A stretch of DNA of 64,000 bases from Eledone cirrhosa (taxonomy: Eukaryota), in the NCBI GenBank assembly GCA_964016885.1, contig CAXHJY010001625.1, positions 12,981-76,980 of the forward strand, given 5' to 3'. This document shows, piece after piece, positions 1 through 64,000 of the stretch. Below the pieces are notes generated by a model. That model was given only the letters and a program-made list of their open reading frames with translations, was not told where the DNA came from and did no database searches. The number at the start of each line of letters is the position of its first letter. The first letter of the stretch is position 1. The position numbers were made by a program, and so were the translations under genes.

Positions 1-2200
1 GAGAGATAGTGTTGAGATAGGTGGGTAGATAGAGAGATAGTGTTGAGAAAGGTGGGTAGATAGATAGATAGTGTTGAGATAGGTGGGTAGATAGAGAGGT
101 AGTGTTGAGAAAGGTGGGTAGATAGAGAGATAGTGTTGAGAAAGGTGGGTAGATAGAGAGATAGTGTTGAGATAGGTGGGTAGATAGAGAGATAGTGTTG
201 AGATAGGTGGGTAGATAGAGAGATAGTGTTGCGATAGGTGGGTAGATAGAGAGATAGTGTTGAGAAAGGTGGGTAGATAGAGAGACAGTGTTGAGATAGG
301 TGGGTAGATAGAGAGATAGTGTTGAGATAGGTGGGTAGATAGAGAGATAGGTGGGTAGATTGAGAGATAGTGTTGAGATAGGTGGGTAGATAGAGAGATA
401 GTGTTGAGAAAGGTGGGTAGATAGAGAGATAGTGTTGAGAAAGGTGGGTAGATAGAGAGATAGTGTTGAGAAAGGTGGGTAGATAGAGAGACAGTGTTGA
501 GAAAGGTGGGTAGATAGAGAGATAGTGCTGAGAGAGGTGGGTAGATAGAGAGACAGTGTTGAGAAAGGTGGGTAGATAGAGAGATAGTGTTGAGATAGGT
601 GGGTAGATAGAGAGATAGTGTTGAGAAAGGTGGGTAGATAGAGAGATAGTGTTGAGATAGGTGGGTAGATAGAGAGATAGTGTTGAGATAGGTGGGTAGA
701 TAGAGAGATAGTGTTGAGAAATGTGGGTAGATAGAGAGATAGTGTGGAGAAAGGTGGGTAGATAGAGAGATAGTGTTGAGAAATGTGGGTAGATAGAGAG
801 ATAGTGTGGAGAAAGGTGGGTAGATAGAGAGATAGGTGGGTAGATAGAGAGATAGGTGGGTAGATAGAGAGATAGTGTTGAGATAGGTGGGTAGATAGAG
901 AGATAGGTGGGTAGATAGAGAGATAGGTGGGTAGATAGAGAGATAGTGTTGAGATAGGTGGGTAGATAGAGAGATAGTGTTGAGAAAGGTGGGTAGATAT
1001 AGAGATAGTGTGGAGAAAGGCGGGTAGATAGAGAGATAGTGTTGAGATAGGTGGGTAGATAGAGAGATAGTGTTGAGATAGGTGGGTAGATAGAGAGATA
1101 GTGTTGAGAAAGGTGGGTAGATAGAGAGATAGTGTTGAGATAGGTGGGTAGATAGAGAGATAGTGTTGAGATAGGTGGGTAGATAGAGAGATAGTGTTGA
1201 GATAGGTGGGTAGATAGAGAGATAGTGTTGAGAAAGGTGGGTAGATAGAGAGATAGTGTTGAGAAAGGTGGGTAGATAGAGAGACAGTGTTGAGATAGGT
1301 GGGTAGATAGAGAGATAGTGTTGAGATAGGTGGGTAGATAGAGATATAGTGTTGAGATAGGTGGGTAGATAGAGAGATAGTGTTGAGAAAGGTGGGTAGA
1401 TATAGAGATAGTGTGGAGAAAGGCGGGTAGATAGAGAGATAGTGTTGAGATAGGTGGGTAGATAGAGAGATAGTGTTGAGATAGGTGGGTAGATAGAGAG
1501 ATAGTGTTGAGATAGGTGGGTAGATAGAGAGTTAGTGTTGAGAAAGGTGGGTAGATAGAGAGATAGTGTGGAGAAAGGTGGGTAGATAGAGATAGTGTTG
1601 AGAAAGGTGGGTAGATAGAGAGATAGTGTTGAGATAGGTGGTAGATAGAGAGATAGTGTTGAGAAAGGTGGGTAGATAGAGAGATAGTGTTGAGAAAGGT
1701 GGGTAGATAGAGAGATAGTGTTGAGAAAGGTGGGTAGATAGAGAGACAGTGTTGAGAAAGGTGGGTAGATAGAGAGATAGTGTTGAGAAAGGTGGGTAGA
1801 TAGAGAGACAGTGTTGAGATAGGTGGGTAGATAGAGAGATAGTGTTGAGATAGGTGGGTAGATAGAGATATAGTGTTGAGATAGGTGGGTAGATAGAGAG
1901 ATAGTGTTGAGAAATGTGGGTAGATATAGAGATAGTGTGGAGAAAGGTGGGTAGATAGAGAGATAGTGTTGAGATAGGTGGGTAGATAGAGAGATAGTGT
2001 TGAGGAAGATAGGTAGATAGAGAGATAGTGTTGAGATAGGTGGGTAGATAGAGAGATAGTGTTGAGAAAGGTGGGTAGATAGAGAGATAGTGTTGAGATA
2101 GGTGGGTAGATAGAGAGATAGTGTTGAGATATGTGGGTAGATAGAGATAGTGTTGAGAAAGGTGGGTAGATGAAGAGATAGGGTATTGAGAAAGATCAGT
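1..2200. repeat. 31-bp tandem minisatellite (GAGAGATAGTGTTGAGAWAGGTGGGTAGATA)n, roughly 70 units, open at window start
   Basis: Visible 31-nt period with occasional shortened units; decays after ~2160. Confidence 0.97.
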
Positions 2201-2547
2201 AGATAGAAGATGATGGAGGGGAGATTAGTGATGGAGAAGATAGGAAATGAAATTATACAAGTTAGTAAGGAAGAAGAGGTGTATTGTCGTAGTTAAGCAT
2301 TTTGTTACTTGGAGACCCACATAGCCGAGTGATTAATAGGTTTGCTTTGCAATCACGATGTTCTGGGTTCAATCCCACTGTTTGGCCTATTGGGCAACTG
2401 TTATTTACTACAGCCTTGAGTTGACCTATGTCTTGTGAGTGAAACTGAATAGACAAACTATTTGGAAGCTCATCAGTTGGACTGTACCTGTAATCCAAAA
2501 GGCCAGACATGTCAGACACAGTGTCATGCTGAATCTTCCTGAGAATT

Positions 2548-2738
2548 ACATTTAAACTGGCTGTATCCAGCCAAAATTCCCTCAAACTGGCTGTAACTGG
2601 CCACTCATACTGATGTTAAGGTATTGTTTTCAAAATAAATAATATCAAAATCTCGTAGATTCAATATTATGTGAGGTAAAGCTTTTACAATCAAAATACA
2701 ATAGTATATATAGAGTAATGTAAATGGTAATGGGTTAA
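2548..2738 (+). mobile_element. Degenerate copy of piggyBac-like MITE (left end damaged)
   Basis: Internal sequence matches 28950-29169; ends GTAAATGGTAATGGG-TTAA. Confidence 0.7.
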
Positions 2739-3070
2739 GTGTACACATGTTTGTGGAATACTCAATCATTTTTATGTTAATTCATGAGGCAGACATTCAG
2801 TTGATCTAAACAACTGAATGTTTGTAAAAACCAATAGAGGATCCATCACCATCATAGTAGACAAAAATTCTGAGAAAGGGAAGCTTCTAAACCTGATAAA
2901 ATGCAGGAATATTGGGATGAAGAGAGAGGTACTAAAGAGAGAAAATTAGAATAACATTTTTTGATACCAAACAGCCTAAAACTGCCTCTTGTTCTACAAT
3001 ACAAACTGTTTGTTTTTAAAGTGTTTATATCTATATAAAAACTTTCCATCTTTATTTTATATCAGAACCA

Positions 3071-3290
3071 GGACGGTGGATTGGCAGTATCGGTAGAGCG
3101 CCGGACAACATGCTTTGCAGTATAGAGTTATGGCCCTTTACGATCTGAGTTAAAATCCCGCTGAGGTTAACTTTGCCTTTTATCCTTATGGGGTCGATAA
3201 AATAAAGCACCAGTAATGTACTGGGGTAGATTTAATCGATTTTCCCCTCCCCTCAAATTACTGGCCATGTGCCTATACTAGAAATCATTT
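3071..3290 (+). mobile_element. tRNA-headed SINE, family A
   Basis: A-box-like TGGCAGTATCGGTAG, B-box-like GAGTTAAAATCC, body GCCTTTTATCCTTATGGGGTCGATAAAATAAAG; more than 25 copies or fragments in window. Confidence 0.88.
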
Positions 3291-3939
3291 TATATCAGAA
3301 CTTTTATGTTCTAAAAACCATCTTAATAATGAGAAAGTTAGTTATATTTCTAAATCCCTTCAAATTTTCAATCCTTCTCAAAATTATTTGAAAACCATAG
3401 GCAATGACTTTCATTAGAAATATAGTAATGAAAGGGTTAGCATGTCACAAAGAGGAAGTGAATGTTAGAGTGAGAGTAGAAGTATTTGAGAAATATACAA
3501 TCAGACAATAAGACAATAAAATGAATAAATGAATGGTTTGTGGTATTCATCCCAGCTCTCTGCTCTCTGAGTTCAAATCCAACTGAGGCCAACTTTGCTT
3601 TTCATCCTTTTGAGGTTGATAAAAAAAGTGCCAGTCTATTACTGGAGTCGATTCTTCCTCTATATCTCTTTCTCACCTCCTTTCTCTCACTCTCTCTATC
3701 ATTCTCTGGAAGAAATCTGCTGTATTCAAACCTGGAGAAGGAAGGGCTCTGTCAGGCTTAAAATGCCCAAGAAATACCATGTGTCACTATGGCAGCACTA
3801 TGACTCCATCAGGAGTTACAGGACCATGCCATACCATACCAGAGTCATATGAATTAAAATTTGGATAAAAAGAATAAAATGAAATGAATACAATAAAAAC
3901 AAATAAATAAGTGTATGTATAAATAAATTAATAAACAAA

Positions 3940-4122
3940 TAATCGTTTCTACTTTTGGCACAAGGCCAGCAAATACCCAGTCCATTACTGGTACCTTATT
4001 TTATCGACCCCGTAAGGATGAAAGGCAAAGTCAACCTCGGTGGGATTTGAACTCAGATTGTAAAGGGACGTAACTATGCTGGAAAGCATGGCGTCCGACC
4101 CTCTACTGATACTGCCAATCCA
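3940..4122 (-). mobile_element. SINE family A
   Basis: Reverse complement of family A head, body and AGTAGAAAC tail. Confidence 0.88.
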
Positions 4123-5800
4123 TAATGACAGTACGTAAGCAGGATACAGACTCCTTGGCCTGTATGGGAAGTCAGCAGCTTCGCTTCAGTACTAATTTGA
4201 TCTATGTAGACTCATCCAACCTTGCTAGCTGGGAAAGTGAATGTTAAATGATGATGATAATATCTGTCAAAAACGATCAGTTTTATGCAATATTTTTTTT
4301 ATTCTTTAAGGTGAGTGGGGAAGTGTTTAAATATGGCATGAGCCAGTTTAACTGTTTTACTGAGAGGATATAGAATGAACTCACCCAAACTTTGGATGCA
4401 CAAAAGAAGTGGTCTTGTCCCTCATCAAATCCTTCCTCTCTCTCTCTCTCTTAAATTTACATCCACATACTGAAGAGGTCATAAAAAGGGACTTGAAGTT
4501 TAGATTAGTGAGGAAAATACAAAATTTTCTCCCAATTCTATGCTAGTTACAATCCATATCCATGTATATGATAGTGCACGTACTTAAATATGGAATGTTA
4601 CGCAATGGGAAGCTTTTACCTGTCAATGATTCTTTATGCTAAATATATTCTTCTAGGCACTAAGATTGACATGTAATGGATACAAAGAATTATACATACT
4701 CTAATAAGATATTTATACTTCTATTCCATGTTTATATATAAACATGCATATGTCACAGTTTGTTTTCTCTGTAATTAATATTAGATAGAATATACATGTC
4801 ATTTGTTTCTATCTCATTATGTTAATCTGTTATTCTACAACATGTTCCAGCCGGCAGGCTGAGGCCATGCTGGGGCACCACTATTAAAAAAGGATAAAAC
4901 AATGTGTCTCTCCTCCAATGAGATATCCATTGATAGAGGATGCATTGTTTTTTGCAACGTGAAGTACTCAACGTATCACCTTACTCAGGAACTCAACGTA
5001 TTGCTTCGTTTGGGAATCAAACTCATAATGCAATTGTGAATCGACTTTCTAACCACTAAGCCACATGACTGTTAATCTTATTTTTAAAATGTGAAAACAT
5101 TTACTGTTTAAAATCTTACACCTGAATAAACTTCTACTTCTTACCAAGTGAAGCGATGAAGAGATCTCAATTTTTTTTTTAAGATTGATAAAGAAGACAA
5201 ACATTTTTTGTATACAACATCATATATGCAATGAAGTCTGCTAGAAGGATGAAATGGAGGTGTGGGTTTGCATTGGGTTTGCTGGCCCTAGTTTGCTGAA
5301 CATGGCCAAGTATCATTAAATCCCCACCACATTTATAGTTGTCTAAAGACAACCTGTTGTTTTCCATTCTGTTATCACACACACTAACACATGCTTTGGT
5401 GTGTGTGTAAGAGAGAGAGGGAGGGGGTGAGGGAGTAAATATTTATTCTAAACAAATTAAAATATATTTTTTTATATCTAGATAATCATTTAATTATGAT
5501 GTTGAAAAGAGAATAGTAAAGTGATAATGAAAATGTTTCCAATTTCAAAATGGAGAACTTTAGCGTAGTTAAATAAAACTAATTTGTGCAGATCACCATA
5601 GAAATTATACAAATCAAATTTAAATTCATCTGAGAAATTCTTTAATATTTTCTGTTGAAATTGAAATTGCTCATGAATGTATTATTTTATGATATTATTT
5701 TATATTATTTTATATAAAGCATTGAAAGATAATTAGTAAATTTGTTTTTAACATGGAAACATAGGCATTAACTAATGATGGTATATGGAATATTAGGAAC

Positions 5801-6005
5801 ATTTCTTCTTCTGCTGCTTCTTCTTCTTCTTCTGCTGCTGCTGCTGCTTCTTCTTCTTCTGCTTCTTCTTCTTTTTCTTTTTTTTTCTTTTTCTTTTTCT
5901 TCTTTTTCTTTTTTTCTTTTTCTTTTTCTTCTTTTTCTTCTTTTTCTTTTTCTTCTTTTTCTTCTTTTTCTTCTTTTCCCTTTCTTCTTCTTTTTCTTCT
6001 TCTTC
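5801..6005. repeat. (CTT)n/(CTG)n/polypyrimidine tract
   Basis: Simple repeat; source of poly-K/E/L pseudo-ORFs. Confidence 0.95.
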
Positions 6006-6425
6006 TATGCTTGCACAAGTCTTCCTCAGCATAGCATCTCTCCATTCGCTGCATTCCTTCATCATCCCCTCAGTGAGTCTCAGCAATTTGAGATCAGCCC
6101 TCACCACTGCTGCCCAGGTCTTTCTTGGTCTACCTCTATTGTGATTCCTGGTAATTCTTCACTCATCGATCATCATCCATGCACATCATATGTCCATACC
6201 AATGCAGTCTTCTCTTCTGCACATCACTTCGGATTTCTCTTAAACTCAGTTTCTCCCTCACTTCATCCAGGCTCAGCCTTTCTCTCACATTTACATTGCA
6301 CATCCAACGGAGCATGGCTGCTTCATTTCTCTCCTGTCTATATGTCTTTTGTAGTCACAGTCCATGTTTCACTACCATGCAACATCGCTCTTTGCATACA
6401 GGTGTCATACTGTCTTTTGTTGTCA
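6006..6425 (-). mobile_element. Degenerate RTE LINE 3' fragment
   Basis: Minus strand encodes MLHGSETW, RNEAAMLRWMC and GRPRK-like motifs homologous to 17190-17600. Confidence 0.8.
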
Positions 6426-7374
6426 ACAGTGTTGTCAAATAACTCAAACAAAATAAATCAGAGGAAAAGCCACAACGAAATACAATGGTTAATTATTTAA
6501 ACATTCTGCATTTGAAAAGATAATTTTACTTTTGGTGTTTCATAAATGTGAGAAAAACTGTTGTATTCAAAAGTTTAGGTGGAATAATCTTATTCACAAA
6601 GCATAAGCATAAGAAAAATATTTTGGATGTATTATAAACTCAGATGATTTAAAGATTTTAATGGATAGAAAATTGGATTTGAGTGTGAATTATAGGGAAG
6701 GAGAAAGATAAACTAGTTTAAATATCTTCAGAGACAATAGTTCTACTTCAGTGGCTTCTGAAATACCGAAAATATATTTATTATAAGTTTATCTGTCTAC
6801 ATACAACATAACACATTTTCAGCCTCCTTCTAAATTGAACATCTTTCCCATTAAATATTTCTAACTGGAGCTTTTATCTCGTGGCTGTTTTTGATAATTT
6901 ATAATCTCTATAAGTTTTCTATTTTATTTCTATGATATAAATGTAAGGACCTTTGTTTGTCCAAGTAATAGTGCATCCTTTATATACAATAGCATGTATT
7001 GTATGAACCTCTATCAGTTATGACTGAGTGTTTCAGTTTTCTGTTCAACAGAACAACCCTCTCATGAAATTAATGTGAATATGGCTGAACATTTTATAGG
7101 CACATGTTCCTGACAAGACTGGCTATTAGAATTACAGGTATTGTCCATCAGACAGACTTCTGAATGGTTTCTGTCTACCTAATTTCACTAAAGGCATGGG
7201 TTGACCAAAGATATGATAGATAACTCAATGGGGTAAATAATGGTTTCCAATTTAGGCATAAGGCCAGCAATTTGGGAGGTAGGGAAAGTTGATTAAATCA
7301 ACCATAGTGTGTTACTGGTATTTCATTTTATTGATTCTATAAAGATGAAAGGCAAAGCTAACCTTGAAAGGGCC

Positions 7375-8480
7375 ATATTTTCATCTCAATGCAATCTTCT
7401 ATACTAATAAAACCTCTCCTCTCCCTCCTTCCATGATAGGTAAAACCTGTCAATATCTTTTTTGTTTAACCCTGTGAACATCGTTAGCATTTTCATTGTC
7501 TTTCAATCCATTTCTTCTAATTCATTCTTTTTCCACCACACTATTCTTACACCATGCCTCACAACAGCTACCGCTCTGGAGTTTAATGCTGAAATGAAGT
7601 TTCCTGCAATCAATTTTGAATTCAGAATTGTTTTCATCTTTTTGAAACTGTCTTTATTTCTGTTTAGTACTGTCTTTCATTCTCCTGATTTTTAATCTTG
7701 TCTGCTTTAATAATTCCCAGATATTTGTATCTCTTTTTCTGGTCTATTTGTTGTACTTCCATGTTATTTGGCAATAATGTCCTTCTACTTCTACAAATTT
7801 TCCTTTTAATTTCTTAACCAGTGTGTCATATTTCTGTATTACAAATTTCATACCAATATCTTTGTTGAAAACCCTGACTGTGTTCACTAAATCATCAAGT
7901 TGTTTTTCATTCTTTCCATATAATTTAAGATAATCCATATCTTAAATTATCATAAGGTGATTTATGGTACCGTTTCCTTTTCTTAACTCATATCCAGCTG
8001 TGGTTCATCTCAAGATCATTGTGAGAGATATCAGGGTAATTACAAATAATTATTTCTGATTTAAGCACGAGGCCAATAATTCTAGTGGGAGGGGAAAGTT
8101 AATGAAATTGACCCCAGAGCATTACTGGTACTTTATTTTATCAACCTGTTAAAGATGAAAGGCAGAGGTAACCTTGGCAGGATTTGAACTCAGAACATAA
8201 AGGGATGTGACTCTATACTGCAAAGCATGTTTCCAGACACTCTACCAATACTGCCAATCCAATAGCAATGAAAGGTTATCTCCTAGGAAAATACCTCACT
8301 TTATGCTCACTACTTCTAATGATTGATCACCAGTAACAGGTTCCATTTTCCATTTTTTCATACTCTTTCTATCATTTCTGTTACATTATCTGCCACTCTC
8401 ACTATATATTCATACTTTCAACTATCCAGGAGTAGGCAGCAATACCATATGCCTTTTGATAATCAATCCATCCTATGTAA
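7375..8480 (-). mobile_element. Decayed R4/Dong-like non-LTR retrotransposon RT fragment, interrupted by a SINE at ~8048-8262
   Basis: WIDYQKAY, GIFxGD, MDYLKLYGKNEKQLDDLVNTVRVFNKDIGMKF, YKYLGIIKAD, SALNSRAVAVVRHG; many stops and frameshifts. Confidence 0.75.
8048..8262 (-). mobile_element. SINE family A nested in the R4/Dong-like RT
   Basis: Full head-to-tail reverse copy splitting the RT coding sequence. Confidence 0.85.
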
Positions 8481-8694
8481 AATGTGTTACTACTACTAAT
8501 ACTACCACCAACAATACAAGGTGGAGTGGCTGTTCTAGTGTGTCCCCTCGCCATCCTCTGGAGCAATGTATTATCCATCCTGTCAGCCAGGTCCAAGAGG
8601 CAGAGGGAGAGTCAGTTGGAAGTAAAAGATACTCATTCAGATATCACACACATACTCGACATATTCAGTACAATATTTTACATTTTTTTATTTA

Positions 8695-8846
8695 CCCTAT
8701 TTCCCGGCACCGAAAACACTTCATCCGCTTTTGACAACCAAAAATTTGAAAAAAAAAATAAACAGCTTTCAGCTTCCAGGATGCATGGTAGATTTTTGAG
8801 AGTTATTTTAGGAAAAAAGTACCGTCTTTGATGCCGGGAAATACGG
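8695..8846. mobile_element. Tc2/pogo-like MITE (~150 bp)
   Basis: TIRs CCCTATTTCCCGGCACCGAAAAC / GTCTTTGATGCCGGGAAATACGG with TA on both flanks. Confidence 0.8.
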
Positions 8847-8984
8847 TATTTACTTTTGATTTACTGACTTTAAATTTTAAAAAATAAATAAATAAAATAG
8901 ATATCTGTCAGTAGTATCTGCTAAAAATACTTAAGAAAAGACAAATATTTAAATTACTTAAATCTAATATAATCTAGCATATAA

Positions 8985-9165
8985 TAATGGTTTCTGATTT
9001 AGGCACAAGGCCAGCAATTTGGGGGAAGGGGAAAGTTGATTAAATCAACACCAGTACGTTACTGGTACTTCATTTTATCAACTCTATAAGGATGAAAGGT
9101 AAAGCTAACCTCAGCAGGATTTGAACTCAGAATGTAAAGAACCGTAACTCTATGCTGCAAAGCAT
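8985..9165 (-). mobile_element. SINE family A (5'-truncated)
   Basis: Body and tail homology. Confidence 0.8.
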
Positions 9166-9337
9166 TCTTCTTCTTCTTCTTGTTCTTCATCTTCTTCTTC
9201 AAGCCTTTCCAGCATTTCCAAGGGTGCACTCCTCTGGAAAGGTTTACTGAATACAAACTGAAATTGCAAGGCATCGTGGTCTGGTTTTTACCTTCCTCAT
9301 ATATATATAAAATTAATCTCCCATGATTAACGAATCA

Positions 9338-9428
9338 AGAGTCTGATCAGCTATTGATTCCAGAGTCTGGCTCAATTGATACAGATTAAACTTTGAGCTG
9401 ATCAATAGCGAAACAGGTGTCACACCTG
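9338..9428 (+). ncRNA. Degenerate hammerhead-like motif (Penelope-type)
   Basis: CTGATCA + perfect 9-bp helix GCTATTGAT/ATCAATAGC + GAAA-CAGGTG-TC; core deviates from CUGANGA. Confidence 0.4.
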
Positions 9429-9454
9429 AATAAACTTGATGATGATAATCTGAC

Positions 9455-9640
9455 ACGGCAGTATCAGTAGAGGGTCAGACGCCATGCTTTCCAGCATAGT
9501 TACGTCCCTTTACGATCTGAGTTCAAATCCCGCCGAGGTTGACTTTGCTTTTCATCCTTACGGGGTCGATAAAATAAAGTACCAGTAATGCACTGGGTAA
9601 TTGCTGGCCTTGTGCCTAAAGTAGAAACAATTATTAATAT
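9455..9640 (+). mobile_element. SINE family A
   Basis: A/B boxes, body, GTAGAAACAATTATT tail. Confidence 0.88.
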
Positions 9641-9845
9641 TACACTCTGCTTATGAAGGAAACCGACCATTGTATAACACCACATACTATACTTAAATGG
9701 ACCCACCTACACATTGTGTGCTCAAGTTGGTGAACCAATAGTAATATAAGGTTAGAGCACATGAAGCTATATATGTATGTGTGTATGTGTGTGTGCATAT
9801 GTATGTGTATGTATGTATGTAAGTATCTGTGTGTGTGTATGAAAG

Positions 9846-9885
<40 letters not shown>

Positions 9886-10349
9886 CACGTACACATTAGA
9901 TGTGAAATGATGTTTGTCTTTCATCATTTATATGTTGTCAAGCATGTGTGGGAGATGTCATATTGTTTTGTTTTAATAAAGTTGAAGGAAAGGAAGAGAA
10001 AAGAAAAAGATGGATGTAGAAAGAATGACATAGATTTTGCCAGTACAAATTCATAATCCTACCAACTTTTTCTTATTCTTTTTCCTACTCCCACTCCCTT
10101 ACAACTTTCAGTTTTTCTCTGCCTTCTTTATAAGAGCTCCTTGTTTTAATGGATAGGCACCTAGAATCAGCCATTTTCTTGTACTTGGATTATTCTGAGA
10201 AAATTTGCATTATGTTTTGAATACTTTTGTTTGTTTGTTTGATTATAAATATATTTATACATGTAGCCAAATTCACATGCATATAATTAAGCACATACAC
10301 ACACATAGAGTGTATATCATTATTATCATAGTTTAACGACTGCTCTCCC

Positions 10350-10358
10350 TATATATGC

Positions 10359-10392
<34 letters not shown>

Positions 10393-10524
10393 CTGTGTGT
10401 GTATGTATATATATATACACATATCTGTGTGTGTATGTATATATATATATACATATATGTGTGTATGTATATATATATATACATACACACATATATGTAT
10501 ATATATATATACATACACACACAG

Positions 10525-10578
<54 letters not shown>

Positions 10579-10973
10579 ATGTATGTATATATATATATAT
10601 ATGTATATATATATGTATATATATATGTATGTATATATATGTATATATATATATATGTATATATATATGTATGTATATATATGTATATATATATATATGT
10701 ATATATATGTATATGTATATATATGTATATATGTATATATATGTATATATATATATATATGTATATATATGTATATATAGATATATATGTATATATATGT
10801 ATATATATGTGTATGTATATATATATACATATATATTTGTGTATGTATATATATATACATATATATATGTGTATGTATATATATATACATATATATATGT
10901 GTATGTATATATATATACATATATATATGTGTATGTATATATATATATACACATATATATGTTTATGTATATA

Positions 10974-11011
<38 letters not shown>

Positions 11012-11031
11012 TATATGTTTATGTATATATC

Positions 11032-11063
<32 letters not shown>

Positions 11064-11555
11064 TATATGTGTATGTATATATATGTATATATATATATAT
11101 ATGTGTATGTATATATATGTATATATATATATATATGTGTATGTATATATATATATATGTGTATATATATGTGTATATATATATATATATGTGTGTGTGA
11201 ATACATATATATATATACACATATATACATATATATATGTGTATGTATATATATATATGTATATATATATGTGTATATATATATATATATATGTGTGTGT
11301 GAATACATATATATATATACACATATATACATATATATATGTGTATGTATATATATATATGTATATATATATGTGTATATATATATATATGTGTGAATAC
11401 ATATATATATGTGTGTGTACATATGATGTTTGTCTATATATATATACACACACATATATATATATACACATATATACACTATATATGTAGGTATATATGT
11501 ATATAAATATATTTATATATATATATATATATACACATATATACAATATATATAT
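10350..11555. repeat. (TA)n/(TG)n compound microsatellite
   Basis: Direct inspection. Confidence 0.98.
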
Positions 11556-11789
11556 TCGTAATTCATATTAATAGACAGGAGCTTTCAGTCATGTTCTGCC
11601 AAAGGGAATAATTAAATGAAACATGATGAAATATATATTTATATTTATTTTATTTTTATATTTTCTATCTTCCTTTCTTTCTCCTCCCTTTTATTTAACT
11701 TTTTAATTTTTTTTGTTTTTGCTACAGATTTTCATCTTGTTGAATTTTCTCTTTTGGTTATCTTCTTCAGTCCTTTTTGGTTTTTGCTT

Positions 11790-12102
11790 TCCTCTCCCTC
11801 CTTTTTTTCCCCCTCCTCCTCAGCAGCAGCACTCCTCCTCAGCAGCAGCACTCCTCCTCAGCAGCAGCACTCCTCCCCTTCCTCCTCCTCCTCTTCCTCC
11901 TCCTCCTCATCATCACCATCAGCAGCACTCCTCTTTTTCATTGCTACTCACTTTTCTTTCTCATCATCACTATCTCTCTGCTTCCCCTCCTCTTTATCAT
12001 CATTTCTCCTTCTCTTTCTTTTCTTTCTTTTTCTTCTTCTTTCTTTTTCTTCTTCTTTCTTCTTCTTCTTCCCTCTTCTTCTTCTTCCCTCTTCTTCTTC
12101 TT
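11790..12102. repeat. (CCT)/(CAG)/(CTT) compound triplet tract
   Basis: Direct inspection. Confidence 0.9.
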
Positions 12103-12244
12103 GGGAGTGTCATGGGAGAGCCAGAGTCCTCAAACACGCCTCCTTATGGGTCGATAAAATAAAGTACCAGTAATGTACTGTGTAATTTTCTGGCTTTGTG
12201 CCAAAAGTAGAAACAATTATTTTTGTTGTTGTTGTTATTTTGTT

Positions 12245-12597
12245 TCACCTGAAGAAAAAATCAGGATGGAGAAGGATATGAGTTTCAACAAGTTTGTTGA
12301 AAGGTGGGTGAGAGGGGCGAGCATAGTTCCAGTGATTGGGCCTGCTCTGAGTATACACCTGTAAAATGGAGAACATCTGAGAGAGAGCACTTACCCTAGC
12401 AGTCAAGGTTACCGTTGCTTTTTGTTGATCTTTTCCACGAGTGACCCTCGGAGGTTTCCCCACCTTTGGAAAATTTATGTTTTATTTTCAAATGTTTATT
12501 TTTTTAGTCATCCTTTGCACAAAAATCACACACTGTATCATCCTGTACCACACTGTACCATCCTCTTAATGTAAGCTCTGTGTGGCTAATAAAGAAC
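12245..12597 (+). mobile_element. 3' end of L1/Tx1-like LINE (ORF C-terminus plus 3' UTR ending GCTAATAAAGAA)
   Basis: KIRMEKDMSFNKFVERWVR peptide; related reverse copies at 47955-48258 and 59985-60045; clade call is from memory. Confidence 0.5.
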
Positions 12598-12599
12598 CT

Positions 12600-13010
12600 A
12601 TTCGGTGGATTGGCAGTAGAAGGTCGGACGCTATACTTTGTAACATAGAGTTATGGCACTTTACGTTCTCAGTTCAAATCCCGCCGAGGTTAACTTTGCC
12701 TTTCATCCTTATGGTGTTGATAAAATAAAGGAACAGTCACGCACTGGGGTCAATTTAATCAACTTTCCCCTCCCCTAAAATTGCTGGCTTTGTGCCTATA
12801 TAAGAAACCAGAGGGCGGTGGATTGGCAGTATCGGTAGAGGGTCGGAGGCCATGCTTTGCAGCAAAGAGTTACAGCCCTTTATGGTCTGAGTTCAAATCT
12901 CGTCGAGGTTAACTTTGCCTTTCATCCTTACGGGGTCGATAAAATAAAGTACCAGTAATGTACTGAGTAATTGCTGGCCTTGTGCCAAAAGCAGAAACAA
13001 TTATTATTGT
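12600..13010 (+). mobile_element. Two tandem SINE family A copies
   Basis: Heads at ~12604 and ~12813, each with body and tail. Confidence 0.88.
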
Positions 13011-13329
13011 TATCATCATTATTTTCTTGAATAACCATATGCGATAAGAAGAGAATTTATTTCAAAGTCTAGCGTAACAAGTTATTTTGCTTTAAATCCA
13101 GCTGTGTTATTCTACTTAAAAAGCAATCTGCATCGACTATATCATTAAAATGGAAAATGAACACACACTTTAAGTAGTGTGGTGCTCATTAAGTAGAAGG
13201 ATAAATCTCAGAAGATACACGATATTGCATACTTTTGGATAAAACCCAGTTTAGATTCATATGAACATATAAAGCCATAGATATATCATCAGTGAAACAA
13301 CCACAGAGACAGTTGGTTAGCAATATATA

Positions 13330-14170
13330 TCATCATCATCGTCGTTTAATGTCCATTTTCCACGCTAGCATGGGTCTGGACGGGAATTGTCCCACTTGAG
13401 GCAAGATTGGTTGTCTTGCTCAGGACTGTCTGGCGGGTTTTCTACGGCTGGATGCCCTTCCTAACACAAACCACGTTTACAGTGGTGGGGTAGGGTTAGT
13501 GGGACGGGTGTGTATTTTGGTTAGGAGGTGCCTACTTAAGCAAGGCGGGTCTTCTGTATTACTACGTAGCGCCAAAGATCTCAGTTCAGTGACATTGTCT
13601 TGGAGAGGTGTAAGTGTGTGAGGTCGGATTTTATCAAGTCGTCCCAGGTTTTTCTGGGTCTGCCTACTCCGTAGCTACTGTCTATTTTGATCGCCCTGCA
13701 CTTTTTTATACAGCTGTCATCTTTCATGCACATCACGTGACCATACCAACATAGTCTTCTCTCGAGTAAACAGCATCTGATCCCTCTTATTCCTAATTTC
13801 TCACTTAGTTCATTTATGCTTTGCCGTTCGCGTATATTACTATTACACATCCAACGGGGCATGCAAGCTTCGTTCCTCTCCAGTCTGCGTAGATCCTCTG
13901 CACACAAGGCCCATGTCTCACTGCCATGTAACATCGCTGTTTGTATGCAGGTATCATACAGCCTGCCTTTTATTTTTAGAGAGAAACCTTTAGTGGCCAA
14001 TAGTGGTATAAGCTCTCTGAACTTTGTCCATCCCGTTCGGACTCTAGCTACAGTAATTTCGGAGCACCCGCCACTGCTGATTTTGTCATCCAGGTAACGG
14101 AAGGTGTCCACTATTTCTATAGAACCATCTGGGCAATGGAATGAGCTAGTATTGTGTGGGCATTTGCATA
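13330..14170 (-). mobile_element. 5'-truncated RTE LINE (ORF C-terminus, shortened 3' UTR, (TGA)n tail)
   Basis: ORF 13581-14219 nearly identical to C-terminus of the element at 14873-18097; 5' end abuts (TA)n. Confidence 0.93.
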
Positions 14171-14185
14171 TATATATATATATAT

Positions 14186-14400
14186 AAGGTAAACAGAAAT
14201 GACAAAAATAACAAAACAAATGGCACAGTACATGGAAGAAATATATTAGTTTAACACTTGGAATAGCAGAAAGATAGTCTTAACGTTTTGGACACTAGCC
14301 CATCATCTGAAGATAGTATTAGAAATAAAAGATAAATAGAAAGTAAATAATGATGAGGAAGGAACAGGAGAAAACGAGAAAAAAAAATTGAGGAGTAAAA
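14186..14400 (-). mobile_element. Penelope-like terminal fragment, family Z (degenerate hammerhead at ~14278-14312)
   Basis: Homologous to 53400-53580 and 58738-58940; same terminus TGTTTACCTT next to (TA)n. Confidence 0.6.
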
Positions 14401-14618
14401 AAACGTTTGTATTCAGTCAACCATCTTGGAGATATATATCATCATCATCACCGTTTAATGTCTGATTTTCCATGCTTGCATGGGTTAGATGGGTCATCCA
14501 TATTAAGATACAAATCTGGTCAGTTGGCAGCATCATACCTTGCTCAAACAGAACTGTATTTTGGCTGGTATTTTTACAGCTGGATACCCTTCCTAATACC
14601 AACCACATTTACAATATA

Positions 14619-14695
<77 letters not shown>

Positions 14696-14872
14696 ACATT
14701 TCGGGTGGGTTATATTGTTATAATATTACCAGAAATAATAATAAAACACACTTACTGTTTGGTTTTGGTTGGTTTCCGCTTCTGTATATTTTATATCCCT
14801 ATAGTTAATTTAGTTGGCAATCAATGTTTATCATTGATTGACCAAACGTTAAAAATATAGATATAAATATAT

Positions 14873-17800
14873 ATAAGCTTTTCTGGGTGGGAAATGACAA
14901 TGGGCTGGGTGGGGTAGGAATCATGGTAGCAGAAAAGTGGGCAGATAAGATAATAGACGTAAATAGAGTGAACGACAGAATAATTAAAATAAGACTTGTC
15001 CTCAATAAAACTACGGTGACAGTAATATCTGCGTACGCACCCCAATCCGGACTGCCCGGCGCTATAAAAGACAGATTCTATGAGACACTGATGCTCGCTA
15101 CCTCCTGTGACGCAAATAACCTAACCATCTGTAACACTAACTTCAAAAAACGAGACAATCACCTGATCACCTATAGATCGGGGGAACACACAAGCCAGGT
15201 AGATTATATCCTTACCAGAAGACGTGACAGAGTGTCTGTTGTTAACACTAAATCCCTCCCCCATGAAGAATGCACCTCCCAACATAGACTGATAATTAGC
15301 GACCTCATAGTCAGGACGAGACGTACTAGACAGCGGAAGAGGACTATCCTCAGGAGAAAAATATGGAAGCTAAAGGACCCCATAGCCAGAAATAAATTTC
15401 AAAGCATATTACTTGATGTAAGGAAGAGCAATTAGAGTGGTATAATATAGAGGAACAGTGGGAATTCCTGAAAGCAAACCTGCTGACGGCGGCAGACGAA
15501 GTCTGTGGCTGGAGCAGGCCTGTAGGTAGGAGGAGAGTAACATGGTGGTGGAACAGTAAGGTGGAGGAGTCAATTAAGGCCAAAAAGCAGGCTTGGAAAG
15601 TATGGCGGGATGGGGGAAGTAGAGAAGACTATCAAGTGGCCAGGAGGGAAGCTAGGAGACAAGTGTACTTCGCAAGAAGGGAAGCAGAGGAAAGAAAGTT
15701 CAAGCATGTTATACAACGTGAGGACCAAAAACGTGAGGTGTTCAGGATTGCTAGGCAATGTGTCAAGGAAAACCGTGATATTGTCGGGGAGAAGTGTGTA
15801 CTTAATGATGATGGCATACTTGCCATCACTGACACTGATAAGAAGGTAGCTTGGAAGTGTCACTACGAAAGGCTTCTAAATGAGAACAAATGGGAGAAAG
15901 ACAGTCTCCTCCACATCGACCCAATAGAGGGACCAGCAGTGTTAGTCGAAGGTAGTATAATAAGTAAGGTAATCAAAGATATGAAGACGGGTAAGGCAGC
16001 TGGGCCTTCGGAAATAGTTGCTGAGATGCTGAAAGCCTCTGGAACGGTGGGACACACCATGGTCACCCGGATAGTAAACCAAGTCATACAGAATGGGGTC
16101 GTTCCGAAGGACTGGCATAGCAGCATCATCATGAACTGTTACAAGGGTAAAAGAGATGCCCTAGATAGGTGTAACTATAGAGGCATTAAATTAATCGACC
16201 AGGTCATGAAGGTCACGGAAAAAGTAATAGCGCAACTAATCAGAGAGAGAATTGATATAGATGAAATGCAGTTCGGGTTTGTGTCAGGAAAAAGTACCAC
16301 AGACGCTCTTTTCATTGTACGACAACTACAGGAGAAGTACCTAGCTAAAAGTAAACCCCTATACTTAGCTTTTGTTGACTTGGAGAAAGCCTTCGACAGA
16401 GTCCCCCGTCCCATTATCTGGTGGGCTCTTAGAAAACTAGGTGTTGATGAATGGCTTGTGAGAGCTATACAAGCCATGTATAAAGAAACAGTCAGCAAGG
16501 TTAGAATTAACAACGAATATAGTGTAGAGTTTAGCGTAAAAGTTGGTGTCCATCAGGGCTCCGTTCTTAGCCCCCTACTATTTATTATTGCCCTTCAGGC
16601 TATAACAGAGGAGTTCAAGACTGGCTGCCCATGGGAACTCCTATACGCAGATGATCTAACGCTCATAGCTGAATCAATGACCGAACTAGAGAAGAAATTC
16701 CAAACATGGAAGCACGGCCTAGAATCAAAAGGCCTTAAAATTAACCTGGCTAAGACTAAAGTTCTAGTTTGTAGGAAATAAAATAAGGCGGCGGTCCCTT
16801 CCGGGAAATGGCCATGCTCAGTATGTAGGAAAGGCGTAGGGAGAAACTCCATTTTATGTCCCAAATGCAAAGTATGGGTGCATAAAAGATGTAGTGGGAT
16901 CACAGGTAAGCTAACTAAGAACATAGATTTTACATGTGGCCGGTGCTCTGGTGCAATAAGTAGCAGCAAGTGCCCACAAAATACTAGCTCTTTCAATTGC
17001 GCAGAGGGTTCTATAGAAATAGTGGACAGCTTCCGTTACCTGGGTGACAAAATCAGCAGTGGGGGAGGGTGCTCTGAAAGTACAGTAGCTAGAGTCAGAA
17101 TTGGATGGAAAAAGTTCAGAGAGCTTATACCACTATTAGCCGCTAGAGGGTTCTTCCTAAAAATGAAAGGCAGGTTATATGATGCCTGCATACGAACAGC
17201 AGTGCTGCATGGCAGTGAGACCTGGGCATTGTGTGCAGAGGATATACGCAGACTAGAGAGGAACGAAGCTTGCATGCTCCGCTGGATGTGCAATAGTAAT
17301 ATACGTGAACGGCTAAGCATAAACGAACTAAGGAAAAAATTAGAAATAAGAGGGATCAGATGTTGTTTACTCGAGAGAAGGCTACGTTGGTACGGTCACG
17401 TGATGCGCATGAAGGACGATAGCTGTATAACAAAGTGCAGGGCAATAAAGATAGACGGTAGCCACGGAGTAGGCAGACCCAGAAAAACCTGGGACGACAT
17501 GATAAATTCCGACCTCACATGCTTACACCTCTCCAAGACAATGTCACTGGACCGAGACCTTTGGCGGTACTCAGTAATAGAGAAGACCCGCCTTACCTAA
17601 ATACAAAGTAAAAACCTACTACAGTCAGTAGGCATCTCTATCAAAACACCCCCCCGTCCCACCACCTCCACCTCCACCCACACCGCCCCTTTCAATGTAA
17701 AGTTATGTTGGTGCCACAACATCCAGGCCGAAACAAATGAGATCGTGTAGGTGTCACGACAAAAAAAACACAGTCCACGCTGTAATGTGGCCGTGTAGGC

Positions 17801-18097
17801 AACACGGTAAAAACCTCCCAGCCCCACACTGTAAATGTGGTTGGTGTTAGGAAGGGCATCCAGCTGTAGAAAACCCGCCAGACAGTCCACGCTGTAATGT
17901 GGCCGTGTAGGCAACACGGTAAAAACCTCCCAGCCCCACACTGTAAATGTGGTTGGTGTTAGGAAGGGCATCCAGCTGTAGAAAACCCGCCAGACAGTCC
18001 TATGCGAGCAAGACAACCACTCTTGCCTCAAGTGGGAAAACCCCCGTCCAAACCCATGCAAGCGTGGAACACGGACGCTAAACCTTGATGATGATGA
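14873..18097 (+). mobile_element. RTE-clade LINE, 5'-truncated and inactivated: APE endonuclease remnant, RT, internal Cys/His finger, 3' UTR, (TGA)n tail
   Basis: VISAYAPQ, QVDYIL, SQHRL; [38 protein letters not shown]; GSETW, GRPRKTW; frameshift near 15435 and in-frame stop at 16779-16781. Confidence 0.96.
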
Positions 18098-18224
18098 TAG
18101 ACCTTCCCCAAATATTACAATATTTGTTTCAACACACGATTTCATATCAAAAACCTTGCAAAACAAATTCATCACCATGTTTATATATATAAATGCATGG
18201 AAGATAGACGTTAAATGATGATGA

Positions 18225-18870
18225 GGATGGTGAGCATCACTCAGCAAGACCTTTGTCAGCCACTCTCCAGCTATCAATTTAAAGCTGTATACAGCTATGG
18301 TGCAGCCACACTTAGAATTTGTATCACCCCTATCTTGCTCAGAACATTGACCACCTGGAAACTGTTCAGGGACGTGCAACCAAGCGAATACCCTCCATCA
18401 GACATCTACCATACTCTGAACACCTTACTTCCCTGGGCATGGATACATTGAAGCCCCGACATCTGGTAACTGACTTGGTAAACACCTACAAAATTATTAA
18501 CCATCTTGCCAACAACAACCCTGAGTACCTTTTTGATTTCCATGTGTCTAACACACGTGAGCATGCCTACAAAGTCAGAAAACAGCACAGTTCCCATGAC
18601 TTTTGGAAACATTTTTTTCACGCTCAGAGTTGCTGAAGCATGGAACAAACTAGCTGCATCAGTTATTAGCTGTCAAAACACTGCATCCTTTAAAACCTCC
18701 ATGCTTCCTGAGATTCACCAACACTACACCTAATATTCCCCCTCCATACACATGTATATCATGACTCATACACTATTCACTTCCCTGACATTTGTATATT
18801 ATTCTATGTACTATACATGCACCTTTGATGAGTTGTAGTGCACCTGAGCACTTTACACAATAATTTCATT
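18225..18870 (+). mobile_element. CR1-like LINE 3' fragment
   Basis: LETVQGRATKRIPS and FFTLRVAEAWNKL; homologous to 41610-42300. Confidence 0.88.
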
Positions 18871-18909
18871 CCCGTGGATTTTGTCTATTGTATTCCTTTG
18901 TTGTATTTC

Positions 18910-18968
18910 GAATGCCTGATGATGTCATCCGATTCGTGCTGAGCCCGGTCGCTGAAATGATCATGGTA
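18910..18968 (+). ncRNA. Degenerate hammerhead-like motif
   Basis: ATGC-CTGATGA...GAAA-TGATCA-TG-GTAT with palindromic helix III; weak helix II and non-canonical cleavage triplet. Confidence 0.35.
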
Positions 18969-19104
18969 TAATAGACCTTTTGGGGAATTGCACCAATCCA
19001 GTCTCCTGTTATTTTATAATATATATCATCATCATCGTTTAACGTCCATCGTCCACGCTTGCATATGTATATATGTATATATATATATATATATGTATAT
19101 AAAA

Positions 19105-19410
19105 AATAATAAAATACAGTCCACGCTGTAATGTGGTCGTGTAGGTAACACAGTAAAAACCTCCCAGTCTACACTGTAAATGTGATTGGTGTTAGGAAGG
19201 GTATCCAGCCGTAGAAAACCTGCCAGATAGTCCTATACGAGCGAGACACGATCACCCAACCAATCTTGCCTCAAGTTGTACAATTCCTGTCTTAAACCCA
19301 TACTAGCGTGGAAGATAGACCTTAAACGATGATGATGATGATGATTATTATATATATATATATATATATATATTTATTGGTAATAATACGACATGACCCT
19401 CCCCAAATAT

Positions 19411-19445
<35 letters not shown>

Positions 19446-19690
19446 GAGGTGCCACAGCAAAAAAGCACCCAGCCCACACTGTAAAGTGGACGTGTAGGCA
19501 CCATGAAAAAAAGCACCCAGCACTCACTGTAAATGAGGTTGGTGTTAGGAAGGGCATCCAGCTGTAGAAACCAAGCCAAAATAAGTTCCTGTATGAGCAA
19601 GGCATGGTCAGCCGACCAGACACTGTCAACAGGACAACCCGTCTAACCCATGCTAGCATGGAAGAACGGACGTAAAACGGTGATGATGAT
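19105..19690 (+). mobile_element. Two RTE-3'UTR/SINE-tail fragments ending in (TGA)n, separated by (TA)n
   Basis: GGTGTTAGGAAGGGCATCCAGCTGTAGAAA and CCCATGCTAGCATGGAAGAACGGACGTAAAA motifs shared with the RTE 3' UTR. Confidence 0.8.
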
Positions 19691-19697
19691 ATATATA

Positions 19698-19904
19698 ATG
19701 AAGGAAGTGTGGTAAGGAACCAGGTGGACCATAACGCACCAGAGTACTCAATACTTAGGGTGGTAGAGTGAGTATTAGGAAAATGTTCAAAACCCCAACG
19801 GCAGAGCTCAAGCCATTTCGACGGCTATTTCTGGACTATTTCAGTCCAGAAATAGCCGTCGAAATGGCTTGAGCTCTGCCGTCAGAGTTTTGAACATTTT
19901 CCTA
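19698..19904 (-). mobile_element. Foldback element family W (Penelope-like terminus with inverted arm)
   Basis: ~62-bp inverted arms at 19776-19904 plus ~80-nt unpaired tail; homologs at 22348, 54183, 61941. Confidence 0.65.
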
Positions 19905-19988
19905 TATGATAAATTAACGGAGCCATAGACTCTCGCTATTCCCTGTCATTAATGTGCTCAAAGGAGAAGGAATCCCGAGCCCTTTATA

Positions 19989-20218
19989 ATACAATATGTA
20001 GAAAAGATAACACACCAGAGAGAGAGATAGTGCGCCATCAGTCAAACAGGGAAAAACCACCACTGTATGGCATCTATAACCCATGGAAGGGAAAGTAGAC
20101 ACACAATAATTAAAAGTATAAATCAAAGTGCAAATACGTACCACTGGTAGCTTTTCCCTGTTTGACTGATGGCGCACTATCGCTCTCTCTGGTGAGTTAT
20201 CTTCTCTACATATTGTAT
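19989..20218. repeat. Inverted repeat, ~70-bp arms with ~80-bp spacer
   Basis: ATACAATATGTAGAAAAGATAAC...CAGGGAAAA versus TTTTCCCTG...GTTATCTTCTCTACATATTGTAT. Confidence 0.85.
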
Positions 20219-20273
20219 CATCATCATCATCATCATTTTACGTCCGCTTTTCCCTGCTTGCAAGGGTGGGACG

Positions 20274-20312
<39 letters not shown>

Positions 20313-21021
20313 AAATATATATATATGTATATATGCGAAAGGTAAACGGATAAACAACACACCAAAACAAGAGCCTGTAACACTTAATGGAGTCGTCGGA
20401 GCAATGTACTGACACACAGTATATCTTAGATATTTGAAGTCTGGCAGAACCCATTTCTTCTTCTTCTCCTTCTTTGAGAGAGTGAGTGAGTGTGGAGGAA
20501 TCTACCCCAATACTGAACTGGTAATTTATTTATCAACCCTGAAAAGATGAAAGGCAAAGATGATTTTGGATTTGAACTCTGACTACAGTGAACCAGAACA
20601 AATACCAAGACACTTTTAATCTGATGTCCTAATTATGCTGCCAATTTGCTTTATATATATATCATTATCATCATCAACATTTTTACATTCAATTTTCCAC
20701 GCTTGGGTTGGACAGGTCCTTTTCTGCACACAATCCCTCCACTTGCTGCATCTCTTTATCATCTACTTTGTGAGCTGAGTGGACTGGCGTAACATGAAAT
20801 ATAGTGTCTTGCTCAAGGACACGTGCTACTAAGAATTAAACACAACCTTATGGTTGTGAGCTAAACATTAGAGTTGGGAGTATATAGAATTTCAGAGAGC
20901 TACTACTTCTGTAAAAGTTGAAGGTGAAAATGCACAGAAGTATTATTTTTTCTTTAATCCAACAGATTGAATAATTTTATAATTGTTGCATTAAATATAA
21001 CCAGTTTCAATTGATATACCA

Positions 21022-21390
21022 ATCATCACCGTTTTACGTCCGTTCTTCCACGCTAGCATGGGTTAGACGGGTTGTCCTGTTGTGGACAGTGTCCGGTTGG
21101 CTGACCTTGTCTTGCTCATACGGGAACTGATTCTGGCTTGATTTCTACAGCTGCATGCTCTTCCTAACACCAACCTCATTTACAGTGAGTGCTGGGCGCT
21201 TTTTTTCCATGGCGCCTACACGTCCACTTTACAGTGTGGGCTGGGTGCTTTTTTGCCGTGGCACCTCCACGACCACTTTGCAGTGGGAGGGGGTGGGGGC
21301 ATATTGTCTATATGCTTCAGCTTCGGCTTGTACCCGTGGGAAGTCGGGTCTTCTGTATTACTGCGTGATGCCAGTGGCCGCGGTCATGTG
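21022..21390 (-). mobile_element. RTE subfamily-2 3' end
   Basis: Matches 57362-57690; (TGA)n tail; last codons of ORF. Confidence 0.82.
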
Positions 21391-21672
21391 TTATATATAT
21401 ATATATATTTTTGTTTCACACACACATACAAACACAAGTGTGTGTGTGAAACAAAAATATATATATATATAACACATGACCGCGACACAAACACAAGTGT
21501 GTGTGTGTGTGTACGTGTATTGTACAATGTGAGTGTACAATACATATATGTTAGGAGAAATTTGTATCAAAAGAAAAAATAGAATGGTCAAATTTGAGGT
21601 TGCTCAAATGAAACAGGCTTCAGTTGCGTTCAATATTTAAAGTTATTATCTATTATTTTTTTTATGTCTGAT

Positions 21673-21710
<38 letters not shown>

Positions 21711-21721
21711 TGTGTGTGTAT

Positions 21722-21835
21722 CCTGGGTTCAATCGAGGGTAACTCAATACATAGCAGAGTATGAATTATTAATATAGAAATGGCTTCTACAGGACTAGAA
21801 CTGTTTCATTCAAAGGAAATCATCAGGATTTTCTC
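21722..21835 (-). mobile_element. Penelope-like terminal fragment with hammerhead core
   Basis: Minus strand CTGATGA-TTTCCTTTGAAT-GAAA-CAGTT; same family as palindrome at 58948-59036; abuts (TG)n. Confidence 0.5.
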
Positions 21836-22302
21836 TATACCATGCATGTTTTCTTAGTTATCTGATATATCTATTTACAAGTGTTGATCGTATTGCTAGG
21901 CACCCGCCGACGCACTACATCTACAATATGGATTCTTCACTTTTTATAGTGAAACATACTCTTATTTGAGCATGTCTGGATGTTATTGTTATAATCGGTT
22001 GGTTAATATTCTTTTTATTGATTTGTATTCACCATTCCTTCCGTAGGTAATATGTTTGTCACTCTGGTGGTTTTTGATCCCCTATGATTGAACTCATATC
22101 TCTGTGTACCTCTCTCTATCATCATCATCATCATCATCATCGTTTAACGTCCGTGTTCCATGCTTGCATGGGTTTGGACGGAGGGTTTTCCCACTTGAGG
22201 CAAGAGTGGTTATCTTGCTCGCATAGGACTATCTGGCGGGTTTTCTACAGCTGGATGCCCTTCCTAACACCAACCACATTTACAGTGTGGGGCTGGATGT
22301 TG

Positions 22303-22347
<45 letters not shown>

Positions 22348-22351
<4 letters not shown>

Positions 22352-22445
22352 AAAAAGTACTTTTTCCTATTACCCACTCTACTACCCTAAGTATTGAGTA
22401 CTCTGGTGCATTATGGTCCATCTGGTTCCTTACCACAATTCCTTT
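22348..22445 (+). mobile_element. Family W copy with collapsed palindrome
   Basis: TAGGAAAAAGTACTTTTTCCTA followed by the family W tail. Confidence 0.7.
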
Positions 22446-22636
22446 GTCCCTTTACAGTCTGAGTTCAAATCCCGCTGAGGTTCACTTTGCCTTTCATCCT
22501 TACGGGCTCGATAAAATAAAGTACCAGTAATGCACTGGCATTACCAGTAATTGCTGGCCTTATGCCAAAAGTAGAAACAATTATATATATATATATATGT
22601 AGTAAATATCTGTAACTGTGAAAAAGTAAAGTATTT

Positions 22637-22676
<40 letters not shown>

Positions 22677-22774
22677 CATGCTAGCATTGAAAATGGATGT
22701 TAGATGATGATGATCATCATCATGCTAGCATGGAAAAGCAGACGTAAAAATGATGATGATGATATATATATATA

Positions 22775-23045
22775 TAATAATGAAAATTATTGTGTACAGT
22801 GCTCAGGTGCACTACAACTCATCAAAGGTTCATGTACAGTTCATAGAATAATGTACAAAAGTCAGGAAAGTGAACAGTGTATGAGTCATGATATACACGC
22901 AGGCAGACAGGCATGCACACACACACACATACACACTCACGTGAGTGCGTGTGTATGGAGAGGGAATATCAGGTGTAGTGTTGGCGAATTTTGGGAAGTA
23001 TGGAAGTTTTGAAGGATGCACTGTTCCAAAAGCTAACAACTGATT
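22775..23045 (-). mobile_element. CR1-like 3' end fragment
   Basis: Reverse homolog of 42080-42310. Confidence 0.82.
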
Positions 23046-23054
23046 GTATGTATG

Positions 23055-23117
<63 letters not shown>

Positions 23118-23118
<1 letters not shown>

Positions 23119-23506
23119 CATCATCATCATCATCATCATTTTACGTCCGCTTTTCCCTGCTTGCAAGGGTGGGATGGGTCTTATTCAGCACAGCATCTCT
23201 CCACTCGTCACGGTCCTTCGTCATCTCCACCGTGAGCTTCAATGATCTGAGGTCTGTTCTCACCACCTCCGCCCATGTTTTTCTTGGTCTACCTCTACCA
23301 CGTCTTCCCTCAACTGACATTTCCTGGCACTTCTTCACCCATCGGTCATCCTCCATGCGCATCACATGTCCATACCACCTCAGTCTCCTCTCCCGTACAC
23401 TACATTCTATCCCTCTCAGACACAGTTTCTCTCTCAACACATTTATGCTGGGTCGTTCACGCACATTGACACTGCACATCCAACGGAGCATGCTTGCCTC
23501 ATTTCT
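23118..23506 (-). mobile_element. RTE subfamily-3 3' fragment with very short UTR
   Basis: RNEASMLRWMC...RRLRWYGHV...GRPRKTW; (TGA)n tail; both ends in (TA)n. Confidence 0.92.
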
Positions 23507-23811
23507 ATATATATATATATCCATATAATCATGGAAAATGTATGTATGATATTGATGATGATATATATACATGTGTTATCTTCAGTTGTGTCAAAGCCAT
23601 CCAACCTCCATATTGGTGGTGCCACAATTAATTGCTCTTAGTAAAGCATTGTTATGCATATAACTAAGATGCAGGTCTCCAACCTATCTGGGAGGTCAGT
23701 AGCTACACCTGTGTACTGACTCGGTCTGTCATGATCTATCCAACCCTTACTAGGGAAAATGGACGTCAAATTTAGATGATATATCATTCATTATCATTTT
23801 GCATCCACTTT

Positions 23812-23853
<42 letters not shown>

Positions 23854-23984
23854 AGACTGTGGTTGTGTGGCTCTGTGGTTGTATGTATGTGTGTGGATGT
23901 ATATCTCTGTGTGTCTATGTTTGTGTCTGTGTTTGTGTCTGTGTCTTTGTGTGTGCCTGTAGCTGTGTGTCTGTTGCTGTGCTT

Positions 23985-24372
23985 GTGTGTGTGGGCATGT
24001 ATGCGTGTCTGTGTATGTGTGTGTGGGCATGTATGCGTGTCTGTGTATGTGCGTGTGGGCATGTATGCGTGTCTGTGTATGTGTGTGTGGGCATGTATGC
24101 GTGTCTGTGTATGTGCATGTGGGCATGTATGCGTGTCTGTGTATGTGTGTGTGGGCATGTATGCGTGTCTGTGTATGTGCGTGAGGGCATGTATGCGTGT
24201 CTGTGTATGTGTGTGTGGGCATGTATGCGTGTCTGTGTATGTGCATGTGGGCATGTATGTGTGTCTGTGTATGTGCGTGTGGGCATGTATGCGTGTCTGT
24301 GTATGTGTGTGTGGGCATGTATGCGTGTCTGTGTATGTGCGTGAGGGCATGTATGTGTGTCTGTGTATGCAT
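23985..24372. repeat. 32-bp minisatellite (GTGTGTGGGCATGTATGCGTGTCTGTGTATGT), ~12 units
   Basis: GGGCATGT recurs every 32 nt. Confidence 0.93.
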
Positions 24373-24562
24373 GTGTGCCTTTGACTGTGTGTGTGTGTAA
24401 GCACGCCATTGCTGTGGGCCTTGGTGGTGATAGGAAACATTTTACACATAAATTTTACCATTAATGATAGTATTATGATGATGATGATGATTTATATCAG
24501 TGTTTATATCTATGGTGTGGCATTTCTAATTTTGAAACACATTGGTCTTCAGTTGTAGAGCT

Positions 24563-25826
24563 GCACATACACACACACACACATACATACACACACGCAC
24601 ACATACATACACACACACATACATACACACACACATACACACGCACACATACATACACACGCACACATACATACACACACACACACACATACACACATAC
24701 ATACACACACACACACATACATACACACACACACACACATACATACACACACATACATACACACACACACATACATACACACACACATACACACACACAC
24801 ATACATACATACACACACACATACATACACACACATTCATACATATTTACAACACATACGTACATAGACACATACATACATATATGCATGCACACACATA
24901 TACACATGCATACATACACACGCATACATACATATATACAACACATACGTACATAGACACATACATACATACATATATGCATGCACACACACACACGCAT
25001 GCATACATACATATATACAACACATACGTACATAGACACATACATACATATATGCATGCACACACATATACACATACGTACACACATACATGCACACATA
25101 CACACATATATTGCCAGGCATAAATCTGCCTGCGTAGACTCCCACTAGTAAATGACAATACCACCCACCTCTACACACATACATGCATACATACATATAT
25201 ACAACACATACGTACATAGACACATACATGCATACATACATATATACAACACATACGTACATAGACACATACATGCATACATACATATATACAACACATA
25301 CGTACATAGACACATACATGCATACATACATATATATACAACACATACGTACATAGAGACATACATGCATACATACATATATACAACACATACATAAATA
25401 CATATATGCATGCACACACATATACACATACATACATACATACACACACATACATACATACACACATACATACACACATACACACACATACATATATATG
25501 CACACATACACACATATTGCCAGGCATAAATCTGCCTGTGTAGACTCCCACTAGTAAATGACAATACCACCCACCTATACACACACACATACATACATAC
25601 ACACATACATACACACATACATACACATACATATATATGCACACATACACACATATTGCCAGGCATAAATCTGCCTGTGTAGACTCCCTCTAGTAAATGA
25701 CAATACCACCCACCTATACACACACACATACATACATACACACATACATACACATACACACATATTGCCAGGCATAAATCTGCCTGTGTAGACTCCCTCT
25801 AGTAAATGATAACAATACCACCCACC
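24563..25826. repeat. (CA)/(CATA) array with ~45-bp higher-order units and four copies of a ~60-bp complex insert
   Basis: ACAACACATACGTACATAGAC units; ATTGCCAGGCATAAATCTGCCTG...CCACCCACCT at ~25110, 25516, 25655, 25763. Confidence 0.92.
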
Positions 25827-26361
25827 TTTGTTGTCATGCTCAAGTAATTGATGTCATACAAATCACACACATTTTTCAGTCACAACTATTCCAACATTGC
25901 ATGTACAGGAGACATTACAAACAGCTGGAGGGATAAGAAAAGACATCAATGCTTTAAAACGTTAATTGACTTTTTATTATATTATAGATTAAATTTCTCA
26001 GTGAATTCAAATCTAAGAAAATAAATTAATCACTTGCATTCTTTAAATGGCATGAAACAAAATCATAAAATTTTACTGTAGAAATGAAGTGGTGAAGTCG
26101 GATAGAGTAACTTAAAAACATGGTCATACGGAGATTCTGTATAGTTTAGTGAAGACTTTTGTAGATGGCTAAGACTAAAGATATTTTTTTTTCTAATTAG
26201 AAATGAAACCTTGGGCAAGTAGAATTATCTTTTACAGAAATACAATGCCTAATTTATAAATTAAATATCATATCGTCATTGTCTTGAAATTAATTGTCTT
26301 TTTTTGTTTTTGTTTTTTGGTCAGTTTGGGTTTTTATTTGTTTTCTTTTTTTGTGGTTGTT

Positions 26362-26400
<39 letters not shown>

Positions 26401-27774
26401 ATGGTCAATGGTTGGATATATTGTTATATCACCATTTGTCTCTGTGGAAATTTGAAACAAAATGAATTAATTCAGTGAAATCCAGCAGTTTTGATAGCAT
26501 AAAGGATGTTAGAAATGTAATATATTCCTAACTAAATGATAAAATATGTAATTAAGAATAACCCATTATTTTCTATAAGATTTACAGTTAGTCTTCTTGT
26601 GTGTTGTGTTGTCAGTTTATCTGAATTATTTCAAATACATTATTAATAATCTTGACAAAATGATAAACAATACAGATTCTTGATTCTGCTCAATTATAAA
26701 TCACACATTAATGTTTAGCCACTGGTCAGCTGCCTGCTACTGGACAGAGCTATGATCAAAGACAATTCAACCGTGACAACTTTCCTTGTCCTCTTGGGTA
26801 TTGTGGATCTCAGACTAAATTGTCCAATGTGTCATTTCCTTCTTCAGGCAATGGAGTTAGCCTGTCCCATTCGAGACATTTGGGGGAGTCAGGCTGCTAA
26901 CTGTGAGGTTCTTGTTTTCACTGGTGGCTTGCTTAACCAATGTAACTGGTGTTGCTCGTGAGGCTCTTGGTTGTTCCAGTGCATCAGCCTCGCCATCATC
27001 CAAGGTAATGCTGCGACCAACTGCTGTGGTCAACTTTGCCTTTAATATTTTTGAGGTCGATAAAAAATGTACCAGTCCTGTACTAGGGTTGATTCTTCTT
27101 CTATAGAAAAAAATCCGCTGTGTTCAGACCTGGAGAGGGATGGGCTCCACTAGCTTTAAATGTGCTCTAGACGTGCCATATGACAGTGCCTCTATGGCTC
27201 TACAGGGAGTTATGGGATCTTTATCCTTATCTTTTAAGAAAAAGGGGAGAGGGTGTAAATGGTTTTATCTTTGCTATCTTGTTCAGAAATATTTTCTGCT
27301 ATTTCTAGCCGTTTGAGTTACTACTCCTTTTCAACTTTTGTAGATCAATATCAAACACTGGAACACATATTGCATTGAAATTATTTTGCTATTTTATAGC
27401 TTTCCAACTAATACATTTTTTTGAAGTGATTTCACAATCTATTTATTTCGACCTTATAAATGTTAAAATATTATTTTATAAAAAGACTTCACCAAAGTGA
27501 TTTTGTTTTTATTTTGACAAACTATAAACATTAGGTCAGCAGTTTGTAGGTAGACATAAAATGAAAGTGTAAAAAAACGGTGTTGTTGTGTGGCTGGTTT
27601 ATGTAACTGAGAAGTTGAAGTGCAAATGTAACGAACAAATTTGTTTTGGTGCAACATGTTCATAAATGAAATAGTTGTATTTGGTTTGAAACTGTAGTCA
27701 TGCCAAATTTATATAAAACTACCTTCACAGTATTTTTAAAAGCTGTATTATGAAATTGAGATGGTTAACATGTT

Positions 27775-27930
27775 CAGAATTTGACCCCAAACATATTCAG
27801 AATTTGACCCCAACCCCAAACATATTCAGAATTTGACCCCAACCCCAAACATATTCAGAATTTGACCCCAACCCCAAACATATTCAGAATTCGGCCTCAA
27901 CCCCAAACATATTCAGAATTGGACCCCAAT
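27775..27930. repeat. 28-bp minisatellite (TTCAGAATTTGACCCCAACCCCAAACATA-like), ~5 units
   Basis: Direct inspection. Confidence 0.9.
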
Positions 27931-28262
27931 ACACACTGGCTTGATGAGCCTCCAGACTTAGTACAGACTTTTAACATTTATAAGATGCAAAATGATAAAC
28001 TTTTGGCACAAGGCCAGCAATTACCCAGTGCATTATTGGTACATTATGCCCCAAAAGTCTTTTAGTGCCAGAAGGTTTGACTCTCAGTTCCTTAACCCCA
28101 ATGCAACTGAGATAAGTACCAACCTGATGGGCTTGGGATAGATTTTCACTTCAACTTTTTAACATTTATAAGATGCAAAAGTGTAATGAGAATAATGTGA
28201 ATAATGATTGTGATGTTGCAGATTTTAAAGAGTATATTTATGTATATTTTAATCTTTTTCAG

Positions 28263-28317
28263 AAATCCTAATTTGGAGAACCTGTATTGATTAGACCCCA
28301 AAACTAAAAGGTCTGAG
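28263..28317 (+). other. Candidate 55-nt non-coding exon
   Basis: TATTTTAATCTTTTTCAG acceptor and GAG|GTAAGT donor; stops in all three frames. Confidence 0.35.
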
Positions 28318-28367
28318 GTAAGTTATTACTTATTTAATATTAATAATTATTGGAAAACGAAAGCTTA

Positions 28368-29234
28368 CAGTGGTCAACAACATTTTTGGTGCATTGATGC
28401 TGACACTTGATGTTACCTAATTTGAGTGTGCTGAATTCAAAAGTTAGTTTTCCTCTGATAGCTCCAAACTTTTTGCAATTAATGAATGTTTCTTGTATGA
28501 TGATTCAATCCATTTGAATATTTTATAATTATACCATCTTCATAATAGGTTAAAAACAAATATCTTTGCATTCTATTCATAAATACGAGTTAGGCTATAA
28601 AAATAATATTTAACATTCCTATAAATGTTACCATTTGCCAATACAGAAACATAACATTACAATAAGGGAGTGTACTGATTTTCAGTGGAAAACATACATC
28701 ATATACAATTAATAAGTAGCTAGGTCAGAAACGGAAAAGTATTGAAGGCAAAACAAAAATAGTTCTTATTGAAGCAAGAATTAGCGCTTGTAGCTCTCGC
28801 GTTGAAGAATCCATGATTAGAAGCAATGATTAGATCTGAAACATAAGCACAATTGTGAATTTTAAGTATGATATATCTTAAAATCGCCAGAAAACCAGAG
28901 CATGTAGAACAAAACTAATTTCAAAGTTGAAATCAGCACAAACAATTAACCCTTTAGCATTTAAACCGGCCATATCCAGCCAGAGTTCTCTCACCTCTTT
29001 CTGTTCAAATCGGCCATAACCAGCTGTTCATACTGATGTTAAGGTATTGTTCTTAAAATAAATGATATCAAAGTCTCACAGATTCGATATTATATGAGAT
29101 ATTTTGCAAGATAAAGCCTTTACCATGAAAATATAATAGTATATATAGAGTAATGTAAATGCTAAAGGGTTAAGCTAGAAACAGTGAAAAAATCTCATGC
29201 ACCAGAAAAAAAGAAAAAAGGTTGTTGCCCAGTG
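28368..29234. mobile_element. Old non-autonomous Tc1/mariner-type DNA element carrying a nested MITE
   Basis: Imperfect TIRs CAGTGGTCAACAACATTTTT / AAAAAGGTTGTTGCCCAGTG; subterminal GTGCTGAATTCAA / TTGAAATCAGCAC and AGTTAGTTTT / AAAACTAATT. Confidence 0.65.
28950..29169 (+). mobile_element. piggyBac-like MITE (220 bp)
   Basis: TTAA|CCCTTTAGCATTTA ... TAAATGCTAAAGGG|TTAA: 14-bp perfect TIR with TTAA target duplication. Confidence 0.9.
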
Positions 29235-29759
29235 TTATCTGATCAAATCAATTTTCTGACTGTTACCACCTGGGATGTTTATGTCAGAGTTCAATAAATA
29301 TTTGAGATAAAGAGTTAAGAATTGAATTTCAAATCATAATATATCTAATATAATATATTTGAATGAGAAGATATTTCTATTTATTTTATTTATGGTTTTC
29401 TTTTAATATATATTTTTTATATGTTTTCCTATCTTTGTATTACTGAGAAGTTCCTGAAAATTCTAACCACTACATGAATTTTTAGGTTGACTTTTGTTGT
29501 TAGTCCTTGTTAAGCCTGTCTGTACCATATATCTAATGAATGTCACCTTATATTCATTGTTAAATAATCAAGAATTTGGAGGAATTTAGTAAAATGATTT
29601 TCTCATTATTTAGTTGGTGTTTAGAACATAACTTAAAAGGTTCTTATATAAAATTATAGTGAGGTGTTTTAAAATAAATCTGAACATTTAAAAATAAACA
29701 GCTTGTATTGTAGAACCATGGTCAGTTTCAGGCAGTTTGGAATCAAAATATTAAATTGA

Positions 29760-30125
29760 TAGAACTCAAACATACATCTAGTAGACACCTCTTAACCGCT
29801 ATACCCCATCCACCCACTCCTGCCACCCTTACACTGTGAACAAAACATATTCAGCCCATACTGTAAAGTGGCCATGTAGGTGTCATGACAAAAAATACCC
29901 AGCCCACACTGGAAAGTGGTCATGTAGGTGTCACAACAAAAAGCACTCAGCACACACTGTAAATATGGTTAGCATTAGGGAGGGCATCCAACTGTAGAAA
30001 TCTATCCAGAAAGCGTTCTATATGAGCAAGACACAGTCACCTGACCCAACTTGCCTCAAACGGGACAACCCATCTAACCCATGCTAGCATGGAAAATGGA
30101 TGTTAAATGATGTTGATGATGATAG
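29760..30125 (+). mobile_element. Old RTE 3' UTR with internal repeats
   Basis: Homology to 17600-18097; GGGCATCCAACTGTAGAAA; (TGA)n tail. Confidence 0.75.
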
Positions 30126-30761
30126 ACTGAAGAAGATTTTATAAATAGTTTTTATTTAGACAAAATAAAAATGAAATGTTGAAGCATGAGAGTCTTTGTA
30201 ATATAATAATTGTTTCTACTTTTGGCACAAGGCCAGCAATTACCCAGTACATTACTGGTACTTTATTTTATCGACCCCGAAGGATGAAAGGCAAAGTTAA
30301 CCTCGGCGGGATTTGAACTCAGATATTATTATTGTGTAATACAATAATGTGTTGTTCTTTGCATATTTTTGGCGAGGTTTTACCCTTCCTATCACCAACC
30401 ACTTTATAGTGGGGACTGGGTGCATTATTTGTGCCACTAACACTAGTGAGATTGTCTTACTGGACTGAAGGATGATCTCTAGTCTATATTGGACCCGTTG
30501 AACCCATGCTGACATAAAATGATGATGATGAAATGTACTGTACTCCTTGAAGTACTTGTATTTTCAATATTTTTACATGTTTAATGCTGAGTCAACTCTG
30601 ATCAAACAAACATGATCAGAGGTACTCTAGCAATGACAATCATAGCTTTTATTTCTGACTTAGTGTATCTAGGACTACATTATGCAATCTCCTTCGTTTT
30701 AAAGATGGATGGGTGTGATTTGAAAGGGATCTAGCATCTTTTATTGTAAACTGACTAACTA

Positions 30762-31100
30762 TGAGGGTCGGCTGGAAAGTTCAAAGTCTGAAAAGTTCAT
30801 TGACTGACCAAGATGCTCTCATAGAATGACCAAATGGTGTTTATTTTTCAACATAGTCCTTCGAAAGAAACAATACAGTTATTAATAAGAAGGGTTGAAA
30901 TTAATTCATGGAAGATTTCACAGCTCTAGCATCACTCCTTCATAGGCTGACCAAGATACTCTCATGGAATGACTAAATGAGGTTTACTTTTCAACATAGT
31001 CCCTGGAAAGAAACAATGGATTTATTAATAAGAAGAGTTGATATTTATACATGCAAGATTTCACTGCTCTAGCATCACTCCTTCATAGTCAGCATATAAA
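30762..31100 (+). mobile_element. Mariner-like left-end remnant with ~140-bp internal tandem duplication
   Basis: TA|TGAGGGTCGGCTGGAAAGTTCA terminus; CTGACCAAGAT...CATCACTCCTTCATAG occurs twice; matching right-end sequence at ~50040-50076. Confidence 0.65.
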
Positions 31101-31183
31101 GAATCCTTCTTTCACTCCTGTTTTAAATTGGTAACATTTCATGTGACAAGGTCAAAACTTAAATAATCCAGACTTGAGGCTAT

Positions 31184-31227
31184 ACTTTACTGATGAAGTC
31201 AGATTAAGACCAAAAACATGTCTGAAG
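31184..31227 (+). ncRNA. Degenerate minimal hammerhead motif
   Basis: ACTTTA-CTGATGA-AGTC-agattaa-GAC-caAAAA-CATG-TC-TGAAGT; helix I/II and palindromic ACATGT present, GAAA altered. Confidence 0.45.
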
Positions 31228-31419
31228 TTGTTTCCTGTATTTACTGGGAAAATTAAAACATTATTATGTAGTTATGACTAATAAGATTTATCTTTTAATT
31301 GCTTATTTATTTCTAATAATCTTTTAAATGTTCCGTGTTTTAAATATGTTAGCACTAACATAGCTAGTTATTTAATTAACTTCAAATGGAACATTTTGCC
31401 TCATCCGAATTAACTCTTA

Positions 31420-31420
31420 A

Positions 31421-31452
<32 letters not shown>

Positions 31453-31921
31453 TCCCTGTCTCGCCTTTTCTCTCTCTCTCTCTTTCTCTTTCCCTTTCTC
31501 GCCTTTTCTCTCTCTCTCTCTTTCTCTTTCCCTGTCTCGCCTTTTCTCTCTCTCTCTCTCTCTCTTTCCCTGTCTCGCCTTCTCTCTCTCTCTCACTCTC
31601 TCTCTCTCTCGCCTTTTCTCTCTCTCTCTCTCTCTCTTTCTCTTTCCCTGTCTCGCCTTTTCTCTCTCTCTCTCTCTTTCTCTTTCCCTGTCTCGCCTTT
31701 TCTCTCTCTCTCTCTCTCTTTCTCTTTCCCTGTCTCGCCTTTTCTCTCTCTCTCTCTCTCTTTCTCTTTCCCTGTCTCGCCTTCTCTCTCTCTCTCTCTT
31801 TCTCTTTCCCTGTCTCGCCTTCTCTCTCTCTCTTTCTCTTTCCCTGTCTCGCCTTCTCTCTCTCTCTTTCTCTTTCCCTGTCTCGCCTTCTCTCTCTCTC
31901 TCTCTCTCTTTCCCTGTCTCG

Positions 31922-31953
<32 letters not shown>

Positions 31954-31957
31954 GTCA
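31420..31957. repeat. (CT)n array with TTCCCTGTCTCGCCTT spacer units
   Basis: Direct inspection. Confidence 0.95.
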
Positions 31958-32128
31958 TGAAGAATCTTAAAAGTGCCCAATACTGTGTGTAATAGAAGTA
32001 ATATTTGTGAGATACATGGGTAGATGTGTAGATCTGGTGAATGTGAATGAAAACATACAACAGTTTTATTTCACAAGTTGTTAAAGCATTAGAAATGGAA
32101 TCCTAGGAGAGAAATGTTTAGCTATATG

Positions 32129-32699
32129 GTATATATATATATATATGTATGTGTATATGTATGTGTGTATATATATATATGTATATGTATGTGTATATAT
32201 ATAACTATATATATGCGTGTATGTATATGTATGTGTATATATATATATATGTGTGTATATATATGTATGTGTGTATATATATGTATGTGTATATGTATGT
32301 GTGTATATATATGTATGTGTATATATATATATATATGTTTATGTGTATATATATGTATATGTATGTGTATATATATATGTATGTGTATATATATGTTTAT
32401 ATGTATGTGTATATATATGTATATGTATGTGTATATATATATGTATGTGTATATATATGTATATGTATGTGTATATATATATGCATGTGTATATATATAT
32501 ATGTATGTGTATATATATGTATATGTATGTGTATGTATATATGTATGTGTATGTATATATGTATGTGTATGTATATATGTGTGTGTGTGTATGTATATGT
32601 GTGTGTGTATATATATATGTATATATTGTGTGTGTGTATATATATATATATATTGTGTGTGTATATATATGTGTGTGTGTGTGTATGTGTGTGTGTGTG

Positions 32700-32730
<31 letters not shown>

Positions 32731-32731
32731 A
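32129..32731. repeat. (TA)/(TG) compound microsatellite
   Basis: Direct inspection. Confidence 0.97.
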
Positions 32732-32961
32732 CTCTACACATACATGTGAGTGTATTAAGGCAAATTCTTGTCAACAATATATAAACCGTCAATAAATAAA
32801 AGAGCAACACTAATACAATGGAAACACATAAATATTTAAATCTCTCTCTCTCTCTCCCCTTCTCTTCCCCCTCTGTTCCCTTCTTTCCCTCTCTCCTTCT
32901 CTTCCCCCTCTCTTCCCTTCTTTCCCTCTCTCTCTCTTACTCTCTTTCTCCCTCTCTGTCT

Positions 32962-33044
<83 letters not shown>

Positions 33045-33113
33045 CCTTACTTTGGCACAACCATACTTTCACCTTTGAATCGTTGTTTACAGGGCCATAC
33101 TGTTTAATGTATA

Positions 33114-33144
<31 letters not shown>

Positions 33145-33261
33145 TCATCTTTTTATGTCTGTTTTTCCATGCTGGTAAACATACATACATACATACATAC
33201 ATACATACATACATCTCTATCCTGTTTGTACTTATTCTTGTATATCTCATTTAATCACAGT

Positions 33262-35148
33262 CATGCACATACACACATGCATCTTCACAGGCACCTATAT
33301 AACACATACATTCATACATACATATACACACATACATGTATATATACATGTATAGACACTCACATACGTACATGCATCTTCACAGGCACAGATATAACAC
33401 ATACATTCATACATACATATACACACATACATATATACATGTATAGACACTCACATACGTACATGCATCTTCACAGGCACAGATATAACACATACATTCA
33501 TACATACATATACACACATACATATATATATACATGTATAGACACTCACATACACACATGCATCTTCACAGGCACATATATAACACATACATTCATATAC
33601 ACACATACATATATATATACATGTATAGACACTCACATACACACATGCATCTTCACAGGCACCTATATAACACATACATTCATACATACATATAATAAAC
33701 ACATACATGTATATATATACATGTATAGACACTCACATATACACATGCATCTTCACAGGCACCTATATAACACATACATTCATACATACATATACACACA
33801 TACATGTATATATACATGTATAGACACTCACATATACACATGCATCTTCACAGGCACATATATAACACATACATTCATACATACATATACACACATACAT
33901 GTATATATACATGTATAGACACTCACATATACACATGCATCTTCACAGGCACCTATATAACACATACATTCATACATACATATACACACATACATATATA
34001 TATACATGTATAGACACTCACATACGTACATGCATCTTCACAGGCACAGATATAACACATACATTTATACATACATATACACACATACATATATATATAC
34101 ATGTATAGACACTCACATACACACATGCATCTTCACAGGCACAGATATAACACATACATTTATACATACATATACACACATACATATATATATACATGTA
34201 TAGACACTCACATACACACATGCATCTTCACAGGCACAGATATAACACATACATTCATACATACATATACACACATACATATATATATACATGTATAGAC
34301 ACTCACATACGTACATGCATCTTCACAGGCACAGATATAACACATACATTTATACATACATATACACACATACATATATATATACATGTATAGACACTCA
34401 CATACACACATGCATCTTCACAGGCACATATATAACACATACATTCATACATACATATACACACATACATATATATATACATGTATAGACACTCACATAC
34501 ACACATGCATCTTCACAGGCACATATATAACACATACATTCATACATACATATACACACATACATATATATATACATGTATAGACACTCACATACGTACA
34601 TGCATCTTCACAGGCACAGATATAACACATACATTCATACATACATATATATATACATGTATAGACACTCACATACACACATGCATCAGCTTCACAGGCA
34701 CATATGCACCTATGTATACACATGCATACATACACATGTACAGACACTCACACACACACATACATGCATCTTCAGAGGCACATATGCACACATATACACA
34801 TAAATACATACATACACTCACACATACACACACACACGTACATACATACACACACACATGTACATACACTCACACATACATATACATACACATGTACATA
34901 TACACACACATGTACATACACTCACACATACACATGTACAGACACTCACACACACATACATGCATCTTCAGAGGCACATATGTACCTATGTATATACATA
35001 CATACATAAATACATACACATGTACATAGATACACACTCACATGTACATACATACACTCATACATACACACACATACGTACATACATACACTCACATATA
35101 CACTCCCACATACACGCACACATGTAATGATGCACATACATACAGACA
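33262..35148. repeat. 95-bp minisatellite (~15 units, core CATGCATCTTCACAGGCAC) decaying into (CA)/(TA)
   Basis: ORF track starts recur at exact 95-nt spacing (34006, 34101, 34196, ...). Confidence 0.95.
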
Positions 35149-35914
35149 TACCTTACGTGACTGCATGTCTTGAACAACAGAACAACGTTAGAAAAGACTG
35201 AACCTAGATGTTAAAGGTCACCAAAATCAGTAAAGTGATGGGAAATTTTTCTTAGTTCAATAGAATCATAATGGAAGCTAGAAAAATAAGCTAAAGGAGA
35301 AAAAATAATGACTATAAAAAACTACAAAACCCAACTACAAAAATAAAAAATATATATATGTATATTAACAATGTAAGAAATATTGTATAAATGTCCAGCT
35401 AAATAAATGTATTTTATCATGGAGAAAGGTCAGATGGAAAATACTCTTCTCTTCTGATGTAAAAACAAGAAGTTGCTTAAGTTGTTTCAAATGATTTGTT
35501 GCCTTATGCAGAATTAAGTCTGGAGAGCTGGTTATAATATTTTCTGCAGATCTGAATGTGCAGAGGTCATATAAAGACAGGCTGTAATGTCAAGTGTATT
35601 GTAGACTGACCAGAGAAGATTGATGAAGTGTAACATTAACTATAAATGGCATCAACAGAAGTGAGAAGTAGGAGTAAAAAAAATTATAAAATAATAATAA
35701 TAAAAGCTGCAAGAAAAAGATTACTAGAATTTACTAGAACTTTATTTTGGTGACTATTGAAATAGATTATATAATTTTGTGGTAGTGTTTTTTGGTTTAG
35801 CTCCAGGTCAGCGCTGATCAAGCACACCTATAATCTGAGGAATTTCACCTATGATTACCCCATCCCATCCTATCTTTTTCCTATGTGTAGAGAACCCAGG
35901 GCAGCATTATTCAA

Positions 35915-36145
35915 TAGCTTAGTTAGTGGTTAGGGTGTTGGACTTATTATTGTTCGATTCTTGGACCAAGTGGTGTGTTCTGTTCTTGAACAAAGCATTT
36001 TATTTCACATTGTTACTTCAGTACACTCAACTGAAAGGGCAAAGTAGCAGTATCGAGGGTTAAGTTTGCAATGGACTGGTACCCTATCCAGGGAGCAGTC
36101 ATACTCTATGTCACTTAATGACAATGATAAACACTGGCCTCTTTG
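35915..36145 (+). mobile_element. Degenerate CORE-type SINE
   Basis: TAGTGGTTAGGGTGTT head, GTTCGATTC, GTTCTTGAACAAAGCATTTTATTTCACATTG core; similar copies at ~38120, 44030, 49543. Confidence 0.65.
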
Positions 36146-36224
36146 CAGAAGGAATTCACTTCACCAATCAACTGTGGCTAACAGAGAATATGCTAGTGTT
36201 GTTATGGTAGAGGGATTGGGGTTA

Positions 36225-36640
36225 TTATGGTAATGATGCTGTTGTGTTGGGGTTGGAGTTGGTATGGTGGTAAGTTGTTGTGTTGGGGTTGGTGTTGTTA
36301 TGCTGATGTTGTTGTGATGATGTTGGAGTTGTTATGGTGGTGATGTTGTGATGGGGTTGGAGTTGTTATGGTGGTGATATTATGATAGGGTTGGAGTTGT
36401 TATGGTGGTGATATTATGATAGGGTTGGAGTTGTTATGGGGTTGATGTTGTTGTGATGGGGTTGGAGTTGTTATGGTGGCGATGTGGTAGTGAAAGGGGT
36501 GGTGGTGTTGTTATGGTGGTGAAGGGGATGACGGCATAATGGTAATATTGTATCGGTAGTGGGGTTGGATGAGGGTGGCAATGGTAGCAGTACAGTTGTT
36601 ACTGTAGTTGTTGTTGTTATTATTCTGGTTGTTGTTGTCC
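36225..36640. repeat. GT-rich minisatellite (GGGTTGGAGTTGTTATGGTGGTGAT) and GTT repeats
   Basis: Direct inspection. Confidence 0.85.
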
Positions 36641-36894
36641 ATAACCATATTTAGAGAAAATCCTACAGTATTAAATGTCCAGACTGAGAATAAGGATAAG
36701 AGTTTAGTCTGATCTTATTCCAGTCTGAGAATTTAATAATATATTCTTGATATAGTAGTGGTAGTAGTAGCAGCAGTGGTAATAGTAGTGGTAGTAGCAG
36801 TAGTAGTAGTAGATGTGCTTGTGGTGTTGGTGGCAGTAGTGGTTGAGGTATAGGTAATAGTAGTAGTTGTTGTTTTTTTAACATTGAACAAAAT

Positions 36895-37535
36895 GCAGTA
36901 TTTGTTACAGTCCTTTATGTTCTGAGTTCAAATCCTGCCGAGGTCAACTTTGCCTTTCATCCTTCTAAAATAGAGTACCAGTAACACACTGGGGTTGATC
37001 TAATTGACTATCCCCTGACCCCAAATTGTTAGACTTGTGCCTAAATCAGAAACCAAATTCCGCCGAGGTTGACTTTGCCTTTCATCCTTATGGGGTCGAT
37101 AAAATAAAGTACCAGTAATGCACTGGGTAATTGCTGGCTTTGTGCCTAAAGTAGAAACAATTATTACTTACCTATTGGATTGGCAGTATCGGTAGAGGAT
37201 TGGACGCCATGCTTTCCAGCAGAGTTACACCCCTTTATGGTCTGAGTTGAAATTCCACCGAGGTTAACTTTGCCTTTCATCCTTACAGGGTCGATAAAAT
37301 AAAGCACCAGTAATGCACTGGGTAATTGCTGGCCTTGTGCCAAAAATAGAAGCAATTATTACTTACCTAGCTGTAAAGTATTGGACAACATGCTTTGCAA
37401 CATATTGTCACGGCTCTTTATGTTCTAAGTTCAAATCCTACCATGCGGGAGTCAATAAAAGAAAGTACTGGTGTTGATCAACTCCCCCTCTCTTTCATTT
37501 AAACTGCTGGCCTTGTACCAAATGTAGTAATAATT
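36895..37535 (+). mobile_element. Cluster of four co-oriented SINE family A copies
   Basis: Repeated bodies and tails; ACTTACCTA duplicated around the third copy. Confidence 0.85.
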
Positions 37536-37827
37536 ATTAATGGCCATAACCAAAATATTGGAAACCATAAAAGATGTATCATTCTGTCTGTTACTCTCAT
37601 TCTTCTTTGTCAGATGAATATATTTGATTACATTTTTTACAATTTGTCAGATTCCTTGCCAATCCTAGTCTCACTGAGTTGCTATCACAGGACTATTATT
37701 TTTACTGTCTTTTTATTTATATAATGGCAGTGATTCAATGTTAACTTTAACTGCGATAGAATCACCTTACCCTCACAGTCTTATGCACCAAGGAAACCAT
37801 CAGAGTCTAGAAGTATAGTCCTTTTAA

Positions 37828-38038
37828 CCCTTTAGCATTTAAACTAGCCATATCCGGACAGAATTCTCTCACCTCTTTTTGTTCAAACTGGTCGTAACTA
37901 GCTTCTCATACTGATGTTAAGGTATTATTTTCAAAATAAATATCAAAATCTCATAGATTCGATATTATGTGAGGTAAAACCTTTACCACAAAAATACAAT
38001 TATATATATATAGAGAGAGTAATGTAAATGTTAAAGGG
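37828..38038 (+). mobile_element. piggyBac-like MITE, second full copy
   Basis: TTAA|CCCTTTAGCATTTA ... TAAATGTTAAAGGG|TTAA. Confidence 0.88.
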
Positions 38039-38693
38039 TTAAACCTTTTTCTGTGAAATGAATTCATTCATACAGTTCAAATAATTAGTTATCTAAAGCA
38101 CTAAAAAATTAATAGTATTTGCTGGGTGTTGGGCATGCAATCATAATGTCATGGGTTCAATTCATATCCCATTGCTCTAGTATACTCAACTGAAAATGAA
38201 TAGCTGGTGGTTTAACCCTGTTGACATGTCCAAGGAGTAGTGTTGTACTCTTAGTCCCTTAACACCAATGAAACCAGTATAAACACCAACCTAATGAGCC
38301 TCTGAGTTTGAAACAAACTTTAGACTTTTATTGCCAGATTTCTATCTCATAAAATACATTGTCTATGATTTTCTAGTAATTTTTAAAATAATCAAGAATT
38401 TGGCAGGATTTAGTAATATAAATTTGGCAGGATTTAGTAATATAAATTTTTATATTACTAAATCCGTTTTTATGACTAAGCTAGTGTTTGGTGCATAACA
38501 AAAATATCTTACATAACATTATGATAAATGGTTTATTTAATAAGACCAATCTTAACCTACAATTTCAGGAAAATCTCTGAACCTTAAAATGGATCCAACT
38601 TTATATATATTTGCTTGGGGATTGTAGGCACAGCATAATGAGTTCAGGAATTTTAACATTAGCAAATAAAAACAAATGTAAGTGGCTAGATAC

Positions 38694-39075
38694 ATCATCA
38701 TCATTATCACTGTTTAATGTCCATTTCCCATGCTAGCATGGGTTAGACGAGTTGTCCTGTTGTGAGACAAATCAAATCAGGTAACTGTGTCTTGTTCATA
38801 CAGAACTGTTTCTGGCTTGGTTTCTATGGCTGGATGACCTTCCTACCACATTTACAGTGTGGACCGGGTGCTTTTTATCGTGTCACCAGCATGACCACTT
38901 TATAGTGTGGACTGAGTGCTTTTTGTCATGGCACCAAAACAAACACTTTACACATGTTGTGACACCAACATGACCACTTTACAGTGTGAACTGGCTGCTT
39001 TTTGTCATATCACCATCATGACCACTTTACAGTGTGGACTGGATTCTTTTTGTCATGTTACCACTACAACCACTC
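38694..39075 (-). mobile_element. Old RTE 3' UTR/SINE tail with ~45-bp internal tandem repeats
   Basis: (CAT)n end, CCATGCTAGCATGGGTTAGAC, repeated ACCACTTTACAGTGTGGACT. Confidence 0.75.
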
Positions 39076-39344
39076 CACCCAGTAATTAATTATTATGTTA
39101 GTTGTAATCAATAAGTTAATTCTACTTCAACAACAGAGAAGGAAAAATATGTCCAATAATAATTTAACCTTACTTAAGCTTTGGGTTTTATTCATTCAGT
39201 AATATGAGAACAATCTCATAGTAATATGAAATGGACAGTATATATATATATATATATATATATAATCATCATTATCATCTAACCATGAAGCCATGCGCCT
39301 TCATATATATATATATGAGTATAGCTATATATAAATAAATATAT

Positions 39345-42320
39345 AATATGGGTAATAAACCAGGAAACTAAACCAGAACAACCTGCCACCCTCTACACAC
39401 CATCATAAACTGCGAGCAGGGTACAAATTGTTGTCCTTAAATGCTCGCAGTTTATGCATCAAGATACATCTGTTTGAATCCTACGTCAGAAGCATCGACC
39501 CTGACTTCATCACAGTCACAGAAACATGGGCACATTCCTTACTCTGTGATGGGGTTTTCAGCATTACTGGGTACAACCTTTTCCGCAAGGACCGCATTAA
39601 TCGCCGTGGTGGTGGTGTGATGGTCTACGTTCGTTCAAACTTTTCGGTAATTCCTTGCGTTGATTTGAACGAATCACAGGAAGAAGTTTTTTTCTGTGAC
39701 ATACGTATGACCATCTCAACACTTCTGCTTGGTGTTGTTTATCGCCCCCCAAACTACCATCAGGACACACAGCTTTGCGATATCCTCAGAGTTGCTGCCA
39801 AGAAAACAGCCACTTATGTGTTTATTGCAGGTGACTTCAATCATCCTGAGATCGATTGGGAAACCTTTCGTTGGCCACAAGGTGCAACGATTTCCTTGAA
39901 CTAGTGCTGGACTCAAACTGGTCACTACTAGTTGTACTACTGAGGAACCTCTAGGCGACTCTGATCATGCTATGATCATTGCCAATCTGGCACTTGAGGG
40001 CAGCAACAAAAACCAGAGCCATCTCCAATCTGCTTGCTTTGATTGGAAGAGGGCGGATTGGAACTTGTACTGCACTGAGCTACAGCGCCCAAACTGGCAT
40101 GAGATGTATAACTCTGGAGATGTGAACACTATACTCCAGAGCATCCTGGACTCAATATGGATAGCGTGTGCAGCATCGGTGCCATGTAAGCAGAAAAAAA
40201 ACCACCCCAAAAGTGCAATTTGGGAAACTTCAGCGGTCCGACTTGTCAGGAAAGAACGTCGGAACGCTGAACGGGAATATAAACTGCATAAATCAGATGC
40301 CAACAGAAAAAAGCGGAATAAATCTTCTAACCATCTCAAGCAAGTGACAAAGAAGGCAGTGCTTGAATTTGAACAGTGCATAGCAACCAATCCTGACAGT
40401 AAGGTGTTCTGGAAATATGTTCATTCAAAGCAGAGGCCTCACTCTCCAGTTGGTCCTCTTCGCAATCCCCACACAAGCCAGATCACTGACGATCCCAAAG
40501 AATGCGCAGAACTCATTGCTGAGTGCTATGCAAGTATTTTTACTGTTGAAAACCAGAATGTACCATCTCCACCATCTCTAACATCAAATTCCATAACAAC
40601 TATGGAATTTACCTGCAATGTTGCGACGTCACCTTAAGAATAAGCGTAACTATGCCTCCCCTGGTCTTGATGGTGTTACATACCTGCTTCTCAAACGTGG
40701 CGGGTATTTCCTTTTGCGCCAGCTTTCTTTCTTCTTTCAATACTGTCTCAACAATGGTGCTACTCCGGAGCAGTGGAAAACTGCCATTGTCATTCCCCTG
40801 TTCAAAAAGGGCAACCGCATGTCACCTGTCAACTATCGTCCAGTCAGTCTTACTAGCTGTATGGCCAAACTGATGGAATCCTGTGTCAGAGAAACACTTT
40901 GGAACTTCTGGAGCTCTCACAGCCTCATCTGGTCCTCACAGTTTGGATTTATCCCTAACTCCAGCTGCTGTGATCAGCTTATCGAGTTCCTTGAAGGCAT
41001 CACCCGGATCACTGACAGCGGCTCATGGGTGGATGTTGTTTACCTTGACTTTGCTAAGGCTTTTAATTCTGTGCCACACAAAAGACTTATGGCAAAACTC
41101 TCTGCAATGGGTGTGAGGGATGATGTTTTCGACTGGTTGAAATCCTTCATTCTCAGCTGAAAAGAAGTAGTCACGGTTCTAGGACAGCATTCTTCACCAT
41201 ATGAGATGTCATCTGGTGTACCACAGGGATCTGTTCTTGGTCCCCTTTTGTTTGTGGCATATATTAATGACATAGATGCCAACTTACAGAATGCCACGGT
41301 ACTGAAATATGCAGATGACATCAAGCTGTACCTTGAAATCAAAAGGACTGATCCTGAAATCTACAACTCTTTCCTACAATCAGACCTGGACACAATGCAG
41401 CAATGGATCACAGACTGGCAACTGAAGCTGGCTGTGGACAAGTGTACCACCATGCATTTTGGGAGGAAAAATCCAGCGTCCACATACTCCCTCCACAACA
41501 CTGATATCAAGAAGTCCTCTTGTGAATGTGACCTGGGCATTACTGTCAGCAGCGATTTGCGTTGGACAAAGCATGTCTCTAAGATTGTCAAGAAGGCTTA
41601 GAGTGTCTTGGCATCACTCAGCAAGACCTTTGTTAGCCGCTCTCCAGCCATCTATTTAAAACTGTATACAGCTATGGTACGACCACACTTGGAATTCGCA
41701 TCATCAGTCTGGAACCCCTATCTTGCTCAGAACATTGACCTCCTGGAAACTGTTCAGAGACGTGCAACCAAAATGAAAACAAAAATATATATATATACAG
41801 TTGGCAGCTAGAAGGGATTTCATCAGGCATCTACCATACTCTGAATGCCTTGCTTCCCTGGGCATGGATTCATTGAAGCTCCGACGTCTGGCAATGGACT
41901 TGGTAAATACCCACAAAGTTATTAACCATCTCGCCAATTGCAGCCCTGAGCACCTTTTTGATCTCCATGTGTCTAACACACGTGGACATGCCTAGAAAAT
42001 CAGAAAACAGCACAGCTCCCATGACTTTCGTAGACATTTTTTCACGCTCAGAGTTGCTGAAGCATGGAACAAACAGCCTGCGTCAGTTGTTAGCTGCCGA
42101 GACACTGCATCCTTTAAGACACTCATGCTTCCCGAAATACGCCAAAACTACACCTGATGTACCCCTTCCATACACATGCTCACGTGTGTATCATGACTCG
42201 TGCACTGTTCATTTTCCTGATGTTTGTGCATTGCCCTATGTACTGTACATGCACTACTTTTTGATGAGTTGTGGTGCACCTGGGCACTGTACACAACATT
42301 TCATTATTATTATTATTATT
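39345..42320 (+). mobile_element. CR1-clade LINE ORF2 (APE endonuclease plus RT), inactivated, with 3' UTR and (ATT)n tail
   Basis: SLNARSL, VTETW, GGGV, GVVYRPP, GDFN; YRPVSLTS, QFGF, YLDFAKAF, SGVPQGSVLGPLLF, YADD; several stops and frameshifts, a deletion near 39930 and an insert at 41772-41820. Confidence 0.94.
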
Positions 42321-42321
42321 A

Positions 42322-42575
42322 TATCATGACTCATACACTGTTCATTTTCCTGACATTTGTACATTATTCTATGTACTATACATGCACCTTTGATGAGTTG
42401 TAGTGCACCTGAGCACTGTACACAATAATTTCATTATTATTATTATTATTATTATAATTGTTTCTACTTTTGGCACAAGGCCAGCAATTATCCCAGTGTA
42501 TTACTGGTACTTTATTTTATCGACCCTGTAAGGATGAAATGTAAAGTTAACTTCGGCGGGATTTGAACTCAGCCT
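42322..42575. mobile_element. Second CR1 tail (matching the 18757-18870 variant) followed by a reverse SINE A fragment
   Basis: Direct homology; separated by (ATT)n. Confidence 0.8.
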
Positions 42576-42668
42576 CGGAGGGAATGAATATTACCCAGTT
42601 ACAAGTATGAAAATAGCTCAATGTAGAATAACAAATATACTACAGAGCCAAAATTGTCATTTACATTG

Positions 42669-42870
42669 TATATATATATCATCATCATCAGGTTTAGCGT
42701 CCGTGTTCCACGCTTGCATGGGTTTGGACGGGGGTTTTCCCACTTGAGGCAAGAGTGGTTGTCTTGCTCGCATAGGACAACCACTCTTGCCTCAAGTGGG
42801 AAAACCCCTGTCCAAACCCATGCAAGCGTGGAACACGGACGCTAAACCTGATGATGATGATATATATATA
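42669..42870. repeat. Near-perfect ~200-bp palindrome made of two RTE 3' ends
   Basis: ~95-bp arms, 12-nt loop TTGCTCGCATAG, (TA)n on both sides. Confidence 0.93.
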
Positions 42871-42967
42871 CATATGTGTGTGTGTGTGTGTGTGTTTATA
42901 TATATATATATATATATAATTGGTGCTGGATGCTTAAAGCGTCCGTATGCGGTAGGCCGTATGAGCA

Positions 42968-43020
<53 letters not shown>

Positions 43021-43029
43021 ATATGTATG

Positions 43030-43250
43030 TACATATATATCTTATGGTGTGAGTAGGTTATGCCTGGAAGGAAGGTTGGCTGGTAAGAGAAGCAGAGTCC
43101 GGCAGCCAAAACGATGGTTTGATAATGTCAACTTATGGACTGGACTTGATCTTTGCTCTTTAAACTCTGCTGTTGGTGATCGAACTTTGTGGAGAAAAAT
43201 ATCTCATGTTGATGCGCAGTTTGCAACTGGCGGAGTTTAGCATCAAATCC
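43030..43250 (+). mobile_element. 3' fragment of a different RTE (BovB-like) family
   Basis: LEGRLAGKRSRVRQPKRWFDNV...DRTLWRKI; flanked by (TA)n. Confidence 0.7.
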
Positions 43251-43297
43251 TTCTTATATATATATATATATATAATATATATATATATATAATATAT

Positions 43298-43369
<72 letters not shown>

Positions 43370-44029
43370 TTTTCTGGAGGGATCATCATCATTGTGGTGA
43401 GTTGTTGTTGGTGGTGGTGGTTAGTGGTGGTGCAGTTATACATATAGAATAAAAAAATTAATTCTACCTCAAATTCAAGAAAGAGAGAATGCAATAGAAA
43501 TAGGGGAAGAATGAGTTGTTTAATGATATGACCATTCTCAAGCTATAGAAAGAATGAAACAGCAATTGTATTTGATACAAAGGCAGATCTGCTTTTTAAG
43601 CCAACCTTTCTCTAGCTAGGTACACAAACCACAAATGTCTAGCTTTGCTCAGTAAAGCAACTCTACTTCGAATTATTAACATAGAAAGCTTTATCAGTTC
43701 CCCTGGTAATATATGTGAAAATATTACAAAATTTATGAAATGTAGAAGTCTATTTTCCTTAGATAACTCACATATACAACTACATCTGCTTCTTATGATA
43801 TAGAATTGTATTATTCTGTAGTTAATTCGTTTTTGTTTTTTTTTTTACCTTTTAAAGTAGATTCAGGCCTTACAGTAAATACTATGGCAGAAACCCTCTT
43901 TAATTGTTGTTGCTTCAAATGTGCACAGCTGTTAGTCAACTTTGCTCAAGTAATTCTGTCTCGTTTTAACTGCACACAAGATAAAAATTATTATATCAAA
44001 TATTTCAAATCCACCCTCTTAATAATAGA

Positions 44030-44330
44030 GTAGCATGACTTAGTATTTAGGGTGTTCAGCCTACAATCATGAGGTTATGAGTTCGATTCCTGGCCAGGTA
44101 TTGTGCCCTGAAGTAAGATACTTTATTTCACATTGCTTCAGTCTATTCAGCCAGCAGAAACAAGTTGTACCTGTAATTCAATGGGCCAACCTTGTCACTT
44201 ACTGTGTCACACTGAGTCTCCTTGACAACTACATTAATGGTACATGTTCCTATGGAATGCTCAGCCACTTGCATATTAATTTTGCAAGCATACTGTTCCA
44301 TTATCCGAACAATTGTAACACTTGTTGTCA
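44030..44330 (+). mobile_element. Degenerate CORE-type SINE
   Basis: GAGTTCGATTCC B box, AAGATACTTTATTTCACATTGCT core; 3' part similar to 2520-2820. Confidence 0.65.
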
Positions 44331-44514
44331 GAAGCAATCGAGGTTCAACTCCCAGGCATATTCTAGAGTTTATCTCTACCTCAGTTTGTCCAATAGACCA
44401 ATTCATTTGAAAGCTGCCCCTATGTTTTACAATAGAACCATTGATCTTCTTGGAAGTTTAATCCTATGTTAACTGTATGTTGTATAAGCTTAGAACTTTC
44501 TTTCTCCCTTGTCA

Positions 44515-45718
44515 ACACACATGCACCCTCATACATGCACTCACGTGCATCTTCACATGCACTCACATGTATATTCCTGCATGAAGCTTCAAACATACAC
44601 ATACATCCTCACACATACACACACATACATCCTCACATGCACACATACATCCTCACATGCACTCATACATGCATCTTTACATATACACACTCATGCATCC
44701 TTATACATGCAAATACATGTATCTCCTCACATGCACACACATACATGCAAAACATGCACACACATCTATCCTCATACATGCACACATCACATATATCTGC
44801 TCGCACATACATCTATCCTCACACATACACACATGTACACAGATGTGTCCTCACATGCACACATATCTATCCTTACACAACACATGTACACATGTCTCTT
44901 CTCTCTCTCACACACATTTATCCACACACATACACACACATATATCCACACAAACACACACATGTATTGTCTCTCACACACATGTCTATCCTCTTTCACA
45001 CATACACACATCTATCCTCTCTCGCGCACACATCTATCCACACACATACATGTGTCCACACATATATACACACACACACATCTATCCACACATACACACC
45101 TATCCTCTCTCACACACACATCTATCCACACACAAATGTACACACACATCTATCCTCTCTCACACACACATCTATCCTCTCTCACGCACACATCTATCCA
45201 CACACATACATGTGTCCACACATATACACACACACACACATCTATCCACACATACACACCTATCCTCTCTCACACACACATCTATCCACACACAAATGTA
45301 CACACACATCTATCCTCTCACACACATATCTATCCACACACACACACACATCTATCCACACACACACACACAAATGTACAGACATCTATCATCTCACACA
45401 CACATCTATCCATACACACACACACACACACATCTATCCTCTCTCACACACACATCTATCCACACACACACATGTACACACACATCTATCCTATCTCACA
45501 CACACACACACATGTACACACACATCTATCCTCTCTCACACACACACATCTATCCACACATACACACCTATCCTCTCTCACACACACATCTATCCACACA
45601 CACACATCTATCCTCTCTCACACACACAACTATCCACACACACACATCTATCCTCTCTCACACACACATCTACCCCCCCCCCCACACACACACATCTATC
45701 CACACACACACACACACT
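44515..45718. repeat. (CA)n array with CATCTATCC/CTCTCT units
   Basis: Direct inspection. Confidence 0.93.
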
Positions 45719-45839
45719 TCAGAGCTAGTTACATTATTCTCTATTTCACTCTGTTTCACCAGCTGTTGTTGTCTCTTTCTCTTTCATTGTTTTTCTACTC
45801 TGTTTTCATTAACTTCAATTCTGGCTCTTGTCTCTTTTG

Positions 45840-46572
45840 TCCTCTCTCTCCCACTCTCCATTCTCCCCCCCCCCCCCCCCCTCTCCTCCTCCTCTCTCTC
45901 TCTCTTTCTCTCTCCCAGTCTCCGTTCTCTCTCCATCTCTCCTCTCTCTCTCTTCTTTCTCTCTCCTTCTTTCTCACTCCTTCCCTTGCTCTCTCCTCTC
46001 TCTCCTTCCCTCTTTTCTTTCTCCCTTTCTTGACCTTGCCTTCTTTGTCTCTCCCTCTCTCTCTCTCTCTCCCACTCTCCATTCTCTCTCTCCAATCTCT
46101 CTCTCCCACTCTCCATTCTCTCTCTCTCTCCCACTCTCCATTCTCTCTCTCTCTCTCTCCAATCTCTCTCTCCCACTCTCCATTCTCTCTCTCTCTCCCA
46201 CTCTCCATTCTCTCTCTCTCTCCCACTCTCCATTCTCTCTCTCTCTTCCACTCTCCATTCTCTCTCTCTCTCCCACTCTCCATTCTCTCACTCTCTCTTG
46301 CTCCCTCTCTCCCACTCTCCCACTCTCCATTCTCTTTCCATCTCTCCCTTTCTCTCTCTCTCCATTCTCTTTCCATCTCTCCTTTTCTCCCTCTCTCCAT
46401 TCTCTTTCCATCTCTCCTTTTCTCCCTCTCTCAATTCTCTTTCCATCTCTCCTTCCTTTGCTCTCTCCTATCTCTCTCCTTCTTCCCTCTCCCCTTTCTC
46501 TCTTTCTTGACCTTGCCTTCTTTGTCTCTCACTCTCTCTCCTTCATCTCCCTCCACTCCTCTATCTTTCCCC
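45840..46572. repeat. Polypyrimidine array (CCCACTCTCCATTCTCTCT)n
   Basis: Direct inspection. Confidence 0.93.
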
Positions 46573-46719
46573 CATAAAGATGTACACACATATGTACTCT
46601 ATAGATGATATAACACATTTCTGAAGCAGGTGTTTTGCTGTAGTGGCATTGAGGAAGTATCCTCAACAATAGTATTTCAGGTGTTCACAGGTTGTGTTGA
46701 TATTTCTAGGAGAATACTA

Positions 46720-48425
46720 TAATAATAGTAGTAGTAGTAGTAGTAGTAATAATATTAATAGTAATAATAATTGTTTCTACTTTTGACACAAGGCCAGCAA
46801 ATTACCCAGTACATTACTGGTACTTTATTTTATCGACCCCATAAGGATGAAAGGCAAAGTTAACCTAGGTGGGATTTGGGGCAATTTAGACTCGGAACGT
46901 AAAGGGCCATAACTCTATGTTGTAAAGCATGGTGTCTGCCAAATAATAATGATAATAATAAATAAAACTCTATTGCCCTAGGTTCAAGACCTAAACCCAG
47001 CAGTAGAGAAACTGAACAGATCTATAAAAACAATACTATTATTACTAATAATAATTGTTTCTACTTTTGGCACAAGGCCAGCAAATTACCTAGTGTATTA
47101 CTGGTACTTTATTTTATTGACCCCACAACGATGAAAGTTAACCTAGACAAAGTTAATGCTATACTGCAAAGCATAATAATAATAATATAGTAGTAATAAT
47201 GATAGGCACAAGACCAGTAATTGGTGGGGAAGGGAAAGTCGATTAAATAGTCCAGTATGTTACTGGTACTTTATTTTATCGACCCTGTAAGGCAAAGTTA
47301 ACCTCAGCAGGATTTTATCAACCCTGAAAGGCAAAGTTAACCTCAGCGGCATTTGAACTCAGAACGTAAAGGGCTATAACTCTATGCTACAAAGCATAAT
47401 AATAATATTATAGTAGTAATAATAATAAATAAAACCTCTATTGCCCTAGGTTCAAGGCCTTAACCCAACAGTAGAGAAACTAACAGATAAGAATAATGGT
47501 TTCTACTTTAGGCACAAGGCAAGCAATTTGAAGGGGGAAGGGAAAGTCAATTAAATTGACCCCCAGTGCATTACTGTTGCTTTATTTTATCGACCCCGTA
47601 AGGATGAAAGGCAAAGCTAACCTCAGCGGGATTTGAACTCGAAACGTAAAGCTTATTAACCATATGCCACAAAGCATTCTGTTCGACACTCTACCAATAC
47701 TGCCAATCCACTGCCCTACAACAACAACAACAACAACAACAACAATAATAATAATGTTTATACTTTTGGCACAAGGCCAGCAATTATCTCAGTACATTAC
47801 TGGTACTTTATTTTATCGACCCCGTAAGGATGAAATGTAAAGTTAACCTCAGACCATAAAGGGCCATAACTCTTTGCTGCAAAGCCTGGCGTCCGACCCT
47901 CTACCGATACTGCCAATTGACTGCCCTTAATAATATGATAGTAATAATAATAATGATTTCTTTATTAACCACAAGGGTTGACACAAAACATAACATTAAG
48001 GACAGCACAGGACAGTACAAATGGGAATTTCTACATATAAAAACAAAAACAAAGGAAAATTCCCCAATAGGGGGAAGACTTCCAACGGTCACTCATGGAG
48101 AAAGCCCACAAAAAAAAACACAGTGACCCTGACCACCGGGTCAAGTGACTTCTCCCAGTTTTCAACCTCCAGTCTACAGGCGCATACTCAGAGCAGGTCC
48201 ATTCACTCTGGTCACGCTTGCATCTCTCACCCATCTTTCAACAAATTGCTGGAAAAGTAATAATAATTGTTTCTACTTTTGGCACAAGGCCAGCAATTAT
48301 CCCAGTGCATTACTGGTACTTTATTTTATCGACCCCATAAGGATGAAAGGCAAAGTTAACCTCGGTGGTTTTTGAACTCAGAATGGCAAGGGCTGTAACT
48401 CTATGCGTCAAAGCATGGTGTCCGA
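46720..48425 (-). mobile_element. Stack of six or more co-oriented SINE A copies plus a Tx1-like tail in (TAA)n spacers
   Basis: Repeated TTGTTTCTACTTTTGGCACAAGGCCAGCAA ends; Tx1-like tail at 47955-48258. Confidence 0.88.
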
Positions 48426-48683
48426 ATAATGGTTATGACAAAGATATCTAATTACAATAGTTCATCTGGGGTATTATATTACATATGTGAAGGTTATGGA
48501 ACAGTTCAGTATTGTATGTTAAGAGAGATATTAAGGAAATAGTAATCAGAATTTATATAAATTATTGTGGTATAGCAGCGTAAAGGTTGCTAGAGTAGAC
48601 TTGATTGGTATAGACGTTATTGCTGTTTAACACCAGGTCAACCTTGATCTAGTAAACCTATGATGAAAGGTCTTCCAGCTATG

Positions 48684-48769
48684 ATCTTCTTTTTCTTCTC
48701 CTTCTTCTTCTCTTTCTTCTTCTTTTCTTCATCTTCTCCTTTTTCTTCTTATTTTTCTTCTCTTCTTCT

Positions 48770-48802
<33 letters not shown>

Positions 48803-48860
48803 TCTTCTTTTTCTTTTTCTTTTTCTTTTTCTTTTCTTCTTTTTTTTCTTTTTCTTCTTC
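48684..48860. repeat. (CTT)/(CTG) tract
   Basis: Direct inspection. Confidence 0.93.
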
Positions 48861-48909
48861 AGCATTACACTGTCTGTACCCATGGTTAACACATAACCCA
48901 AACTCTTAA

Positions 48910-49100
48910 CGCTTCTTCTTCGCCCACTTATTCCTAAGGGCAGAGTCATCAAACCCTCCTTCCAGCAAGTTCTGTCAGAAGCAACCATCTCCAACAGATC
49001 CAGCTGGATCCGCAAGCTAGACCAGCCAAACTCATAGATGTTAGCCCTGGGTCTCCTGCCAGTGGATTTTGCCCGTAAAATCTGTCCAGAAGCTGTGATT
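48910..49100 (-). mobile_element. Degenerate RTE-like 3' fragment
   Basis: GRRPR...VASDRTCWK peptide; (AAG)n-like end. Confidence 0.5.
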
Positions 49101-50211
49101 ATCATGTCTTTTATTCAGTCATGCTGTGTCATCATCATCGTCATTATGCATTCATTTTCCCTGTTAGCATGGGTTGGATGTGTTGTCACAGCCCAATTCA
49201 GTACTTTATCAGAAGAAATACTGATCCCCTAGATAGGCTGGGAGCCCACATTTTGCTTACAATATATCTCCACATGTCTTTGACACAGCTGAAGAGTCCT
49301 CCTTATTTTTTCTAAGATAGTAAGGTGTGATTTGATTAAGATTTTGCTACTATTTCAGGCAGGTTGAGTAAGCTGGAGATTTATGTTTGGCTAAAGCTCT
49401 TTCATTGGTTCATTATGTGGTAACTATCATTGCTGCTGTTGTTGTTGTTGTTGTCTAGCTCCAAGTTAGCATTGATCAAGCAGATTTATGGCCATGACTA
49501 TACCTTCTTTATTTTTCAGACAGTATATCTAAGATCAGTGAAGGCACATGACCTTGTGGTAAGGGTGTTGGACTTACAATCATAATGTTGTGGGTTTGAT
49601 TTATGGATTGGATTGTGTGTTATGTTTTTGAGAGAAACACTTCATTTCACGTTGCTCCAGTAGACTCATTTGAAAATGGGTACCAGCATTAGCTGGGGGT
49701 TTAACCTAGTAATAGACTGACATCCTCTCCAGGGAGGAGGCATATATTCTCAGATGCTTCATGTCATGGAAACCAGAATAAGCACTGGTCTGATGAACCT
49801 CCAGGCTCCAGGCTCATGACAGACTTTAGATATCTAAGATGACATTCTCCTCTGTTTTTTTTTTTTAAAGATGTGGTGTCATTTGGAAGAGATTTGGCTA
49901 CTATTTCTAGCAGATCGAGCAACCATACTGTAGTAGGTGTATCTAAAATAGAGAGAAAGATCAAAATAGCCAGCACAGATGATTGAGAATGTTGACCATA
50001 ATATGAGGTTGAACTGACTGAAGGATGTTTTAACAGTCCTTCATAGTCAGCATATGAACATTTTAGCTGACCTTCGTAGAAGGATGAAATATGAAGTTGA
50101 CCTCAAGGATATTTGAGCTCTGAATTCAAGGATATTTTGTCTGATGCTCTATCACTTCTGCTGATTTCCCAAAAGGGACAGAGGAAAGATTATGATGGTG
50201 AAAATAATTTA

Positions 50212-50922
50212 CAGTGGAACCTCAATTCACGAACTTAATTTGTTCTTGAAGGTCATTCGTTACCTGAAATGTTCATAAAGCAAAACTATTTTTCCCATAC
50301 GAAATGTTGAGAGAGAAATACATTGAGAGAGAGACACAGACAGAGATTGTGTGTGGAAGACAGATAGATATCATCATAGAAACTAACTACAGAGCAAGTG
50401 ACACTTTCCTGCCGGGACTCCCAGCTTGTCGCCAGTGGATTGGCAGTATTGGTAGAGGGTCGGACACCATGTTTGCAGCAAAGAATTACAGCCCTTTATG
50501 GTCTGAGTTCAAATCCCGCCGAGGTTAACTTTGCCTTTCATCCTTACGGGGTCGATAAAATAAAGAACCAGTAATACACTGGGATAATTGCTGGCCTTGT
50601 GCCAAAAGTAGAAACAATTATTACCAGCTTGTGGATTGGCAGTATCGGTAGAGGGTCTGACGCCATGCTTTGCAGCAAAGAGCTACGGCCCTTTATGGTC
50701 TGAGTTCAAATCCCGCCAAGGTTAACTTTGCCTTTCATCCTTACGGGGGTCGATAAAATAAAGTACCACTAATGTATTGGGCCTTGTGCCAAAAGTAGAA
50801 ACAATTATTACCGGCTTGCGTGTTTGTTACTCAAAGCACCATTCATCACCCGAGACATTTTATGTTTGGATGTGAACCAATTTGTTCATGATGAGAGGCG
50901 TTCATGAACCAATATTCCACTG
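50212..50922. mobile_element. Tigger/pogo-like non-autonomous element containing two SINEs
   Basis: TA|CAGTGGAACCTCAATTCACGAAC ... GTTCATGAACCAATATTCCACTG|TA. Confidence 0.78.
50430..50810 (+). mobile_element. Two tandem young SINE A copies
   Basis: Near-consensus heads and tails, CCAGCTTG target repeats. Confidence 0.92.
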
Positions 50923-51244
50923 TATTCTGGAACAGTGTTATGATGACATTTTCTCTCGTCATATTTAGATTGATTACTATTTATAGTTTAAAGTGATCTA
51001 TTATTTACTAGATTAATAATCCATCGTTTATCCAATAAATAAATCCATTAGCACTGTGTATTACATTTTAATATTTTATAATCTTTAAAGACCAGGATTA
51101 TTATATTTTAGAAATAATTTTTATAGAATGAGAAAAGAAGAAACAAAAAAGTACAAAAAACAAGCAAAGATTATATTTTATTTTATTATCAAACTACATT
51201 ATTTTCCCATATAATACAGGGGAATGTATGGTTGTTGTTGTTGT

Positions 51245-51760
51245 CAACGTCATCACCACTGTAATCCTTCTCCCCCCCTTTCATCATCACCACCACCACT
51301 TCCTCCTTCTCTGCGTCCTACTCTACCATCACCTACTCCTCAACATCAGCACCACAGTAATCCTCCACCCCTTCCATCACTGCCGCCACTACAGCACTTC
51401 GTCCTCCACCTTCTACTCCCCCACCACCACCACCTCCTCCTCCACCACAACCTCCTCCTCCTCCACCACCAACTTCTCCACCACCACCTCCTCCTCCACC
51501 ACCACCACCTCTAACTTCACCACCTTCACCACCACCTCTTCTTCCTCACCTTCCTCCTCCACTGCCACCACCACCACCACCACCCCCTCCTCCTCCACCA
51601 CCATCACCTCCTCATCTTCCTCATCCTTCACCACCACCAACATCTCCATCATCATCTCCACCATCACCACCTCCTCCTCCACTGCCACCATCACCACCAC
51701 CACCCACCTCTCCTCTTCCACTGCCACCAACCACCACCTCTTCAGCCTCCTCTTCATCCT
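51245..51760. repeat. (CAC)/(CCT) triplet mosaic
   Basis: Direct inspection. Confidence 0.92.
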
Positions 51761-52338
51761 TATTTTCGTCAACATATCATTGAGGCATGTGCTTAAAATA
51801 AATTTTAAAATATATTTTAATGTAAAGTGTGGGAACATATGTGTATGTAGGCGAGAATTGCCCTACCCACCTGGCCTGTCTGTGAAGTCAGTAACATCAC
51901 TCCCAGTCACCCAAAACTAAACCCACCCCCCATCATCATCATCATCTAATGTCCGTTTTTCCCTGCTAGCAAGGGTTGGACTGGTCGCTTCAGAACAAGT
52001 CTTAAAAGGATAAGAGGCAAAGTTGACCCCAGTGGGATTTAAACTCAGAGTGTAGATATCCAGATCAAATACTGTAAAGAATGATGTCCTACTCTCTAAC
52101 AACTCTTCCAATTTAAGTTCTTGAGAGAAAAGGATAAGAAGAAAAAAAAATAGGTGTAACAGTTAGAGTAGCTGTATACAGCTTACTTGGAACTATTCAG
52201 TTGAGAGAGAGAGAGAGAAAATGAGAGTGATATATATATTTCAATGTGGTCTACCCTTGGTGGTAGGGTCCGTACATATATGTTGATTTAAAACTGCACT
52301 ATCCACAAGTGTTTTTTAGCCTTCATATCATGTTCTCC

Positions 52339-52409
52339 TGTTTTATCTGATGAAAACACAAATATTATTACATGATGATGTTTGTTTTTGAAATGCGCAT
52401 AATAAAATA
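52339..52409 (+). ncRNA. Minimal type-I hammerhead ribozyme motif, family Y (within repeat ~52282-52445)
   Basis: TGTTTTAT-CTGATGA-[long helix II]-GAAA-TGCGCA-TA-ATAAAATA. Confidence 0.7.
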
Positions 52410-52552
52410 CATGGAACTCCTTTAACCATCTTTTGATCTTATATTATATATACTCCAGTCCTACAACCTGTAGAGTGCTTCTTATCCGATATCTGCATTG
52501 CTTTATTGTACTACAATAAAACTCACCTCCTACATATATATATATATATATA

Positions 52553-53348
52553 TCTAATATATATTTGTGAAATGGGTGGTGGTTGAAATTCAGATGTGCA
52601 CGGTTAAATGGTAGTAGACATGGTCGGACGGACATGAAAATTTACACACCTATGTAAAAAGTGGCAAGGAAGCAAATAGATGAGGTTTCAAATCTCTAAC
52701 TTGAAAAATGTGGTCCCTAGGGTCCCCAAACGGTCTATTTACAATCGCGTTCGGTGAGTTATTTCCCCCTGTTCTAATACATGGATGAGTTATTTACAAT
52801 TTCATACAAATTTTTAAACTCATCTTTTGCTGTTAACATACAGAACCAATAATTTGAAAAATATTATTGAAAGTTTATTATAAAGAAGCAGTTTCAGGAA
52901 AAAAAATAGAAATATGCACTTGGGGCTGGACGGCGTACAATGAGAAGTGGAGCGATGTGAAAAGCGTTGTTTATTAACAGCGAAATAGCAATGTCGATGT
53001 TATGCAAGTTTGAAAATGCAGATTAATAAACTGTTGCCTTCTACAGTATGTTTCATTTTCATTTTTCAATTACAGTTGCTCTATATTAAATTTAAATACT
53101 TCTATAACGATCATACAGTACCGTTTTATGAAATCGATTCTGCAGTAGAATTTTACGAAATGCCAAATCGAAAAAGATCACTGTTTTCTAACAAAAGAAA
53201 TAAAACCCTTACCTTCTCATTGTACACCGTCCAGCCCCAAGTGCATATTTCTATTTTTTTCCCTGAAACTGCTTCTTTATAATAAACTTGCAATAATATT
53301 TTTCAAATTATTAACTTAATAAAAAGTGCAACCGGGTGCAGCTGCTAG
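52553..53348 (+). mobile_element. Non-autonomous Helitron with internal 100-bp inverted repeat
   Basis: A|TC 5' end, GC-rich subterminal TGCAACCGGGTGCA, CTAG|T 3' end, no TSD, inside (TA)n. Confidence 0.72.
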
Positions 53349-53458
53349 TATATATATATAAGAGATGTCAACATGAATGAACCTGTTATTTTTATCTAAA
53401 GACATTTTTTCCAATTCCATCCCGCCCATTCCCTCAATCTATCTTATTTCTCTTTCTT

Positions 53459-53494
53459 TCTTCTGATGAAGGACAAGTGTCCGAAACATTAGGA
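53459..53494 (+). ncRNA. Hammerhead motif, family Z (element ~53360-53580)
   Basis: TCTT-CTGATGA-AGGAC-aagt-GTCC-GAAA-CATT-AGGA. Confidence 0.65.
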
Positions 53495-53611
53495 CCCTCA
53501 TCCTGCTATATCAAGCGTTAACCTAATATATCCGTTCCATATACTGTACTGATTGTGTTGTTATTTCTGTTTACCTTTTACATACATATATATATAAATT
53601 CTTTTCTTATA

Positions 53612-53712
53612 GCTAAGTAGTGAGTCTTGTTACTCTGGAATTTCACCTGTCTCATCTCATGATCCTGCGATTCCACAGGTGAAATCCAGAATAACAAGAC
53701 TTACTATTTAGC
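53612..53712. repeat. Foldback with hammerhead-like core at its centre
   Basis: ~39-bp arms; centre reads CTCATGA-TCCTGCG-att-CCACAGGT-GAAA. Confidence 0.7.
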
Positions 53713-54182
53713 CTTAATAAATGAATATTTAAACTCTTTTCTGGTATCGAGTACTCTTTTCTCTCATCCGACAACTACATATGTGTGTGTGAGTGTCCAT
53801 ATGTATATATCTATATATATATAGAGAGAGGTTAGTTCCACAACAGTTAATTAACCATTGCCAAGAACAATGGCTTACATTCGAAAAATGTGATTGGTGT
53901 CGGGAAGGGCATCCAGCTTTAAAAGTCCAGCCAAAATACAGTTCCATTTAAGCAAAGTATAGTGCAGTCAACTGGCTGTACTTGTCTCATAACATGGACG
54001 ACCTGTCTAGCACAAGCTTGGAAAAATAAATGGTGATGATGATATGTATATAAATATATATATATATATACACACATTTATATATGTATATGTATATACA
54101 TATACAAATATATCATCACCATCATCACCGTTTTAGCGTGGAAGAATGGACGTAAAACGATGATGATATATATATATATATA

Positions 54183-54384
54183 TAGGAAAAAGTATGACCC
54201 CGACGGCAGAGCTCAAGCCGTTTCGACAGCTATTTCTGGACTAAATTTAGTCCAAAAATAGCTGTTGAAATGGCTTGAGCTCTGCCGTCGGGGTCATACT
54301 TTTTCCTATTACCCACTCTACTACCCTAAGTATTGAGGACTCTGGTGCGTTATGGTCCATCTGGTTCCTTACCACAACTCCTTC

Positions 54385-54387
<3 letters not shown>
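54183..54387 (+). mobile_element. Foldback element family W
   Basis: Palindrome 54183-54308 plus tail; (TA)n on both sides. Confidence 0.7.
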
Positions 54388-54421
<34 letters not shown>

Positions 54422-54647
54422 TTATATATCTTTCTGTTCACACATTAGACCATACAGACATCCATTATATATGTCTTTGTTAAAATATAGATTCTTTGGA
54501 ATAACATTTTTTGCGGCGTTTTCTAGCATGACTGTAGTGTGACCCTTACGCTGACTTCTTTATTTCTTTCTTCCCCTTTTTTATTCTTTGATGGAGAGGT
54601 AGATTTATTTTGAAAAATTGGTTGAATTTTACTTGTTCTGCTTATCT

Positions 54648-54733
<86 letters not shown>

Positions 54734-55348
54734 TGTTTCTACTTTTGGCACAAGGCCAGCATTACCCAGTACATTACTGGTACTTTATTTTATCAACCCC
54801 GTAAGGATGAAAGGCAAAGTCTGATTTTGATATATATACATATATATATCATGACTCTGTTTTTGCGTTTCGTTTCGCTTTTTCTACCAGCTGAAATGCG
54901 ATTCTTGCTAAGTTTATAGTTATATATATATATGTATATACATTTATATATATATATATATATATATAGATAGATAAATATACATGGGTGTGTATGATTG
55001 TGTATAGAAGATTATATTAATAAGAGGAATTCCAACTTTGTCTGATTTACTCGTTTTATTTACAATCCTTTAAAATTTATAATGGTATTATAATGAAATA
55101 GTATGATAGAATATTAAATGTTAAGTGTTAATTGAACAAGTACTTTCATGCTTTCACAATCTTCAGGTTCATAATGTGTGGTGACAGTCAAGTTTGCAAT
55201 TTTCAACTGTAATGAGATGGGTAAATTTTGTATCTTATATACAGTGAAAAGTGGCTCCAGAATGCTAAATCTTGCAAACTTTATTTCGACCAATCGGTGT
55301 GTAGTTTCACTGAATTACTATACATATATATATTTATGTGTATAGATT

Positions 55349-55390
<42 letters not shown>

Positions 55391-55501
55391 CATTTATATA
55401 TATATATACATATATATATATGTATATACATTTATATATATACATATATTTATATATATATATATATACATATATTTATATATATATATGTATATACATT
55501 T

Positions 55502-56845
55502 ACGGGTACGGCGGCTGGGCCTTCGGAAATAGTTGCTGAGATGCTGAAGGCATCTGGTACGGTGGGACACACCTTGGTCACCCGGATAGTTAACCAAGTC
55601 ATACAGAATGGGGTTGTTCCGAAGGACTGGCGTAGCAGCATCATCATTAACTGTTATAAGGGTAAAGGAGATGCCCTAGATAGGAGAAACTATAGAGGCA
55701 TTAAATTAATCGACCAGGTCATGAAGGTCACGGAAAAAGTAATAGTGCAACTAATCAGAGAGAGAATTGACCTAGATGAAATGCAGTTCGGGTTTGTGTC
55801 AGGTAAAAGTACCACAGACGCTCTTTTCATTATACGAAAACTACAGGAGAAGTACCTAGCTAAAAGTAAACCCCTATACTTAGCTTTTGTCGACTTGGAG
55901 AAAGCCTTCGACAGAGTCCCCTGTTCCATTATCTGGTGGGCTCTTAGAAAACTAGGTGTTGACGAATGGCTTGTGAGAGCTATACAAGCCATGTATAAAG
56001 AAACAGTCAGCAAGGTTAGAATTAACAACGAATATAGTGAAGAGTTTAGCGTAAAAGTTGGCGTCCATCAGGGCTCTGTTCTCAGCCCCCTACTATTTAT
56101 TATTGCCCTTCAGGCTATAACAGAGGAGTTCAAGACCGGCTGCCCATGGGAACTCCTATACGCAGATGACCTAACACTCATAGCTGAATCAATGTCCGAG
56201 CTACAGAAGAAATTCCAAGCATGGAAGCAAGGCCTAGAATCAAAAGGCCTTAAAATTAACCTGGCTAAGACTAAAGTTCTAGTTTGTAAGAAAGAAAATA
56301 AGGCGGCGGTCCCTTCCGGGAAGTGGCCATGCTCAGTGTGTAGGAAAAGCGTAGGTAGAAACTCCATTTTGTGTCCCAAATGCAAAGTATGGGTGCATAA
56401 AAGATGTAGTGGGATCACAGGTAAGCTAACTAAGAACATAGAAGACCCGCCTTACCTAAATACAAAGTAAAACCTACTACAGTCAGTAGGCATCTCTAAC
56501 AAAATACACCCCCGTCCCACCACCCCCACCCCATCCACACCGCCCCTTTCAATGTAAAGTTATGTTGGTGCCACAACATCCAGGCCGAAACAAATGAGAT
56601 CGTGTAGGTGTCACGACAAAAAGACACACAGTCCACGCTGTAATGTGGCCGTGTAGGCAACACGGTAAAAACCTCCCAGCCCCACACTGTAAATGTGGTT
56701 GGTGTTAGGAAGGGCATCCAGCTGTAGAAAACCCGCCAGACAGTCCTATGCGAGCAAGACAATCACTCTTGCCTCAAGTGGAAAAATCCCCGTCCAAACC
56801 CATGCAAGCGTGGAACACGGACGTTGATGATGATGATGATGATAT
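55502..56845 (+). mobile_element. RTE LINE, same family as 14873-18097, 5'-truncated with 656-bp internal deletion
   Basis: Open RT frame (QFGF, DLEKAFD, QGSVLSP, YADD); jumps from KLTKNI directly to the ORF end; intact 3' UTR and (TGA)n tail. Confidence 0.95.
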
Positions 56846-57026
56846 ATACATATATTTATATATATATATATACATTTATATATATACAAATATATATATA
56901 TATGTATATACATTTATATATATGCAGGAGGTTAGTTTTAATGTAGCACAATAAAGCAATGCAAATATCGTTGATTTAAAACTTCACTATTCACAAGTGT
57001 TTTTTAAGCTTCATATCATGTATCCC

Positions 57027-57097
57027 TATTTTATCTGATGAGAACGCAGATATCATCCCATGATGATATTTGTTTTTGAAATGCGCATAATAAAATA
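57027..57097 (+). ncRNA. Minimal type-I hammerhead ribozyme motif, family Y (best copy; repeat ~56969-57133)
   Basis: Perfect helix I TATTTTAT/ATAAAATA, CTGATGA, helix II ...GATATCATC/GATGATATT..., GAAA, palindromic TGCGCA, AUA triplet. Confidence 0.78.
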
Positions 57098-57135
57098 CTT
57101 GGAACTCTTTTAACCATCTTTTGATCTTATATTAC

Positions 57136-57177
<42 letters not shown>

Positions 57178-57360
57178 GTATATACATTTATATATGTATA
57201 TACATTTATATATATATATATGTATATACATTTATATATGTATATACATTTATATATGTATATACATTTATATATATATATACATATATATATATATGTA
57301 TATACATTTTTATATATATATACACATATATATATATATATATACATTTATATATACATA

Positions 57361-57965
57361 TCATCATCATCATCATCATCACCGTTTTACGTCCGTTCTT
57401 CCACGCTAGCATGGGTTAGACGGGTTGTCCTGTTGTGGGTAGTGTCCGATTGGCTGACCTTGTCTTGCTCATATGGGAACTGATTCTGGCTTGATTTCTA
57501 CAGCTGGATGCCCTTCCTAACCTCATTTACAGTGAGTGCTGGGTGCTTTTTTGCCGTGGCACCTCCACGACCACTTTCCAGTGGGAGGGTGTGGGGGCAT
57601 ATTGTCTATATGCTTCAGCTTCGGCTTGTACCCGTGGGGGGTCGGGTATTCTGTATTACTGCGTGACACCAGAGGTCACGGTCGTATGTCATCGCCTTTG
57701 AGAGATGTAGTTGAGTAAGGTAGGCTTTTATCACCTCATCCCAGGTCTTCTTGGGTCTCCCCACTCCACGGTTTCCATCGACTTCTAGTGCTCTGCACCT
57801 TTTTATGCAGCTGTCATCCTTCATACGCATCACATGTCCATACCAACGCAACCGCCTCTCCTGCACATAGCATTTGATTCCTCTTATGCTCAGTCTCTCT
57901 CTCAAATCATTTATGCTTTGCTGTTCGCGTACATTACTATTACACATCCATCGGAGCATGCAGGC

Positions 57966-57972
<7 letters not shown>
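57361..57972 (-). mobile_element. RTE subfamily-2 3' fragment
   Basis: ORF 57615-57959 MLRWMC...RRLRWYGHV...GRPKKTW; UTR and (TGA)n tail. Confidence 0.92.
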
Positions 57973-58037
<65 letters not shown>

Positions 58038-58256
58038 GATAAATCTACCAAGAGTTTACGGTAGTGTCCAATCCGTATCTTGATAATTTGTATAATTTTG
58101 TATAATTTTGTACATAGATCTGTTAAATATGCATACCAATTATAACACATATATGCCCTAGAAACGATCGTTAAATAGTGAACTTTTTTTGTTTAATATA
58201 AGGAATTGTTTGTTCATTATTTGTTTAATATTTTATATATATATATATACATTTAT

Positions 58257-58595
58257 AAATTAGAAAATAGAATAGCTTCCACCGTATTTTTGACTAAAGA
58301 AATTTTAGCCTGATAATGGGGTCTAGAACCCTCAGATAAATGGAAAAAGATGAGTATTGACGTACATGGGAGTCGAACCCACATCTTTGGTTATCCAGAC
58401 CACTGTGCTACCATTACACCAACACATGGATAACCAAAGATGTGGGTTCGACTCCCATGTACGTCAATACTCATCTTTTTCCATTTATCTGAGGGTTCTA
58501 AACCCCATTATCAGGCTAAAATTTCTTTTGTCAAAAATACGGTGAAAACTATTCTATTTTCTAATTTCAAACCTGCTCACTGTTTCAAAACATAC
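58257..58595. mobile_element. Foldback of a tRNA-headed element (141-bp arms, 29-nt spacer, ~28-nt tail on one arm)
   Basis: Minus strand A box TGGTGTAATGG and B box GGTTCGACTCC; arms 58257-58397 and 58427-58567. Confidence 0.8.
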
Positions 58596-58692
58596 TTATA
58601 TACATTTATATATATATATACATTTATATACATATATACATTTATACATATATACATATACATTTATATATATATATATACATTTATATATG

Positions 58693-58739
<47 letters not shown>

Positions 58740-58822
58740 AAGGTAAACAGAAATAACAACACAATCGGTACAGTATATGGAAGGGATATATTAGGTTAAC
58801 GCTGGATATAGCGGGAAGAGGG

Positions 58823-58858
58823 TCTTAACGTTTCGGATGCTAGTCCTTCATCAGAAGA
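58823..58858 (-). ncRNA. Minimal hammerhead motif, family Z (element ~58738-58940)
   Basis: TCTT-CTGATGA-AGGA-ctagca-TCC-GAAA-CG-TT-AAGA; palindromic AACGTT. Confidence 0.72.
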
Positions 58859-58947
58859 AAGAATGAGAAATAAGATAGATAGAGGGGACGGGCAGGCTGT
58901 AATTGGGAAAAAAGTCTTTAGAGAGAGAGAGAGATGAAATGTAATAT

Positions 58948-59036
58948 AAATAGCTTCTACAAGACTAGAACTGTTTCGTTTGTAAGAAATCATCATTCTT
59001 ACGAATGAAACAGTTCTAGTCTTGTAGAAGCCATTT
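58948..59036. repeat. Foldback whose junction lies in a hammerhead core
   Basis: ~40-bp arms; same family as 21722-21835. Confidence 0.75.
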
Positions 59037-59128
59037 CTATATTAAATATTGTATATACCCTACTAATGTATGAAGTACTTCACTTACTATGGCTGTCTTC
59101 GCTTGAACCTGGGATTCACATATCTATC

Positions 59129-59159
<31 letters not shown>

Positions 59160-59642
59160 CTATCTCTCTCTATATATATATACAGAGGGAGAGAGACACA
59201 GACAGACAGAAGGGGGAGGAAGAGAGACAAAATGAGGGGAGAAGGATGGAGAGAGGACACAGTATGTTGTTGTTCTAGTGAGTCTTTCATAATCAATCAA
59301 ATTACATTTCTTTTGATGTGGTCAAGAGTCATCCAGATATTTGAGTAGATCCAAAATATACTAACAATACACTAATTGCTTTTCCATTGCAGTTTTTCTA
59401 CAGTACTGTAGATGTTTGTTTGTCATGAATGGTATAGATACCAGTAAGATATTGTGAAGAAATAATTATCTATAGATATATTCCCCACTAGAAAATGAAT
59501 TTGACTCGAGATATCATTATTATAATTAGGATAAGTATCTGGTTCTTTTTCACATAAAAATGTTTTACTAATTAAGTAGGATGAATTATTGATTTCAATG
59601 CTGGAGGTTATTGGAGAAATGATGATGATGATATTAGTAATA

Positions 59643-60044
59643 ATAATTGTTTCTACTTTTTGGCACAAGGCCAGCAATTACCCAGTACATTACTGGTACT
59701 TTATTTTATCGACCCCGTAAGGATGAAAGGCAAAATTAGTAATAATAATGGTTTCTGATAAAGGCACAGGCCAGCAATTTTGGGGAAGGGGGAAGTCAAT
59801 TAAATCGACCCCAGGACTTACTGGTGCTTTATTTTATTTTCTCTGTAAGCATGAAAGGGAAAGCTAACCTTGGCAGGATTTGAACTCAACATAAAGGGAC
59901 GTAACTCTATGCTGCAAAGCATGGTGTCTGATGCTCTACCGATATTGCCAATCCATCGCCCTAATAATAATATTAATAATAATGATTTATTTATTAGCCA
60001 CACAGGGCTCATATTAAGGAAACATTAAAGACAGTACAGGACGA

Positions 60045-60045
<1 letters not shown>
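59643..60045 (-). mobile_element. Tx1-like tail followed by two SINE A copies
   Basis: Homology to 12560-13010 in reverse. Confidence 0.8.
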
Positions 60046-60078
<33 letters not shown>

Positions 60079-60171
60079 TTGGGAGGGGGGATAAATAAAA
60101 TTTATAACTGAAACTAAGAAAAATAAACATTAAAGAAAACAATAAAATTTACAATTAATAATAATAATAAT

Positions 60172-60360
60172 CAGTGTATAGAAGAAATACAAAAGATAGT
60201 ACTATTGGGAACTGGCCATATTGTAAGGAAAATTCTGTTGATATGAGTTCATTTCACAATTGTAAATGACTAAAGATATTTTTTTTTTCTCCATTTTCAA
60301 ACATAATGGAACTTGTCTCTTGAGCTCACTGGTTCTGACTTGGAACAAAAATAAAAACAA
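60172..60360 (+). mobile_element. R4/Dong-like 3' end in (TAA)n
   Basis: EEIQKIVLLGTGHIVRKIL then stop and short UTR; TAA repeats on both sides. Confidence 0.65.
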
Positions 60361-60377
60361 TAATATTAATAAAAATA

Positions 60378-60577
60378 ATAATTGTTTTTACTTTAGACAC
60401 AAGGCCAGCAATTTGAAAGGAAGGGGTAAGTTGATTAAATCGACCTCAGTGCATTACTGGTGCTTTATTTTATTCACCCCGTAAGGATGAAAGACAAAGC
60501 GAGATTTGAACTCAGAACGTAAAGGACCGTAACTCTATGCCACGAAGCAGGGTGTCCAACGCCACTCCACCACCCTA
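60378..60577 (-). mobile_element. SINE family A
   Basis: Body and tail homology. Confidence 0.8.
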
Positions 60578-60731
60578 AGTAATAATAATATTAATACCAA
60601 CAACACTGGAGAGCAATATTTAACTTAGATGTTAAACCTGTTTGGGGGGCATACTAATATTACTGTTTATAGAAATGACATTAGTTTTTTTTTCCATCAA
60701 CCCTGCTTATCAAGATATATATATATAGGTA

Positions 60732-61062
60732 GGAGGCACATGGCTTAGTGGTTAGAGCATTGGCCTTGCAATCAAAAGGTTGTGAGTTCAATTCTCAGAC
60801 CGGGTGATGTGTTGTTTCCTTGAGCAAGACACTTTATTTCACATTGCTCCAGTTTACTCAGCTGTAGAAATGAGATGATAGGGACTGGGGTCCATATCAT
60901 TCCACTGCAAAGTGGTCGTGGAGGTGCCACGGTAAAAAAAAGCACCCAGCACTCACTGTAAATGAGGTTGGTGTTAGGAAGGGCATCCAGCTGTAGAAAT
61001 CAAGCCAGAATCAAGCAGGGAAAAGTGGACGTAAAATAATGATGATGATGATAATGATAATG
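60732..61062 (+). mobile_element. CORE-type SINE with RTE-related 3' region
   Basis: TGGCTTAGTGG A box, GAGTTCAATTC B box, CCTTGAGCAAGACACTTTATTTCACATTGCTCCAG core, (TGA)n tail. Confidence 0.85.
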
Positions 61063-61084
61063 ATATATATATATATATTATATA

Positions 61085-61471
61085 TCATCATCATCATCAT
61101 TTAACGTCCGCTTTTCCCTGCTTGCAAGGGTGGGATAGGAACTGATTCTGGCTTGATTTCTACAGCTGGATGCCCTTCCTAACACCAACCTCATTTACAG
61201 TGAGTGCTGGGTGCTTTTTTTCCATTGTGCCTACACGTCCACTTTACAGTGTGGGCTGGGTGCTTTTTTTGCCGTGGCACCTCCACGACCACTTTGCAGA
61301 GGAATGATAGGGACCCCAGTCCTTATCATCTCATTTCTACAGCTGAGTAAACTGGAGCAATGTGAAATAAAGTGTCTTGCTCAAGGAAACAACACATCAC
61401 CCGGTCTGGGAATTGAACTCGCAGCCTTTTGATTGCAAGGCCAATGCTCTAACCACTAAGCCATGTGCCTC
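61085..61471 (-). mobile_element. CORE-type SINE, inverted partner of 60732-61062
   Basis: Reverse complement with extra internal segments. Confidence 0.85.
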
Positions 61472-61479
61472 TATATATA

Positions 61480-61531
<52 letters not shown>

Positions 61532-61577
61532 GGGGGGGGAGGGGGGGAGAGAGAGAGAGAGGAGGGAGGAGGGAGGA

Positions 61578-61620
<43 letters not shown>

Positions 61621-61657
61621 GAAATCACATGAATCAAAGTTCTATTCAAACCATTTA

Positions 61658-61708
61658 TTAGCTTACAATTGTTTCGCCCCAACCGAGGTTTGGAGTCTTC
61701 GGAGCAAT
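61658..61708 (-). ncRNA. Hammerhead-like motif with one core change, followed by AATAAA
   Basis: GCT-CCGAAGA-CTCCAAACC-tc-GGTTGGGGC-GAAA-CAATTG-TA-AGC; palindromic ACAATTGT. Confidence 0.55.
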
Positions 61709-61895
61709 TTTTTCAATGATTGTTTACATACATGACCTCCTTTCCAAGAGACATACAGAAACATATGTATATATCGATACACAGTGGGGTGATATCCATT
61801 ATAATATTTTAGCATGGCAATTTACATTCAAAAATTAAAATCATATTAAAAGAAAATTATATATATATAATATATATATTTATATATATTATATA

Positions 61896-61929
<34 letters not shown>

Positions 61930-61940
61930 TATATATATAT

Positions 61941-62132
61941 AAGGAAGGAAATGTGGTAAGGAACCAGGTGGACCATAACGCACCAAAGTACTCAATACTT
62001 AGGGTAGTAGAGTGGGTAATAGGAACGGGTAGGACCCCGACGGCTGAGCTCAAGCCATTTCGACGGCTAATTCAGTCCAGAATTAGCCGTCGAAATGGCT
62101 TGAGCTCAGCCGTCGGGGTCCTACTCGTTCCT

Positions 62133-62133
<1 letters not shown>
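61941..62133 (-). mobile_element. Foldback element family W (divergent variant)
   Basis: Palindrome 62020-62133 plus tail 61941-62019; (TA)n on both sides. Confidence 0.7.

Positions 62134-64000
<1,867 letters not shown>

Follow-up and report, generated by a model that had tools for sequence, protein, structure and literature searches.

Five short palindromes in the window, the 64,000-nucleotide stretch of Eledone cirrhosa DNA analysed here, belong to three abundant families (W, X and Y) of Hydra-type Penelope-like elements (PLEs) inserted in (TA)n, and such mini palindromes, or minis, were probably made from two cDNAs that were copied off capped sense RNA and joined head to head by microhomology. 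The two cDNAs would be primed on opposite target strands at the two start sites of the element, each would be extended as far as the capped 5' end of the sense RNA and run off there, and their ends would join through short microhomologies to yield the palindrome; priming of both target strands, demonstrated in vitro for a different PLE (PMC11167929), is what we infer for W, X and Y. A ribozyme would lie near the turn because the pseudo-LTR sets the promoter 40-47 nt before the cleavage site.

Location and family identity of the mini palindromes

All five palindromes of the original prediction were found in place. The first W mini occupies 19695..19904 on the minus strand (palindrome 19776-19904, 81-nt tail 19695-19775), and its arms extend to -41 and -47 relative to the C at the hammerhead cleavage site. 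The second lies at 54183..54389 on the plus strand (palindrome 54183-54308); its tail-less arm runs from 54183 to a junction near 54243-54248, followed by the predicted RNA start A at 54249, the cleavage C of GAAA-stem III-GUC at 54289, the equivalent of the second start site at 54308 and the tail at 54309-54389. The third, from a second W subfamily, occupies 61939..62133 on the minus strand (palindrome 62020-62133 plus tail), with a tail-less arm to -44, a tail arm only to -34 and a 4-nt overlap. A fourth W copy, missed initially, lies at 22348..22447 on the plus strand and consists of a 22-nt palindrome and most of the tail. The X mini at 53598..53782 on the plus strand (palindrome 53612-53712) has an inverted arm, a decayed core (CTCATGA at 53656, as predicted), GAAA at 53681 and a tail to 53782. 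The Y mini at 58943..59115 on the plus strand (palindrome 58948-59036) has GAAA at 59007 and a tail to about 59115; its tail-less arm goes back into the core, and its tail arm begins in helix II. A single-arm Y copy at 21722..21835 on the minus strand carries the whole CTGATGA..GAAA core, reading CTGATGA-TTTCCTTTGAAT-GAAA at 21790-21830 as proposed, and ends a few bases upstream of it. The TTTC..GAAA symmetry reported for the palindromes is present, but is not diagnostic, since any inverted repeat holding GAAA shows the same. Short-read contigs of three other runs contain the W family, its fixed short-arm end and many different centres; the palindromes are therefore no long-read artefact.

The proposed Penelope-like origin holds: long copies link W and Y to a Hydra-type ORF, and hammerhead motifs occur in W, X and Y. 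The families are not unrelated, as had been thought, their tails having a GTATTGAGTAC-like motif in common. A linked reverse transcriptase and GIY-YIG ORF was looked for, and in W, pieces of an ORF carrying YRDD and IYQC..AYIGLT continue into the W end; the ORF was seen in pieces, with no single intact one among the copies examined. Hydra-clade motifs in W include LRWRT (an RWR variant), HSDKT, CNCPDRSTC and CNLC..E..N..CKH, together with the (TA)n flanks. At 18 of 30 ORF-start loci, an upstream pseudo-LTR piece continues through the tail into the ORF, and inverted arms adjoin many of these loci. The N-terminal part of the Y ORF comes after the tail in one long copy (L115). For X, 6.5 kb from two loci gave no ORF match, and two longer copies have approximately 70 nt upstream in common. 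Three W ORF pieces matched no Pfam family, and the best 120 of 1131 matches in a homologue search carried no informative names.

Near-perfect hairpins in TA repeats might instead be MITEs of a DNA transposon, bounded by long terminal inverted repeats, or palindromes shortened at the centre once inserted, and centre deletion is expected in DNA palindromes. This reading is highly improbable: the tail is one-sided, arms range in length from 11 nt to 2.8 kb while sharing their two outer ends, single-arm copies end at the same point as palindrome arms, and the sequence is continuous with a reverse transcriptase/GIY-YIG ORF, a link by which the MITE reading is refuted for W and Y.

Hammerhead motifs and the predicted transcription start

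The putative ribozymes of W, X and Y have the core boxes, three helices and NUH triplet of type I hammerheads. An Rfam scan listed no hammerhead among the best 150 of 369 matches. The core is CTGATGA in X and Y, and helix I of Y covaries between subfamilies. A hammerhead motif anticipated for W was found in long copies, but with the U3:A8 core UUGANAA instead of CUGANGA; among 73 long copies, core positions 3, 4, 5, 6, 8 and 9 are T, T, G, A, A and A in at least 71, position 7 varies, and the cleavage triplet is GTC in 60. U3:A8 is a natural active hammerhead covariation (PMC3088659), to which W adds a high-copy natural motif. Helix II of W is long, and the TATA-like word of W also pairs within it. 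In W minis the 5' half of the core is missing. Turn points had been assigned to the hammerhead core or helix II; this stands for W, which turns at helix II, but X and Y turn at the 5' edge of helix I.

The predicted clustering of breakpoints was confirmed, and its position is common to the three families: arms end at an initiator-like base that follows a TATA-like box by approximately 30 nt and precedes the hammerhead cleavage site by 40-47 nt, and an extra G, missing from long copies, is frequent at this end. Long W copies carry TATTTAT or TATTTAA and then TTAGT or TCAGT; counting from the first T, the initiator A is base 32 in 47 of 57 copies and base 30 in five. W arms whose non-T end base directly adjoins (TA)n stop at the initiator A in 95 cases and at a control A ten bases on in three; the base before those 95 ends is G in 35, A in 8 and C in 52, and in all 65 run-through arms T precedes the initiator A. 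Y has TATAAATA, with the first G of the arms at base 31. The base before this G is G in 19 and C in one of 32 (TA)n-abutting ends, whereas the first 100 of 198 long copies have G there in 2 cases and C in 90 (Fisher p 1.4e-12). X has TATATATA followed by TCAGT or TTAGT, with the A at base 31 (three long copies, two fetched); one match was available for the extra-G comparison. We reasoned from these positions that the pile-up point would be the transcription start and the extra G a copied cap; a rotifer pseudo-LTR likewise has a TATA box, 20 bp and an initiator (PMC3846280). The minis would thereby map three predicted PLE promoters from DNA alone.

Several features of these ends weigh against this reading. 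The W pile-up is not sharp, covering -40 to -47, and it lies at the top of helix II, so that structure and microhomology may contribute; the W TATA-like word is non-consensus. The C in front of 52 W ends can be accounted for by the TCAGT subfamily or by repeat decay. Some G could be supplied by (TA)n(GA)n flanks, 12 of the 35 G following TT versus 3 A. Many short arms stop well before the predicted start. Run-off at the cleavage site was rejected as the main stop, few arms ending near +1.

Arm symmetry and the source of the second arm

The differing centres and arm-symmetric letters described for W copies were both borne out. When a 16-nt block was compared in 114 minis, the two arms of one mini differed from each other by 0.99 letters, against 4.4 between arms of different copies; both arms of a W mini come from one subfamily, and the arm-symmetric letters agree with the proposal that the mirror arm is rebuilt at insertion. 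A G-to-A letter in the right arm, frequent in one set and rare in unbiased copies, was ascribed to query bias. W arms have two fixed 3' ends approximately 100 nt apart: 97 of 218 fall at +16 to +21 (64 reading TTCCTATATATA) and 96 at +95 or beyond. The short-arm stop noted earlier is thus real, but 25 of 218 ends lie elsewhere and "always" is therefore too strong. In 29 unbiased W minis the tail-less arm was longer in 19, the tail arm in 8, and the two were equal in 2; the tail-less arm is also the longer in two long insertions (L203 and L223). Either arm can thus be the longer, an outcome that snap-back of a tail-primed copy cannot produce. Junctions of W minis mostly show a 1-7 nt overlap or a few added bases, and identical centres recur across subfamilies at microhomologies; shared centres were for that reason discarded as proof of inheritance from a master mini.

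In the original prediction, the enzyme is held up by the hammerhead hairpin, after which it either folds back or takes its own new strand as template. W ends are indeed concentrated on the 3' side of the loop of helix II, about 7 of 30 W arms (read by eye) end deeper in helix II, and deletions in some W arms skip stem III. X and Y arms, however, cross the entire fold before stopping, the excess of longer tail-less arms cannot come from tail-primed snap-back, and of the upstream pseudo-LTRs in full-length W copies, 14 of the 15 extending as far as the hammerhead go through the hairpin and beyond the predicted start. Among 17 listed matches to another hammerhead family of the window, none folds at the ribozyme. 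Stalling does not predict the extra G, and the stops sit at the RNA start expected from a TATA/initiator pair. A switch at the ribozyme hairpin as the cause is therefore quite unlikely. Self-priming on an antisense template, put forward for rotifer head-to-head palindromes at inverted pseudo-LTR junctions (PMC3846280), is very improbable here, as it leaves unexplained the ends at a sense-strand TATA/initiator with a sense-orientation extra G, the two fixed 3' ends and the fact that either arm may be longer.

Minis might also be self-copying, SINE-like elements with an internal promoter at the centre, the palindrome being rebuilt from one arm by twin priming. They far outnumber long copies (16-17 versus 4-5 W insertions in 1 Mb) and keep all sequence downstream of the predicted start, the Penelope promoter of D. 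virilis is internal (PMC2377424), and the two X loci lack an ORF match. Nevertheless, the TATA-like box is absent from minis, the four most frequent mini haplotypes compared are also present in long copies (a fifth in one, L244), and no mini-only subfamily with its own fixed centre was seen, the same centres recurring across subfamilies. The sequencing runs listed as carrying the family included no RNA run, which points neither way. Minis and long copies share subfamily letters, so these copies do not establish the separate non-autonomous class suggested earlier; self-copying is unlikely.

Joining of two run-off cDNAs remains the preferred reading. As 14 of 15 full-length W pseudo-LTRs extend past the predicted start, this model needs a second template pool, and the long copies would derive from circular or read-through RNA. 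In retroviruses, a primer close to the 5' end of the RNA yields a short run-off cDNA, minus-strand strong-stop DNA, and in LINE-1 twin priming two primers on one RNA give an inversion; here, unlike either, the two arms are copies of one and the same stretch and become fixed in the genome. Tentatively, the minis could be fixed "strong-stop" intermediates of Penelope replication, in which the enzyme primes twice near the capped 5' end and runs off, the 40-47 nt from start to cut form an R-like terminal repeat, and a cut 3' end or ligated circle lets copying reach full length. Were this so, the end of the template would be set by the hammerhead, and one step would be common to PLEs and LTR elements.

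Relation to known elements

Inverted ends and tails of PLEs are already known. As described in the available text of Craig et al. 2021 (PMC8557442), Hydra-clade PLEs resemble these families in the C-terminal GIY-YIG, DKT, the CxCx5C linker, CxxC and CxH around E and N, a pseudo-LTR hammerhead and (TA)n targets; they differ in RWK for the RWR found here, in our unit of about 3.2 kb and in the U3:A8 core and long helix II of W, and that text does not describe tens of thousands of mini palindromes. EN+ PLEs, as far as the consulted parts of PMC8557442, PMC3846280 and PMC2377424 go, likewise have a head-to-head inverted 5'-truncated copy, a one-end tail, a junction palindrome or microhomology, and a TATA box and initiator in the pseudo-LTR, with tails of 30-40 nt versus about 80-100 nt here. 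Unlike in EN+ PLEs, the main product here is the start-to-tail sequence only, with the junction at the predicted start and an extra G. For the PAc Poseidon enzyme in vitro (Frangieh et al. 2024, PMC11167929), the available text reports two internal start sites that bracket the tail, cutting and extension of both target strands, AT-rich targets and uncleaved RNA as template, and says nothing of how two cDNAs might be joined or of copying that runs off the 5' end of the RNA. Animal non-LTR retrozymes (PMC7229834; bioRxiv 10.64898/2026.07.22.740005) are also short non-coding PLE-derived hammerhead repeats; they are tandem direct repeats with whole ribozymes, whereas the window copies are single head-to-head insertions and the 5' core half is absent from the W minis, so this assignment was rejected.

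In their available parts, PMC3846280 and PMC8557442 leave open the origin of PLE head-to-head ends, from sense or antisense template. A literature search, with most subscription journals and Repbase outside its scope, found no paper describing a two-cDNA run-off mechanism. Run-off joining would help explain how PLEs make inverted ends, and tens of thousands of minis ending at the predicted start with an extra G offer a testable answer, twin priming on capped sense RNA. Mini formation is also a large source of tight hairpins, each Mb having some 16 W minis and 129 short inverted repeats; in a cephalopod genome, this would bear on the double-stranded RNA excess noted for octopus (PMC5625713).

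Identity and abundance of the palindromic elements

The five small palindromes (minis) that the original prediction placed in (TA)n were all found in the window as described, and belong to three Penelope-like (PLE) repeat families, W, X and Y. Each mini comprises two head-to-head arms, one of which carries a one-sided tail of ~80-100 nt. In the 3.0-Gb assembly containing the window, an exact 30-mer of W occurred 4159 times, marking a high-copy repeat. A 1-Mb sample (100 evenly spaced 10-kb stretches) contained 48 W matches, among which a script called 17 mini palindromes, one of them falsely, and 4-5 long insertions were counted by eye; extrapolation from this sample gives a genome total of roughly 50,000 W minis. 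W was also present in short-read contigs from three other runs, with an identical short-arm end and many different centres. The minis are real and abundant, and vary the known insertion anatomy of PLEs, for which inverted pseudo-LTRs, tails, junction palindromes, hammerheads and (TA)n targeting have been described (PMC8557442; PMC3846280; PMC4209133; PMC2377424).

When a single arm or just the tail served as the query, longer copies were also recovered, whose upstream part supplied the half of the W hammerhead that had earlier been out of view. In these copies helix I is followed by the core TTGANAA, a long but imperfect helix II, GAAA, stem III and GTC. At least 71 of 73 long copies conserve core positions 3, 4, 5, 6, 8 and 9, position 7 is variable, and 60 of the 73 have GTC as the triplet. 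U3:A8 is a natural, active hammerhead covariation (PMC3088659). Upstream of the hammerhead, an ORF encodes YRDD, DKT and CxCx5C motifs together with a GIY-YIG-like stretch and CxxC/CxH. When 30 loci were taken at the ORF start, 18 had a pseudo-LTR piece continuing across the tail to the 5' leader and the ORF, which puts the W unit at ~3.2 kb. These ORF and pseudo-LTR features are marks of the Hydra clade of Craig et al. (PMC8557442); no intact W ORF was seen in the copies examined, and Pfam returned zero matches to the W ORF pieces. The Y tail continues into an ORF start similar to that of W (assembly locus L115). In X the hammerhead is canonical and the tail related, with no ORF match in 6.5 kb at two longer copies. 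Because the tails of W, X and Y have a common GTATTGAGTAC-like motif, the three families are related.

Arm ends and the predicted RNA start

With the hammerhead cleavage base numbered 0, 58 of 91 W minis had their longer arm end between -40 and -47; among the first 30 W arms reaching -41, scored by eye, ~16 ended within seven bases, 7 ended deeper in helix II and 7 ran through. X and Y arms traversed the whole ribozyme, ending near -46, where helix I has its 5' edge, so the common stop point is not a helix. At loci chosen on that edge, 29 of 30 for Y (L327 being the exception) and 14 of 14 for X had no shared upstream sequence.

Long W copies carry TATTTAT or TATTTAA, and then TTAGT or TCAGT; counted from the first T, the start A falls at base 32 in 47 of 57 copies and at base 30 in 5. 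Those of Y carry TATAAATA, with the first G of the arms at base 31, and those of X carry TATATATA followed by TCAGT or TTAGT, with the A at base 31. A spacing of ~30 bases is typical of a TATA box and its start site. A TATA-initiator pair has been described in a rotifer pseudo-LTR (PMC3846280). We infer from sequence that the arm-stop point in all three families is the predicted RNA start. In L362 and L375, T runs directly precede the W start site; they may be untemplated additions at a cDNA end.

Reverse transcriptases can copy the RNA cap as one extra base; no paper on this was found in the literature searched. Among W arms joined directly to (TA)n, a non-T base stood in front of the predicted start A in 95, compared with 3 for a control A located 10 bases further downstream; by eye, this base was C in 52, G in 35 and A in 8, and it was T in 65/65 run-through arms. 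For 32 (TA)n-joined Y ends, the base before the start was G (19), T (10), A (2) or C (1), whereas the first 100 of 198 long Y copies had C (90), T (8) or G (2) there (extra-G contrast, p 1.4e-12). Applied to X, this test produced a single match.

Proposed joining of two arms

W arm 3' ends fell at +16 to +21 in 97 of 218 and at +95 and beyond in 96. Long insertions likewise consist of head-to-head arms, whose outer ends are identical to those of minis. In the proposed arm-to-arm comparison, an arm is closer to its own partner than to arms of other copies (0.99 versus 4.4 differences per 16 nt; 114 W minis): both arms of a W mini are of one subfamily, and the main mini haplotypes are also present in long copies.

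Arm length bears on how the fold arises. If a tail-primed strand snapped back on its own sequence, the tail arm could only be the longer one, but among 29 W minis taken without regard to their centre, 19 had the longer arm on the tail-less side (8 on the tail side, 2 equal). Over all 91 scored minis the counts were 49, 29 and 13, with 23 of the 114 dropped for large gaps or membership of a third subfamily without a long reference. Two cDNAs on opposite strands would permit both outcomes. In another PLE, two internal start sites bracket the tail, both target strands are extended and uncleaved RNA is used (Frangieh et al., PMC11167929); a 2013 rotifer paper put forward self-priming on antisense RNA without settling the question (PMC3846280).

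A likely course is that a capped sense RNA, its start, cap and cleavage all putative, would begin 40-47 nt before the cleavage site; the PLE protein would nick both (TA)n strands and prime two cDNAs at the two sites, both running to the RNA 5' end or stopping short of it; and the cDNA 3' ends would join through microhomologies of 1-7 nt or with the addition of a few bases, likely yielding a palindrome with a one-sided tail. The original prediction had the right elements and neighbourhood, but its cause, a template switch at the ribozyme hairpin, is probably wrong. One count speaks both against a strong stall at helix II and against a simple form of the run-off model: of 18 upstream pseudo-LTR pieces in full-length W copies, 3 ended before the cleavage site, 1 at the pile-up of arm ends near the predicted start and 14 past it. 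Because these 14 run past the pile-up, long copies would need a second template lacking the start-site end, for instance a circular or read-through RNA. Circular RNAs have been shown for hammerhead retrozymes (PMC7229834); retrozymes are tandem, whereas W, X and Y minis are inverted (bioRxiv 10.64898/2026.07.22.740005).

The value of the minis is a sharply defined and testable model for how PLEs come by their inverted ends. Run-off at a start site was not found as an explanation in the literature searched, although subscription journals, Repbase and supplements may contain it; the words palindrome and hammerhead are absent from the main text of a recent octopus repeat annotation (PMC13282606).

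Other inverted-repeat and hammerhead families

A 311-nt palindrome at window 58257-58600, with a short one-sided tail and relatives at L106, L230 and L259, has a tRNA-like centre (Rfam tRNA match at 58358-58428, 42.6 bits) and resembles a tRNA-derived SINE with the same two-armed mode of insertion. A minimal-hammerhead family at 53370-53590 (+) and 58740-58915 (-), with cores at 53463 and 58854, showed no fold at the ribozyme in the 17 matches listed. A further hammerhead family (52347-52410 and 57035-57100) has CTGATGA, a long helix II, GAAA and a palindromic stem III; folded relatives occur at L121 and L252. A tail-less 215-nt palindrome at 42663-42877 has (ATC)n at both ends and an unfolded relative at 22120-22290, and inverted-repeat elements of other families lie at 19986-20221, 14778-14878 and 52848-53312.

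In the 1-Mb sample (L096-L135 and L226-L285), 106 of 129 short inverted repeats outside simple repeats came from families other than W, X and Y, and Hydra-like ORF pieces were seen at at least 9 other loci. L063 (reverse strand 224-1900) and L226 contain another Hydra-type family, with the hammerhead-like motif CAGAAGA in place of CTGANGA, and a Y-subfamily copy at L121:7740-7940 has two hammerhead units in direct tandem.
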